Part shown: positions 1 to 64,000 of the stretch, piece after piece | How the letters are laid out: the number at the start of each line of letters is the position of its first letter | Numbering within the stretch: the first letter of the stretch is position 1 | From: an uncultured Verrucomicrobiae bacterium | Lineage (GTDB): Bacteria; Verrucomicrobiota; Verrucomicrobiia; Limisphaerales; JAFGQR01 | DNA length: 64,000 bases | Assembly (NCBI GenBank): GCA_963788655.1 | Contig: CAWBHS010000057.1 | Coordinates: forward strand, 296,469-360,468 | Direction: 5' to 3' | Notes under the pieces: generated by a model | Databases searched by the model: none | What the model was told of the DNA's origin: nothing | Seen by the model: the letters and a program-made list of their open reading frames with translations, nothing else | Program-made: the position numbers and the translations under genes

Positions 1-4
1 GCCG

Positions 5-610
5 TTGCTGCCACGGTTGAACCGCTACAAACCGATTGAAAGCACTGAGAAGGTTCACTTCAAGACAGTGAAGCCGGTGCAAGTCACGGGAGCCAGCCAC
101 CTGAACTTTGTCGCGTGCGACACCAACTCATGGGAGCAAGCGGCCACATTCCAACTCGAAAAGCTGGCGAAAGAGGGTGTGGTCTATTGCTACGCCCGTA
201 ACGACCGTCTGGAGTTTAACATTCCTTACGAGCTTTACGGGAATCCCCAAGTGTATGAACCGGACTTCATTGTCCGACTTCGCAACTCTGTGAGTGTGGT
301 GACCGAAATCAAAGGCAAGTCATACGAAGACACAGATGCCAAGCATCAGGCGGCGCGACGGTGGGTCGCAGCAGTGAATCATTGGGGCAGGCTTGGCGAG
401 TGGGACTTCATGGTCTGCCGCGAGCCGCAACGATTGTCCGACGAGTTTGCGAAGCTCGTAACCTCACGAAACGAACGCATCCGCGCCGTGGCCGCGGAGT
501 TGAAAACACAGGCCGAAGGTGAGGTTGGGCGGCTGCGCTCCCTCGGATGGACACAGGCAGACTTTGCGCGAGCGCTCAAGGAATTGCTGGAAACCAAGGG
601 GGGGCTGTAA
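5..610 (+). CDS. res: Type III restriction enzyme Res subunit, C-terminal nuclease domain (5' partial)
   Basis: YARND-x-L-x-F-x-IPY, YEPDFIVRL...EIKG (PD-(D/E)xK) and KHQAARRWVAAVNHWGRLGEW are typical of the type III Res C-terminus. Confidence 0.75.
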   Translation: MLPRLNRYKPIESTEKVHFKTVKPVQVTGASHLNFVACDTNSWEQAATFQLEKLAKEGVVYCYARNDRLEFNIPYELYGNPQVYEPDFIVRLRNSVSVVTEIKGKSYEDTDAKHQAARRWVAAVNHWGRLGEWDFMVCREPQRLSDEFAKLVTSRNERIRAVAAELKTQAEGEVGRLRSLGWTQADFARALKELLETKGGL

Positions 611-612
611 TC

Positions 613-1059
613 ATGCCAAACCAGAACTATCGCGTGGTCCTGGACACAAATGAAGTGGTTGGCGCTGGAACAGGCTGGTTGGATCATGGTGTTCCGGTTC
701 CAGACAAGAACTCGCACCGTCGCGTTTTGATCCGGGTTGCGGAGTCGCACACCGGACTCTACAGCGGCAAAATCGTGGGCGAATATTTGGAGAAGCTCGT
801 GGACCTCGGGCATCCGAAGGAGCGAGCGGTGAAGATGATCACCTACCTCATGGGAGCCTTCAGCCCGGTGAAGATCGTTTCCAAGTCTGCGCCCGTTCCT
901 CCCGCCGATCCCGATGACGAAGTTGTTCTGCTCTGCGCAATTGACGGCAATGCCGATTACCTCGTCTCCAAGGACAAACACCTGACAGACATCAAAGGTA
1001 GTTACACCAAGCCGGTGATTGGACGAAGTGGCGAGTTGTCTGGGGCTTTGGGAGCGTGA
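613..1059 (+). CDS. PIN-domain protein (putative toxin, PIN_3-like)
   Basis: N-terminal RVVLDTN and C-terminal DPDDEVVLLCAIDGNADYLVSKDKHL; ATG 2 nt after the res stop. Confidence 0.8.
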   Translation: MPNQNYRVVLDTNEVVGAGTGWLDHGVPVPDKNSHRRVLIRVAESHTGLYSGKIVGEYLEKLVDLGHPKERAVKMITYLMGAFSPVKIVSKSAPVPPADPDDEVVLLCAIDGNADYLVSKDKHLTDIKGSYTKPVIGRSGELSGALGA

Positions 1060-1086
1060 ATCATTGACAGATTCCCCTTCGGGTCG

Positions 1087-1210
1087 CGGTTGCGCGTGAT
1101 TGATTGGGAGCAGCCGGCGAACAATGATTTCCTGCAGGTCAGCCAGTTCAGCGTCACCGGGGCGCTCTACACCTGCCGGCCGGATCTGGTCGGTTTCGTC
1201 AACGGCCTGT
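1087..1210 (+). pseudogene. hsdR: Fragment of type I restriction subunit HsdR (N-terminal domain)
   Basis: RLRVIDWEQPANNDFLQVSQFSVTGALYTCRPDLVGFVNGL is the conserved HsdR_N segment; it has no start and breaks off abruptly. Confidence 0.75.
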
Positions 1211-2156
1211 CGCAGGTGGTCAGCCGACGTTGCCGCGTTTTACTCTTTCCTGCGGTGACTTCAATGTGGCCGGCCACGCGCCACACGTCCGCCCAATCCA
1301 GTCGAAGCAATTCCGATGTCCGCAGTCCGGCCAAACCACCGATGGCAAGCATCGCCTGCATGGAGCCATGGGCCGCTTGCAACAAGTCTTGAAATTCACT
1401 TGGCTGGTAGAACTGGACTTCGGCGGTGTTGGCGCGTTCCGGACGCATCGCTTCGGCTTCGTTCAAGCGGTGCGTCGGCGGCAGGTAGTCTTTGCGAATA
1501 GCCCATTGATGGAATTGCCGGATGGCCGCGCGGTAATGGTTGCGGCTCTTCGCGGAAAAATCACTGAGCGTGCCAATGAAGGCGTCTAAATGTTCCTTGC
1601 CCAGGTCGCAGACGGCGGTGTTAGGGAACGTGTCGGCGAATTTACGGAGCTGGATTTCCCGATTGTAGGCATATTTTGAGGAGAGTTGCGCCCGCTGACC
1701 GTTGGTAGCACGGGTTCTGGGTGCGATGGAACCTAGAAACTCCGTCACGGCTTCGTTGATGTCTTTGCGCCCGACATTGGCAACCGTGCGCAGATAGCCG
1801 GTGACGGCCTCGCCCAGCGTACGCCCGCCCAGTTTGACCGCCGCCTCGGCAAACTCAGAAACAGCAGCCAATAGGGAGACGCGACGCCCAGTGGACTGGT
1901 AGAAGCCTTGCAGCCGTTCAAATGCGGCAAGGGCGTCGCGGGACTGAGAGGCGGTGAGGGCGACCGCTTGCGAGCCCTTAGCCAATTCGCGCACGGCCCG
2001 CTCGGCGGCTGCGCGGGCTTCCGAATAGGCAGCGAAAGTTTGCATCCGGCGTTTGCCTGCAACGCTATAAGCGACCCGGTAGTAATTGAACTTTCCGCTT
2101 CGAGCGTAGATTTTCGCCTGGCTATTGCGATGGCGGATGGTGACGGGAAACTTCAC
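1167..2156 (-). pseudogene. Tyrosine recombinase/integrase, C-terminally truncated
   Basis: GTG start at 2156. Contains AGLRTSELLRLDW (catalytic Arg box) and KSKTRQRR (Lys) but no HxxR or Tyr; similarity ends at ~1220 against the hsdR fragment. Confidence 0.8.
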
Positions 2157-2179
2157 TCGACGGTCAGAAGTTCGGGGTG

Positions 2180-2201
2180 AATTCTGTGCAAATTCTGTGC
2201 A
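2180..2201. repeat. Tandem 11-bp direct repeat AATTCTGTGCA x2; candidate integrase arm-binding sites
   Basis: Exact tandem copies at 2180-2190 and 2191-2201, between the tRNA 3' end and the integrase start. Confidence 0.55.
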
Positions 2202-2237
2202 AGATTGTTGAGGATTACCGTTATCCTCAGTGTTTTT

Positions 2238-2322
2238 TGGTGCGCATAGCAGGACTTGAACCTGCACGGGTTTCCCCACTACCACCTCAAAGTAGCGCGT
2301 CTGCCAATTCCGCCATATGCGC
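2238..2322 (-). tRNA. tRNA-Leu(GAG)
   Basis: Acceptor stem GCGCATA/TATGCGC plus ACCA; D arm TGGCGGAATTGGCAGACGCG; anticodon arm CTACT-TTGAGGT-GGTAG; long variable arm; T arm GCAGGTTCAAGTCCTGC. Confidence 0.97.
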
Positions 2323-2508
2323 AAGCTGCGGCGCTTAATGAACCAACCCAAACCGGAATCTGCAAGCCCGAAATATCGGTCCGTCCCCGGCAATTGACCG
2401 GAGGCCCTCGAGGTCGAGGCGGCCCGGCCAAGAGGTGACTGCCGCGGCCGCCGATTTTGTCGCAGATTTGCTATGGCGTTTTGGGCGGCGCCTGCTTATT
2501 CTTTGGGC

Positions 2509-3900
2509 ATGCCAGAAAAGAAAATGAACCAGATCCCGCGGGATTTGCGGGAGCTTTTTCAGAAGGGCATGGCAGCGTTGCAGCGGCAAAACTACGATTA
2601 TGCCATTGCCATTTTTAATCAGGTGCTGACCCGCGAGCCGGGGTTTTTCGACTGCCGGCAAAGTCTGCGGGCGACCCAGTTCAAAAAAGCCGGCGGCGGC
2701 ACGACCTTTTTCAAGAAAATGTTCGGCGGCGCCAATCCCAATCTCGCCAAAGCCAAGCTGGTGATGCAGAAAGATCCGGCCGAAGCCATGGCCGTCCTCG
2801 AACAGGTGCTCAACAGTGATCCGCCCAACACGGGAGCCCACAAAATGATGGCCGACGCCGCGTTGGCTGCGGGTTTTCCGCTCACCGCCTGTTTGTCGCT
2901 GGAGATCCTGTTGAAAGGCTCCAACAAAGACTTCGATTTGGCCATGCAATACGGCGCGGCGCTGCGGGCCAGCGGGCAAATTGAAAAGGCCGAAACGGTT
3001 TATACGGACCTGGCCCGGCAGTATCCCAACAAGGGCGAAGTGACCCAGGCGCTCAAAGATCTTTCCGCCAAGCGCACGTTGCAGGAAGGCGGTTATGACG
3101 CCCTGTCCGACGGTTCCGGTTCCTATCGCGACATCTTGAAAAACAAGGAGGAAGCCATCGCCCTGGAACAAGAAAAACGCGAAGTCAAAACCGAGGACGT
3201 GGCCAACCGGTTGATCCAGGAATATGAAACGCGATTGGCCACCGAACCCGGCAACGTCAAGCTGATGCGCAACGTGGCCGAGCTTTACGCGCAAAAACAG
3301 GACTTCAACCGGTCCCTTGAGTATTATGAAAAGATCCGGTCCACAGCCAGCGGCGCGGACGCGTCCCTCGAAAAGGCGATTGCGGAAACCACGTTGCGTA
3401 AATTCGATTACGAGGTCGAACAGCTTGATCCCAACGCGCCCGACTATGACGCCCAAGTGGCCCAACTTCAGGCGCAGCGAACCGAGTTTCAACTCCGCGA
3501 ATGCCAGGCCCGGGCCGAAAAATATCCCACCGACCTGCAAATTCGGTTCGAACTGGGTCGGTTGCTATTTGATGCCGGCAAAATCAGCGATGCGATCCAG
3601 GAATTGCAGAAAGCCCAGGCCAATCCCCAACGTCGCTTGCAAGCGATGAGTTTGCTGGCGCAGTGTTTTGCCAAACGCGGCATGAACGATATGGCCGCTC
3701 GGAAATTCCAAGAAGCCTTGAAAGAAAAACTGGTCTTCGACGAAGAGAAGAAGGAACTGATCTATAATCTGGGCTGTGTGTACCAGAAGACCGGCAAAGC
3801 CGAGGAAGCCATCGAGCAGTTCAAACAAATCTACGAAGTGGACATCGGCTACAAGGACGTTGGCGCGAAAGTCGATGCCTATTATTCGAGCCAGGGTTGA
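2509..3900 (+). CDS. Tetratricopeptide repeat protein
   Basis: Multiple TPR-like helical repeats (ELFQKGMAALQRQNYDYAIAIF; YNLGCVYQKTGKAEEAIEQFKQIY). Confidence 0.85.
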   Translation: MPEKKMNQIPRDLRELFQKGMAALQRQNYDYAIAIFNQVLTREPGFFDCRQSLRATQFKKAGGGTTFFKKMFGGANPNLAKAKLVMQKDPAEAMAVLEQVLNSDPPNTGAHKMMADAALAAGFPLTACLSLEILLKGSNKDFDLAMQYGAALRASGQIEKAETVYTDLARQYPNKGEVTQALKDLSAKRTLQEGGYDALSDGSGSYRDILKNKEEAIALEQEKREVKTEDVANRLIQEYETRLATEPGNVKLMRNVAELYAQKQDFNRSLEYYEKIRSTASGADASLEKAIAETTLRKFDYEVEQLDPNAPDYDAQVAQLQAQRTEFQLRECQARAEKYPTDLQIRFELGRLLFDAGKISDAIQELQKAQANPQRRLQAMSLLAQCFAKRGMNDMAARKFQEALKEKLVFDEEKKELIYNLGCVYQKTGKAEEAIEQFKQIYEVDIGYKDVGAKVDAYYSSQG

Positions 3901-3905
3901 CCATC

Positions 3906-4832
3906 TTACTTGTCGCGCTGCAACAAATAGGTGGCCAGCGCTTCGAGCGCCTGCGCTTTTCCGCGAAAAACTTTCAAAGCTTGAAACGCCCGTCCAGTCA
4001 ATTGATGGGCAATCTGGCGCGATTTCTCCAATCCCAGGATTGCCGGATAGGTGGCTTTGCGGGCGGCCGTGTCTTTGCCCGCGGTCTTGCCCAATTGTTC
4101 GCTGGTTTGGGTGACATCCAGGATGTCGTCGATGACCTGGAACGCCAATCCGACGTGATAGCCGAAATCCGCGAGCGCCTTCAGTTGGGCGGGCGGGCAA
4201 TTGGCGCTCATGCCGCCCAGTTTAACGGAACAGCCGAGCAAGGCGGACGTTTTACGCTCGTGAATGTAACGCAGTTCCGGCACGGACAGCGACCGGCCTT
4301 CCCCTTCCAAATCCGCCACCTGGCCCGCCACCAGTTGCCGCGAGCCAGCCGCCCGGGCCAATTCGAGGATGATTTGCTGATGCGAATACCGGCGGTTACT
4401 CCGGCATTGGGCGGCGATCTCGAAGGCTTGGGTGAGCAATCCGTCGCCGGCCAGGATGGCGATGCCTTCGCCGAACACCTTGTGGTTGGTGGGTTTGCCC
4501 CGGCGGAAATCATCATTGTCCATCGCGGGCAAATCGTCGTGGATGAGGGAATAGGTATGAATGCATTCCACCGCGCACGCCAGCGGCAGGGCGTCTTCTT
4601 CCCGCCCGCCGCAGGCCTGCGCGGCCGCCAGACAAAGCGCCGGCCGCATGCGTTTGCCACCGGCAAACAGCGAATACCGCATGGCCTTATGAATGGTGGG
4701 GGGCCGCGCGCTCGCCTTGGGCAGGAAGCGGTCCAAAGCCTGGTTGACCGTCTTCATCCGCGATTCCAGATAGTCGGCCAGGTTGAATAACCGGGCGGTG
4801 GGCGCCTTAGCGCCTTTGTTAGTGGCTGCCAT
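3906..4832 (-). CDS. ispA: Polyprenyl (farnesyl/geranylgeranyl) diphosphate synthase
   Basis: GGKRMRP, SLIHDDLPAMDNDDFRRGKPT (FARM), FQVIDDILD (SARM), GKTAGKD. Confidence 0.95.
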   Translation of the reverse strand: MAATNKGAKAPTARLFNLADYLESRMKTVNQALDRFLPKASARPPTIHKAMRYSLFAGGKRMRPALCLAAAQACGGREEDALPLACAVECIHTYSLIHDDLPAMDNDDFRRGKPTNHKVFGEGIAILAGDGLLTQAFEIAAQCRSNRRYSHQQIILELARAAGSRQLVAGQVADLEGEGRSLSVPELRYIHERKTSALLGCSVKLGGMSANCPPAQLKALADFGYHVGLAFQVIDDILDVTQTSEQLGKTAGKDTAARKATYPAILGLEKSRQIAHQLTGRAFQALKVFRGKAQALEALATYLLQRDK

Positions 4833-4952
4833 GGCCAGGGTTGTATGAAAAGAACCGCCGCCAGCGCAAGTGCAGATTGGTGAATTTTTCTATTGCGTTC
4901 ACGGGCAGGCCCATTAGTTTAACCCGCTTTGATTTATTGATTTGAGAAACTT

Positions 4953-5216
4953 GTGAACGCAGAACTTTGCAGACTAGCATTGGCGAAAGTGGGCAACCCC
5001 AATACGCTCATCAACTTGGTTTCCCGGCGCGTCCGCCAACTGACCGCCGGCGGTGGCGGGATCAGCCGGCCGTTGGTGGAGGACACCACCCACATGGGCG
5101 CGGCCGATATCGCCTTGCGTGAATTGATCGAGGACAAGATGAGCTGGGAAACGCTGGAAGAATTGCAATTGCTGGAGGCCGCGACGCCGAAGCGGCGGCG
5201 CAAATCCGCCTCCTAA
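4953..5216 (+). CDS. rpoZ: DNA-directed RNA polymerase subunit omega
   Basis: 87 aa; LINLVSRRVRQL...DIALRELIE matches the omega pattern; lies upstream of smpB. Confidence 0.75.
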   Translation: MNAELCRLALAKVGNPNTLINLVSRRVRQLTAGGGGISRPLVEDTTHMGAADIALRELIEDKMSWETLEELQLLEAATPKRRRKSAS

Positions 5217-5241
5217 CGTTCGCAGCCAATTTCACGAACCG

Positions 5242-5267
5242 CAGCCAGAAGGGCTTCCTTCTGGCTG
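5242..5267 (+). terminator. 11-bp stem-loop between rpoZ and smpB (possible terminator or processing site)
   Basis: CAGCCAGAAGG-gctt-CCTTCTGGCTG, followed by only a weak T tract. Confidence 0.35.
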
Positions 5268-5276
5268 GTTCTATTT

Positions 5277-5735
5277 ATGGCCGAAATTGCTAAAAACGCG
5301 AAGGCGCGCCGCGACTATCACATCCTTGATACCTTTGAGGCGGGCATCGTCTTGAAAGGTACCGAAGTCAAATCGTTGCGCGGTGGGCACGGTCAGATTC
5401 GGGACGCGTACGCCACGGTGGATGGCGAAGGGGAACTGTGGCTGCACAACGCGCACATTGACGAATACAGTTTCGGCAACTGGCAAAACCACCAGCCCAA
5501 AGCCCCGCGCAAACTGCTGCTGCACAAAAGCGAGATTCGCAAACTCTTTGGTCTGGCCTCGGTGAAGGGCCACGCCATTGTGCCGCTCTCCATGTATTGG
5601 AAAAACGGCAAAGTCAAAGTCTTGCTGGGCGTTGGCAAAGGCAAGGCCGAATACGACAAACGCGAAGCCATCAAACGCCGGGACGCTGACAAGCAATTGC
5701 GCCAAGTAACGATGCACCGGCTCAAGCGGGGGTGA
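5277..5735 (+). CDS. smpB: SsrA-binding protein SmpB
   Basis: EAGIVLKGTEVKSLR, RKLLLHKSEI, GKGKAEYDKRE. Confidence 0.97.
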   Translation: MAEIAKNAKARRDYHILDTFEAGIVLKGTEVKSLRGGHGQIRDAYATVDGEGELWLHNAHIDEYSFGNWQNHQPKAPRKLLLHKSEIRKLFGLASVKGHAIVPLSMYWKNGKVKVLLGVGKGKAEYDKREAIKRRDADKQLRQVTMHRLKRG

Positions 5736-5794
5736 AGCGGCAGCAAACCCGAAATCCGAAAGCTGAGTCCGAAGTGCCCCGGCGCTGCTATTAA

Positions 5795-5940
5795 CACTAC
5801 CGCGACACTTTCACCGATAGGCGCGCGGCCTTTAGGCCGCTTCAAGCACCCAAGGCCAATCAGCGGCTTGCGGGATAGGACGGTGAAGCGGCGTAAACGC
5901 CGCGCTCCTGCCGCGATTCGCCGGAACTTTCGCTGTAGTG
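5795..5940. mobile_element. 146-bp MITE, copy 1 (CACTAC...GTAGTG ends, TTAA target duplication)
   Basis: Imperfect ~25-bp terminal inverted repeats; TTAA on both sides; near-identical copies at 15150 and 42243. Confidence 0.85.
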
Positions 5941-5984
5941 TTAAATCTCGGATTTCGGGTTTCTTTCGGCCTTCGGATTCTGCC

Positions 5985-8353
5985 TCACTGCTTCGGCCAA
6001 TTCAGATGCCGGCGGAGAAAGTCGAACGTGCCGACACCATGGATCGTGTGCGGTCCGTCGAAGAACTCGATATCGGTGCGGTCGGTAATGCCCAGTTGCG
6101 CATAGAACGCGCCGCACTTTGGCAAATTCGTAAGCCACCCATTCGTCCGGCGCCACGCCGTCATGATGACCGCGTTCGACCATGAACGGCCGCGGCGCAA
6201 TCAACGCCGCCATCTCCGCGTAGTTGAACGTGTGGCCCAGGTCGAATTCCGGCATCTCGTATTCGCCAGTGAACAGGTAGCTGTAAGGCGAAGTCCACGG
6301 TGGCGTTCTTCGTCATCCATTCATTGAAATCCCCAGAACAAATCGAGAGGCAATAGCGGTCCAACACGGCCGGCACGCGCATGGCCGTTTTGCCGCCGTA
6401 CGACAGACCCGTAGAAGGCAATGCGTTGCGGATCGACAAACGGTTGTTCGGCTCAGCCAGTCCAGAATGCGTTCGTGCTGGGCGATGATGACGGAGAACA
6501 ATGATTTCTTCAGCGGATTGGCTTTGCGTTGGAGTACCCGGAACGCGTCGTTGCCACGATACGGATTATGGGGCGCGAACACAATATAACCGCGCTCGGC
6601 CAGGCGCGCCGCAAAAGCCTGGTAAGCCCGATAAGCCGCCGGCGTTCGGATCGTCCGTGATGGTGTCATACGGCAGCCCTTCCAGCCCATGCTGACACAC
6701 CACCACCGGACGGCGTTCTCCCGGTTGCAGATCCTTGGGCAACAGCAGCACCCCCCAGGCAAACACATCCGGCCAGACATCGAGCACGACATCGTAACCC
6801 CGCCACGATGGCTGGTCGTAAACCAGGCGGGTTCGCGCATTGGCCGGCAGGGAAGCGGGTGGAAAACGCCCAATGACGTCTTCCCAGAACTTGGTTTTCC
6901 AAGCCGCAACCGCGGTCTGCCAATCCGCTGCCGAAGTGGCATTGATATGCCGCCAGAACTTCTGATCGCGAGTTTGTTCGCACCAAGCCAACAAGCGTTG
7001 AGTGTGGTCCACCAGTTCCGTTACCTGCCGGTGCTGGCGTTCATCGGGATCAAATCCCTGACGCAGATCAACCGGGGCTTTGCCGTTGGGAACGAGGTCG
7101 CGAGTGGGCACTTTAAGTGCCGCCAACAAAGACCGCAGCGCCGGCGCTGACCCCGGCCCCATGACCACACCTTCGTTGCCATAAACAAAATCAACGAACG
7201 AATCGACCAGCGGTTGCACCAAACGGTTCGCGCGTTTGACCTCGATTTCGGCACGACTAAAGTCCGGCGTTGTCCACTTGCCCGGCGCGGCCCCGCGGCG
7301 GCCGCCTTGGGGAGCAGGCGGACCTTCGATATCCGGCGCCTGACTATATTCCACGATCAGCGAACGCGGGGCAATCAGGCTGGCAATTTCCGCATCCCCA
7401 AACTCGCGCAACAAGCCAAACACATTTCGGTAGATCGGTTCTTCCCAGACGCGCTGGCGCGAGTCGAAGTAACCGCTGACCACTGTGGCATCGATACGCG
7501 GATCGAGCGCCGCGGCGTAGAATCCGATCAGAGCCCCTTCCCCGTAGCCGGCTACGCCAATCTTGGGATGCCGCGCCGCGGACGGGCCACCTTCGGAACC
7601 GCCACGGGCAAACCAGTCCACCGCCGCCAGGACTTTTTGCACTTCGTAGCCAATGATGTGGCGCCCCAGTTCGTACGCCTGACGATAAATCCATTCGCGG
7701 TGCGGCTGATTGGTGAAGCGGCCAATTCGGGCGGTCCCCGACCAAGTATCCCGGCGGTCCACCAGGGTGAGCACCAGGACTTCGCAGCCATTTTCGGCCA
7801 ACCGGCGGGCAAACTGTTTTTCGCTGGGAACACCCAGCGCCAGGCCGGAAATCATTTCCGGCGTTTGATCGGCATCGGGAATGGCCACCACGTCGGCAAC
7901 CGCCTCGGTTTTGGGCTTGAGCCACAAGCCTTCGCCATAAACTCCCGCGAACACTGGCCACCGCACGGCATAGACCACGTATTGATCTGCCTCGGCCACC
8001 TTGGCGGACGTGATCGTGCTGTTGACATATTCCAAGGCCGGAACCGGCACGCACGAGTCCACCGCGCCAATGATGGTGCGCAGATGCTCGCGATTGGGTT
8101 CAACGGACTTTTCATAAGCTGCGCGTGAGGAAAAATCCCGATGCCACAAGTTCGTTCGCTCGTCGATGGACCGTTCGAGCTCGCGCATGAGGAAGCGGTC
8201 AATGCCGGCAACCATGCGGGCGGATAGATCGCCCTGCCAATCGAGGGGTTGCGTACCGGCGAGCGGAGCGTTGGCCGGTCCCTGGGCGCCAAGCGATAGC
8301 GGGGCCAACCCAGCCACGAGCGCAACCGTTTGGAGATAGCGTTTCAGTTGCAT
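5985..8353 (-). CDS. Secreted double alpha/beta-hydrolase (dienelactone hydrolase-like); several frameshifts
   Basis: Signal peptide, IGVAGYGEGA, VVCQHGLEG, GLSYGGKTA and C-terminal FDGPHTIHG, spread over five overlapping ORFs (6566-8419, 6313-6942, 6161-6439, 5941-6255, 5985-6200). Confidence 0.75.
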
Positions 8354-8536
8354 GCAGTGTTCATGCAGGCTAGGCAGGAAGCGCCGGCACGTCGAGCGTG
8401 GATTATGGTGCGGTGGCATTTGTGTCGGTGCGAATCAAAGACCAACGATTGAGCCGGATCCGAAGCCCAGACATGAATGGGGCTTGTGTTTCCAGAAAAG
8501 TGTTTGTTCCGAGCGCCGAGTTTTGGATGGCTCCCT

Positions 8537-8609
8537 TTCACCGCCAAGGCACGAAGGGCGCAAAGGATATTGGCAAGCACCTTTGCGCCCTTCGTGCCTT
8601 GGCGGTGAA
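8537..8609. repeat. Perfect 30-bp inverted repeat (REP-like hairpin)
   Basis: TTCACCGCCAAGGCACGAAGGGCGCAAAGG, a 13-nt loop, then the exact reverse complement. Confidence 0.85.
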
Positions 8610-8717
8610 TCAGACCATCCGCCCGCAGTCGTAACGGTCCAAGCCGATCTTCGCGTCACCGGGAGGTGCGGCTTGCTTTCCCGTGGATCATCACGGTTGG
8701 AGAACTTGAGCACGCTG

Positions 8718-8740
8718 CCGCCTGAAGGCGGGACTCCAAA
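8718..8740 (-). repeat. GGAGTCCCGCCTTCAGGCGG-type REP
   Basis: Same motif as at 54522-54543 and, as a variant, 54608-54629. Confidence 0.7.
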
Positions 8741-8768
8741 CCGAGCAGGGCTCAAACTGCGCGACCAA

Positions 8769-9527
8769 TCACTCGCGCGCCCGCAGCGTGCGGAGGCGGT
8801 CGCGGAGGGTGGCGGCCCGTTCGAATTCCTGGGTGGAGATCGCCTGTTCAAGCTCCTTTTCCAAACGCTCGAGCTCGGTCAGTGGGCGGGTTTGTTCGAG
8901 CTGGGTGGCCAATTCTTTGAGCGCCGTCAGGGATCGTTGGTTTTCAAAGCAAAACGTCTCGTCATCCAACTCGGGTAAATGTTCGATGTCGCAAACAGCT
9001 TCCCGGATGATGGATTGGGCGGCGGCGTAACGTTGCTCGTTCAGCTCGATCATGGCCCGCGCAATGGCGTTCATCCGCAGCAGATAGGGCCGCCACCGTT
9101 CGAGATACTCCTGATCGTCTTCCTGGGAGGCATACCGATGGACGAAATCAAACACGCGGAGATTGCGCGCCGTGTCGCGCTCGGTCAGCGCCCATTCCTT
9201 GAGCTGAAACAACTGCAGATAGCGATAGTAGTAAAGTGTTCCCTCTTGAAACAACTCCTCGCAGTCCGTCGGATTGAGTTCGAACAGTTCCTCCTTGCCC
9301 GCAGCCCGGACTTGCTTCAATCGCTCGAGGTGATGATCCAGCAGCGATTCGCAACCGTGGGGCTTGAGGCCATCGGGCCGACCGTCCAATTCATATTGTT
9401 CAAGTCCCATCGGCAGCCGCACTTGCACTACCCAGCGCCCGCCGGCCAATTGCACGAGACGCGCATCGTCGTCCGGGTCATAAGGCCAGGAATCCAGCAA
9501 CTCGCGGAGGTCGGTCGATTGGCTCAC
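8769..9527 (-). CDS. UvrB/UvrC-motif-containing protein
   Basis: C-terminal LEKELEQAISTQEFERAATLRDRLR (UVR motif); N-terminal QVRLPMGLEQYELDGRPDG. Confidence 0.85.
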   Translation of the reverse strand: MSQSTDLRELLDSWPYDPDDDARLVQLAGGRWVVQVRLPMGLEQYELDGRPDGLKPHGCESLLDHHLERLKQVRAAGKEELFELNPTDCEELFQEGTLYYYRYLQLFQLKEWALTERDTARNLRVFDFVHRYASQEDDQEYLERWRPYLLRMNAIARAMIELNEQRYAAAQSIIREAVCDIEHLPELDDETFCFENQRSLTALKELATQLEQTRPLTELERLEKELEQAISTQEFERAATLRDRLRTLRARE

Positions 9528-9596
9528 GGGATCAACTCAACGGATCACAAATCACGGCGAACATGGTTCACGCAACCAGCCAGCAGGCTCCCGCTT

Positions 9597-10589
9597 TCAC
9601 CGGCGGCCGACGGCATCGATGACTCCTTTGCATTTGATGCAGGCGTCGTAGGGATCGGGGACTTCCCATTCGTCCACCATGATCCAGCCGCGGAAGCCGC
9701 CGTCGCGCAGCAACCGCAACGCTTTCGTGCAATCCGTGTGTCCGGCCCCGCATGGCAAATGCGTGGAAGTGCCGCCGTCGCGGAGCGTGCCGTCAGTGTC
9801 GCAAAACTGCACGTAACCGATGTTCTTCACGCCGACCCGTTGCAGCATTTCTTCGGGTCGGCCCGTCGAACCGGTCATCAGGTCAAAATGGCTGGGATCG
9901 TAAATGCCTTTCAACGCCGGGTGATTCGCCCCGTGCAGAATGCGCAGGTAATGATCCTCGGTGTTGAACACAAACACGGGCTCGAGTTCGAAGCACGCCA
10001 ACAGTCCCTGGTCCGCGGCCATCTTGCCGGCCTCGTGAAACGTGTGCGCCAAGCGCTCGATGGCCTGGTCAAGCGTCTGGCTGCGCAAGCCACCACCCGG
10101 CCACATCCCGACGCACGCGCAGCCCAATTGCTTGGCCAGTCGCAGGCGATCGCCCAAATCGTTCAGCCAGTTCTGTCGCACCGTGCGATCGGGATCGAAG
10201 GCGCCGCCCGCGCCCAATTGAATCGAGAAGATGGTCAAACCGTAGAGATCGTAGAGCCGGCGCAACGCGCGAACGCGTTCCGTTTCACCGGCGGCGGGAT
10301 AGCCGCCCGAGGGCCAGTCTGACACCAGTTCCACGCCGTTGAAACCGTGGCGGGAAGCAAAGTCCAGGAGCTCCCAGATCGGATAGTTTTTCCTGTATTT
10401 GTGCGAACCCGACTGGAAGCCATTCAGCCCGACGGCGGTTTTCCAGACGGAAGCCGGCTCGGCGGCGGAACTATGAGCGGTAAAGGCCGGCAGTGCGAGG
10501 GCGCCGCCCAGCAGTTGGAGAGCGGTTCGTCGCGGCATGCCCGGGCGGATTTCCGTCGTAGCTTGGTGGATAGGATGTTCTGGCGTCAT
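9597..10589 (-). CDS. Sugar phosphate isomerase/epimerase (xylose isomerase-like TIM barrel), probable Tat substrate
   Basis: RRTALQLLG signal; GFNGVEL, FELEP, YDPSHF, QFCDTDG, GWIMVDEW metal motifs. Confidence 0.85.
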   Translation of the reverse strand: MTPEHPIHQATTEIRPGMPRRTALQLLGGALALPAFTAHSSAAEPASVWKTAVGLNGFQSGSHKYRKNYPIWELLDFASRHGFNGVELVSDWPSGGYPAAGETERVRALRRLYDLYGLTIFSIQLGAGGAFDPDRTVRQNWLNDLGDRLRLAKQLGCACVGMWPGGGLRSQTLDQAIERLAHTFHEAGKMAADQGLLACFELEPVFVFNTEDHYLRILHGANHPALKGIYDPSHFDLMTGSTGRPEEMLQRVGVKNIGYVQFCDTDGTLRDGGTSTHLPCGAGHTDCTKALRLLRDGGFRGWIMVDEWEVPDPYDACIKCKGVIDAVGRR

Positions 10590-10788
10590 ATCCAAAGCTT
10601 TGCAAACCACGCGTGCGGCTGTCAAAAGCTTAAATTCGCCAACCAATGGGCATTTGCCCACGAGTCCTTAACCAAATATTTCACACACGTCGTCGGCTAT
10701 AGGTTGTTCGTGTTTTAAGTTCAGTGGGAAACATCCGGGTTAAGGAGTAAGCTTGCCTACCACACCCCCGACTGATAAACCCTGGCCC

Positions 10789-11422
10789 ATGAAACGCATT
10801 TCTTTATTCGCATTGGCCCTGGTGACCGCGTGCAGTTTTCAACTGGCGGCCGCCGAGTCGGAAGCAGGCTTTGTCAGCTTGTTTGACGGGAAGACCTTCA
10901 ATGGTTGGAAGAAGGCCGTGGAACATCCGGACACGTGGAAAATCGAGGATGGCGCACTCGTCGCCCACGGTGATCGCAATCATCTTTTCTACGTGGGCGA
11001 TCTTGCGCCGTTCAAAAACTTTGAACTGCGCGTGGAGGTGATGACCAAGCCAGGCTCCAATGGCGGCATCTATTTCCACACCAAATACCAACCGGACGGC
11101 TGGCCGAAATACGGTTTTGAAACGCAGGTCAACAACACCCACGGCGATTGGAAAAAGACCGGCAGCATTTACGACGTGGTCAACGTCCGCGAATCCGCCG
11201 CCAAGGACAACCAATGGTGGACCCAGGACATCATCGTGAATGGCAACCGGGTGCATCGTGAAGATCGACGGCAAGACGGTTGTGGACTACACCGAGCCAC
11301 CGGGAACCAAGCCGGGCAAAGATTTTACCCACAAATTGGACGAAGGCACTTTCGCTCTGCAGGGCCACGATCCGAACAGCACAATTTATTACAAAAACAT
11401 TCGGGTGAAGCGGCTGCCGTAG
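10789..11422 (+). CDS. DUF1080 / 3-keto-disaccharide hydrolase family protein (frameshift ~11258)
   Basis: [27 protein letters not shown], then GTFALQGHD...YKNIRVK in the next frame. Confidence 0.88.
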
Positions 11423-11469
11423 TGCAAAGTCCAGATTGGATTTTTTTATTTGAACGATCACCGCTTGCT

Positions 11470-13386
11470 TCACAGCAAGCGGTGTTTCTTTGCCCGATCG
11501 CAGGCCCGAGGGATATTCCACTTTTCCTTTTCCAAGAGTAATTGAGCTTGCTCGTAATCCAATCCCGTCAGGTCTCGCAGGATGCGCGTGGCGCGGTCGC
11601 GTAGCTTGATGTTGGAGGCTTTGACATCGACCATCAAGTTGCTGCGCACTTTGCCCAATTGGACCATGGCCAGGGTGGTGAAGAGATTTAACACCAGCTT
11701 GGTGGCGGTGCCAGCCTTCAAACGCGTCGAGCCGGTCAGCACTTCGGGACCAACCTTGGGTGCAATCACAAGGTTCGGCCGGTCGGCGTGCGGGATCGTT
11801 CAGACTGGGATTGAAACAGAGCAACACGGTGCCCGCGCCACGCCGCTTGGCCTGCCGCAACGCGCCCCAAACAAACGGGGTGCGTCCGCTGGCCGCAATG
11901 CCGACCACCACGTCCCGGCGGTTTACGCCGCGAAACTCGACCGCGTGCGCGCCGGCCACCGGATCATCCTCGGCCCCTTCGAGGGATTGCCAAAGCGCCG
12001 GCGCCCCGCCGGCCAAGATGCCCTGAACCATGTCTGGAGGCACGCTGAACGTGGGCGGACACTCGCTGGCATCCAACACCCCGAGGCGGCCGCTGGTGCC
12101 GGCGCCGACGTAAAACAAGCGTCCGCCACTCCGGAAAGCGCGGACAATGAGCTTGACGGCGCGTTCAATGGCATGGCCTTCCGCCAGCAGAGCCGCGGGG
12201 ATTTTGGCGTCTTCACTCAACATCAACGCAATGGCCTCGCGCAACGGCGAGCTGGTCGAGATTCAGCGAACGCGGATTCCGTTGCTCGGTGGGCGACTGG
12301 AGCAGCACTTGGGTAAGCTCGGTCGGTTCACGTTCGCTGCCGGCTGCTTTCGGGACCGGGAGTATTGCGGGTGGGGCATTGAGTTCCGGGCCTTGATTGC
12401 CAAGGCTTGCACACAACTGTTTCGCCAGCTCAACGGCGCCCCAGGCACCCTCGCGGTTCAACGGAGTGATAGGGGCCTGCGGCCAGTGCATGCGCAGTTC
12501 GCGCCGGACGCGCGCAACGAACTTTGGCTGTTTGAGCAGAACGCTGCCGGCAAATACGAACTGCACCGGGTCGCCTTTGCCGGCCAATCGGCGGGCACAA
12601 GCCACCGCGGCTTGCGACAATTGGGAAGCGGCCATTGCGAGAATGGCGGAAGCCAGCCGGTCGCGCTGAGCCCAAGCCGCAAACACTTCCACCGCCAGGG
12701 ACGCGACGTCCGGCTTGGCCGCGTTCTGTGCCCAGCCCACGAGTTCTTCCGGTTCGTTGAGTTGCAGTCCGCGCAGCAGGCGCTGTCCCAGCGCGGGCCA
12801 GGCACCCGTAATGTCGAATTCGTTCACCACCGCCTTCAGCGCGTGCAGGCCAATCTCATAACCACTGCCCTGGTCCCCGAGGATGTGCCCCCAGCCGCCA
12901 ACTTTTATCGTTCGCCCGTCGGTCGCACGGCCAAAACAGCAGGAGCCCGTACCGCTGATCACCAAGACGCGACAAGGAGTCCTTGGGCGCCTTGGAGATT
13001 TGATGCTTGTTTTTCGCCTTCCGACTGCCGCCCGCCGTTCGCTGGCCAGTCGCAGCCATCAAGCCGGTCTCCAAATCATTGGTGGCGTAGCACGGCACTC
13101 CCGGCCAGACTTTCGCCGCCGCCCGGCGAATGCGTTGGCGATCGGACTCCGTCCGCGCGCCGGCCATGCCGATGGCGATGACGGATGGGATGGGCATCTG
13201 CGAATGGATAAGCCGAAAATGTCCGGCAAGCTGCGCGTCGGTCAGCAGCCATAGATTCGCCGGGCCGGCTTCGATCCGCTGAAGCAGCTCGCCGGTCAAC
13301 TTCGTCGTCAGGGCGACGGTGTGCGTGGCGCCGCACTCGATTCCGAGCAACGCCGGTGGGCCTGATGCTTGGGTTTTGGTTCGCAT
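11470..13386 (-). CDS. murQ: BadF/BcrA-type sugar kinase fused to N-acetylmuramic acid 6-phosphate etherase (frameshifted)
   Basis: [10 protein letters not shown] and ISGTGS...[14 protein letters not shown] (kinase); [47 protein letters not shown] (MurQ). Confidence 0.85.
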
Positions 13387-13491
13387 TGCCGCGTATCTTT
13401 TGGCAGGCGCAAAGTTTTGCCAAGGCAAAGTGCAAGGCCGTCACGGAAACCTTCTTTCTAAACCGGCCCATTTGGGTTATTGATTTTGAAC

Positions 13492-13746
13492 ATGACCGAT
13501 TGGCAACCAGAGATTTTGCAGGCCCTCGTGGAATTGGAGAAGGCGGTGAAGGCGACGCCGGGGGCCGGTGCCCGCCCTGATCTGCCGGCGTTGTTCACCC
13601 GGATCGATGAATTGACCCGCCAATTGCCGGCCAATACGGATCCGACGCTGCTCCACTACCTGCACAAGAAGAGCTATGAGAAAGCCCGCTTATTTCTGCA
13701 AGGCCGGGACGCGGAAAACCAAGTCGGCAATTGCCGGCATGTTTAG
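13492..13746 (+). CDS. Small hypothetical protein
   Basis: Compact helical 84-aa ORF (LLHYLHKKSYEKARLFL) directly upstream of mnmE. Confidence 0.65.
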   Translation: MTDWQPEILQALVELEKAVKATPGAGARPDLPALFTRIDELTRQLPANTDPTLLHYLHKKSYEKARLFLQGRDAENQVGNCRHV

Positions 13747-13771
13747 GGCGGCCAGTTTTTGAAGATTCACT

Positions 13772-15149
13772 GTGATTGATGACACCATCGCCGCGATTGC
13801 GACCCCCCTGGGAGAGGGCGGTTTGGCGGTTGTGCGCCTGTCCGGACCGCAGGCATTGACGGTAGCCGAGCAGTGTTTTCAGCCGGTGGGCAAATCATCC
13901 CAGATGCCCGCCGCGGCACCGTCGCACACCATTCATTACGGACGAATCGTCCGGGCGGGACGAACGGTGGATGAAGTGCTGCTGTCGATCATGCGCGCGC
14001 CACGCACGTTCACGCGGGAAGATGTTGTGGAAATCTCGTGTCACGGCGGCCTGTTGCCCGCGAAGCTGTTACTCGACACCTTGCTGGAGAACGGCGCGCG
14101 GTCTGGCGGAACCTGGCGAATTCACCAAACGGGCGTTTCTCAATGGCCGGATTGACCTGGCGCAAGCGGAAGCGGTGGCGGATTTGATTCATTCGCGCAC
14201 GGAACTGGCTCTGACCGCTGCCAACGAGCAATTGGCCGGCAAGCTCTCCCGGCGCATCAATCAATTGCGCGATGATTTAATGCGCGTGTTGGCGCACGTC
14301 GAGGCGCACATTGATTTCCCGGACGAAGATATTGCGCCGGACACGCGGGACCAATTGCTGGGACGGTTGGAGCGCGGGATTGGCTTCATGGACGAACTGC
14401 TCCGCACGGCGGATGAAGGCCAATTGTTGCGGCGCGGCATTCGCGCCGCGATTGTGGGCCGGCCGAACGTGGGCAAGTCCAGTCTGCTCAACCAGTTGCT
14501 GGGGCATGATCGCGCGATTGTGTCGGCCATTCCCGGCACCACGCGCGACACGATTGAGGAAACGGCAAACATTCGGGGCGTGCCGGTGGTGTTCGTCGAT
14601 ACCGCGGGCTTGCGTGAGTCCGGCGACGAGATTGAAGCCGAAGGCATCCGCCGCAGCCAGCAGGCGCTGACGACCGCGGAATTGATTTTGCACGTGCTCG
14701 ATGCCGCCGAAGCCCTCACGCCCGCCGATGAAAGATACCTGACTGAGTTCGCGGCCAAGAAACGTATCCTCGTGGGCAACAAAATCGACCTGGGCCGCAA
14801 ACTACGCTTGCCGGTCGGGGCTGGAGAGCAGGCGGCGGTCGTCGAAGTGAGTTGCTTGACCGGCAAAGGACTGGAGGAGTTGAAACAGGCCATTAAGCAG
14901 ATGGTCTGGTCCGGTGAAATCCAGGCGGACATGCTGCAAGTGATGATCAACTCCCGGCACCAGGAAGCATTGAAACGGGCGCGCCAAGCCACCGTGCAAA
15001 CCGTCGAGGCCTTGCAGGCCGATCATTCGCTGGAACTGGTGGCCCTGGACTTGCGGATCGCGGTCAATGCCGTCGGCGAAATCGTGGGCCAAACCACCAC
15101 CGAGGATTTGCTCGACTCGATTTTTAGCCAATTCTGCATTGGTAAGTAG
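13772..15149 (+). CDS. mnmE: tRNA uridine-5-carboxymethylaminomethyl(34) synthesis GTPase MnmE (frameshift ~14100)
   Basis: DTIAAIATP, GEFTKRAFLNGRIDL, GRPNVGKSS, GTTRD, DTAG, NKID, C-terminal FCIGK. Confidence 0.95.
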
Positions 15150-15294
15150 CACTACAGCGACAGTTCGGTGAATCGCGGCAGGAGCGCGGCGTTTACGCCG
15201 CTTCACCGTCCTATCCCGCAAGCCGCTGGTTGGCCTTTGGTGCTTGAAGCGCCCTAAAGGCCGCGCGCCTATCGGTGAAAGTGTCGCTGTAGTG
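15150..15294. mobile_element. MITE copy 2 (145 bp; GTAG/GCAG flanks), opposite orientation to copy 1
   Basis: Near-identical to the reverse complement of 5795-5940; the left flank contains the mnmE TAG stop. Confidence 0.85.
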
Positions 15295-15413
15295 GCAGTT
15301 CTGCGGCAGTGCAATTCCTTGTGCTTCATTGCCGGTACCCCACAAAGCTGGGGAGGCGCAATTCGTGGGAATCTTCGCCCGTGATTATCGATTGGTGTCC
15401 TCGTGGCGGAGGC

Positions 15414-18400
15414 TCACGGTTGGCGCGGTGTCACTACCCGATAGAAACGGCTGGACAGACCCGTGGGATCCGTGACGGTTTCAACGTGGTTGGTACTTCG
15501 TGCCGCTACATCCGCAAGACGGGTCCAGGCACCGCTGCCCAGCATGCTTTGGTACTGCATGGAGTAAGTGAGGTTCGCGGTGGCTTCGAATTGCAGGGTC
15601 GTCAAGCCCAGGATCGTGCTGATCTCCATCTGCAGCAAACTCAGCGCGTTGGTCGGATTGGTGCCAGCTTGATATTCCTGCCCGTCCCTCATCCCATCAC
15701 CGTCGCTGTCGGCATTCGGGTCATCGACTCCGTAGGCCGACTCCCACTCGTCGGGCAGGCCGTCGGCATCGGTGTCGGCCAACACGGTAATAGTGGCGAC
15801 CGCGCTCAGAGTGCCTCCGCTGGGCGTGGCGAGATTTCGAATCCAGGAACGGTATTGCAGGGTCGTGGCCTGGGTCGGTGCGGTGAAGGTGTAGAAATCC
15901 TCCGAGCCATCGAGAAAATGCGTAGCCATCAGCGTGGAGCCCCGCCGCCACTCGTTCGAGAAGAGCGGAGGACTGGCGGTAAACTCCACGCTCAATGTCA
16001 CGGTGCCGCCGGCAACCACTGTTTGACTGAGCGGTTGCTGGAGAATGATCGGCGTGATGAGCGGGTAAAGATGGGCGGTGGCGCTCATAACGGTTCCCTC
16101 CGCGCCGGAAACGGCCACATCATAGGCGCCGCCATCCGCGGCCTGCACATCGGCGATCGTGAAGCTGGTATTGGTGGCATCCGGCAGATCGAGCCCGTTG
16201 AAGCGCCACTGGTAGCGGAGTGGGCTCGTGCTGCTTGCCAGGACGGTGAACGTGACGTTCGTGGTGGGGGCGGCCAAGGGATCTGGACGGACGCGCACGA
16301 AAACATCTCCAGGCTGAGTTAGGATATGGGCCGGCACGAATACGCGCAGCACCGCAGACTGGCTTTGGGCTGATCCCGCTTCGTTAAACACGATTACCGA
16401 GTAATCGCCGGCGTGGGCCGGCTGAAGCCCGGTCAAGGTGAGCGTGGCCCCGTTTGCCCCGGCAAGGGGAGCGCCGTGGAAAAGCCATTGGTAAAAGAGC
16501 GGAGCGGCTCCGGCAGCCACAACCTGAAAGGTTGCCTCCCCGGCCTGCGGGACCGTCACATTGCTCGGCTGCCCGGTGATCAGTGGCGCCGAGCCTCCAG
16601 AAAACGGATGGCCCGGCGTGGCGACAGCGGCCGTCCAACTCGCCGGATCATTGCCGTAAGCATCGCCGGCCAGGCGCTGCAAAGACGGCCCACTACCGTC
16701 CGCGGCCGTGGGCCAGGGCGTTTTGTCATTGTAGCGCACCACGTCCACGGCGATGTAAGGAACGAGGCCATTCGTGTGGGGTAGGCCGGGCCGCTGCAAC
16801 TCCAGGTGTTCCCCACTGTCCTGGAGAACGCCCGTCCAGGGGCCCAGGATGGGAACTTCGTTTGGCACGGAATACCTGGTGCGGAAGTCTTCTGGATTCG
16901 TGGCCACGACCAAGAGCAATTGATCGGGCACGAGCAGGAGGTTTGTCGGGAACGCAAATCCCAGCCCGTCCAATCTCCAGGTGTTCGTCCAACGCTCCGG
17001 ATCGAACAGCGCCACGTTCGTGATGGCGACGTTCTTTAGTTCGACAAACTCATCATCACCGGCAGCCGGGTGGTAATGGATTTCGTTGATCACCACCGGC
17101 CCGGTCCGGGGGCCTAGATTGGCCGCTCGCAAACTCGGGGCACCCTGCGCGGGAAAGTCCTCTTCACCGGTACTCAGCACGTAACGGCCAAACGTCTCGC
17201 CCGGCGGCGCCGCCCCAAAGCTGAAGCCGTGGCTGTAACCCGTCAGGTTCGTCGTCGCGTCGCCCGAGAACAGGTACACCGCCTCGCCCGTCGAACTGAA
17301 CGCGAAGCTGTTATTCGTACCAGGCGTCGGATTGAAATCGCTTTCTTCGAGAACGAGATAATCACTCGCGGCAATGATCGAGCCGGTTGGCAGTCGATAC
17401 TTCATCGGCTGGCCAGGATCGTCCGTGAGGAACCAGCCGCCGAGATCGACGGCGCCGGCAGTTGGATTGAACAGTTCCACCGCGTCGGTCTCTGGTGGCA
17501 CGCTGGCGGAGAGAACTTCGTTGACGAGGACCGGGGCGATACCCGGTTCCGGATCGTCGGCGCCCGGCGATCCGCCGACCACCGCGCTGGAACGCCAGTT
17601 GGCCGGATTGTCCGGATCGGCGTTCCCGTCCGAGCTTCGCGGCACCAGCGAGAAGCCATAGCCGTCCGGAGGCACCGGCCACGGCGCCTGATCGTCGTAG
17701 GCCACGGACACCGCCGGCGTGCCCAGCACGTGCGCAATCCGGAGCGTTTCGCCGCCGTTGGCAAGCTTGCTCGTATAGCCGCCGTTCACGGCGACCCCCG
17801 GATAGCGAGTGGCGAACCGGGCGGGATTGCGGGCCAGCACGAAAAACTGCCCCGGTGGCAACCGCGTGCCGTTGGGAAACGTAAACGTGATGCCGGACGT
17901 GAACGTCATTCCCCCGAGGTTCAAGGTGTTGGTGCCCGTATTCTTCAGTTCGAGGAATTCATACTCATCGCCATCCACCGCGGTTCCATTCGGGTCCAAG
18001 CCCGGGAGCGGGTGATACATAATTTCCGTGATGCGTAGCGCGTCAAAGGCCTGCGCCACCTCGAACGTGGCTTCCATGAGCGCGCTCCACGTCGCACCAT
18101 CGAATGAGCGTGCGCGGACCACGGTGCTCTCTTCGAGCGTGACCGGCCCAGCGTAAAGGTTGGCCGCCGATGACACCGTTCCGGCCCACGTCCGGGGATC
18201 GCTCCCGTCGAGCGTGTAGTAAATCGAGCCGGCAGGTGCGCTGAGAGTCACCACGGTTCCGGTCACCACCGTGCCGCCGAACTGGCTAAGCAATGGCGCG
18301 GCAAGCGTCGGATAAATTCCCGCGGACGTCAGTTGCCCCAGCACGATGGACGAGCGCAGGTCGAGGTAGCAATTAGGATTCACCGCAAGTTGGTTGACGA

Positions 18401-21400
18401 GGTTGAGCCAGTCCCCGTCCCGGGTGTAGGGCGTGGTCCGTCGCGCGTCCCCCCAGCGCGCGGACTCGGCAATGATGGCGAGATCGATTTCCGCCTTGCG
18501 CGCCAGAAAGCGGGCTTTGGCCGACGAGGGTGTGAAGACGCCGTCGTTGAAGAAATGCTTGTGAATGCGGTCGGCCGCCCGCAGGCGGAAGGTCGGATTG
18601 GCCAGCAACCGGTGCCACATCCATTCGGGGCTGCTGTCGAGCACCGAGGCGTCACCGGCACTGGAGGGCGCCGCCGTGCGATCCGCGTTCACGTTCAACA
18701 TCGCGATCTCCGCATCGTGGACGAAGAACCGGAACCCGGCGCGCCCATCGCGAGGTCGGATGGCATACCAGTTGTTGGGCCGGCCGGAGAAGGTGGAAAT
18801 CGCCGAATCCAGGTTGGCCGTGTAAAGGGTGATCAGCATGAAATCAATCAGGTTGTCGGCGTCGAGATAGATGGGGAAAGCGGAATTGCGCGTGCCATCG
18901 GGATTGTTGCCAAGCAGCCGTTGGTAAGCCGCCTCGGTGCTGACGCCGGCCCGGATGAGATTGTAGAGTTCCGTCCAGCCCGTCATGTCGCCGTCAGTCG
19001 CGTAAAGCGTGAACGTTCCCCAGTTCACTTTGACCACGTCATAGTCTGCCGGCGCGCCGCCAAAGTAGGCGGCGGCGAAGCTCGCTTCGGGGCGTTCTTG
19101 CGTATTGGCGAGCCCCCAATACTGGCCGTTGAGATAGAGGTGATAGTAGTCGCTGCGCGTGGAGGGTTCGCCCATGGCCCGTTGGGTGTCCCGGGAAAAA
19201 ACATCGCGGAGATAGACCGCGTTGTTGGGATTGCCACAGCAGTCACCAATGAAACTCCAGGAATCATTCTGGTCCATCCGCAAGTCGAATAATTGGAAAG
19301 TGTCCAGCGGCGAACTGGGGAACATCCGGTAATTGAGCGCGCTGGCGCCGTACTCGCCCCGGAAAAAGAGGCGAAACGCATGCTTGGGGTTGATGACCAT
19401 TCGGCTCTGGCCACCGCGGATGCGAACCCCGGCATCGATCTGAAAACCAGCCTTACCATCGGGACGGAGAAGTTCGACGGAGCCGGGCCGTTCCCAATTC
19501 CGTCCGTCACCGCTCGGATTGGCGTAAATTCCCTGCGCACCGAACAGGTCGTCCTGATCCATCACAATCGAGAATGAAGGAATTGACTTCAGCGCGTCGC
19601 GAATCTGACCGCTGTAGGCCGCGTTGGTCACCACTCGCGGGTCCATGCCGTAATCCAACACCTGGCCGGTAGGCAAGGGCGACGCCGGCCAACCCGGTGG
19701 TGACTGGCCATCGGGCGACTGGCCGACCACGTCGTTTACAAAAACGTACGTGTGCGTGTCCACGTCGGTCGGAAGCCAGCCGGGCTTGAACGCCGCGGCG
19801 CGCAGCGTTGTGGTATCGCTGATCGTCAGCGTGTTGGTGTAGATCGTTCCGTGGCTTGCCGTCGGCGGGCTGCCGTCGAGCGTGTAACGGATCTCCACCT
19901 CGGGCGTCGCCGAGGTGATCGCCAGGGAAATCGGCACGTCGTAGAACCCGCGGTCCACACTGAATTTAGTGTCCGCCACCTTGCCGAGATAGGCGTCAGT
20001 GTTGTTGCGCGCACCGGGTGTGGGCGTTTGGAGATAGCCCGTGGTGAGTGCCGGCGCCAATTCCGATTCGCCAATCAGCTCCGCCCGGATCAGGAAGTCC
20101 GGGCTGCTCGCGGCATCGTTCAATCCTTGAAGGGCCAGGAGGTGAGCTCGCGCAGCCAGGGAGGCGGCCTCGGGTGTCACATCGATGGACTCCGCCACGC
20201 GCGCCGCGGCCAAGGGGCGGTCCGTGAGCGCAGTCGCGTCGAACGGCAGCGGAACGCCGGCCGTGCCCGGCGCATTACGGCGCGCGATTTCCTGGCCGTC
20301 AAGATACGCCACGAAACCATCGTCGTATTGGAGGCCCAAGGTGACCTTGTCGAACACGGTGGCGTTGTCCAGCGTGAACGGCATTCGCAAAAAGGCCGAA
20401 GCGTTGACGCCCGCCATCACCGCACCGACGTCGGTGCTCACCAGCGAACTCGACACCGCCGATTGCGGGGCGAAGTCACTTGTTCATGAGATAGGCCTCC
20501 ACCGCCTCACGCTGCGCAGTCGAGACGGAATCATAGACGAGGATTTCGGCGATGTCGCCGTCGAGGAACTGGCGGCCAAAGTCAAGGTTGCCCACGGTCA
20601 GTTGCGTATCGGCAGCGTAGCTGGCCTGCGCATGGAAGGTGCCGCCCGCGCGGTAATCGTTGGTGCCACTCTCATTAAGAATGCGCAGGATCTTCGTGCT
20701 GGAAGCCGCGTCGAAGGTAGCAGTGAGGAGGTAATTTTTTTCCGCCGTCAGATTCGCGGCCGGAAACGCCGCCAGACCGTCGTCGAATGCATCACCCGGC
20801 GGCGCAGTGAACCATTTCACCCGCTGGCTCGTGGAGTCGCTGATGCCCAGCGCATAGCCGCTGATATCGCGGTAATTCCCGATGAAGATGGCGCCGCGTT
20901 CTCCGCTGTCAATGCTGGCGACGACATAGACGCTGAGGGGATTGAGGCGCAGGTCGGCATCATCGACCAGTGTCAGTCCGTCGATATTCCCGTTGAAACG
21001 GATCACCGTCCGTTCCCCCTGGGGGAAGGTCGCCGTTGTGCGCCGAGGGGTTCCACGAACGCTATCAACCCAGTTGCCGTGCAGGCCGCCCGCATCGTCC
21101 CACGCGGTCAGGTTGCCGCTGGCATCGGTGGTGACGCCCGCGTCGGCGGCGAGCCACAGTCGGCGTCCGGTGGCAGGAGGCTGTGGCGGGTCGCTGAGGC
21201 CGTAACCAACGCCATTCGTGCCGTCCAACCAATCGGTGGGGATAAAATCGGGCAGGGTCCAGTTCGTGCCCAACGTAGCATTGGTGGGAATCCACACGCG
21301 GGTGGCCGCATCCGCCGCCACGAGTTTCGTGACGGCAAACGGAGCCGCCTCGCCGTAAGATATATCCACCCGCTGGGCCGGATAATGGAACTGGCTGGCG

Positions 21401-21780
21401 AGGGTCACGCCATCCGGCTGGACCAATCCCAGGTACCCTCCGCCGGCGTTCAGACGAAAGTTGGTGTGCAATTCCTCGCCCGCGACTGCGCGATCCTTGC
21501 CGGAAGCGAAAATGATGAGGAATTCGTCCGGCAGCAGTGTGACCTGGGGAAGCCGCCATTTCCGCAGTAGCCCGGAATCATCCGTCAAGAACCATCCGTC
21601 CAGGCTCACCGTCGCGGTGCCGGGATTGTGCAGCTCAATCCAATCGGAATGGTCGCCATCGGTGTCCGTGAGCGTCCGGGCATTGGACGCCATGAACTCA
21701 CTGATGACCGCCTGACCGGGCGCATTGCTCGCGCCCAGACCGAGCGCGAGCATCCACACGCTGGTCCATCGCCATCTCAT
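15414..21780 (-). CDS. Large secreted protein: lamin-tail (LTD) domains, LamG-like domain, FN3-associated/chitobiase-type domains, CotH kinase, Ig domains (frameshift ~20478)
   Basis: Signal peptide; ISEFMASN/DWIELHN, ITEIMYHP, INEIHYHP (LTD); YLNGQYWGL...ERP and NNWY (CotH); ITGQP Ig repeats. AAG TGA CTT restores to KYF with one base removed, as in the sibling repeats. Confidence 0.85.
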
Positions 21781-24145
21781 GGTTTGTGCAAGCGATAGAA
21801 CTTAACGCTGCCGGCGCCTACCGGAAAGAGGTCTTCGACCACCAACTGGTCGCCTTCCGCGGCACCCGGGCCCAAATCCGTCCAGGTGGTAGCCGGGAGC
21901 GTGGGTGAGGATTCCAGGTTGAATCCGGTGCCGGTGGCTTGCGACCACGAGATGCGCACTCCCGGTCCCTGGGCCAAGGCGGCCGCTTCGATTACCAGAG
22001 TTGGTTGGGGGAGACTGAAGTATTTCTCGTTCAAGTAGGCCTCGACTTCGGCCCGCTGGGTCTCGGAGACGGAGGAGTAAATAAGGATTTCGGAAATGTC
22101 TCCCCGCATATACTGGCGATTCCCCTGCAGATAACCGAGGGTCAATTGCTCGCCGCCATACGGAATGGGATCGAGCCCACCCACGTTCCCCGCTTCGGTT
22201 GCATTCACGAAGAGGGTTTTGAGGCCGGCGCTGGTGCGGGTTGCAGTCAGCAAAGTGGGCACCTGGTCGCCCAAAGCGCCTCCCGCCGGTTCCAGACTCT
22301 GGGGCGGAGCCGTGAACCACTTGACCAGCCCGGGAGTGCCGTCGCTGATGCCCAAGGCCCAGCCCGCCACGTCCACGTAGTTGCCGACGAAGACCTGCCC
22401 GGCCACCGTGTTGTCCACGCTGAGCACGGTGTAAATGCTGAAGTCCTGCAACTCGAGCAGACCGGCCCCGGCGAGGTTGAACCCGGAGGAACCACTGAAG
22501 CGAACTACCGAATGGGATCCGTTGGGAAACATAACCTGCTCTAGTGTGGGAGCGCCAATCGCGATGCCGCTGTGGAGTTCGCCGGGCGCTTGATCCGTCC
22601 AGCCAAACACCGGGACTGGCTGCTGCGTGTTCACGCCGGCATCGGCTCGCAGCCACAACACCATGCCGTTGGTCGGTGGAGCGTTGTTGGCCAGGGGATC
22701 GGGTTGAAAATACTTGGCGTTGAGATACGCCTCGACCTCGGCCCGCTGGAACGCGTCCGCCGAATCGAAAACCAGGAGCTCCGCGATGTCGCCTTGCAAA
22801 TACTGGCCGATCGGTCCCAGATACCCGACCGTCAACGCCCCGCCCCCGCCCCCGTAATCCAGGGTCGCCCCGCCCAGCGAATCGGCCAGCGTGCCGTTGA
22901 CAAAAAACTCTTTGGTCCCGTCGCCGAATGTTCCCGTGAGCAGGGTCGGCACATGGTTGTCCAAACTGCCCGCTGCTGGTTCCATGCTTTGCGGCGGTGC
23001 GGTAAACCATTTCACCCGGCCGGGTGTCGAATCGCTGATGCCCAGCGCCCAGCCAAAGGTGGGCTTGAAGTGGCCGATGAAGATCTCCGCGGCCACGCTG
23101 TTGTTGACGCTGGCCACGGCGAAAACGCTGAGATTGGGCAGCTCCAGGTCCACGTCATTGTCGAGGTCGAAACCGGCCGCGCCGTTGAAGCGAATGACCG
23201 GGTGGGATCCGTTGGGAAAGGAGGCTTGTGCCAGGGCGGGACTCCCGACCGAAGTGCCGTTGTGCTGGCCGCCCGGCGCCTGATCCGCCCAATCAAACAC
23301 CAGAACCGGCTGGGTTGTGTTCACGCCGGCATCCGCCCGCAGCCACAACACCATGCCGTTGGTTGGCGGGGCGTTGTTGGCCGGAGGATCGGGTTGAAAA
23401 TACTTGGCGTTGAGATACGCCTCGACTTCCGCGCGCTGGAACGCGTCCGCCGAATCGAAAACCAGGAGCTCCGCGATGTCGCCCTGCAGATACTGACGGT
23501 CGATCCCAGATACCCGACCGTCAGCGCTCCACCCCCACCGCCGTAATCCAGGGACAGCCCGCCCAGCGAGTCGGCCAGGGTGCCGTTAACGAAAAGCTCT
23601 TTGTTTCCGTCACCGAAGGTTCCTGTGAGCTGCGTTGGGACATGGTTGCCCAGACTGCCGGCTGCCGGTTCCAGGCTTTGCGGCGGCGCGGTGAACCATT
23701 TTACCCGTCCCGGCGTTGAATCGCTCACTCCCAACGCCCAACCAAAAGTGGGCTTGAAGTGGCCGATGAAAATCTCCGCGGCCACGGAGTTGTCAACGCT
23801 CGCCACGGCAAAAACGCTGAGGCTAGGCAATTCCAGCTCCGCATCGTTGTCGAGATCAAAACCGGACGCGCCGTTGAAACGGATGACCGGGTGGGATCCG
23901 TTGGGAAACGAAGCTTGTGCCAGGCTGGGATTTCCAACCGCGGTGCCTGAGTGGCTGCTGCCCGGCGCTTGATCGATCCATTCCGAAACTGCTTCCGGTT
24001 GCTCGGTCACCAGGCCGGCGTCCGCCTTGAGCCATAGTACCTGATCGGTTTCTGGCGGCGAGGCGGCCAGCGCCGCGGTGGCGAAGGTGAAGCCCACGGC
24101 GGTCAGAACCACCGCGAGAAGAGAGGGGGCGATTTGTTTGGTCAT
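21777..24145 (-). CDS. Secreted protein with three tandem LamG/concanavalin-like domains (frameshift ~23500)
   Basis: Signal peptide; LWL(K/R)ADAG...W-x-DQ...GDI(A/S)E(L/I)L...VEAYLNxKY repeated with a 690-bp period. Confidence 0.82.
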
Positions 24146-24302
24146 AAGCGGGTGTGTTGTGGATTGGGTTACTATTCTCGGAATACTCTCTGTTGCCCGG
24201 ATCCGGATCGAGGCGTTCGCGCCTTGGGCTCCGGCCATGGTTCCGGCAAGAAGCTATCCGTGGTTTTCATGCCGAAATCTTTCCCCAACCGACAAAAACC
24301 AG

Positions 24303-25268
24303 CTACCGTTTTTCGTCTATTCTCTTATCTTTTCTGTTAATTCCACTTTTGGACCGATCTCGATGAGTGTAGTGGCTGGGCGAAACGCCCATGAAGGACC
24401 GGAAGGTGGCGTTGAAATGGCTCAAGCTCTCAAAACCAACCTCCAGGGCAGCCTCCGTCACGTTGTGTCCGGCCTCGCTCAGCAGCGCCGCAGCCCGATG
24501 AATGCGATAGCCCTGCAAATACTTCACCCAGGACATGCCCAACGCATTCTGAAATAGTACCTTCAGGCGTGATTCACTCATCCCGGCAGCGCGGGCTACG
24601 TTCTTCGCGTAAATCGGTTCCGGGTAATTCTCACGCAAATATTGCAACGTGCGTGAAACCGGCCGCCAGTCCACCTCCAAACACTCGGTGCCGATGTTCC
24701 GGCCTTCCGCCTCCTCCCAACGCAGGAGCAGGACCATCGCCTCCAATAGCAGGCTGCGCAGTCGGATTTCCCGGCCAAAGCGCTTCTGCTTAAATTCCGT
24801 CACTGCTTCCCCAAGCAACTCGGTCAGCCGCCGCCGCAGCGGTCCCGGCGGGCGAACCAGTCTTTCCTCCAAGGATTGCTTGGCGGTGAAACGGCTCAAG
24901 ATGCGTGGGCCATCACGTTGCGGCCCCATCTCGACCACCACCGACGGCAGGAAGAAGATCGTGATGAACCGGAGCGGATATTTGGTGATACGGCCCCAGT
25001 GCGGCACGCCCGGGCCGGCCAGGAACAAGTCACCCGGCCGCCGCTCGGCTTCCTCATTTTCCACCATCGAAATGCCTACGCCGGCCAGCACAATGCCAAA
25101 TTCACAGTAGGGATGACGCTCGGGATGAGGAGTCGGCGGCCCGGCCAGGATTTCACCGTGCCGGATCCAGATAGGACTCGTTTCGCTGAGCGGCTGGCGT
25201 GATTCCGTCACTTCCAGCAGCCAAGCCAGTTCCGGCAGCTTGGTACGATGCGCGGCGACATCTTTCAT
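24303..25268 (-). CDS. AraC family transcriptional regulator
   Basis: Cupin N-terminus (HPERHPYCE, PGVPH) and HTH (NVTEAALEVGFESLSHFNATFRSFMGVSPSHY). Confidence 0.93.
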   Translation of the reverse strand: MKDVAAHRTKLPELAWLLEVTESRQPLSETSPIWIRHGEILAGPPTPHPERHPYCEFGIVLAGVGISMVENEEAERRPGDLFLAGPGVPHWGRITKYPLRFITIFFLPSVVVEMGPQRDGPRILSRFTAKQSLEERLVRPPGPLRRRLTELLGEAVTEFKQKRFGREIRLRSLLLEAMVLLLRWEEAEGRNIGTECLEVDWRPVSRTLQYLRENYPEPIYAKNVARAAGMSESRLKVLFQNALGMSWVKYLQGYRIHRAAALLSEAGHNVTEAALEVGFESLSHFNATFRSFMGVSPSHYTHRDRSKSGINRKDKRIDEKR

Positions 25269-25438
25269 AGTGGTAATACGGCCAGCAGCCTAGAATGGTT
25301 TCATTGGAAGGTCAATTGGTACGTAAGCCGGCGGCTCGGGCGCTGGATTATCAGGCTCAGTGGAATTGGGGGGACGCGGAAACGCGAATCGCTCCCCATG
25401 CGGCGGCGGCTGAAGCAGGCGGCGCAACGTCGTTCGGC

Positions 25439-26239
25439 TCACGCCGGATAATCAAACGCCACCCCGTGTTCCAGCAACCGGTAGCGTTCGCCAATGCCCT
25501 GAAGCTGGAGGTTGGTGCGCAGCATTTGCGGCGGCTGGCAGTTGTCCGGAAACAGATCGTGATGGCAGGGAATCACCACTCGCGCGTCGAGACGCCGGGC
25601 AAGCTCAGCCGCTTCGGCCGGGCTCAAATTGCGGAACGCACCATTGATGACCGTCACTAGAATATCGGGCTTGTGCGCAGCCACGGCGTCCGCCAACAGA
25701 TCGTGGTAGCCGGTGTCGCCAGTGAAATAGACCGTCGGACCATCCTTCACAAAGCACAGGTAGCCGACGTGCGTGAGATCGTCGCCTCCCAACGGAATGG
25801 CGAAGGTGGCACGCACGGTGAGGTCATCCAACGTCACACTCTTGTTCGGCCAGACCATCGCGATTTCAGCGGCAGGGACGCCGAGCGTGTGCAGCTTCTC
25901 GACCGTCTCCGGCGGCGCCAGGTAGGGTCCCCGACCACCGTTCTCTCGATAAGCCGCCAGAGTCTCCGGATCGAGATGGTCCTGATGGCTGTGGGTCAAA
26001 ATGTAGAGGTCCATGCCTGCCAGTTCTCGGGCCGGCAACGGTGGTGGAAATCGGCGGTCGAAATCAAATCCATGTTGCTCACCAATCGCTTTGCATGAGT
26101 TGGAAAGGTACGGATCCAGGACCGCCATTTTGCCGGCCGGACTTTTGAGGATGAATCCCGACTGTCCCAGCCACCACAACGTAACGGAATTGGGCCGCGT
26201 GGGGTGAGAACGGATCTGGTTCAGGGTCAAAGCACTCAT
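25439..26239 (-). CDS. MBL-fold metallo-hydrolase (UlaG-like lactonase)
   Basis: WWLGQSGF, THSHQDHLD, YFTGDT, VIPCHHDLF. Confidence 0.88.
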   Translation of the reverse strand: MSALTLNQIRSHPTRPNSVTLWWLGQSGFILKSPAGKMAVLDPYLSNSCKAIGEQHGFDFDRRFPPPLPARELAGMDLYILTHSHQDHLDPETLAAYRENGGRGPYLAPPETVEKLHTLGVPAAEIAMVWPNKSVTLDDLTVRATFAIPLGGDDLTHVGYLCFVKDGPTVYFTGDTGYHDLLADAVAAHKPDILVTVINGAFRNLSPAEAAELARRLDARVVIPCHHDLFPDNCQPPQMLRTNLQLQGIGERYRLLEHGVAFDYPA

Positions 26240-26248
26240 GAATTGGTC

Positions 26249-27031
26249 TTAAAACTCGCGCGCATAGCCGGCCGTCCAGCCGCCATCGACCGTCAGGATC
26301 GCGCCATTAAAGTAGGAACTCTCCGGGGCGGCCAGGAATAACGCGGCGTGGGCGATTTCCTCCGGCGTGCCGGGCCGGCCGAGGGGGACGTGAGCCAGCA
26401 TGGCTTGGACGCGGTCGTTGAACTTGCCGTCCGAATCGTAGAACAGTTGCTTCGTGCCTTCGGTCAAGATGGAGCCGGGCGCGATACAATTAACGAGGAT
26501 GCCCTGCGGCCCCAATTCCAACGCCATGGATTTCGTGAGATTCACCACCCCGGCTTTCGCCGCCACAAACGGACTTTGCAGCCGAAGCGGCACCAAACCG
26601 ACAATCGATGCGATGTTGATGATGCGCCCGGATCGCTGGTCCAGCATCGGCCGTGCAGCGGCCCGACTCACATAAAAAAGCCCGGTTAGGTCCACCCGCA
26701 GGATGCGGTCCCACTCGTCCAAGGGGAAGGCGTCGATCGTCACGCGGTGTTGCAGCGTGTTGACACCCGCATTGTTGACGAGGATGTCGAGCCGGCCCAA
26801 GCTCCGCACCGTTTCGGCAACGCCCGCTTCCACCTCGGCGTTCTGGGTCACGTCCAACCGCAGCGCCAGCGTCCCTGGGAAACGCGCCGCGGCGGATCGG
26901 GCTGTCTCAACGTTGATGTCGGCATAGACCACGCGCGCTCCGTTGGCGGCGAGGACATCGGCAATCGCTTGCCCGAGGCCCCGGCCGGCACCGGTCACCA
27001 ATGCCACTTTGCCTTCGAGATCGACCTTCAT
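26249..27031 (-). CDS. SDR family oxidoreductase
   Basis: TGAGRGLG, NNAG, IINIAS; atypical FVAAK in place of YxxxK; VDGG. Confidence 0.9.
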   Translation of the reverse strand: MKVDLEGKVALVTGAGRGLGQAIADVLAANGARVVYADINVETARSAAARFPGTLALRLDVTQNAEVEAGVAETVRSLGRLDILVNNAGVNTLQHRVTIDAFPLDEWDRILRVDLTGLFYVSRAAARPMLDQRSGRIINIASIVGLVPLRLQSPFVAAKAGVVNLTKSMALELGPQGILVNCIAPGSILTEGTKQLFYDSDGKFNDRVQAMLAHVPLGRPGTPEEIAHAALFLAAPESSYFNGAILTVDGGWTAGYAREF

Positions 27032-27339
27032 AAGTTTAACGCGAGGATCGAGGCGAGTTGGCACCGCCGGTGACGTCCCAACGAGGTAGCCACCTCGCCG
27101 CCGCAGCTCTACGGGTCATCCCAAGTAGCCGTGATGTATTCATATACTTGCCGCTTGTTAGCACAGAGGGCCGGGAGCACGCATCTGTTTTTTGGGCGAT
27201 TCATGGTTGTTTTTCCTCGAATCGAAACCGCTCGTGGTCCTCAAAAACAGTGAAAAATAATCGAAAAAGACAAGCCTGCTTCGCTCACTGCCCTTACGCT
27301 GTTCACGATGAAACCAAACTCCAGTCCTTGGGTCACCGC

Positions 27340-29383
27340 ATGAGCAGCAGCTCGCAAGTGCTTGACGTGCGTGAGCAGACAACGGCGCCACCTCAACCCG
27401 CGCGGTCCGCTTGGCTGGCGTTCTATCGGCAGATGCAGCTCATCCGGCTTACCGAAGAACGATTCGTGCGTTCGCACCAGCGCGGGTTGATTCACGGCGC
27501 GTGCCATACCTATATCGGCCAGGAAGCGATTGCGGCCGGCGTGGGCGCTCATCTGCGGCCGGACGATGTGGTGTTCAGCACCCATCGCGGACACGGCCAC
27601 GCCCTCGCCAAAGGACTCGAACCGCACCGGCTCTTTGCGGAGCTTTACGGGCGCGAGACCGGTTGTTCGCGCGGACGCGGCGGCAGCATGCACTTGTTTG
27701 CGCCGGAGATCGGGCTGCTCGGCACCAGCGGCATCGTGGGCCCGTGTATTCTGCAAGCCGCCGGCGCGGGTTGCAGTTTTCAAGTCCTGAAAACCGATCA
27801 GGTGGCCGTCGCGTTCTTCGGCGATGGCGCCGTGAGCAATGGCGCATTTCACGAAGGGTTGAATCTGGCGAGCCTTTGGAAGTTGCCCGTGCTCTTCGTC
27901 TGCGAAAACAACCAATACGCGACGGAAATTGCCTTTGCCGATGCCACCGCCAACCCCAGCGTGGCCAACCGCGGCGCGGCCTACGGTCTGCCGGGCGTCG
28001 AGGTGGATGGCAACGACGTGCTGGCGGTGGCAGCCGCGGCGTGCGAGGCCGTGGAACGTGCGCGCTCCGGTGGCGGGCCGACGCTACTCGAGTGCAAAAC
28101 GTACCGCATCCGTGCCCACGCGGAGGGAATGGGTGATTTCACTTATCGCACGCGCGAGGAAGTCGAGCACTGGAAAACGCAGTGTCCGATCGCGAAATTA
28201 AAGCAACAGGTGCTGGAGGACAGATCCGGCTGCCGCCGACTGAACTGGAGGCCATCGACCAGGAGGTCACCGCGCTGGTGGAGGCGGCGCATCAATTCGC
28301 CGAAAGCAGCGCCTATCCGGCCGCCGAATCCGCCACCCAGCACGTTTATGCCCCCGGCCCGCCGGCGCCCCGGCGGCGCGATGTTCCGATGGTTTCGCGC
28401 GAAGCCGCGCGAGTTGACCTTCATGAAAGCGACCCTCGAAGCGCTCACCGAGGAGATGGCGAAGAATCCGAAGATTCTGGTGTTCGGCGAAGGCATTGGC
28501 GAACGCGGTGGCAATTTCGCCACGACCACGGGACTTTTTGCCCGGTATGGAGCCCGGCGGCTGCGCGACACGCCGATTTGCGAGCGCGGCTTCGTGGGCC
28601 TCGCCGGCGGCGCGGCGATGAGCGGCACGCGGCCCGTCGTGGACTTCATGTTCGCCGACTTCGTCCTCGATGCCGCCGGCGAAATCATCAACCAGATTGC
28701 CAAGATGCATTACATGAGCAGCGGGCGCTTGAAGATGCCCGTGCTGCTGCGCGGCTGCATCGGCATCGGCCACTCGGCGGCGACGCATCACTCCGGCAGC
28801 TACTACTCGATGTACGCGCAACTTCCCCGGCCTGCGCGTCGTCGTGCCGTCCTCACCGCGGGATGCCAAGGGTCTGCTCAAGACCGCCCTCACGTGCGAC
28901 GATCCGGTGCTCTTCCTCGAACACCGCGAGTTGCTCGCCCTGAAAGGCCCCGTGCCCGAGGAGGAATATTTCATTGATTTCGGCCAGGCTGCCGTCGTGC
29001 GCGAAGGTAGCGATGTCACCGTCGTCGCCCTCGCGCTGATGGTTCACCAGACGCTGCAAGCCTGCGACGCGCTCGCGCAGGAAGGCCTTTCCGTCGAACT
29101 CATCGATCCGCGCACCGTCGCGCCGCTCGATGTGGAAACCATCCGCCAGTCCGTGGCGAAGACAGGCCGGCTGTTGATTGTGGACGAGTCGTTCGGCCAC
29201 GGCGGCATCGGCGCCGAAATCGCGGCCCAATTGGCCGACCAGGGCTTCGACGATCTGGATGCGCCCATCCGCCGCCTCAACGGCGCGCCCACGCCCACCC
29301 CGTACAGCCCGCCGCTCGAAGCCGCCGTCGTGCCGAACGCAACGACCATTGCGCAGGCGCTACGCGACCTTTGTGACGAGTGA
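27340..29383 (+). CDS. Fused 2-oxoacid/acetoin dehydrogenase E1 alpha+beta, copy 1 (frameshifted)
   Basis: HTYIGQEA, STHRGHGH, FFGDGA...ENNQY (TPP motif), DTPICE, FLEHREL, ELIDPRT. Confidence 0.9.
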
Positions 29384-29446
29384 GAGGCAGGAGGCAGGAG
29401 GCAGGAATCAGGAAACAACAAACAGGAAACAGACGACGGGAGAGAG
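29384..29446 (+). repeat. Array of nine degenerate GAGGCAG heptamers
   Basis: gaggcag x3, gaatcag, gaaacaa, caaacag, gaaacag, acgacgg, gagagag; begins immediately after the E1 stop codon. Confidence 0.85.
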
Positions 29447-29458
29447 AACGATATCAAT

Positions 29459-29843
29459 ATGGCAGTGCAATCAATCAAAGAGTTGACGGTTTACAGGAAA
29501 AAGCTACGCGCTCGCGATGCGCGTGTTTGAAACGAGCAAGCGATTTCCCAAAGAAGAAGTGTTTGCACTTACGGGTCAGATTCGTCGGTCTTCGCGTTCG
29601 GTGTGTCAGAATTTGCGCGAAGCCTGGGCGAAACGGCGATACCCAGCGCATTTTGTCAGCAAGCTGACCGACTGCGACGGGGAGAATGGCGAAACCGAGA
29701 CCTCCCTCGATTTCGCCCACGACTGTGGCTACATCTCGACGCATGAACACTCCGAGTTGGTGGGGCTTTGCCTTGAAGTCGGCAAAATGCTCGGCTCAAT
29801 GATCCAGAAACCCAAACCGTTCCTCCTGTCTCCTGATGCCTGA
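29459..29843 (+). CDS. Four helix bundle protein (23S rRNA intervening-sequence protein family); 1-nt frameshift in the A-run ~29500
   Basis: KELTVYRKSYALAM...FPKEE-x-FALTGQIRRSSRSV...EAWAKRRY...FVSKLTD...ET...L...CGYI. Confidence 0.9.
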
Positions 29844-29860
29844 CTACTCACCCCTTTCCC

Positions 29861-31057
29861 ATGCCCACGTCCATCACCATCATTGTTCCGCGTCTCGGCT
29901 GGTCCATGGAGGAAGCCACGTTTGCTGGTTGGCTGAAGCAACCGGGCGAGACGGTTAAAGCCGGGGATTTGCTGTTCACGTTGGAGAACGAAAAAGCTTC
30001 GCAAGAAGTCGAGTCAATCGACGCCGGGATTTTGCGCCTTCCACCCGACGCGCCGCAGGTGGGCGACGTGGTGAAGGTCGGTGCGTTGCTGGGCTATCTC
30101 GACGCGGAAGGCGAATGCGATGCACCCGATGTCAGTTCGCCTCCGTCACCACCAACGAAAGAACAAAACCCGACTCCGTCCATGGAAACGAGCACAGTCG
30201 CATCGGTTGCAGAGCGCGCCAATGTCGCAACCGGGGCCCGCACCGCTCACGCTGCCATCAGCCCGCGGGCTCGCCGGCGCGCGGCTGAATTGGGCGTGGA
30301 CGGGAGCCGGTTGCGCGGCAGCGGGCGCGCCGGGCGGGTGGTGGAGGCCGATGTGCTGGCGGCTGCAAAGCAGTCAACGCCCTCCAATCTCTCCACAATG
30401 CGCCGCCTCATCGCGCAGCGCACCGCCGAGAGCTTCGCCGCCGCGCCGCATTTCTATCTGCGCACCGAGGTGGACGTCACCGCGCTGCAGCAACTGCGCG
30501 CGCGCCTCCTGCCGGACATCGAACGATCCACTGGCGTGCGCCTGACACTTACCGACTTGATTCTGCGCGCCCAGGCCCGGGCTTTGCGCGAATGCCCTTT
30601 CGCCAATGCCATCTGGGAGAACGGTCGAATCACGCCGCTTGCCGACGGCGACGTGGGCCTGGTCATCGGCTTGCCGGAGGGCCTGATGATTCCCATCGTT
30701 CGTTCCGTTGATGCTGCTGAACTGGGGGCACTGGTGCAACAGCGAGCCGCCCTGGTCGAAACCGCACGTGCCGGCAAGCTGACCAACGAAGCCATGGAGG
30801 GCGGAGCCACCAGCCTCTCGAATCTCGGCAACTCCTGCGTAGATGAATTTTCCGCCGTCCTCCCGCCCCCGCACAGCAGCATCCTGGCGGTCGGCCGCGC
30901 CACGACGCGCCCTTTCGTGGTGCAGGAACAACTCGTCATGCGTCCCACCCTCAAGCTTTGCCTTTCCGTGGATCACCGCGTCATGGACGGCGGCCCGGCG
31001 GCGGAGTTTCTGGGCCGCATTGTCGCGGGACTGGAGCAACCGGAAATCCTCGCATGA
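29861..31057 (+). CDS. Dihydrolipoamide acyltransferase E2, copy 1
   Basis: Lipoyl domain ENEKASQEV, E3-binding SPRARR...GSGRAGRV, catalytic DHRVMDG. Confidence 0.92.
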   Translation: MPTSITIIVPRLGWSMEEATFAGWLKQPGETVKAGDLLFTLENEKASQEVESIDAGILRLPPDAPQVGDVVKVGALLGYLDAEGECDAPDVSSPPSPPTKEQNPTPSMETSTVASVAERANVATGARTAHAAISPRARRRAAELGVDGSRLRGSGRAGRVVEADVLAAAKQSTPSNLSTMRRLIAQRTAESFAAAPHFYLRTEVDVTALQQLRARLLPDIERSTGVRLTLTDLILRAQARALRECPFANAIWENGRITPLADGDVGLVIGLPEGLMIPIVRSVDAAELGALVQQRAALVETARAGKLTNEAMEGGATSLSNLGNSCVDEFSAVLPPPHSSILAVGRATTRPFVVQEQLVMRPTLKLCLSVDHRVMDGGPAAEFLGRIVAGLEQPEILA

Positions 31058-32523
31058 CCTCTCATTCAACTCACATTCTGCAAAACTACATCAACGGACG
31101 CTGGCTGGATTCCGCGTCGGGCCAGCGGGGTCGCTGCGTCAATCCGGCCAATCGCGAGGAAACAGTCTGCGAAGCTCAGGCTTCCGTGCCACAGGACGTT
31201 GAGCAGGCCATCGCGGCGGCGGCGCAGGCGTTTCGGGATTGGGGGCAAATGCCGGCACCTCGACGCGCGGCGTTGCTGCAGGAGTTCTGGTTTCGAATGA
31301 AGTCCCGGGAGGAGGATTTCGTGCGCACCATCACGCGCGAGAACGGCAAGACCCTGCGGGAGTCGCGCGCGGAATTTCAGGCCGCCCTCAAAGAAGCGGA
31401 ATTCCAAATCGGTCAGGGTCGCCGGATTGCAGGGAAGCATCTGCCGTCGGAAGTGCCGGGCGTTGCCTGCTACCTTAGGCGCCGGCCGCTCGGGGTGGCC
31501 ACCCTTATCACTCCGTGGAACTTCCCGCTCAACGTCGCCTGCCGCAAACTCCTCCCGGCGCTCATCGCCGGCAATTGCTGCGTCCTCAAACCGTCCGACC
31601 TAACGCCAATGTCGGCGGCGCTGCTGTTCGAGCTGCTGCACGAAATCAGCCTGCCGCCAGGCGTGGCAAATCTGGTCACCGGTCGCGGCTCCGTCATTGG
31701 CGATACGCTCGTCACACACCCGACTGTCCAGGCGGTGTCGTTTACTGGCTCGACCGAGGTTGGCGTCGGCATCGCGCAAAAACTCGCGGGCCGCGCCACC
31801 AGAGTTCAACTGGAAATGGGCGGCAAGAATCCGCTCGTCGTACTGGCGGACGCGGATTTGCCCAAAGCCGTCGAAGCCGCCGTCGTGGGGGCGTATAGTT
31901 GCAGCGGGCAATGGTGTACTTCGACCAGTCGTGTCATCGTCGAGCAAGCGGTTTACGCGCCGTTCCTCGAACAGCTCGTGGCGTCCGTGAACACCCTGAC
32001 CGTCGGCGATGGCTTCGACGAGACGAGTCGCATGGGGCCGGTGTGCGGGACACAGCAGTTCGAGAATATTCTGCGTTACCTGGAACTGGGCAAATGCGAA
32101 GGGGCCCGCTTATGCGCCGGGGGCAAAGCATTGACCGAGGGCAAATTGGCGCAGGGCTGCTTCATTGCGCCGACGGTGTTTGCGGACGTTGCGCCCGGCA
32201 TGCGCATCGCCCAGGAAGAAATCTTTGGCCCGGTGCTGGTGGTGATGCCGACGAAGGATTTCGACGAGGCCCTGCAACTGGCGAACGCGACGCAGTTCGG
32301 ATTGGCGTCGTCGATCTACACGAACGACCTGGCCAAGGCCCAGCGTTTCGTGGCGGAAAGCGGAGTGGGGCTTTGCCATGTGAACCTCTCGACGGCGTGG
32401 AAGGAACCGCAACTGGAGTTTGGCGGCATCAAGGAATCCGGCCGGGGCCTGCCGGAAGCTGGCGAAAGCGGGCTTGAGTTCTTCACCACTCACCAAGCCG
32501 TGTATGTGAAGGAGCAGGCGTGA
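31054..32523 (+). CDS. Aldehyde dehydrogenase (2-ketoglutaric semialdehyde dehydrogenase-like)
   Basis: ITPWNFP, FTGSTEVG, LEMGGKNP, GQWCT, QEEIFGPV; ATGA overlap with E2. Confidence 0.92.
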   Translation: MTSHSTHILQNYINGRWLDSASGQRGRCVNPANREETVCEAQASVPQDVEQAIAAAAQAFRDWGQMPAPRRAALLQEFWFRMKSREEDFVRTITRENGKTLRESRAEFQAALKEAEFQIGQGRRIAGKHLPSEVPGVACYLRRRPLGVATLITPWNFPLNVACRKLLPALIAGNCCVLKPSDLTPMSAALLFELLHEISLPPGVANLVTGRGSVIGDTLVTHPTVQAVSFTGSTEVGVGIAQKLAGRATRVQLEMGGKNPLVVLADADLPKAVEAAVVGAYSCSGQWCTSTSRVIVEQAVYAPFLEQLVASVNTLTVGDGFDETSRMGPVCGTQQFENILRYLELGKCEGARLCAGGKALTEGKLAQGCFIAPTVFADVAPGMRIAQEEIFGPVLVVMPTKDFDEALQLANATQFGLASSIYTNDLAKAQRFVAESGVGLCHVNLSTAWKEPQLEFGGIKESGRGLPEAGESGLEFFTTHQAVYVKEQA

Positions 32524-34247
32524 AGTTCGGCCAACTCGAGTTCAGTCCCGCCGTGAATCCCGGTGTGCTCGACACGGGCACTTGGAGTCCGGTCTCGGCG
32601 TGGGAAGCCATTCGGGCCGCGAACTACGAATGGCTGGCCGCGAAACAGGCGGCAACGGAACACCAACCGCTTCCGTCCAGCGAGCGACTTAAAGCGCATG
32701 ATCCCTCCGTCGCCTGCCAGCCGGAGGCTGTCTTCTTTTTCGCCAGTCTCCCGGATGGACAGGACGTGATCCTCCGTATTGGCCGGAAGGAAGAGTCATC
32801 CCTGCTTGATCCACCCATCGGGCAAAGTCCGCTGCCGTCGGGTGATTGGCTCACCGCGTTCCCTACGGACGCCGCCGTGCTCGACCGGTTCTGCCGAAAG
32901 CTGAAGCCGGAGAAGGGACCGCGCGCCCTGGGTGCCACCCCGCGGCTCGGCATCGGCACGCGCATGACCACGGCGGTGTGGCCGGCGATATTCGACACGA
33001 TGCAGCAACGCGGCCTGGCCGCGAACGCTCTGCAGAACTCCGTTCGCGAATTGAACCTGCTGGACGATGTGCTGGCCGGCCGGCCGCCCGAGACAAATTA
33101 CTCGACCGGCATCGGCACCGTGGAATGCGGTTGGACCGGCAGCACTTACGAAGGGCTTTGGGCCGCCGGCGTGCTCGCGGCGCTGAAGCACAACGGTGCG
33201 CTCCGCTACGGCGCGGATGCCGACCACCTGCAAGTGAAACGCGGTCCCGAGGGCGTCGCCCACGCGAAGCGGCTGATCCGGGCCGCCCGCTATTATTCGT
33301 TCTACACTCTCGACATGGCGGATATCCTCAACTACGCCGCACTGAACGAGTCGTCCGCGTCAACGGCGGAAGCGTTTCTCGAATCAGCCATCCCGGACGC
33401 AACCGAACGGCGCGGTGTCATCGAACACCACACCAAGCCGTTCCAGGTCGGCAGCCTCACCTGCCATCTTGATCCTCCGGCAGTCGGCCGTTTCGTCGGC
33501 AAGTACTGGGACACCCTCGCGGTATTGGGTGAACTGGCGACTTACATTGCATCGTTGAAGGAAGAACCACACTTCGACCTGGAACTTACCGTGGACGAGC
33601 ACCCACCCGAAGTTGCCGCGTTTGACTGTCTCACCACGAATGAAGAGGTCTTGTTTCTCGCTCGCGAAATTCAACGGCGACAACTTCCGATCACTCATCT
33701 TGCGCCGAATTTCGGGCAGGAAAAAGGTTGCGATTACCGGTGTCCGGACGGGCTGGAAGGGCTGGCGCAGCGGGTTGAAGCCCAGTTCCACATTGCGGAG
33801 GAGTTCGGTCTGATGCTGGACGTGCACTCGGGCGACGACCTGAGCGCCGCGACCCGCCGCGTCTTCGGCCGGGCCACGGGCGGTAAGTTACACTTCAAAG
33901 TGTCGCCGATGCTCCAGCTTATTTTCGCGGAAGTGCTGCAAGAATTTCATCCCGAGTTGTTTCGCCGCTGGTGGGAGGATGCGCTGACCTACGCCCAACG
34001 GGAAGCGGCCAATGGTTCAACAATCGCCAGTGACTGTCTCGCGCAGCTCCAAGTCAGCGCCGAACCCCTGCCCTCTCCAAAGCACGCGGTCTTTCACTAT
34101 TTTGGCTTTCCGTTTGTCGGCCGGCGCGATGCGCAGGGTCAGTTTCTCCACCGCCACGAGTTCTACACGCTCTCGCCGGCGTTCTATCGCGCGCACCGCG
34201 AGCGCATCGCGGCGTACCTCGGCGAATTGGCGGATGACTTGTTTTGA
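32520..34247 (+). CDS. Tagaturonate epimerase (UxaE) family protein
   Basis: LGIGTR, QNSVREL, YGADADHL, LELTVDE, THLAPNF, HSGDD, LHFKVS resemble UxaE motifs. Confidence 0.72.
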   Translation: MKFGQLEFSPAVNPGVLDTGTWSPVSAWEAIRAANYEWLAAKQAATEHQPLPSSERLKAHDPSVACQPEAVFFFASLPDGQDVILRIGRKEESSLLDPPIGQSPLPSGDWLTAFPTDAAVLDRFCRKLKPEKGPRALGATPRLGIGTRMTTAVWPAIFDTMQQRGLAANALQNSVRELNLLDDVLAGRPPETNYSTGIGTVECGWTGSTYEGLWAAGVLAALKHNGALRYGADADHLQVKRGPEGVAHAKRLIRAARYYSFYTLDMADILNYAALNESSASTAEAFLESAIPDATERRGVIEHHTKPFQVGSLTCHLDPPAVGRFVGKYWDTLAVLGELATYIASLKEEPHFDLELTVDEHPPEVAAFDCLTTNEEVLFLAREIQRRQLPITHLAPNFGQEKGCDYRCPDGLEGLAQRVEAQFHIAEEFGLMLDVHSGDDLSAATRRVFGRATGGKLHFKVSPMLQLIFAEVLQEFHPELFRRWWEDALTYAQREAANGSTIASDCLAQLQVSAEPLPSPKHAVFHYFGFPFVGRRDAQGQFLHRHEFYTLSPAFYRAHRERIAAYLGELADDLF

Positions 34248-34259
34248 ACCACCAAGACC

Positions 34260-34940
34260 ATGCAACTCTTCATTGACAGTTCCAATCCCCAGGAAATCCT
34301 CACGGCTCGGTCGTGGGGCATCATCGACGGCGTAACTACCAACCCCTCGCTCATGGCGAAGGGCGGGCCGGACATGCAAGCTACGCTCCGCCAGGTGCTG
34401 GAAGCGTCGCCCGGCCCGGTCTTCTGCCAGGCCATCGGCTGGAAGGAGGTGGCGCCGCTCACGGCGCAGGCGCGTTGGCTCCACCGCTTTTCCGACCGCA
34501 TCATCGTCAAACTTCCCATCAGCATCGCCGGGCTTCAGGCGGTCCGGGATTTGAAGCAGGAACTGCCGAGTCTTCGTCTGGCCGTCACGGCCGTCAGCAG
34601 CGTCGCGCAAGCCTACCTGGTGGCCAAGGCGGGCGCGGACATTGTGGCACTGTTCAACGGTCCGCTGGATTTGGAACAGGACGAACCGGTTCAAATCGTC
34701 GCGCCCGTGCGGGCGATTTACGACCGCTACGGCTTCAAAACGCAAATCCTGTCGGCCGGCCGCTTTGCCCGCGCCTTCGGCGAATACGCCGCGGCCGGCA
34801 CGGATTATTGCACGCTGCGGATGGAGTTCCTGAAGTTGCTGTACGAACACGCCTTCACCGACAAACGGATGAACGGTTTCCTGCACGACTGGCAAACGGT
34901 CTTCGGGAACATGACCTGGCCGGAAGCCGAAGACAAAACA
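34260..34940 (+). CDS. Transaldolase / fructose-6-phosphate aldolase family protein (no stop in this assembly; reads through into the SDR)
   Basis: MQLFIDSSN, DGVTTNPSL, IIVKLP, AKAGA; 3' end approximate. Confidence 0.85.
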
Positions 34941-34997
34941 CGGGGCAGGAGGCAGGAAGCAGCAGACCGAAAGCGGATTCCTAACTCTGTCTCAGCC

Positions 34998-35783
34998 ATG
35001 AACACTCTCGACCTCTTCAAACTTGACAGCCAGGTGGCAGTGGTGACGGGCGGCGCGCAGAACCTGGGGCGCCAGCACGCGCTCGCGCTGGCCGAGGCGG
35101 GCGCCGACGTGGCGATTTGCGATCTGGCGGAAGATGCCGGCCGCGTCACCGAAGCTGAACTCCAGGCGCTCGGTCGGCGCGCCTTTTTTGCGAGGGTGGA
35201 TGTCACGCAAACCGAGCAAGTGGACGCCTTCATCAGCCAGGTCGTCCAGCGCCTGGGCCCGATTGACATCCTGGTAAACAACGCGGCGGTTCCGTCCGAG
35301 GGAATCGCGCTGCACGACGTCAGCGACGACCAGTGGCGCCGGATCATCGATGTGAACCTGTCCAGCCTCTTCTACGTGGGCAAGCGGGTGGCGCGGCAGA
35401 TGATCGAGCTCGGCCGAAGCGGGCGGATCATCAACATCGCTTCCATGAACGCGATAATCATTGGCAACCTCGCCCCGCGGCACAACGTCACTTACTGCGT
35501 TGCCAAAGCCGGCGTGGCGCACCTGACGCGCGGCATGGCCGCGGAGTGGGCGCCCTATGGCATTCGCGTCAACGCCCTCGCGCCCGGTTTCATCCATACG
35601 CAACAGACGGCCGCGAGCGCGAACATCCCGGAAATCCTGGAGCGAAACCTCGCCAACACCCCACTGAAGCGCTACGGGCGGATCGACGAATTGAAGGGGG
35701 CCATTGTTTTCCTCGCCTCCGAAGCATCCTCGTTTGCCACCGGCAGTGTGGTGACCTTGGACGGCGGCTTTACGGTTTGGTGA
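34998..35783 (+). CDS. SDR family oxidoreductase (gluconate 5-dehydrogenase/KduD-like)
   Basis: LFKLDSQVAVVTGGAQNLG, NNA, YCVAK, LDGGFTVW. Confidence 0.88.
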   Translation: MNTLDLFKLDSQVAVVTGGAQNLGRQHALALAEAGADVAICDLAEDAGRVTEAELQALGRRAFFARVDVTQTEQVDAFISQVVQRLGPIDILVNNAAVPSEGIALHDVSDDQWRRIIDVNLSSLFYVGKRVARQMIELGRSGRIINIASMNAIIIGNLAPRHNVTYCVAKAGVAHLTRGMAAEWAPYGIRVNALAPGFIHTQQTAASANIPEILERNLANTPLKRYGRIDELKGAIVFLASEASSFATGSVVTLDGGFTVW

Positions 35784-35808
35784 GGCGAGATCTGAAACGT
35801 TTGATTGC

Positions 35809-38110
35809 ATGAACAAAACCACGACCTACCTGAGCGATGCGCGCCCTGCTTTCGTGCCGCATGAAATCGATTGCGGCAAGATTCCGGCGTATCGCTACCC
35901 AGGCACGTTGCAATCCGAACTCCGCGCGGGAACCCTCACCCCTGCCGAGGCGGTGGCCTTGCTGGAGGACATGCTGGTCATCCGGGAACTCGAGGAGATG
36001 ATCGTGAAGCTGCGTTCCGGCGCTTACGAACCACTTCGGGGCTTCAACTATCGCGGCCCGACCCATGTTTCCGCGGGCCAGGAAGGCACGGCGGCCGGCG
36101 CGTGCGCGGCGCTGCAATGGACCGACAACATCACCAGCACCCATCGCGGCCACGGGGAAAGCCTCGCCAAAGGGACGGTAGCCATCCGCCAAATGAGCGA
36201 GGAGCAGTTGCGTCGGCGTGTGCCCCAGTGTGACTCCACCCAACGCGACGAACTGGTCGAGGCCGCCATCGAACAACACCTTTATCGCACAATGGGGGAG
36301 CTGTTCGGCAAAGACGACGGATACTGCCGCGGGCGCGGCGGCTCGATGCACATCGCCGATTTCACGGTCGGTCACCTGGGCGCCAATGCCATCGTCGGCG
36401 GCGGGGTGCCCATCGCCACGGGCGCGGCTTTGGCCAACCGCTACCTGGACCGGGACAGCGTGGTTTGTTGTTTTGCCGGGGACGGCGCTTTTGCCAACGG
36501 CGTGGTGCTGGAGTCGCTGAATTTCGCGGCCCAGGCGCAGTTCACCAATCATTTGTCGGTCGTTCGGAAAAGCGGTCTGCCCATCATCTTCCTGGTGTGC
36601 AACAATCACTATGGCATGACGCATCGGACCGATGGCGAAGTCATGGGAATCCAGCACCTGGCCCGCCGGGCCGCCGGATTTGCCGACAACAACCTGCACG
36701 CCGAGATTGTCAACGGCATGAATGTGCTCGCGGTCCGCGACGCCGTGACGGCGCGGCCGGAACCTCTGCGGCGAAGGTCAAGGTCCGGTCTTTTTGGAGA
36801 TGGACTGCTACCGTTACTGGGGCCATTCGTTGAGCGATCCGCGCCACGAATACCGCACCCGGGAAGAGGAAGCGGCGTGGAAAGCGATCGATCCTATCGC
36901 GGCATTCAAGCAGGAAATTGTGGACAACGGCTTGCTGGACGAGTCCGGTCTCGCTGCGTTGGAGAAGCGTGTCGCCGCGCGCAATGCCCGCGCCGCCCAA
37001 CGCGCCGCCGCCGCGCCGGATCCCGCCGCCAAGGACGTGCTGACGTTCCTGTACACGGACACCGCCAGCGAAACAGTCCCAGCCGAGTTCGCCCAGGTTG
37101 AATTTTTCGGCCCGCTGCCGGAGGTCAAACGCCTGAACGGCGAACTCATTTACAAGGATGCCATCAAGGAAGCGCTGGCCCAGGAAATGGCGCGCGACCG
37201 GCGGGTGGTTCTTTACGGCGAAGACGTCGCCGATTACGGCGGTGCTTTCAAGGTGACGAAAGGTTTGCTCGAAGCATTCGGTCGCGACCGGGTGTTCAAC
37301 ACCCCCATCAGCGAAGCCTGCATTTGCGGCACCGCCTGCGGGGCAGCCATGAACGGGCTGCGGCCGGTGGTCGAGTTGATGTATTTTGACTTCGCCCTCA
37401 TGTCCTCCGATCAGATCAGCAATCAGGCGGCAAAATGGCACTACATGAGCGGCGCGCAGACCGAGGTGCCGCTGGTCATTCGCTGTTCCGCCGGTGCCGG
37501 CAAAGGTTATGGCGGGCAGCATTCCCAGACGCTCGAATCCATGTTCTGCCACATCCCCGGGCTTTATGTCGTTTATCCCGCGACGCCGTACGACGCCAAG
37601 GGATTGCTCAAGGCGTCCATTCGCGACAATAACCCGGTCCTGTTCGTCGAGTCTCAAGCGCTCTACGGAATGAAAGGGCCGGTGCCCGAAGACGACTATC
37701 GGGTTCCTCTCGGCGTCGCCGAGGTCAAGCGCGCGGGCACCGACATCACTCTGGTCGCCTGGGGCCCGGTCGTTCATGACTGCCTCAAAGCCGCCGAGCA
37801 ACTGCGCGCCGATCGCGGGGTCAGCGCCGAAGTCATCGACCTGCGCAGCCTCGTGCCGCTCGATATCGAAACCGTGTTGTGCTCGGTGCGAAAAACCGGT
37901 CGCTGCGTGGTCGCCAGCCAAGCGATCCATATCGGCAGCTATACCGGCGAGATTGCTTCCACCATTCAGGACGAAGCCTTTGACTACCTCGATGCCCCGG
38001 TGAAGCGAGTCGGCGCCAAAAACGGCATCGCGCCCCAGTCGCACATCCTCGAGGCGGCGTTCCTGCCGAACGTCAACGATATCCTCGCCGCCGCGCAAGC
38101 GATCCTTTGA
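35809..38110 (+). CDS. Fused 2-oxoacid dehydrogenase E1 alpha+beta, copy 2 (frameshift ~36750-36790)
   Basis: HVSAGQEG, STHRGHG, GRGGSMH, GDGA...NNHYG, YRYWGHS, NTPISE, GQHSQ, VIDLRSL. Confidence 0.9.
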
Positions 38111-38118
38111 ATCCAGCC

Positions 38119-39477
38119 ATGGCCACGCCCATCCTCATGCCCAAGTTCGGCCAGATGACCGAGGAAAGCGTCATCGTCGAGTGGCGCAAGCAGGAGGGCC
38201 AGCCGATTGCGAAGGGGGACATTCTCTTCACGGTCGAAACCGACAAGTCGGTCATGGACGTGGAGAGTTTCGATGAAGGCACTTTGCTGAAGATCGTCGT
38301 GCCGCCGGGTATCAGCGTTCCGGTCCAAAGCACCGTCGGATTTCTCGGCAATCCGGGCGAGGCCGTTCCGGCGGCAACACTCACCGCTCCGGCGGTTCGC
38401 ACGGAAGCTGCCGATCAGCCCATCGTCAATCCGGAACCAGTCTCGCAAACTGGTGCCTTCAAAAGCCCGACGGCGAATTTCCCGCCTGCGTCAAATCCGG
38501 CCCCGGCCCCGCAGCCGCCACCGGCTCCCCCCGCGCGTTTTTGCATCAGTCCGCGGGCCCTGGCGCTGGCCCGGAAATGCGCGATTGATCCGTCCGGCAT
38601 TCCCGGTTCCGGTCCCGGCGGGCGCGTGGTGGAGAAAGATGTGACGGCTTACCTCGAGCAGCAGGGCTACCATCAACTGCGCATTTCGCCTGCCGCCAAA
38701 CAACTCGCGGCCCAAGAGCGGATTGATATTTTGAAAGTTCAAGGAAGCGCGGAGGCCAGGACGATTACGGTGGCTGACATCCAGCGCGCCGGGGCGGAGA
38801 AGCCCCGACCCTTGAGCCGCATGCGGCAGGTGATTGCCCAGCGCCTCACCCGGAGCGCCACTACCATTCCGCATTTCTTCGTCACCGTGGAAGTGGACAT
38901 GACTGAATTGGCCGGTTGGCGTGCCCGGCTCAAAGCACAGGGCGCGTCTTTTACGATCATGGACTTTGTCTCGCAGGCGGTCGTGTTGTCGCTGAAAGAG
39001 TTTCCCGCCGTCAACAGCTCGACCGACGGCCGGAGCGTCCGCGGGAACAGCCACGTCCAACTTGGCCTGGCGGTTTCGCTGGAAGAAGGCCTGGTGGTGC
39101 CCGTGATCCGTGCCGCGGAAGAGCTGACGCTTGCCGAATTGAGCCGCCGCGCCCGCGAGCTCGCCGAGAGAGCCCGTGCCGGCACGCTGGCGCCGGACGA
39201 GATGGCGGGCAGCACGTTCACCATTTCGAACCTGGGCATGTTCAACGTCGAGAACTTCACCGCGATCATTAATCCCGGCGAAGCCGCGATCCTGGCCGTG
39301 GCCAGCATTCGCGATAAACCCGCGGTACGTGAAGGTCAGGTCGTCGTGCGCTCGCTTATGAAGATCACCTTGTCCTCCGACCACCGTCTGATTGACGGCG
39401 TGGTGGCGGCGCGGTTCGTCAATGCCATCAGACAGAAACTGGAAGACCTCGAATTATGGAAGCGGTTGACGTCGTAA
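38119..39477 (+). CDS. Dihydrolipoamide acyltransferase E2, copy 2
   Basis: ETDKSVMDV lipoyl motif, two E3-binding-like repeats, TFTISNLG, DHRLIDG. Confidence 0.93.
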   Translation: MATPILMPKFGQMTEESVIVEWRKQEGQPIAKGDILFTVETDKSVMDVESFDEGTLLKIVVPPGISVPVQSTVGFLGNPGEAVPAATLTAPAVRTEAADQPIVNPEPVSQTGAFKSPTANFPPASNPAPAPQPPPAPPARFCISPRALALARKCAIDPSGIPGSGPGGRVVEKDVTAYLEQQGYHQLRISPAAKQLAAQERIDILKVQGSAEARTITVADIQRAGAEKPRPLSRMRQVIAQRLTRSATTIPHFFVTVEVDMTELAGWRARLKAQGASFTIMDFVSQAVVLSLKEFPAVNSSTDGRSVRGNSHVQLGLAVSLEEGLVVPVIRAAEELTLAELSRRARELAERARAGTLAPDEMAGSTFTISNLGMFNVENFTAIINPGEAAILAVASIRDKPAVREGQVVVRSLMKITLSSDHRLIDGVVAARFVNAIRQKLEDLELWKRLTS

Positions 39478-39657
39478 TCCGGATGGCAGCCGCTGACAGC
39501 CTGCCCGGCGAGCCTATTCATTCACTCCCCACCGTGAGGCGATAGTGGCCCTGGCAGGGAAAAAACCGCAAACCTTGAACCGAATACCGGTGGTGCCAGC
39601 GGCCGGCTTGCGCTACAAACCAAGCTGCTTACTGACTGGTAAAAACGTTATCGACCT

Positions 39658-42143
39658 ATGAATAAACGAACATTCAACTCCTTCACCCTCACTCTGGTCA
39701 GTGCCGCCTGCTGGTGGCCTGTCGCCGGGTGGTCCGTAGCCCCGACCGAATTCGAACTGGGCGAAGCCGCCCGCTGGGCCGCGGCTAAATTCGAGGCCGT
39801 GGCCGATACCGCCAAACCCAGTCCCGGCCTCTACGTCCTCGCCAATAACGATCCGGTGCAACTCAATGCGCGGGCCGGCAAGCCCATGCGCATCGCGGAC
39901 CAGTCCTACTCCCGCGGACTTTATTGTCACGCCATGAGCAAGGTCATCGTCCGCCTGCCGGGCCGCGGCGACGGAGTTCACGGCCATCGCCGGTGTGGAT
40001 AGCAACGACAACACGAGCGGCGGACAAGGCAGCGTTCACTTCGCGGTGCAGGTGAACGGCCAGGAACGCTTCAAATCTCCCCTCTTGCGTGAAGGCATGG
40101 CCGGAGTGCCGGTCAAGGTGGATTTGGGCGGCGCCACGGAGTTCATCCTGCTGATCGATGACGGCGGCGATGGCATCAGTTGCGACCAGTCGGATTGGGC
40201 CGAAGCCCGGGTAAAGCTCGAGGACGGGCGCGCGTTCTGGCTGGCCGACCTGCCCCTCTCCGAAGGCGCTGGCCGCAAGCCGATCAGTGCGGACCCGCCG
40301 TTTGCCTTCACGTATAACTGGCAAGCCCTCCGCCGAACTGCTTAAGAACTGGAAGGTGGCGCGTTCCCGCCGCGACCTGGATGCCCAGCGTGTCGAGCAC
40401 GTTCAGACCTACACCGACGCCGCCACCGGTCTGCAAGTGCGTTGTGTGGCGGTCGAATACCGGGATTTTCCGACCGTCGAGTGGACGGTCCATTTCAAGA
40501 ACACCGGCCAGACGGATACACCAGTTCTGGCGGATGTCCAAGCGCTCGACACCCAATTCGACAGCGGCGGCAAAGGCGATTTCACCCTGCACCATCACAA
40601 GGGCACTTTTGTCCGCGTGGACGATTTCGAGCCGTTGACTACCCTGTTGAAGCCGAATCAGCAGGAGCGGTTTGCCCCGCCCGCCGGCCGCCCGTGCGGT
40701 CACGTCTGGCCCTATTTCAACCTCGAGTGGGCGGGACAGGGCGCGATCGTGGTCGTGGGCTGGCCCGGACAATGGGCGGCAACCTTTGCGCGCGATGCCG
40801 GCGTCAACCTGCACCTCACCGCCGGGCAGGAACGCACTCATCTCCGGCTGCAGCCCGGCGAGGAAATCCGCACGCCCCTCATCGTGGTCCAGTTTTACCG
40901 CGGCGACTGGATGCGCGCCCAGAACGTCTGGCGCCGCTGGATGATCGCGCATAACATTCCGCTTTCCGGCGGCGAGAGTCCCAAACCGCTGTTGACGCCG
41001 TGCAGTTCGCATCAGTTTGGCGAAATGATCCACGCCAACGAAACCAACCAGGAGTTTTTCATCCAGCGCTATCTGGACGAAAAGCTGAATCCCGATTACT
41101 GGTGGATGGATGCCGGCTGGTATGTCAACCAATCCGGCTGGCCCAACACGGGCACATGGCTGGTGGACAGCAACCGCTTCCCGCACGGCTTGCGGGCCAT
41201 CACCGACTACGGGCATGCCCGCGGGGTGAAATCCATCGTCTGGTTCGAGCCGGAACGCGTGACCCCGGGCACCTGGTTGTTCGAGAAACACCCCGAGTGG
41301 CTGCTGAAAGGCACCCTCCTCAACCTGGGCAATCCGGCGGCGCGTCATTGGCTCACCGATCACATCGACCAACTCCTCACCGAACAGGGCATCGATCTCT
41401 ATCGTCAGGACTATAACATCGACCCGCTTGGTTTTTGGCGCAGCAACGACACCGCAGACCGCCAGGGCATCACCGAGAACCACTACGTCACCGGTTACTT
41501 GGCTTACTGGGACGATCTGCAACGCCGGCATCCGGGGATGCTGATCGACTCCTGCGCCTCGGGCGGCCACCGCAACGACCTCGAAACGATGCGCCGCGCG
41601 CTGCCGTTTCTGCGCAGCGATTTCATCCAGAACGCCGTCGGCAACCAGGGCCACACCTACGGGCTATCGTTCTGGCTGCCGTATCATGGCACCGGCACGG
41701 ACCAGGATGGCACCTATGATCTGCGTAGCGCGATGGACTGCTCGCACTTCATCGCCTGCTGGGACATGCGCAACCGCAAGCTTGATTACAATCGCCTCCG
41801 CAAAATCGTCAACGACTGGCGGGGCTACGCGGACAACTACTTCGGTGATTACTATCCGCTGACACCCTACACGACTTCGAACGACGCCTGGATGGCCTGG
41901 CAATTCGATCAACCCGAGCAAGGTCGCGGTCTTCTGCAAGCCTTTCGCCGCGCGACCAGCGTGTATGAATCCGCCCGTTTCAAACTGCGCGGACTCGAAC
42001 CGGACGCGCGGTATGTGTTAACCAACCTCAATTCCGGCAACGCGCAAACGCTCACTGGACGCGAATTGTCAGAACACGGGTTCTCCGTGGCCATCGAAGC
42101 CCAACCGGGTGACACGGTGATTACCTATACCAAGGCGAAGTGA
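39658..42143 (+). CDS. NPCBM-domain GH36 alpha-galactosidase-like glycoside hydrolase (frameshifts ~39970 and ~40318)
   Basis: Signal peptide; GLYCHA, GDGISCDQSDWAEA (NPCBM); WWMDAGW, WFEPER, YRQDYN, IDSCASGGHRND. Confidence 0.85.
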
Positions 42144-42190
42144 GCGCGTAAAAACCGGTTGATGGGTTCCGGCACCATTCTCCGACTCCC

Positions 42191-44352
42191 ATGGTTTGCG
42201 GACCTGATAAACGTCGATGGCGCCACGCCGGTCGCGGCCTAACACTGCAGCGACAGTTCCGGCGAATCGCGGCAGGAGCGCGGCGTTTACGCCGCTTGAC
42301 CGTCCTATCCCGCAAGCCGCTGGTTGGCCTTGGGTGCTTGAAGCGGCCCAAAGGCCGCGCGCCTATCGGTGAAAGTGTCGCTGGAGTGCTAAGCCGTATC
42401 AACTCACTTCGCCCAAGCTGGTTGAGGGGGGTATTCTATTTGGTGCTCGGTGCCGCCGGATTCGGCATCGGCTCGCTGATTGGCATCGCCGACCCCGTGC
42501 CGCCCGCAACACTACCAGAGCCGGGATTCTCATTGGTCTGCGGGGGTGCGACGAACGCAGCGGCGTCAGACTGGATCGACCCGCACTCGGGGCTTATTGC
42601 GCGACACTTGGTCACCCGCTACGCGAATTTCAACGCGGTCGAATGGCGATTGGAACTCGAACAAGCCGAGCCACGGCCCAGTCCTCCCATAGTGGAACAG
42701 GTCCAGGCGGGTGACTTTACGCTCCCCTGCCCGGTCGGCGAGCCGTTGACCTTGCATTGGTCGGAAGGCAGCCACGAAAGCGCCACGGATTTCCAGCCTC
42801 GGGAAACGTTGTTGCGGTTGGGCGCAACGAGCGAGTTCACCCCGCAGGAAGGCCGTTCTTCCGATGGGGTGATGCCGTATTTCAACCTCGCGCGTCACGC
42901 CGGGGGCGGCTGGATCGTGGCGGTAGGTTGGACGGGGCAATGGCAGGCGAGATTTACGCGGGCTACCAATGGCCCCGTGCGGGTGCAGGTCGGACAGCAG
43001 CGCTTCCATGCGGTGCTCCGTCCCGGCGAACACTTCCGCACACCCGCCGTGCTCGTCATGCCGTACCGAGGTGATTGGCTGGACGGGCAGAACCAGTTCC
43101 GGCGGCTCATGCTCGCCCGTTTTACTCCGCACCCCGACGGAAAAGCGCCGGAGCTGCCAATCGCCGCGTCGGGTGCGACCATCGGCTTCAACAATTTTAG
43201 CGAATCCAACCAGCTTGCTGCCGTGGACAATGTCATTGCCAAGCACCTGCCCGTGGACACCTGGTGGATCGATGCCGGTTGGATGGAAGGCGGTTTTCCT
43301 ATGGGCCAAGGCAACTTTGACCCGGACCCGCAGCGTTTTCCGCGCGGGCTGCGTCCGGTCGCCGATCGGGCGCACGCCGGTGGACTCCGGTTTCTGCTTT
43401 GGTTCGAACCGGAACGCGTTATGCCGGGGACCTGGCTGCGCCGGAATCACGAACCCTGGCTGCTGGTCCCGTCGGATCTCCCGGCCGAGCTCAAGTATCA
43501 GGACTCCTGGCGGCTGTTGAATCTGGGTGATCCGCAGGCGCTCGCCTGGCTGAAGGCGCACATCTCTCAACTCATTGACCGTTGGGGCATCGATGTGTAT
43601 CGCCAGGACTGCAACCTCCATCCGGCCTGTTATTGGCGAACCGGCGAACCGCCCAACCGCGTCGGTCTGACTGAGGCGCGCTACGTCGCGGGGCTCTACG
43701 ACTTCTTGGACTTCCTGCTTCAGGAACATCCGCAACTGCTGATCGACAACTGCGCCAGCGGCGGGCGGCGTCTCGATTTTGAAATGATGCGCCGCAGCGT
43801 GGTCCTCTGGCGTTCCGACCATTGTTGGCAACCAGAGGCCGACCAGGCCAAGACCTATGGCCTGTCCCTGTGGCTTCCCTTGCAGGGCCTCGGGTCCATC
43901 TCTGCTCAGCCCTATGTTTTTCGCAGCGGAATGGGCAGTTGCGCGACCTACGCCTTTAACTTCTACTCCGAGAATGAGCCTTTCTGGAAACCGCTGGACC
44001 GGCTCATTCGAGAAGAAAAGCAGGTGCGGCACCTGTTTGCGGGTGATTTCCATCCGCTCACTCCCTGGAGCACGAACCGGCAGGACTTCATTGCGTGGCA
44101 ATTTCATCGCCCGGACCTGGGTGAAGGGTTGGTCCAGGCCTTTCGCCGCGACCAGTGCATTTATGAGGCCGCGCGCTTCAAGCTCGTTGGGCTCGATCCC
44201 ATACCCGTTACGTCGTGACCGACCTGGATTCCAGCGAGGTGAAAACGCTCTCTGGCCGCGAACTGCTGGAAACCGGTCTGTCCATAGATCTCAAGCAAAA
44301 ACCAGCAGCCGCACTGATAACGTATCGAAAGCGGGAGAGCCTAACCAAGTAA
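42191..44352 (+). CDS. Second GH36 alpha-galactosidase-like glycoside hydrolase (start uncertain; frameshift ~44200)
   Basis: GRSSDG, WWIDAGW, LWFEPER, YRQDCN, IDNCASGGRRLD, WRSD. Confidence 0.83.
42243..42388. mobile_element. MITE copy 3 (146 bp; CTAA target duplication)
   Basis: CTAA at 42239-42242 and 42389-42392; near-identical to copy 2. Confidence 0.87.
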
Positions 44353-44365
44353 TCAAAAACCAACT

Positions 44366-47300
44366 ATGAAGATTCGACATGTCTGTTCAGTGATAACGGG
44401 ACTATGGCTGCTGAGCAGCGCCGGCACTGCTGAGGCCGCGCCTATTCTCGGCCAGGTGCTCTCGCTCGACAGCCCGGATCAATGGGTTTTGGCCGCCGAC
44501 CCGGAAAATGTCGGCAAGCAGCAAGCGTGGTGGAGCCGCCCGCAAACCAACGCCAAACCGGTGCGAGTTCCCGGCATCATGCAGGAAACGCTGGGCGAAT
44601 ACCACGGCGTGGCCTGGTATTGGCGCCCGGTGAAGGTCCCGCGCAATCCGCATCCGGAGGGACGCTATATTCTGCGTTTCTGGAGCATCGATTACGCCAT
44701 CGAGGTTTGGGTCAACGGTAAATTCGCTGGCAATCACGAAGGCGTCGATACGATGGTCGAATTTGACGTGACTGAAGCGATCCGTCCGGAAGCGGACAAC
44801 CTGGTGGCGGTGCGGGTGATCAATCCCAGCAATACCCCGATCGACGGGTTTGCGATCCGCGCCTGTCCGGGGCGGAACAAGTCGGATCCATGGTCACCGG
44901 GGTCGTCCTACAACAGCGGCGGCATCCAGGATTCCGTCGAGTTACTGCTCGCGGCGCCGGTGCGAATCGAATCGCTTTACCTCAAGCCCGATTGGCAGAC
45001 CGGCGAGGTGGCGGCCAAGGTGAACGTGCGCAACGCCACGGACCAGCCGGTGAAGGGAAACCTGACGCTGAGCGTCGCGCTGGCTGCCGGCGGGGAAACA
45101 CTCGATCTCACCACCGACGGCCGCTGATCTCGCCCCAGGAGATACGCTGGTGAATGCCCACGTCCGCGTGCGCGACTTCCAACTGTGGGACCTCGATCAT
45201 CCGGTGCTCTACCGCGTCACAGCGCGGGTGCGGCGTGAGGGAAGCGAGTCGATCGACGAGAAGTCTGCCACGTGCGGCTTCCGCGATTTCCGATTTGCGG
45301 ATGGCTATTTCCGCCTGAACGGCAAACGGATTTTCCTCAAGAGCGCCCATTTTGGCGGAGAAGTGCCCCTGACCTACCTCGTGCCGCTCGATCCCGGGAT
45401 GCTGCGGAAGGATTTTCTCAGCATGAAGCTCATGGGCTTCAACATGGCCCGCTGCATCGCCGGACTGGGCCGGCGTTATATGATGGATCTGGCAGACGAG
45501 ATCGGCTTCCTGGTGTATGACGAATCGTATGCCGCGTGGTGCGTCGCGCCCTCGCCGCAGATGGCCGCCCGTTGGGACCAGACCACGGCCGGCATGATCC
45601 GGCGCGACCGTAACCATCCCTCCGTCGTCATCTGGGGATTGTTGAACGAGACGGGCAACGGCCCGGTGTTCATGCACGCGGTGGATTCCCTCGATTTCGT
45701 GAAGCAACTCGACGACACCCGCGTCGTGATGCTCAACAGCGGGCGTTTCGACGGCATGATGCTGGAACGTTCCGATGCGCCGCAACAGGTATTGCCGCAA
45801 GCCTGGGTGCAGGGGCGGGCTTTCCAGGTGCCCTTTGTCGCGCGCAACAGTTCGGGCGCCGACATCAACTACGACGGCTCAACCTTTCCGGCGGGCGCCC
45901 TTGCGCTGCACGTGGGCATGAGCGGGGAGCCGGCGGTACTCCGCTTTACCGCCCCCACTGATGGCGAGTATCACGTAACGGCCCGCTTCCAAGGCATCGC
46001 GGGATCGGCAGCGGGCGGGCCGGCCACCACCGGCGCCGGATACGTGGTGGCGGGCGGAAAAACCGTGTTTTCGGACAAGATCAATTGTGACGGACGCCCA
46101 AACGAAGCGTCATACGAAGGCCGCGCGACGCTCAAAAAGGGCGAAGTGATCGATGTCGTCTCCGGCTCGGGCAACGCCACCTTTAACAGCGACACGATCC
46201 GCGTGGACCTAACGGTCGCAGGCCCGGATGGAGTCGCCCACAATGCCACCAAGGACTGGTCCATCACGAACCAGAATCCCAACGGACTCTGGTCCTACGG
46301 CTATATGCCTGCCGGCGTCGTGGACTCCGGCAGATTCATCCCGTTCGAGCAGACCTTTGACGGAGTGCGCCGGAGCATTGGCAGCTTGAGCAATCCCGGC
46401 TCGAACGAATGGGAGGATGTGCTGGCCGACAAGCATCCGTATCAGCCATGCCCGCACACCGCACCCGGTCATCCACACGCTGCGCACGATCGACGGCGGG
46501 GGCCGGCCGCTGTTCATTTCCGAGTACGGCTTTGGCAGTGCCAACAACCTGTTCCACTTGCGGGGGCATTACCAGCAAGCCGCCGCCGGATACGCGTATG
46601 ATCGAAAAACGCTCGATGCGTTGTTCGGAAAATTCTCCGACGATTGGAACCGCTGGCAACTCGCCGATACGTTCGGCAACATGGAGAATTACTTCCGCCG
46701 CTGTATCGCGATGGAAGCGCAAGGCCGGCTCCTGGGCACCAGTGCCATTCGCGCCAACTCGAACGTCGTCGCCCACAGCCTCACCGCCTGTCACGACACG
46801 GTGATGGCAGCGGAAGGACTCATCACTTCCTTCCGCGAGCCCAAGCCGGGCGTGTTCGACGCGATGTGGGACGCCTGGGCGCCGCTGCGTTTCAGCGTCT
46901 TCGTCGAGCCGGTCCAGGCCGTCCGCGGCGGCTCGGTACATGTCGAAGCCGTGTTGGTCAATGAGGATGCCCTCAAACCAGGCAAATATCCGGTGCGCGT
47001 GCAAGTGATGGGGCCGGCCGGTTACTTCGCATTGGACACGTCCGCCTCGATCGAAATCCCCAAGACCCTGACCCGGCCGGAACCGCCGTTTGCGAAGCTG
47101 ATCTTCGCCAAGGAGGTCAAGCTCGACGGACCCGCGGGCCGCTACAAACTGTTTGCGTTCTTTGCGAACGGGGCGGCGGCGGAAGGCGGCGAATACACCT
47201 TCTGGGTGGACGATCCGGCCGCGATGCCCCAGGTGGATACAACGGTGACGCTGTGGGGAGAAGATAAGGGACTGGCGCGCTGGTTGACCGCAAAAGGAAT

Positions 47301-47925
47301 CAAAACCCAACCCTTCGGCCCCGTCGCAGTTCCGCGCGAGCTGATCCTGGTGGGACAGGTTCCCGGCGACGATTTCGCGGCGTTGACGAAGCGGATCGAG
47401 GCCGGAGCCACCGCGGTGTTCCTCTGTCCGTCCGTGTTCGCCCAGAAAGGCCAGCCGACCGCTTTGTTGCCACTGGCAAACAAAGGTAGCTTGGTGGCCG
47501 TCCATGACTGGCTCTACGAAAACAATGACTGGGCCAAAAGCCACCCGATCTTCAAGGGGCTGCCCACGGGCCTCCTTGATTACCAGTTCTACCGCGAGAT
47601 TCTCGGGGACACGTTTTACAGTGGCCAGGCTCCACCGGACGAAGTCGTCGCGGGGATGATCAACACGTCGATCGGTTACAGTTCCGGCCTTACGGTGGCG
47701 GTGTATCGGCTCGGGCAAGGTCGCCTCGTGCTCAACTCACTGCGCGTGCGGGAGAATCTGTCCGTCGAAAACTCCCACCCAGTGGCCGAGCGGCTGTTGC
47801 GAAACATGCTGAATTTTGCCAAGGCAGAATCGCCTGAGAAATGGCAGCGACACTTGCGATTGGCCGACTGGAGCGCGGCGTTCACGCCGCTTCAACGTGC
47901 GCAATTGCTGACGCCTCGGCGTTGA
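44366..47925 (+). CDS. Secreted GH2-family glycoside hydrolase with extra domains (frameshifts ~45120 and ~46460)
   Basis: YHGVAWY, HEG, GGIQDSV, GFRDF...LNGKRIF, MGFNMAR, RDRNHPSVVIWGLLNE (acid/base), FISEYG (nucleophile). Confidence 0.85.
47870..47894 (+). repeat. Single GGAGCGCGGCGTTCACGCCGCTTCA REP (same family as the REP inside the MITE)
   Basis: One mismatch to the MITE-internal REP; preceded at ~47845 by CAGCGACACTT, which resembles the MITE TIR. Confidence 0.7.
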
Positions 47926-48009
47926 AAGACGTCAGACACGGCAAAGGGATTTCCAAACGGATGCTTTCGGGTATTTTGCGTGGTTCGCGGTTCCTGTGTT
48001 CTTTCCACC

Positions 48010-48105
48010 ATGAATTCCGACCTATTGTTCAAAGCAGAAAGCTACAAAATCATTGGCGCGTGCTTCGAGGTTTACCGGGAGAAAGGTTGCGGCTTCCTGG
48101 AACCG
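48010..48105 (+). pseudogene. 5' fragment of a GxxExxY protein gene
   Basis: MNSDLLFKAESYKIIGACFEVYREKGCGFLEP, truncated inside the GxxExxY motif. Confidence 0.8.
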
Positions 48106-48620
48106 CGTCTCCGCGCTGGAATGTTCATCCGGAAAAATGAGGATCAAGCGCCTACGCCACCTCCGCGAACTCGTGCAGGAACAGCCCGTACCTTACCGCC
48201 CGCCTTGGCGGTGAACACGGCCGCGTTGCGCCACATCTCCGCCCGACGGTGGTGAACAATCCGCTGTGGCCCAGCCGCACCCACCAGCGTCGAGTGAAGG
48301 CTCTGCACCGGGCCGTCGAAGGTGATCGCCACCACCTTACCTTTCGGTTCGGGCGCGTCTTCGTAATCGCGGTTGAACTGCGACGGGAAGACCAGATAGC
48401 GCCTGTCATCCGCGCTTTCCCGCAACGCCAGGTGCGTACCGGACCAGTTCCTCGGTCGTCGCGTGCAACAGCAACTGCTCCTGGCCGGTGTCCGTGACCT
48501 TCTGCTCCTTCGGCACAAAGAACTTGCCGGCCAAGGCGATTTCTTCCGCCAGCGAACCGAGGCCGTCCGGCTCCTCCTTGACCGTGTTGACCATCGCGGA
48601 GGCTGCCGTGCTGGCGCCGG
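48098..48620 (-). pseudogene. Internal fragment resembling the COR-region of large TIR/Roc-COR proteins
   Basis: ASAMVNTVKEEPDGLGSLAEE...EQLLLHATTEEL..., LVFPSQFNRD, FDGPVQSLHSTL-VRLGHSG, MWRNAAVF, across several frames. Family assignment is from recall. Confidence 0.5.
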
Positions 48621-48984
48621 TCCAAATTCCGCCGTCCGATTATCTGGGTCACCCGGCGTGGCGGCAGCGAATCGAGGTGCTACGCGAAGCCGGGCGACAA
48701 CTGCGCACGTTCCACCGCCCCGACCCAACGACAACCTTTTGTCGCGTATGCAACAAAAGGTTGTCAGACTCAATCGCGTTGCAGTTGGCGATGTTCGGCG
48801 GACGGTGAACCAAAGGTAGCCGCGGGGCGGCAAGAAGCATATGGGCCTGCCCAAGCGTCATAATTCCGAACAAATAGCTTTCTACTCAGTGGAGACAGGC
48901 AGAACCTTGATGCCAATGAACCAACTGAAAAAGCGATTCTCCGTGATCCGCGGAGCGTCAAAAAAGCAACCTGCCATCAGTTGC

Positions 48985-49330
48985 ATGATAGCGTGCGGTA
49001 GGGATTCATATCTGAAAGCCGTCGAGAGGCAATGTGTCCCGATCATTGAGGGCTACCTGGCCTACAAGGACAGGAATCCGATCATTCTGTTGGATGTGAC
49101 AGAGAGAAGATTTACGTCTATCGGTACGAGGAGTTCAAGAAGGGGCTGAGTGAGCGCGGGCAGACGTCACTGGCCGAGCAGTACAACCGGGTGCTCAGGG
49201 AAGAGCAGTTCATTATCTTTGTGCGGGACCGTAAGAAGAAGAAGCTCCTATCGTATTCTCTGGAGCGGCCTGTCGTGAAGTGGCGATATAAATTGGAACA
49301 GGCAGAGACGCCTCCTCCGAGCATGGCAGA
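48985..49330 (+). pseudogene. Hypothetical protein (frameshift ~49108) running into the ISAzo13 transposase
   Basis: PIILLDVTERKIYVYRYEEFKKGLSERGQTSLAEQY...FVRDRKKKKLLSYSL is continuous after one frameshift. Confidence 0.5.
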
Positions 49331-49371
49331 ACAGCTGAGGGGTGAGCACAGAAGCGGTAGCGCGCGGCAGC

Positions 49372-50431
49372 CTACCGTGTACGCCGGCTGGGCGGCGGGC
49401 GAAAGTTGACGGAGGTGAAGGATCCCGCCATAGTTCCGAAGTTGGAGCGTTTGCTTCAAGACCAAAATGAGGTTGGCGGGAGTCCATATGACCGAACAGA
49501 AATGGATTCGGAGCAGCCTTCGTCGGTTGAGCGAGCAGTTGAGAGCCGAAGGGCATCCAGCGAGCACCGGAACGGTTGGCCGCCTGCTAAGAGAAATGGG
49601 CTTTTCCTTGAAGGCAAATCAGAGAAAGCAGGGTCGGTCCGGGATGCCCCGAAAGGGACGAGCAGTTCAGGTACATCGCAGCCCAGAAACAATGTTTCAT
49701 CGCGGCCAGCTTGCCCGTCATTAGTATCGATACAAAGAAGAAGGAGTTGATAGGCCCTTTCAGGAGCAAGGGGAAAACGTGGTGTAGGCAAGCGGAGGAG
49801 GTCAACGAGCATGACTTCCCTGGTGTGACTAAGTCCCCGAGCTGTTCCCTTTGGAATCTACGACATCGCGAAGAATCAGGGACATGTCTATGTCGGTGTG
49901 TCGAACAACACGCCGGAATTCGCGGTCTGCTCCATTGCGCGCTGGTGGCAGGGTAAGGGACGTCGCTCGTATCCAGGCGCAAGGGGAGTGCTCGTGTTGG
50001 CAGATAGTGGGGGAAGCAATGGCTGCCGAGCGCGGGCCTGGAAACTCAGCGTCCAAGAGAGTCTTTGCGATGAGTTTGGCCTGTCAGTGACCGTCTGCCA
50101 CTTTCCAACGGGGTGTTCGAAATGGAACCCTGTCGAGCACCGCCTGTTCAGCTACATCAGCAAGAATTGGGAGGGGAAGCCGCTGAAGACCCTGGAGATT
50201 ATGTTGGCATGTACTACAGGGTACAAGATTACGGCGACTGGATTAAAGGTCACAGCCTTTCTTGATGAAGGAGCCTACACGAAAGGCCGAAAAGTGACGA
50301 GCGGGGATTTCGAAGGCCTCAATGTGGAATCTCATACGGTCTGTCCCAAGTGGAATTACACCCTGCGTCCGAGGCGGTTCGGCAACAAGAACCAGATTAC
50401 TTGTGGGACCGGGTTGGCTCACGACGAGTGA
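49372..50431 (+). mobile_element. ISAzo13-family DDE transposase (frameshifted, N-terminus missing)
   Basis: RVRRLGGGRK, GFSLKAN, RDEQF, PVISIDTKKKEL, HDFP, ADSGGSNG, HFPTGCSKWNPVEHRLFS, WNYTL. Confidence 0.9.
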
Positions 50432-50438
50432 TGGTGCC

Positions 50439-50945
50439 ATGACCTTCGTCACCATTGATTTCGAAACGGCCGACCATGGCCCTGACAGCGCCTGCGCAAT
50501 CGGCCTCGTCCGCGCTTCCGACGATAGAATCGTTACGCGGAAATGCTACCTGGTGCGCCCACCGAGGCAGTCCTTCTTTTTTTCGGACATACATGGAATC
50601 ACTTGGGAAAAAGTCTGCGACCAGCCGACTTTCGCTGCTGTGTGGCCCGAAATCCAAGAACTGATTCTTGGCGCGGAGTTCCTTGCCTCACACGGCGCGA
50701 GCTTTGACCGCCGCGTCCTCAAGTCCTGTTGCCAGGTGGCAAACGTAATCTCGCCACAAATACCCCATGTCTGTACGGTGAAGCTCGCCCGTAACACTTG
50801 GGGCATCCACCCTACCAATCTTTCCATGGTCTGTAGGCATCTGGGACTCCGACTAAATCACCACGAGGCTCTCTCGGATGCTGAGGCATGTGCAGGAATC
50901 GTAATTGCGGCCCGTAAGTGCGGAGCGGAAATCTGCCTGTCGTGA
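50439..50945 (+). CDS. DEDDh 3'-5' exonuclease (DNA polymerase III epsilon-like)
   Basis: IDFETA, SHGASFD, CTVKLAR, HHEALSDAEAC. Confidence 0.9.
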   Translation: MTFVTIDFETADHGPDSACAIGLVRASDDRIVTRKCYLVRPPRQSFFFSDIHGITWEKVCDQPTFAAVWPEIQELILGAEFLASHGASFDRRVLKSCCQVANVISPQIPHVCTVKLARNTWGIHPTNLSMVCRHLGLRLNHHEALSDAEACAGIVIAARKCGAEICLS

Positions 50946-51069
50946 CCGGCTCGCTGATCTCCCCGCGCTGTTCTGATAAGATCACTCGGAATTGAGTTAG
51001 ACCAATTCGTGGCGGGGGAGTTCCTGAGCCACCCGTTGCGGCTATTTCCGAACAGCGGGTCCATTCTAT

Positions 51070-51192
51070 TCGGGCGTTTTCGTCCATCCGAATCAGTGGC
51101 GGCCAAAGGTGTTTGCAGCTTTCGCCGGGGAGTTTCTTCGTCGCATCCAGGCCGAGTATGCTGCCGAGGGCGGTTTCACTGGTGGCGTGCTC
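51070..51192 (-). pseudogene. 3'-end fragment resembling a UbiD-family (menaquinone pathway) decarboxylase
   Basis: Minus-strand translation EHATSETALGSILGLDATKKLPGESCKHLWPPLIRMD resembles the UbiD C-terminal GSKxGIDATxK motif. Confidence 0.6.
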
Positions 51193-51526
51193 CGCCGCAG
51201 GGTGTCCGGGAGTTTGCAGTCAGCCAGCAGGAGCGGGATGAATCGGCGTTCGGCGTTGGACGGATCGCGAAACAGCACGGTGCTGCGCTCCAGCCCCACC
51301 CAGTCCGATCCCAACGCCGCCGGTGACAGGCAGGACACCAGCGTGCGCGACGCTTCCAGCCTGCGCTCGATGGCCAGGTAAATACCGTCCCCCGGCTGGA
51401 TGACCCACTCATCAAACCACACGCGCAGCCCCGTCGCCCGCAGCCGTTTTCTGCTAGCCGCCGCACCCGCGGCTTGTCCGCATGGTTGTGGCTCAGGAAA
51501 ACGTCGTATTGGAAGGCTGTGGTCAT
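51190..51526 (-). pseudogene. N-terminal TIR domain of a truncated gene (frameshift ~51448)
   Basis: YDVFLSHNHADK, VWFDEW, LSPAALGSDWVGLE, RFIPLLL; ends abruptly at DTLRR. Confidence 0.8.
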
Positions 51527-51535
51527 GGCGGGAGG

Positions 51536-51931
51536 TCAGAGCGGGTTCTCAGCGATACCGGCAGCCCACGGTTTCTTGCCGAGTTTTCCATCCAGAGTCG
51601 CGAGTTTAAGGCCGTGGCTAGCAGCCAATCGCACCAGATGAGCGTCCGTCACGTCCTTGCTGGTGGAAAGTGCCGGCAGCGAGTCCGCCCGAGTAGCGTC
51701 GGTGATAAAACGATGCGCCTTTAATTGCAGGATCGCGGCCAGAGCCGTCCTGGCATCCGCGAAGGAAGCGCCGTAAGCTTGGCTCATGCTCACCCGCAAG
51801 AATCCCATCTGGGTGATCGGCGTGGTGGCAAAGGCGGCCGTGGCGTTCAACCAGCGGTTGGCGCGGGCGTGATCTGCGTGGCCCGCCCAGGCGCAGGCGA
51901 GCAAAAGATTCACGTCCAGGAGATGGCTCAC
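51536..51931 (-). CDS. vapC: VapC-family PIN toxin
   Basis: LLDVNLLLA, GFLRVS, VTDAHL..LA, LATLD. Confidence 0.88.
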   Translation of the reverse strand: MSHLLDVNLLLACAWAGHADHARANRWLNATAAFATTPITQMGFLRVSMSQAYGASFADARTALAAILQLKAHRFITDATRADSLPALSTSKDVTDAHLVRLAASHGLKLATLDGKLGKKPWAAGIAENPL

Positions 51932-52179
51932 GAGAGATCCTCCAGGACGGCTTTGACCCGCTCCGGAGTCATAGGCGGCGCACTTGTTGGCGCGACCAGC
52001 ACGGGCCGTCCGAACTTTCCTCGAACTAGCCGGGCGCGTTTGGGTTGGTCGCGTTGCAGGATGAGCTTCTCACCCACCACGGCAAACGAAACCTTGTCGC
52101 CCGGCTGGAGATGCAGGGCCTTGCGGAACCGGTTGGGAATTACCAACTGACCTTTGGTAGAAAGCGTTGCCGTGCTCAT
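51928..52179 (-). CDS. vapB: AbrB/MazE/SpoVT-family antitoxin
   Basis: TLSTKGQLVIPNRFRKALHLQPGDKV; 4-nt overlap with the toxin. Confidence 0.9.
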   Translation of the reverse strand: MSTATLSTKGQLVIPNRFRKALHLQPGDKVSFAVVGEKLILQRDQPKRARLVRGKFGRPVLVAPTSAPPMTPERVKAVLEDLS

Positions 52180-52405
52180 GCCGAAATTCTTACCTGTCTT
52201 ACACCAAGGTGCAATGGGTTTTTTCCGGACTGGGGCGTTCGCCCAGAAGGGTGCGACAATATCAAGCGGTGACCGGCGTTGGACGGGTCGCGGAACATGC
52301 TGAACTTCGCCCAGTCAGAGGTGCGGCAGGAGATTTCATGCCAGAAAAAAGTCGCGAAAATCCGTAAACCTGTCGCAGAATGACGTCCGTATCAGAAACA
52401 TCGCG

Positions 52406-54499
52406 ATGAGAACTCGAATTCAACCTGCGCGGCACTGCTGTATTGCGCTTGCCGTGGCAGTATTTTACTCACTCCCAGCAATTCATGCTGCCGACATGCC
52501 AAGCCTTGCCCCCTCAGCGGCACGCAAGGGCATTGCCCTCCATGTGTCCAAGCTGGGTGACAATTCAGACGGACGCAGTTGGCAGACGGCTTTTCACACC
52601 ATTCAAAAAGCGCTGAATGCCGTGCCGGATAACCAGGGCGGCCATCACATCATCATTCGCCCGGACACCTACGCGGAGGCCAATCTGTATCCGGCGCACC
52701 CCGGGGCGGCCGGCGCATACAACGTGCTCGAAGGCGATTGGGATGGCCGCCTCGGTTCAGGGGCCACGGGCTGGGTGGTGATCGATTCCGGCGCGCCGCA
52801 GGTCGTTGTGCGCACCAATCCCAAAGCGTCCACCGGCAATCCCGCCTTCATGATCCTGCCGGGCGGAGAGCCAGATAAAGAGACGGGCTTGAAGAGTGTC
52901 GATTGGTGGGGCCCGTGGCGTTGCGACCCCAGCTTCTCCGCGGCGATCTGGGACCGCTGGGAGTTTCACCGCCTTTACGCAACCGGCTCGGAGGGCGGGA
53001 TGGGCTGGGACATGACCTGCCGGGCGGGTTGTGAGTTCTCGGTCATCGTGGAAGACTGTGTCGGCCTGGGCCGGTTTGCGGGCGCGAGTGTCATGGGCCA
53101 CGTGAACCGCCCCGAGGAACCGGTGGTATTCCGCCGCTCGTTCTTCATGTGTCTCGATGTGTGGGGGGACGCCGGCGGGGCCTATGTGCGCGCCCACAAT
53201 AAGGTCATGCCCAAAACGCCCGACGCGGTGTTCGAGGATTGCACGATTGTGGGACCGGACAACGCGCTCCAGGTGGGTTATCCGAACTTCGAGGGTTACT
53301 CGCGGGTGAAGTTCACGAACTGCCGGTTAATCGTCCTCAACTTCTCCCAGCCCCACGGCACGCCGGCCACCGGGGTGATCTACAGCGACCTGAAGGGCAA
53401 GTTCCTGCACGTCGATCTGGAGAATTGCACGTTGATGGGCTACAAAATCTTTGGTGCGCTGAACGACGACCTCTTCACTTACACCACCACCGGCACGAAC
53501 CGCGCCTACGTTCAATACCGCCAATCCGTGCCGGCCGGTTTCGAGCGTCTGCAGTTCTGGCCGGTTGAGGCGTTCAGCGACCTGCTGCCGGCGCGGTTCG
53601 TCCGTCCCGGAATGGCGGACCTCGGCCGGCCCAAGCTGATCAAGTTGCCCTTCGCCCTGAGCCGCACGATGGAGAACACGCCGGTCCTTTACCAGTCGCG
53701 GCCCCTGCTCGTACTCAACCATCGCGACGATACCAAGGGCAACACCGATGATTACACGAACAGCATGCATCTCTACATTCGGGATTTGACAACGGGCGAG
53801 GAGGTGGCGCGCTTCGGCACCGGGTTTTCCTTTGCGAACGCGTTTGTCCGCGGCCCGGAACTGAACGTCTTCGCGAGCGAGGGAAGCAACCGCGATTGGT
53901 TTCAGAGCATTTATCGCTTCTGGTCCACGAACCTCACCAACTGGAACCGGGAACTGGCCGTTCCGAAGGAGGAAGGCGAACACCTTTTCAACACCTCCGT
54001 TTGCCAGGATGCGCAAGGTTATCTCATAGCGTATGAAGCGGACAAGCCGGTTAAATTCTGCTTCAAGTTTGCGCGCTCGAAAGATTTGTCGCATTGGGAG
54101 AAGCTTCCGGGCTTGACCTTCACCGGCGCCAACCACGAGTACAGCGCCTGTCCGGTCATTCGCTACTTTGCCCCCTATTACTACGTCATTTATCTCCACC
54201 AGGCCGTGCCGGGCCATAAAGGCTGGATTTCCTTTCTCGCCCGCTCAGCCGACCTCGCCACCTGGGAACTGAGCCCGTTCAACCCGATCCTCGAAGCCGG
54301 CCCCGGCGAAGGAATCAACAACTCGGACGTGGACCTGTTCGAATACGAAGGAAACACCTACTTGTTTTACGCCACCGGGGATCAAGCCACGTGGGGTGCA
54401 GTGCGGGTGGCTCAGTTTGCCGGCCCAATGAAAGAATTTTTCGTCCGCCACTTTCCTGAAGGGGCACCCGTTGTCAGAGTGAGCGCGCGCCAACCGTGA
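52406..54499 (+). CDS. Secreted two-domain protein: beta-helix-like N-domain plus beta-propeller glycoside-hydrolase-like C-domain
   Basis: HVSKLGDNSDGRSWQTAFHTIQKA (pectin-lyase-fold start); Asp-box-like FARSKDLSHW and ARSADLATW; NNSDVD. Confidence 0.65.
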   Translation: MRTRIQPARHCCIALAVAVFYSLPAIHAADMPSLAPSAARKGIALHVSKLGDNSDGRSWQTAFHTIQKALNAVPDNQGGHHIIIRPDTYAEANLYPAHPGAAGAYNVLEGDWDGRLGSGATGWVVIDSGAPQVVVRTNPKASTGNPAFMILPGGEPDKETGLKSVDWWGPWRCDPSFSAAIWDRWEFHRLYATGSEGGMGWDMTCRAGCEFSVIVEDCVGLGRFAGASVMGHVNRPEEPVVFRRSFFMCLDVWGDAGGAYVRAHNKVMPKTPDAVFEDCTIVGPDNALQVGYPNFEGYSRVKFTNCRLIVLNFSQPHGTPATGVIYSDLKGKFLHVDLENCTLMGYKIFGALNDDLFTYTTTGTNRAYVQYRQSVPAGFERLQFWPVEAFSDLLPARFVRPGMADLGRPKLIKLPFALSRTMENTPVLYQSRPLLVLNHRDDTKGNTDDYTNSMHLYIRDLTTGEEVARFGTGFSFANAFVRGPELNVFASEGSNRDWFQSIYRFWSTNLTNWNRELAVPKEEGEHLFNTSVCQDAQGYLIAYEADKPVKFCFKFARSKDLSHWEKLPGLTFTGANHEYSACPVIRYFAPYYYVIYLHQAVPGHKGWISFLARSADLATWELSPFNPILEAGPGEGINNSDVDLFEYEGNTYLFYATGDQATWGAVRVAQFAGPMKEFFVRHFPEGAPVVRVSARQP

Positions 54500-54521
54500 G
54501 GGTGTGTTTGGGAATTCCGGG

Positions 54522-54810
54522 TTGGAGTCCCGCCTTCAGGCGGTACGGTGTCCGCCCGCCGGAGAGTGTTGAAATCATACCAGCGCGCCAAGTCTGCCGG
54601 CGTATTACCGGCTGAAGCCGGGACTCCAAACGGTGACGCGTCCCTGATCGCCCATTCTGGAACGGTGTGCCGTCCGTCGCGCCAGCGTTTGGAGTGCGTC
54701 CGGCTTGCCGGCGCTTTCGCCCGGGGAGAGGCGGCCAACGCGTTGCAGCCGGCGCCTTTAGTTTTTGCACACGCGGTGTCCAATGAAAGCGGGAGCAAGC
54801 TCCACGCACT
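54522..54810. repeat. Two consecutive inverted REP doublets (GGAGTCCC type and GGAGTGCG type)
   Basis: 54522-54543 pairs with 54608-54629; 54688-54717 pairs with 54786-54810; each unit has its own internal hairpin; located between convergent genes. Confidence 0.75.
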
Positions 54811-54817
54811 GGCGTAA

Positions 54818-56974
54818 TTACTCAAACGTCCACGGCGACGTATCCACGCCGAGTTCCTCGAATAGGAAGCTGTAGATGTCCGCTAGTTCGGCGACGCGAT
54901 CCCGCAGGGATGATCCCATGCCGTGTCCGGCGCTGGCCGTCATGCGCAACAGGATCGGATGCTCCGAACTCGTGGCGGCCTGGAGGGCGGCGGTCATTTT
55001 GCGCGAGTGCGCCGGGTTCACGCGACCGTCATGTTCGCCGCAGGGAAACAACACCGCCGGATACGCCGTGCCGGCCTTGACGTGATGATAGGGGGAGTAG
55101 GCGTAAAGCGCCTTGAACTGCGCCGGATCCTTCACGCTGCCAAACTCGGTCACGTTGAACGCGCCATTGGGATCCAGTTCCACGCGCAGCATGTCGTAAA
55201 TGCCCACGCGCGAAACCACGGCGCGCGCTAGCTCAGGCCGCTGGGTCAGGAATGCGCCCATCAAGAGTCCGCCGTTGCTGCCGCCCATGACCGCCAGTTT
55301 GGCCGGGCGCGTGTATTTGCGTTTGATGAGGTGTTCAGCGCACGCGATGAAGTCGTCGAACACATTTTGCTTGTTCGTCAGATTACCGGCTTTGTGCCAT
55401 TCCTCGCCGAACTCGCCGCCGCCGCGCAGATTGGCGATCGCATACACGCCGCCGGCATCGAACCACACGCGCAGCGTCGGATTGAACCGAGGCGTCAGAC
55501 TGATCCCGTAGCCGCCGTAGCCGTAGAGAATCGTCGGGTTGTTCCCGTCGAGCTTGAGTCCCTTTTTGCGCAGGATGTTCAGCGGAACTTTCGTGCCGTC
55601 CTTGGACGTGGCGAACTCGCGCACCACTTCGATGTCGTCGAAGCTGACCGGCGAGATCGTGCGCAACGCGGTCAGGCGTGGTTGTTTCTGACCCGGCGCC
55701 CACTCATACCACGCCGTGGGCGTGAGATAACTGGTGTTCGCAAACAACACGTCGTCCTCGTGCCAGCAATGCAAACCGCTAACGGACGAAACGGGCGGCA
55801 CGGGAACTTCCACCGGTTTGCGTTTGCCCTGTCGATAATACCGCAGCCGTGACGGACCACCGACCAGTTCATTGACGTAGAGCCCGTGCGCGGACGGTTC
55901 AAAGTCTTGAATAACACCGCGATCTTCGGGCACCACAACTTTGGCCTTGCTCAAATCCAAGTCGTCGAGCGGCAGGCGAAGGAGTCTTCCGTGCGGCGCA
56001 TCCTGGAGCGAACGCAGATAGAGCGCGCCGTCGTGGCCAAACTTGATCTGTTTTACGCCGTCCTCGAAGCGCGTGAGTTGCCGCCATTGCCCTGCCGCAT
56101 TGCGCAGGTAATGGGCGAAGTCGCCGCCGTCGCCGTTCGCCACCGTCGCCAGCAACCATTGGCCGTCCTTGCTCGAATCGAGTTCGATCTCCGCAATGCG
56201 CGGAAACTCGCGGCCCATTTCGTACGTGTCGGCGCTGACCGGTTTGCCGAGTTCGTGAAACCAGACCTGCTGATAAAAGTGCAGGTCGGCCTCCGGCCGT
56301 TCGCCGGCGTGCGGATAGCGCGTGTAGAAAATGCCCGTGCCATCGGCGTTCCAGGCCGCGCTGCCGCCGCCGGTGGGATATTGCACCGACGGAATCGTGT
56401 CCGGCAGATGCCGGCCAGTGGCCGTTTCGAAGAAATGCAACGTGCCATCTTCACTGCCGTTTTCCGAAAGACTGATCGCCACCAGGCGACCATCCGGCGA
56501 CGGCACAAACCAGTCCATCGCCGTCGTGCCGTTGGTGTTCCAGGCGTTCGGATCGAAGACGACCTTCCACAGCGCGGGCGGATAAAGCGATTTGAGCCGC
56601 ACGAGCACCGGCTGTTGCGCGGGCGGTTTGTTGCGCAGCGCGAAAATGGACTCGCCGCGCCGGTAAGCCACCGAGTAACTGGCCGATTGGTCGGCGAGCA
56701 GTTCCTCCAACTCCTGCGCCACGCCGTCGTGAAAGGGGAGTTTGTCGAAGTAGGCGCGCGTGCGCTCGTTTTGCGCGCGCGTCCACTCGCGCACGGCGGC
56801 GTTGGTGGCGTCTTCGAGCCACTGATAATCATCCACGACCTGAACGCCGTGATAGACATTCGTGACCGGTTCACGCGGCGTGGGAACCGACGGCAGTTGG
56901 GCGAAGCCGAGTCGCGCGACAGCGAGGTTGAGCAACATCGCGCAGACGGGAATAAAATGATGCATGCGGCGCAT
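54818..56974 (-). CDS. Prolyl oligopeptidase (peptidase S9A)
   Basis: DDYQWLE, SKDGTKVP, YGYGG, NLRGGGEFG, GGSNGG (Ser), HDGRV (Asp), AGHG (His). Confidence 0.95.
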   Translation of the reverse strand: MRRMHHFIPVCAMLLNLAVARLGFAQLPSVPTPREPVTNVYHGVQVVDDYQWLEDATNAAVREWTRAQNERTRAYFDKLPFHDGVAQELEELLADQSASYSVAYRRGESIFALRNKPPAQQPVLVRLKSLYPPALWKVVFDPNAWNTNGTTAMDWFVPSPDGRLVAISLSENGSEDGTLHFFETATGRHLPDTIPSVQYPTGGGSAAWNADGTGIFYTRYPHAGERPEADLHFYQQVWFHELGKPVSADTYEMGREFPRIAEIELDSSKDGQWLLATVANGDGGDFAHYLRNAAGQWRQLTRFEDGVKQIKFGHDGALYLRSLQDAPHGRLLRLPLDDLDLSKAKVVVPEDRGVIQDFEPSAHGLYVNELVGGPSRLRYYRQGKRKPVEVPVPPVSSVSGLHCWHEDDVLFANTSYLTPTAWYEWAPGQKQPRLTALRTISPVSFDDIEVVREFATSKDGTKVPLNILRKKGLKLDGNNPTILYGYGGYGISLTPRFNPTLRVWFDAGGVYAIANLRGGGEFGEEWHKAGNLTNKQNVFDDFIACAEHLIKRKYTRPAKLAVMGGSNGGLLMGAFLTQRPELARAVVSRVGIYDMLRVELDPNGAFNVTEFGSVKDPAQFKALYAYSPYHHVKAGTAYPAVLFPCGEHDGRVNPAHSRKMTAALQAATSSEHPILLRMTASAGHGMGSSLRDRVAELADIYSFLFEELGVDTSPWTFE

Positions 56975-57036
56975 AAGGATTAAGGCTAATCGCCGAAGCC
57001 TTGGCGGCAAGCATTTTGAAGGTGCGCATTGCGGTC

Positions 57037-57067
57037 GTAGCTGTGCTGGTGACAGCACGGCTGACTT
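57037..57067 (+). repeat. GTAG-type REP (A variant), isolated copy
   Basis: GTAGCTGTGCTGGTGACAGCACGGCTGACTT, identical to 60085-60115. Confidence 0.85.
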
Positions 57068-57202
57068 TAACGACCCTCCGAATCTGTTTCGAAAGAAGAT
57101 CGCTTTTCATTTGGGGAAAGCGCACAATCCGAAGTTGATTTGGGGGGGCGGGGAAATGAAACGCTCCCCACGACTGAACGGTGAGCAATGATTTGAAATC
57201 TG

Positions 57203-57268
57203 ACCACGGATGACGCGGATAACACGGATCAAACCTTTCTTATCTGAGTAATCCGGGAAATCCGTGGT
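57203..57268. repeat. Inverted nonamer arrays (ACCACGGAT type) forming a hairpin
   Basis: accacggat-gacgcggat-aacacggat ... atctgagta-atccgggaa-atccgtggt. Confidence 0.75.
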
Positions 57269-57319
57269 TAAGCGCTGAGTAGTTTTTCGATGGAATCTCA
57301 GAAAAGGGAATCTGGAGCC

Positions 57320-59170
57320 ATGAAAACAAAATCCAAAATCTGCCCAATAAATCTCACTTGGCCCGCTTCTGCCTTATGGCTCTGTGTCCTGATTTCTGCT
57401 GGCTTGTCCATAACTACCAAAGCCGCCAGCACCCTCCACGTCTGGCAGGACAGCCCCAATCCCACGCCCCCTTACTCCGACTGGGGCACTTCCGCCACCA
57501 ATATCCAGGACGCTGTGGACGCAGCAGCGGCAGGGGACGAAATCCTCGTAACCAACGGCGTGTACCAGACCGGGGCGCGGGCCGTTTTTGGGATGAGCAA
57601 CCGGGTGGCGGTGACCAAGCCCGTGACCGTGCGCAGCGTCAACGGGCCTGAAGTCACAATCATCGCCGGCTACCGTGTGCCCGGAGCCATCCTCGGCGCG
57701 GCGGCAGTGCGGTGTGTGTACCTGACCAACGGCTCGGTGCTGTCGGGATTTACGCTTACCAATGGGGCGACGCAAACGTCCGGCGATTACCTCATAAATC
57801 AATCGGGCGGGGGCGCTTGGTGCGAGTCCATGAATGCGGTGGTGACGAATTGCGTGCTGGCGGGCAATTCGGCCTCTGTCGGCGGCGGCGGAGCCTACAA
57901 GGGCACGCTCAGCAACTGCACGCTGACGGGCAATTCGGCCTCTTCCTCCGGCGGCGGGGCCTTCTTTGGCACACTCAACCACTGCACTCTGGCCCGTAAT
58001 TCGTCTGGCTACTTCGGTGGCGGGATCTACAATGGCACACTCAATCATTGCACGCTGACCGGCAATTCAGCAGACTACTATGGCGGTGGAGCCTGCTTAG
58101 GCACGCTCAACGACTGCACGCTGATCGGAAATTCAGCCACCGACTCCGGTGGCGGGGCCTTCCGGGGCACGTTCCACCGCTGCACGCTGACGAGCAATTC
58201 GGCAGAGGACGGCGGCGGGGCCTCCGAGGCGGGGCTCTACTACTGCACGCTGACGGGCAATTCGGCTTCTTCCCACGGTGGTGGGGCTTACAAGGGAGGG
58301 CTCCACTACTGCACGCTGACGGGCAATTTAGCTCGCTACGGCGGTGGGGCCTCCGACACCACGCTCAACCAATGCACGCTGATAGGCAATTCGGCCTCCC
58401 TCGGCGGCGGGGCCTACCGGGGCACGTTCAACAACTGTACGCTGACGGGCAATTCAGCTACCAACTCCAGCGGCGGGGCCTTCGGAGGCACACTCAACAA
58501 CTGCATTGTGTATTACAACACCGCCTGGGTGACGGGGAACAATTACGAACTCAGCACCTTGAACTACTGCTGCACGACGCCGCTGCCTTCCAGTGGCACG
58601 GGCAACATCATTAGTCAGCCGAGTTTTGTGAACACCAACGGTTGGGCCAATATCCGGCTCCAATCCAACTCACCTTGCATCAACGCTGGGAACAATGCCT
58701 ACGCCTCTGGCTCAACGGACTTGGACGGCCGCCCCCGCATTGTCGGCGGCACGGTGGACATTGGTGCCTACGAATACCAAGGCCCCGGGATGAGCGAGTG
58801 CATCGGCTGGCTCCAGCAATACGACCTACCCACGGACGGTTCGGTCGATGCCACCGACCCAGACCAGGACGGCCCGAACAACTGGCAGGAATGGCAGGCG
58901 GACACCGACCCGACGAACGAGCATTCGTATTTCCACATCGCGTGCATCTCCTATGGCCCGCCGGTCCGCGTCCGGTTCCGAAGCTCATCGAGCCGCGTCT
59001 ATTCCCTGCTCAGTCGCACCAACCTGTCCGCAACAGACTGGCGGGAAGTTCCCGGACAATCGGACCAGCCCGGCAGTGGCGGCCTGGATGTGTTGCTGGA
59101 TACCAATGTCGTACCCGAGCATTTCTATCGGATCGGTGTTCGTCCGCCGGATACTCCTCCCACCCCGTAG
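57320..59170 (+). CDS. Secreted right-handed beta-helix protein with choice-of-anchor Q-like domain
   Basis: Signal peptide; ATNIQDAVD; ~10 repeats GTLNxCTLTGNSAxxGGGA; LQSNSPCINAG...DLDGRPR...VDIGAYE. Confidence 0.85.
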   Translation: MKTKSKICPINLTWPASALWLCVLISAGLSITTKAASTLHVWQDSPNPTPPYSDWGTSATNIQDAVDAAAAGDEILVTNGVYQTGARAVFGMSNRVAVTKPVTVRSVNGPEVTIIAGYRVPGAILGAAAVRCVYLTNGSVLSGFTLTNGATQTSGDYLINQSGGGAWCESMNAVVTNCVLAGNSASVGGGGAYKGTLSNCTLTGNSASSSGGGAFFGTLNHCTLARNSSGYFGGGIYNGTLNHCTLTGNSADYYGGGACLGTLNDCTLIGNSATDSGGGAFRGTFHRCTLTSNSAEDGGGASEAGLYYCTLTGNSASSHGGGAYKGGLHYCTLTGNLARYGGGASDTTLNQCTLIGNSASLGGGAYRGTFNNCTLTGNSATNSSGGAFGGTLNNCIVYYNTAWVTGNNYELSTLNYCCTTPLPSSGTGNIISQPSFVNTNGWANIRLQSNSPCINAGNNAYASGSTDLDGRPRIVGGTVDIGAYEYQGPGMSECIGWLQQYDLPTDGSVDATDPDQDGPNNWQEWQADTDPTNEHSYFHIACISYGPPVRVRFRSSSSRVYSLLSRTNLSATDWREVPGQSDQPGSGGLDVLLDTNVVPEHFYRIGVRPPDTPPTP

Positions 59171-60292
59171 CTGTGCTGGTGACAGCATGGCACTTGTCAG
59201 GGAGCAAAAAAGTCAGCCGCGTTCTCACGAACGCAGCTACGAACCAGCGGGATTGTAGCTGAGCTGGTGACAGCACGGCTGACTTCAACGAAGCCAAACG
59301 GCCGAAACTCTATTGCTTTTGTCATCCCGGTGTTTGTTTGCGGCGATCAAAAGATATTCGGAAGTTTGCCGCGTTCTCACGAACGCAGCTACGGGGGCGG
59401 TTCGGTCGGCTGCGGATCACGACGCTTGTCGTAAAGCTTCCAAAAAAATTCCCAATAATCGTCGTCCAGGGGATGGAGGTCCGGATAGCCGGGAACCAGC
59501 GCCCCGCCAAATTCCCAATCCGTCTCCGACTACACCAATTCCGCCCGCACTGGATTGGCGAGGATGTAAAAACACACTCGGGCAAACGCGTTCTGTTTCC
59601 GCTCTTCCTCCCGCAACACATGATCGTGGACCTAGGACTGCAAACGCCACTTCCCTCCTGCTGGTAGCTGCGTTCGTGAGAACACGGCTGATTTCCTCTT
59701 CCCCGGATACGTGCCAGCCAAAAGCAAGTTCAGGTACTTCCGCAAGAACTTCATCGCATTCAATTGGTCACTCTCCTGGGATAATCCCAGCCATACCAGA
59801 TGCAGGTGGTCGGGCATCAGACAATAAACCGGACAAACGAGTTGTTCCCGGGCGCAGGTATGCAACATGAGTTCGCGAAAAAACTGATGGAAATCGCTTG
59901 TCAGCCAGCCGGGGCTCCGGGGATTCACGGTGAGTGTCCAATGGACCGCCGCAAAGGCCTGGTAGTTGGAGCGGATCAGGCGAGGCAGGTGGTGCAGGTC
60001 GGGATTCGGCATGAGTGGGAAGGTAAGGCAGAAACTGAAAAAGTCAGCCGTGTTCTCACGAACACAGCTACATCCATCGGGAATGTAGCTGTGCTGGTGA
60101 CAGCACGGCTGACTTGAAGAAAAGCCGTAGGTCGGAGGCAGATTACCATAGTGGTTCGTAGCTGCCACTCGGGCTTCGCGGTATCAGCGCTTCCATGCGG
60201 CAATCAATATTCGTTCGGAAGTTTGCCGCGTTCTCACGAACACAGCTACGGATTGTAAGGGTTGTATCTGTGCTGGTAACAGCACGGCACTT
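59167..60292. repeat. Cluster of nine GTAG-type REPs (A and B variants) around and inside the RAYT gene
   Basis: A(+) at 59167, 59255, 60085, 60264; B(-) ending at 59240, 59392, 60071, 60249; B(+) at 59664. Confidence 0.9.
59389..60012 (-). pseudogene. REP-associated tyrosine transposase (RAYT/TnpA-REP, HUH Y1) with two in-frame TAG stops
   Basis: YCLMPDHLHLVW (HUH), HDHVLR, CFYILANPVRAELV (catalytic Tyr); TAG at 59632-59634 and 59530-59532, frame otherwise intact. Confidence 0.88.
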
Positions 60293-60962
60293 ACCGCCGC
60301 GCCTCTTGAATCCACTGGCGGATTTCCGTGGCACGGCGCGTGATGGCGGCATAATCGCGTTGGTCGAGAAACTCCTTCTTGAGTAGTTCGCGGCCGATGC
60401 CGGCGGCCACGATGCCGGCCTGGAACCATTCGGCCAGCGCCGGCTTCGACACCTCACGGATACCCGTCGCCATGATGCGCGTCCACGGGCAGGGGCCGAG
60501 CAGGGCTTTGACAAATGCCGGTCCGCCCACCAGTTCGCACGGGAAGAGCTTTACGATCTCCACCCCGGCTTCCTCGGCGGTGGCAATCTCGGTGGCGGTG
60601 GCGCAACCGGGCAAATACGCCACCTTGCGGCGGTTGCAGAAACGGGCGACGCGCTCGTTGAACGACGGGCCGACGATGATGTTGGCCCCGTGCGCCACAA
60701 ACAGCGCGGCGGTGGCTTCGTCCACGATGGAACCGGCGCCGAGCATCAGGTCGGGCGTCTGTTGCCGGGCGCTGCGCGCCAGTTCCCGAAACACGTCGAT
60801 GGCGTGATCGCCGCGATTCGTAAATTCAAAGACGGTCAAGCCGCCCGCCGCACAGGCAGCGAGGACTTGTGACGCCACTTCGAGGTCGCCGTGATAAAAG
60901 ACCGGCACGAGGCCGACTTCGACGATCCGATTCAGGACTTCAAGACGTGAGAAACGAGCCAT
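60291..60962 (-). CDS. eda: KDPG/KHG aldolase
   Basis: FEFTNRG, LGAGSI, IVGP, YLPGC, VKLFP. Confidence 0.9.
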   Translation of the reverse strand: MARFSRLEVLNRIVEVGLVPVFYHGDLEVASQVLAACAAGGLTVFEFTNRGDHAIDVFRELARSARQQTPDLMLGAGSIVDEATAALFVAHGANIIVGPSFNERVARFCNRRKVAYLPGCATATEIATAEEAGVEIVKLFPCELVGGPAFVKALLGPCPWTRIMATGIREVSKPALAEWFQAGIVAAGIGRELLKKEFLDQRDYAAITRRATEIRQWIQEARR

Positions 60963-60965
60963 AGT

Positions 60966-62347
60966 TCAAGCGGGAGATTGATAGTGTTTGCGGACGAAGG
61001 CAATGGCGTTGGCAACGGACGGCTGCCGACCACTGAAGGCGAGAGAAAGCGTGAGCAGACCCAACAGGGTGTCTTCCTCTGATGCCGCGAGGCGGTGGGC
61101 CGCTCCAAGCCGGTCGCAGATCAGGGGGCGCAACAGCGTGATCTTGAGGGTTACGCCGCCGGAAAAAACCAACCGGGTCCAATTCTTTGCCGGTGAGAGG
61201 CGGGCAGCGCATTTCGCGTAGTTGTCGGCCATGCCCGCGAACGCTCCACGGAAGAGATGGCCAACGGTGAGATTCTCTTCCCGGATATTCGTGACGCTGC
61301 CGCAGTCGCCCATCGCGCTGAAGTAGAAGGCGGGATCGACCCGCAGGTCGGTCGAATCAATTCTGGCGGCTTCGGTGAGGATGGTGTCCCACGGATCGCG
61401 CAGTTTCACGCCTTGGGCTTCGGCCAGTTCGCTGAGCACGCGGACCAGTGCGTGCAGCGCGCGTCCGCCGGGAATATGCGTGATCGTCTTGAGAAACCGG
61501 CCATCGAACCACGGTCGGGTCTGGAAGTCGCCAAACTCGCATCCGAGTGCCAGTTGGATCACTGCCGAGCCGGTGGAGATGTTCACGGACAATTCGCCTT
61601 CTTCAAGGAACGCCCCGATTTGCGAGCAGTGGTAGTCGCCGACCGGCGCAAAGACGGGCAGCTTGCGGGAACAACCTGGTATTCGCCCAGCACGGTTCCT
61701 TGCGGAACAATCTCGGGCCAGCGCACGGCGTCAAGCCCGAGCCTCTCGGTGACGGGCCGATGCCAGTTCAGGGTTTCGACATTGAGCACGCCATGAGCAA
61801 AGGCGTTGGTCACATCGGATTTCGGAGCGCCACTACAGAGGTTCGCCACGACATAGTTGGACAGCGAGGCTACGATCGAAGGCTGGGCAGGCAGCCGCCC
61901 GTTCTGGGCGAGCCAGAAAAGGTAACAGAGCGGAACGCCCGACCGGGCTTCGTTGCCCAGTTGGCGTCGGTCCTCCATTGTAAGACGCCGGTTGATCTCA
62001 TCAAAGTAAATGCCGGGGCCGCTGGGGAACGGCTGCAGGGCGCGTTGGTCCTGCCAATTGATCGCGTTGGAAACGGCGAGGCCTTGATCGTCGGTGAGCA
62101 CCATGCCGTGCAATTGACTGCACATTACCAGGCCCTCGGCATCCGGAGCATGTTGGCGCAGACGATCTATCAGAGCGCGCGTGATGGTGACAATCTGCGC
62201 CGGATCAAACTCGCGAAACGCCGAGTTCAGTCCGCGAATGGGGTCGGGGAAAGGCAAACGCTCGACGGGCTGGATGCTTAGCGCATCGAGGTCCAGCACC
62301 GCCCCTTTGACGAACAAAGAACCGAGGTCGAGGCCGATGAATCTCAT
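60966..62347 (-). CDS. FGGY-family carbohydrate kinase (sedoheptulokinase-like; frameshift ~61600-61670)
   Basis: IGLDLGS, SQLHG, INWQDQR, SVNISTGS, LVFSGG. Confidence 0.8.
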
Positions 62348-62363
62348 CTCATGAGGCCGGGAC

Positions 62364-62720
62364 TCACGTGGAGGGCGGTGCGGCCTGCAAGTGGTCCAAC
62401 GCCTTTAGCACATCGGGTATATGGACGAAGGCCGGCCCGCCTCCCATCAGCACGGCGACGCCCGCGGCTTCAAGAACCTGTTCGCGGGTCGCGCCGGCCT
62501 TGAGGCTGCCTTCCGCATGAAGCCAGATGCAGTCCGTGCAGCCCTGCGCCATCCCGACGGCCAGAGCAATCAACTCCTTTTCACGGGCGGACAAGTTGCC
62601 CGGTTTCATCAACGCGACGTGCAGTCCGCCGAAGGCACGCGCCACTTCCGGCGCGTCACTGCGGAGCTTTTGAAAGCCGGCTTTCCATTGAGCGAGGGGA
62701 TTTTCAACCGAGGTATTCAT
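62364..62720 (-). CDS. Carboxymuconolactone decarboxylase/AhpD-like protein
   Basis: LSAREKELIALA...CTDCIWLH...GATREQ. Confidence 0.88.
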   Translation of the reverse strand: MNTSVENPLAQWKAGFQKLRSDAPEVARAFGGLHVALMKPGNLSAREKELIALAVGMAQGCTDCIWLHAEGSLKAGATREQVLEAAGVAVLMGGGPAFVHIPDVLKALDHLQAAPPST

Positions 62721-62757
62721 GGTAGATTTCGTTACCTTTCTTTTCTGAAGACGTTGC

Positions 62758-63564
62758 TCAATCCGCTTCGGCCACGACCGGGTTTGTCAGCGTGCCGATC
62801 CGATCAATCTCAACCGTAACAGTATCGCCGGGCTGGAGAAACACGGGTGGCTTCCGCGCAAAGCCCACACCTTGGGGCGTCCCGGTAAGGATGACCGTCC
62901 CCGGCAGCAGCGTCGTGCTGCCGCTCAAGAATGCGATCAGGGTGGGCACGTCAAAGATCATGTCATCACAGCGCCAGTCCTGCATCGTTTGTCCGTTGAG
63001 CACGGTCTTGATTTTCAGCGCAGCGGGATCTGGAACTTCATCCTTGAGCACGAGACAAGGTCCCAGCGGCGCAAACGTGTCGAACGTCTTGCCCCGGCAC
63101 CACTGGCCGCCGCCCCATTTGCCTTGCCAGTCGCGCGCGCTCACGTCGTTGGCGCAGGTGTAGCCGAGCACATAATCGAGCGCCTGCTCCTTGGGCACGT
63201 TCTTGCACCGCTTGCCAATGACGACGGCGAGTTCGCATTCGTAATCCACTTCGTCGCTGCGCAGATGGCGGGGCAACACAATCGGGTCTTCCGGATTCTG
63301 CACGGCGGCCGGCGACTTCATAAACAGCACCGGAAACTGCGGCAGGGTCGCTTCCGCTTCCTCCGCATGGCGCCGATAGTTCAGCCCAATGCAGAAGATC
63401 GTTACGGGCGCAACCGGCGCGAGCAGCTTTTCTACTTGAGCAGGTTCTTTGGTCACTTCGTGGGCGCCGAAGAGGTCACCGGCAATTTGCCGTGCCGGGC
63501 CATCGGGCGGTTGGGCCGCGTAGCGCACGGCACCTTGAGGATCCTGGTATCGAATGATTCGCAT
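62758..63564 (-). CDS. Fumarylacetoacetate hydrolase family protein
   Basis: CIGLNY, DYECEL, ANDVSARD, GKTFDTFAP, ILTGTP. Confidence 0.93.
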   Translation of the reverse strand: MRIIRYQDPQGAVRYAAQPPDGPARQIAGDLFGAHEVTKEPAQVEKLLAPVAPVTIFCIGLNYRRHAEEAEATLPQFPVLFMKSPAAVQNPEDPIVLPRHLRSDEVDYECELAVVIGKRCKNVPKEQALDYVLGYTCANDVSARDWQGKWGGGQWCRGKTFDTFAPLGPCLVLKDEVPDPAALKIKTVLNGQTMQDWRCDDMIFDVPTLIAFLSGSTTLLPGTVILTGTPQGVGFARKPPVFLQPGDTVTVEIDRIGTLTNPVVAEAD

Positions 63565-63851
63565 AGTTTTTTGAGTTAACGGTTACAGCTTACAGAACAA
63601 GTCCGCCTTTGGGAACCGCGTCCAATCACGGTGTTCTCGGGGCGGCGGTTACGGTGATCGAATAGGTGACGGCAGGCAATCCAATGCCGAGCAAAGGTCC
63701 AATCGAAGCGTTGTAGCGTTCGTTGACCGCATTGATCGCATCGGTTTAACCGGTGAATTGTGACAGATCCAGTGCGGTCATTTTCGCGGCTTCCGGCAAA
63801 CTGTCCCACACGTCAGGGGGCAGCTTCTTCACCGCAGTTGCACCGGCTGAG

Positions 63852-64000
63852 TCACTGTGGGGAGCGAGGATCATAAACAAAAGCATCAATGGGCACCCAG
63901 CCTCCGGCACCCGGGGAGTTCTTCTGGGGAGCAACAACAATCTTGATGGTATGTGGCGCATCGGGCAGCGAACGGTTTTCATAGAGCACCTGTTGCTTTT
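63852..64000 (-). CDS. C-terminal end of a protein entering from the right (carbohydrate-binding-like beta-sandwich)
   Basis: Minus-strand translation KQQVLYENRSLPDAPHTIKIVVAPQKNSPGAGGWVPIDAFVYDPRSPQ-stop. Confidence 0.6.
   Translation of the reverse strand, partial: KQQVLYENRSLPDAPHTIKIVVAPQKNSPGAGGWVPIDAFVYDPRSPQ

Follow-up and report, generated by a model that had tools for sequence, protein, structure and literature searches.

The question raised by this locus is whether its crowded set of sugar-catabolic genes, lying in a 64,000-nucleotide stretch of DNA (the window), forms one pathway, and if so which sugar it degrades and how the carbon chain is split. The original prediction was of stepwise oxidative C–C cleavage centred on two E1/E2 dehydrogenase modules, in a combination matching no described pathway. 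Pfam and NCBIfam profiles recovered every gene that it named, in the predicted order and span, with Pfam E-values of 1e-12 to 1e-160, so that the order is not due to chance; our literature searches on the cassette and the cluster likewise returned no described pathway and no paper on the cassette. Three minus-strand genes face a plus-strand run that begins with a fused E1 alpha-beta gene:

24303..25268, minus: AraC-family regulator, cupin/AraC_binding N-terminal domain and HTH_18 (Pfam HTH_18 2.4e-24, Cupin_2, AraC_binding)
25439..26239, minus: UlaG-like metallo-beta-lactamase (MBL)-fold hydrolase (Lactamase_B_2/B_3, ~7.5e-16)
26249..27064, minus: SDR0, short-chain dehydrogenase divergent from E1ab-1 (adh_short_C2 8.7e-60)
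27340..29383, plus: E1ab-1, fused E1 alpha-beta, ThDP-dependent dehydrogenase (E1_dh 1.1e-74, Transket_pyr, Transketolase_C); three frameshifts
29460..29843, plus: 23S-IVP/bAvd-type four-helix-bundle gene (PF05635 7e-24; TIGR02436 above cut-off); one frameshift
29861..31057, plus: E2-1, dihydrolipoamide acyltransferase (2-oxoacid_dh 8.6e-57, E3_binding, Biotin_lipoyl)
31054..32523, plus: NAD(P)-aldehyde dehydrogenase, ALDH (Aldedh 1.5e-160); its first 4 nt are shared with the end of E2-1
32520..34247, plus: UxaE-like metal-dependent C4-epimerase-family protein, 575 aa, core gene 1 (PF16257 2.2e-23)
34260..34940, plus: TAL, short transaldolase-family enzyme, core gene 2 (TAL_FSA 9.1e-25); non-canonical active site
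34998..35783, plus: SDR1, gluconate-5-dehydrogenase-like, core gene 3 (adh_short_C2 3.1e-62)
35809..38110, plus: E1ab-2, second fused E1 alpha-beta (E1_dh, Transket_pyr, Transketolase_C on two overlapping ORFs)
38107..39477, plus: E2-2, dihydrolipoamide acyltransferase (2-oxoacid_dh 5.1e-80, E3_binding, Biotin_lipoyl)
39660..42143, plus: GH36a, secreted NPCBM and divergent GH36-like glycosidase (Melibiase 1.2e-23, Glyco_hydro_36C); two frameshifts
42191..44340, plus: GH36b, second divergent GH36-like glycosidase (Melibiase 5e-27; HSPs in two frames)
44345..47925, plus: GH2-family glycosidase of ~1150 aa in three frame pieces (Glyco_hydro_2_N, Glyco_hydro_2, Glyco_hydro_2_C)

While the earlier gene order stands, several details were unmentioned or had to be amended, namely the frameshifts, the inserted four-helix-bundle gene, a TAL–SDR1 read-through and the start of GH36a. 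At least 10 frameshifts affect the cluster. E1ab-1, starting at the ATG at 27340, is broken at ~28225, ~28385 and ~28820, as mapped against intact 666–669-aa homologues from related loci L025 and L008; further breaks lie in the inserted gene (~29495, in an A5 run), E1ab-2 (~36749–36789), GH36a (~39962 and ~40315), GH36b (~44200) and GH2 (~45093 and ~46474). Because rpoB and rpoC of the same MAG are likewise shattered, these frameshifts are assembly errors, and our pathway reading takes every frameshifted gene as intact in the organism. TAL and SDR1 appear as a single 507-aa read-through ORF in the window assembly; in 38/40 relatives TAL ends at a stop codon of its own. The four-helix-bundle gene between E1ab-1 and E2-1 is flanked by inverted repeats (arms 29388–29401/29822–29835, 93% complementary).

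Comparison with related loci and same-phylum genomes revealed that the neighbourhood is kept elsewhere, with a different centre from the one predicted: the conserved unit is a UxaE-like epimerase followed by a short transaldolase and an SDR, widespread and tightly linked. Of the related metagenomic loci, 61 extend at least 800 bp beyond the UxaE-like gene. In 36 of them TAL begins on the same strand no more than 400 bp away, in 17 the next gene is an SDR, and 8 have neither; the complete three-gene order is present in 28 of the 49 loci with at least 1800 bp downstream. The post-TAL SDRs of related loci (28/28) and SDR1 of the window form one clade (support 100; up to 79% identity), and two same-phylum genomes carry a GH36-like/UxaE-like/(ALDH)/TAL/SDR arrangement. 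E1/E2 genes, in contrast, are present in only 6/17 and 5/17 of the long short-TAL loci, being missing from 11/17 of these and from 16/16 long loci of a TAL-less variant, and no other related locus has two sets. The E1ab/E2 modules are accessory to the cassette, and their rarity leaves their place in the pathway weakly constrained. With the UxaE-like–TAL–SDR unit as its heart, the central C–C cleavage is most likely non-oxidative and of transaldolase type, rather than stepwise oxidative, with oxidation by ALDH and E1/E2 most likely downstream of the split.

The UxaE-like protein (PF16257 at 83 bits; 848 relatives found) carries the motifs GADxDH, DE(H), HSGxD and NFGxEKGxDY, all of them conserved without exception in 28 members and alignable with UxaE (6ilb). 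Its predicted model (pLDDT 87.4) lies closest to the tagatose 4-epimerases 9LHY, 9LHW and 9KCS and to UxaE (6IL9) (TMt 0.71–0.76), followed by GatZ-like proteins and class II FBP, tagatose-bisphosphate and sulfofructose-phosphate aldolases; its motifs and predicted fold are those of metal-dependent ketose C4-epimerases.

TAL has the short transaldolases 1vpx (129 bits) and 3s0c (119 bits) as its nearest PDB entries, compared to ~67 bits for both FSA and the sulfofructose transaldolase 8bc3. Across 41 family members, Gln57 occupies the position of the catalytic Glu60 of 3s0c in 41/41, Phe132 is kept in 41/41, Pro135 replaces the phosphate-binding Arg135 in 40/41, and R168 and R171 are invariant. 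The alignment shows that the family has lost the canonical phosphate-binding Arg and has an odd active site that is invariant or nearly so; the usual acceptor, glyceraldehyde-3-phosphate, may therefore not bind. In that case the enzyme could be an aldolase, although FSA uses a Tyr that TAL lacks (Phe132).

These two proteins bear on whether the locus encodes an ordinary Thermotoga-type hexuronate pathway, in which tagaturonate is converted by UxaE to fructuronate and by an SDR-type reductase to mannonate and then KDG, the transaldolase being an unrelated pentose-phosphate enzyme. Membership of Pfam UxaE, the gluconate-5-dehydrogenase/mannonate-oxidoreductase-like character of SDR1, KDG-kinase-like PfkB genes in 9 loci, enolase-superfamily dehydratase-like genes in 2 and a KDPG aldolase at window 60291–60962 would all fit. 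We nevertheless consider it quite unlikely: the UxaE-like protein exceeds UxaE by ~100 aa in length and shares no more than about 20% identity with it in the structural alignment, TAL stands between epimerase and SDR in 36/61 loci with a family-specific, non-canonical active site while a separate canonical housekeeping TAL is encoded on contig C58, and no UxuA was seen among the window's scanned ORFs. A search of the genome (86% complete) found no UxaC, which also weakens entry from galacturonate.

A highly improbable relation is a variant of the sulfoquinovose sulfo-transaldolase pathway, with E1/E2 converting sulfopyruvate to sulfoacetyl-CoA. The logic is shared, in that PMC7491151 describes a transaldolase acting on a non-phosphorylated anionic ketose, with an ALDH or reductase acting on the C3 aldehyde; the Ldh_2 companions of related loci score 219 bits on L-sulfolactate dehydrogenase (cut-off 500), and the GH36-like proteins weakly match a GH31 TIM-barrel model. 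TAL, however, is far closer to canonical transaldolase than to 8bc3, that pathway has no step for a UxaE-like epimerase, and neither the window nor 130 ORFs from 8 long loci showed a sulfoquinovose isomerase, a GH31 sulfoquinovosidase-type protein or a sulfonate exporter.

Our preferred reading, to which we assign a probability of roughly 40%, is that these genes specify a so far undescribed pathway, built on the three-gene core, that breaks down a galacto-configured sugar without phosphorylating it. By standard carbohydrate stereochemistry, 2-ketoses of 3S,4S configuration arise from D-galactose, L-arabinose, D-fucose and D-galacturonate, while transaldolases need 3S,4R. Secreted GH36-like and GH2 glycosidases would release the sugar, which would be turned into a tagato-configured (3S,4S) 2-ketose or 5-keto-aldonate, possibly by SDR1 oxidising a polyol or aldonate; in an acid version the aldonate would first be made by SDR0 and the lactonase. 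The UxaE-like enzyme would invert C4, yielding a fructo-configured (3S,4R) product, and TAL would split C3–C4 without ATP-dependent phosphorylation, passing on or releasing a dihydroxyacetone unit and freeing a short aldehyde that ALDH, or aldehyde:ferredoxin oxidoreductase (AFOR) in anaerobic relatives, could oxidise to a 2-hydroxy acid. SDR0/lactonase/E1ab-1/E2-1 and E1ab-2/E2-2 may serve as accessory lipoamide-dependent modules, with E3 from elsewhere, turning a downstream 2-oxoacid or acetoin-like ketol into acyl-CoA. Companion genes of related loci fit such downstream steps: besides ALDH and AFOR, short-TAL loci carry Ldh_2 in 12 cases and D-2-hydroxyacid dehydrogenase in 11 (both in 7), and loci of the TAL-less variant carry a LarA-type racemase in 11 and glycerate kinase in 7, the two always co-occurring. 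How the sugar enters the route is a guess, since the window's cluster lacks an aldose-ketose isomerase, a transporter and a kinase.

The best-fitting candidate substrate is a neutral or acid sugar of galacto/tagato configuration, and nothing points to the branched sugar originally considered. The neutral (D-tagatose or L-ribulose type) and acid (D-tagaturonate type) versions are about evenly balanced and pull apart. ALDH (within 4 kb in 11/26 short-TAL loci with room) and AFOR (in 6 loci) fit a neutral aldehyde, while SDR0 with the lactonase, the gluconate-5-dehydrogenase-like SDR1, the KDG-kinase-like PfkB and carboxylate transporters of the TAL-less variant fit an acid. SDR0 exceeds the NCBIfam 'glucose 1-dehydrogenase' cut-off (225 versus 215), SDR1 has the gluconate 5-dehydrogenase subfamily as its best NCBIfam match (224 versus a cut-off of 279), and the MBL-fold hydrolase, a probable lactonase, has UlaG (2wyl, 62 bits) as its best PDB match.

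The two E1/E2 sets are distinct, as predicted, with E2-1 and E2-2 being 32% identical; both keep the lipoyl Lys (ENEK44AS and ETDK47S) and DHRxxDG motif (DHRVMDG371 and DHRLIDG425). The cluster indeed has no E3 gene, and elsewhere in the genome two E3 genes exceed the TIGR01350 cut-off, one on contig C66 (510 bits) and one on C108 (494 bits). In a tree with a small reference set (2 Aco-type, 2 PDH and 2 BCKDH-type rows), both E1s branch outside the reference clades of Aco, PDH and BCKDH, though within a broader PDH-y/Aco-like supergroup. E1ab-1 groups with fused E1ab of related loci (99/96), and E1ab-2 with sugar-operon E1 alpha proteins of S. meliloti pRM41A and Brevibacillus (97/96).

A less likely reading is that the locus is a mosaic island of independent units side by side: a Weimberg/De Ley-Doudoroff-type oxidative unit (SDR0, lactonase, KGSADH-like ALDH), UxaE-like–TAL–SDR1, two PDH/Aco-like complexes that each act on a substrate of their own, and the glycosidases. 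The rarity of E1/E2 beside the cassette, the occurrence of two sets nowhere else, and the kinship of E1ab-2 with E1s from unrelated sugar operons of cultured bacteria would be expected of a mosaic. SDR–E1ab–E2(+MBL) is also a separate conserved unit in seven loci (L008, L025, L028, L034, L039, L043, L049); for example, SDR0 orthologues (58–62% identity) lie directly upstream of fused E1ab–E2 in L025 and L034, and a UlaG-like hydrolase homologue adjoins E1ab–E2 in L028. The best NCBIfam match of ALDH is KGSADH GucD (505 bits, where the cut-off is 770), and the cassette is patchy, occurring in 2/400 other genomes sampled in the phylum. Against a mosaic, E1ab-1 to E2-2 are tightly packed, with gaps of -4 to +77 nt and three 4-nt start/stop overlaps (E2-1/ALDH, ALDH/UxaE-like, E1ab-2/E2-2), L025 and L034 hold SDR–E1ab–E2–UxaE-like–TAL–SDR–ALDH as one co-directional array, and a Weimberg route would lack its aldonate dehydratase, which the cluster does not encode.

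GH36a, from its true start at 39660, has an N-terminus resembling a signal peptide, together with an NPCBM-like domain; across three frames it is 54% identical to an intact 849-aa NPCBM-GH36 of L037, and it scores only 89 bits against PDB alpha-galactosidases. GH2 aligns across three frames to an intact 1049-aa GH2 of the same locus. GH36-like or GH2 genes accompany 6/17 long short-TAL loci and both same-phylum genomes.

Another reading is catabolism of a 6-deoxyhexose of fucose or rhamnose type, its C3 fragment passing from lactaldehyde to lactate and pyruvate, with SDR–E1ab–E2 acting as a butanediol dehydrogenase and acetoin dehydrogenase-like complex that yields acetyl-CoA from a methyl-ketol sugar derivative, or as a dedicated PDH. 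Consistent with this are RhaT-like symporters in 3 loci, an FAH-family protein, closest to 2,4-didehydro-3-deoxy-L-rhamnonate hydrolase, that occurs in 5 loci and again at window 62758–63564, lactaldehyde-reductase-like Fe-ADHs, PTA and acetate kinase in L009, the 209 bits of SDR0 on meso-2,3-butanediol dehydrogenase and the supergroup position of both E1s. The Ldh_2, D-2-hydroxyacid dehydrogenase and LarA-type racemase companions point the same way. This substrate is rather unlikely, however, since L-fuculose and L-rhamnulose are 3R and are not taken by transaldolases, both E1s lie outside the Aco reference clade, the FAH, RhaT and MR_MLE companions each occur in few loci, and GH36 and GH2 are not families known for fucosidases or rhamnosidases. 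The route from a galacto-configured sugar leaves the URO-D/B12 methyltransferase-like, DeoC, FAH-family and RhaT-like companions unexplained.

Scans of the open reading frames with Pfam and NCBIfam models bore out the gene list of the original prediction, which had placed an unassigned sugar-catabolism cluster with two E1ab/E2 modules at 24303-47925. A minus-strand unit and a plus-strand unit face away from each other across a divergent spacer of 275 bp, the plus-strand genes lying in the order in which they are listed:

Minus strand: SDR0
Minus strand: UlaG-like metallo-beta-lactamase-fold hydrolase (probable lactonase)
Minus strand: AraC regulator
From 27340, plus strand: E1ab-1, fused E1 alpha-beta ThDP-dependent dehydrogenase
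Plus strand: E2-1, partner acyltransferase
Plus strand: ALDH
32520-34247, plus strand: UxaE-like protein, 575 aa
34260-34940, plus strand: short transaldolase-family enzyme (TAL)
34998-35783, plus strand: SDR1
Plus strand: E1ab-2, second fused E1 alpha-beta
Plus strand: E2-2, second acyltransferase
From 39660, plus strand: GH36a, GH36-like
Plus strand: GH36b, GH36-like
Plus strand: large GH2
Within 29384-29855, between E1ab-1 and E2-1: gene for a 23S-IVP/bAvd-type four-helix bundle, which the prediction had not listed

Start and stop codons overlap by 4 nt at E2-1/ALDH, ALDH/UxaE-like and E1ab-2/E2-2, and the other gaps up to E2-2 are 12-77 nt; a promoter and terminator scan returned fewer sites than in shuffled sequence. 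Both E2 proteins (32% identical to each other) carry the lipoyl Lys and DHRxxDG motifs ascribed to them, together with lipoyl, E3-binding and catalytic Pfam domains. The lipoamide dehydrogenase, E3, is indeed absent from the cluster, two intact genes for it being present on other contigs.

Compared with intact homologues from related loci, the cluster contains at least 10 frame breaks, which the original prediction had omitted: three in E1ab-1 (around 28225, 28385 and 28820), two each in GH36a and GH2, and one each in E1ab-2, GH36b and the small inserted gene. Homopolymer runs lie in or beside at least four of them. In the metagenome-assembled genome (8.96 Mb, 115 contigs, 86% complete, 5.6% contaminated, G+C about 62%), whose contig C57 holds the window, rpoB is broken into three reading-frame pieces and rpoC, which also has an internal TGA, into at least five; further E1 and E3 copies are shattered, several into 3-5 pieces (for example on contigs C45:51013-58956, C57:201023-202399 and C115:31346-35962). 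Because these genes are broken in the same assembly, we attribute the breaks in the cluster to assembly errors and not to decay, and rejected genuine pseudogenes as an explanation. Any call of a split gene or pseudogene in this genome needs confirmation at the level of reads. Five read contigs of 151-165 nt, among the pieces listed from one run with 5% of words, match the window exactly and without indels (32484-32634, 32938-33088, 33083-33233, 34075-34239 and 38492-38656), at places away from the frameshift sites, so that they speak neither for nor against the breaks, nor do they bear on habitat. An open reading frame that runs through from TAL into SDR1 is probably an artefact too, since in 38 of 40 relatives TAL ends with a stop codon before the SDR. 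The bAvd-type gene is flanked by inverted repeats of GGCAGGA-like heptads, whose arms (29388-29401 and 29822-29835) are 93% complementary. The same 14-mer occurs just once more in the window, at 34944-34964 in the in-frame linker joining TAL to SDR1 (5 matches against 0.70 expected), and the gene and the solitary copy resemble a small mobile cassette and the scar that it left.

The UxaE-like protein matches PF16257 with 83.2 bits (gathering score 27.1) over profile positions 120-388 of 475, and its structure model (pLDDT 87.4, pTM 0.89) has the class-II-aldolase-like TIM-barrel fold of the solved members of that family. Foldseek matched 9LHY, 6IL9 and 9KCS at E-values of 1.5e-23 to 2.4e-20 (TMt 0.71-0.76); the best superpositions were with entries titled tagatose 4-epimerase (9LHY, 9LHW, 9KCS) and with UxaE 6IL9, followed by GatZ-like proteins and class II aldolases, and an ESM Atlas search returned the protein's own family only. 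The motifs GADxDH, DE(H), HSGxD and EKGxDY, putatively metal-binding or catalytic, do not vary among 28 members, and 6ilb and 9kcs show the same motifs in alignment. The protein thus shares its Pfam family, its predicted fold and the motifs GADxDH, DE and HSGxD with the UxaE and tagatose 4-epimerases (6IL9/6ILA/6ILB, 9LHU/9LHW/9LHY, 9KCS), but is about 20% identical to them in structural alignment, some 75-85 residues longer, and part of a separate, tightly conserved 575-aa subfamily whose more than 100 members are 53-86% identical to each other. By analogy, inversion at C4 of a 2-ketose would be its expected chemistry. A UxaE pathway in Thermotoga was reportedly described by Rodionova in 2012, and an ordinary hexuronate route of that kind is the reading to which the family name would lead. 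We consider it distinctly unlikely here: the context contains a transaldolase instead of UxaC and UxuA, none of UxaC, UxuB and UxuA lies in the cluster, and UxaC has no match in the genome (86% complete). Judged by titles and abstracts, the literature on tagatose 4-epimerases consists of biocatalysis or reviews throughout, and one paper counts the tagaturonate-fructuronate 4-epimerase among the sugar 4-epimerases (PMC5434028).

TAL scores highest against the short transaldolases from Thermotoga and Thermoplasma, at 129 and 119 bits; fructose-6-phosphate aldolases (FSA) follow at 67-74 bits. Its residues were read from a HMMER alignment to PDB 3s0c, in which we take positions 86, 60, 132 and 135 to be the Schiff-base Lys, the catalytic Glu, the Phe and the phosphate-binding Arg, and from an alignment of 41 family members. 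The Schiff-base Lys (Lys84) and Phe132 are kept, whereas the Glu is replaced by Gln57 in 41/41 and the Arg of the SPFVGR phosphate site by Pro135 in 40/41; Arg168 and Arg171 are invariant in the family. With Glu and Arg replaced, the residue set is not that of canonical transaldolase (EC 2.2.1.2), a separate canonical copy of which is encoded elsewhere in the genome. In FSA, Gln stands in for the Glu and Tyr for the Phe; the family carries the Gln, but has Phe at 132 in 41/41. A short transaldolase next to a glycosidase gene also recalls sulfoglycolysis by SftI and SftT, the sulfo-TAL pathway, in which the transaldolase splits a non-phosphorylated ketohexose derivative and the resulting C3 aldehyde undergoes oxidation or reduction (PMC7491151). 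A sulfoquinovose route is nevertheless very improbable. The Bacillus sulfofructose transaldolase (8bc3, BmSF-TAL) scores 67 bits against TAL, compared with 129 for a canonical transaldolase, to which TAL is nearer; TAL has its own Q57/F132/P135 signature; an epimerase stands where the sulfo-TAL pathway has an isomerase; and scans of the window and of eight long loci showed no SQ isomerase, GH31 sulfoquinovosidase or sulfonate export.

The original prediction had made conservation of the neighbourhood in other genomes a test of the cluster, and the neighbourhood is conserved. One search scored 848 relatives of the UxaE-like protein, the best 120 of which are 512-652 aa long and 53-100% identical to it; source names of the relatives span at least seven phyla or classes, among them Omnitrophota, Armatimonadota, Verrucomicrobiota, Terriglobia, Anaerolineae, Caldilineaceae and Planctomycetes. 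Within the same order, canonical UxaE-like matches alone were found, weak and in 5/40 genomes, and the 575-aa form occurred in 2/400 other genomes sampled from the same phylum. This patchy distribution suggests that the cassette spread by transfer. A scan of genome contigs with the single protein alone gave 2 loci; 82 were gathered from genome contigs and an alignment-based metagenome scan (sediment, soil, peat and bioreactor metagenomes), the window proteins were compared with them, and neighbours were counted by tblastn. In 36/61 loci with at least 800 bp downstream, a TAL on the same strand begins no more than 400 bp after the UxaE-like gene. An SDR follows the UxaE-like gene directly in 17 and neither gene does so in 8 of these 61, and the full order UxaE-like, TAL, SDR is found in 28 of the 49 loci long enough, SDR counts that rest on weak cross-matches to SDR0 (32-39%), orthology being settled by the SDR tree. 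In that tree all 28 SDRs that follow a TAL form one clade with SDR1, those directly after the epimerase in loci without the short TAL form another, and SDR0 groups with SDRs directly upstream of fused E1ab-E2 genes in related loci L025 and L034.

The remaining genes are less constant. ALDH lies within 4 kb in 11/26 short-TAL loci with room for it, E1 and E2 occur in 6/17 and 5/17 short-TAL loci with at least 8 kb of flank (E1 in 0/16 long loci of the other type), and GH36-like or GH2 genes in 6/17 long short-TAL loci; both genomes from the same phylum carry GH36-like genes as well. Two E1/E2 sets were found in the window and in no other locus. By the locus counts and the SDR clades the cluster thus falls into three sections: a core of UxaE-like protein, TAL and SDR1, often with ALDH; an accessory part of SDR, E1ab and E2, sometimes with the metallo-beta-lactamase-fold hydrolase; and the glycosidases. 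Taking the span as a mosaic of independent units would accord with the scatter of E1 and E2; we regard it as rather unlikely.

A second variant of the cassette has the UxaE-like gene followed directly by the SDR of the different clade, with a long TAL-family protein of about 550 aa nearby (L019, L048, L055, L059, L060, L064, L066, L068-L071, L073-L075, L077 and L082-L088). Its neighbours, counted over 17 loci, are the long TAL in 16, Fe-ADH in 13, a LarA-type racemase in 11, an Nramp-like transporter in 11 and glycerate kinase in 7, the last always together with LarA. Short-TAL loci have Ldh_2 in 12 and a D-2-hydroxyacid dehydrogenase in 11, both in 7; a KDG-kinase-like PfkB in 9; ALDH or, in 6, aldehyde:ferredoxin oxidoreductase (AFOR); URO-D-like methyltransferase-type proteins in 7, DeoC in 6, FAH-family proteins in 5 and RhaT-like symporters in 3; and a lactaldehyde-reductase-like Fe-ADH recurs. 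The pair of L- and D-2-hydroxyacid dehydrogenases in the one type, and the racemase with glycerate kinase in the other, suggest that in both a short 2-hydroxy acid is first made with the "wrong" handedness and afterwards inverted; a paper on the LarA superfamily treats glycerate as no more than a conceivable substrate (PMC7583248). URO-D-fold genes resembling MtaA and CmuA stand beside the cassette in the anaerobe-type loci L008, L022 and L039 (also L030, L047, L049, L053 and L062), with a B12-binding protein in two, and hint at O-demethylation of a methylated sugar.

The two E1 proteins were compared with characterised families by profile and by phylogeny. PDH_E1_alph_y (TIGR03182, cut-off 393.85) is the best-scoring model for the E1 alpha parts: E1ab-1 scores 321 over a partial match, E1ab-2 165 and 63 over two pieces, and the intact homologues of L025 and L008 347-360; the window E1 alpha parts lie under the curated cut-off of the PDH E1 alpha equivalogs (TIGR03182/TIGR03181), as do bona fide Aco E1 alpha proteins of A. 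baumannii and Bacillus on PDH_E1_alph_y (325-370). The beta parts of the intact homologues pass a broad "PDH E1 beta" subfamily model (332-334 against 321). In an 18-row maximum-likelihood tree, with a small reference set that includes two Aco references and with automatic annotation of several rows, E1ab-1 forms a clade with fused E1ab proteins from four related loci (support 99/96), and E1ab-2 one with the E1 alpha proteins that sugar-linked operons of S. meliloti pRM41A and Brevibacillus encode (97/96). The A. baumannii protein (from an operon with acetoin reductase) and the Bacillus acoABCL-like E1 alpha make up a separate clade, also at 99/96. PDH-x and BCKDH-type rows lie outside, and the E1ab-1, E1ab-2 and Aco clades share one supergroup whose inner order the tree leaves open. 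Within this 18-row tree and its small reference set, neither E1ab therefore sits inside the Aco, PDH or BCKDH rows, the point on which the original prediction had staked the distinctness of the modules. Aco references were chosen by operon context; plasmid records annotated "acoA" from Thermus and Sphingobium lacked acetoin context, were rejected as references and were kept as labelled rows.

The likeness to AcoABCL with butanediol dehydrogenase extends to similar PDH_E1_alph_y scores, an SDR directly before E1-E2, and an E2 that combines lipoyl, E3-binding and catalytic domains. On the other hand, the window E1 alpha and beta are fused, both E1 proteins lie outside the A. baumannii/Bacillus Aco clade, and the cluster has no E3 and a context of sugar catabolism. 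Aco-like cleavage within a 6-deoxyhexose route could build on the likeness, a reading that we judge unlikely. The best match of E1ab-2 in the plasmid collection (45% identity) is a C. difficile operon in which SorC, E1 alpha, E1 beta, E2 and LpdA stand beside glycosidases and a PTS. It is one of three SorC-regulated E1 alpha/E1 beta/E2/LpdA operons of generic annotation (L101, S. meliloti pRM41A; L102, Brevibacillus laterosporus; L119, the C. difficile record), which, like the window genes, lie among sugar kinase, ABC or PTS transporter or glycosidase genes, but differ in their split alpha and beta, their own lpdA and the absence of the UxaE-like/TAL cassette.

The GH36 and GH2 families point to galacto-configured glycosides. 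GH36a begins with a signal-peptide-like sequence and carries an NPCBM-like domain, both features of its intact 849-aa homologue in L037; the GH36-like genes score 84-95 bits on Melibiase, over the gathering score, with the best solved alpha-galactosidase at just 89 bits and the beta-L-arabinopyranosidase model NF053652 at 48-60 against a cut-off of 1100. Galacto-configured aldoses give 3S,4S 2-ketoses, whereas transaldolases need 3S,4R, and a C4 epimerase of UxaE type would therefore be the bridge. Since a C4 epimerase and a transaldolase both act at C3-C4 of a 2-ketose, and their genes are in fixed adjacency, we argue that they catalyse consecutive steps. We postulate a non-phosphorylative epimerase-transaldolase route with downstream oxidation, a general scheme to which we assign a probability of roughly 0.4. 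First, GH36 and GH2 would hydrolyse the glycoside, and a tagato-configured ketose or 5-keto-aldonate would be formed, for which SDR1, or SDR0 with the lactonase and SDR1, are candidates. The UxaE-like enzyme would then epimerise C4, TAL would cleave the product without phosphorylation, and ALDH would oxidise the freed aldehyde. Lastly, the E1ab/E2 modules may turn a downstream 2-oxoacid or ketol into acyl-CoA, the E3 coming from genes outside the cluster. A neutral sugar is favoured by ALDH/AFOR, the monosaccharide-type transporters of relatives and the tagatose-4-epimerase structural neighbours; an acid is favoured by the family's sole physiological precedent, the gluconate-5-dehydrogenase-like SDR1, SDR0 with the lactonase, the retained arginines and the KDG-kinase-like companions. 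The Agrobacterium galactitol/D-altritol pathway, with a tagatose-6-phosphate 4-epimerase, reportedly from the work of Wichelecki et al. in 2015, likewise converts a tagato to a fructo ketose by a class-II-aldolase-like 4-epimerase before central metabolism, and GatZ-like folds are the next structural neighbours of the UxaE-like protein. It phosphorylates first, whereas the window cluster has no kinase and its TAL no phosphate-binding Arg.

Every enzyme of the cluster comes from a known family; the core has a wide distribution and a distinctive transaldolase, and no pathway that we found in print matches it. A literature search, with most subscription journals outside its scope, gave no paper on the UxaE-like/TAL/SDR cassette. 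More speculative, and in our view doubtful, is the fuller claim that the cassette is a widespread ATP-independent "epimerase-transaldolase shunt" feeding tagato-configured sugars or sugar acids to central metabolism in many uncultured lineages, and that fused E1 alpha-beta with E2 is a new lipoamide-dependent class cleaving sugar-derived ketols or hydroxy-oxoacids to acyl-CoA, making this a new central-type route and no variant of the hexuronate or acetoin pathways. If the general scheme holds, it would add a kinase-free sugar catabolic route, give a physiological role to a large UxaE/tagatose-4-epimerase-like subfamily (848 relatives) in a family studied mainly as tagatose biocatalysts, define a transaldolase subfamily for non-phosphorylated substrates that would be useful in aldol biocatalysis, and provide a starting point for assigning a function to the generically annotated E1/E2(/E3) complexes that cultured rhizobia and firmicutes encode in sugar operons. 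The cassette may also matter for glycan turnover by uncultured Verrucomicrobiota/Planctomycetota-like bacteria, Omnitrophota, Armatimonadota and Chloroflexota, as named from the sources.

Other genes of the window lie outside the cluster. About 12 kb from it, the minus-strand block at 60291-63564 encodes a KDPG/KHG aldolase, a FAH-family hydrolase 50% identical to the FAH neighbour of the L025 cassette, and an FGGY kinase divided between the ORFs 61583-62347 and 60966-61592, the latter of which has no Pfam match at E<=1e-5. The split of the kinase is probably another frameshift, and the block may be a downstream branch for keto-deoxy acids. The minus strand at 15414-23354, immediately upstream of the cluster, has the look of a large block of secreted or surface proteins: a 1680-aa protein with CotH, lamin-tail, Ig and chitobiase-C domains comes first, and proteins with lamin-tail and laminin-G domains come after it. 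At 9597-11541 a xylose-isomerase-like TIM-barrel protein adjoins a 3-keto-disaccharide-hydrolase (DUF1080) protein, a pairing familiar from 3-keto-glycoside metabolism.
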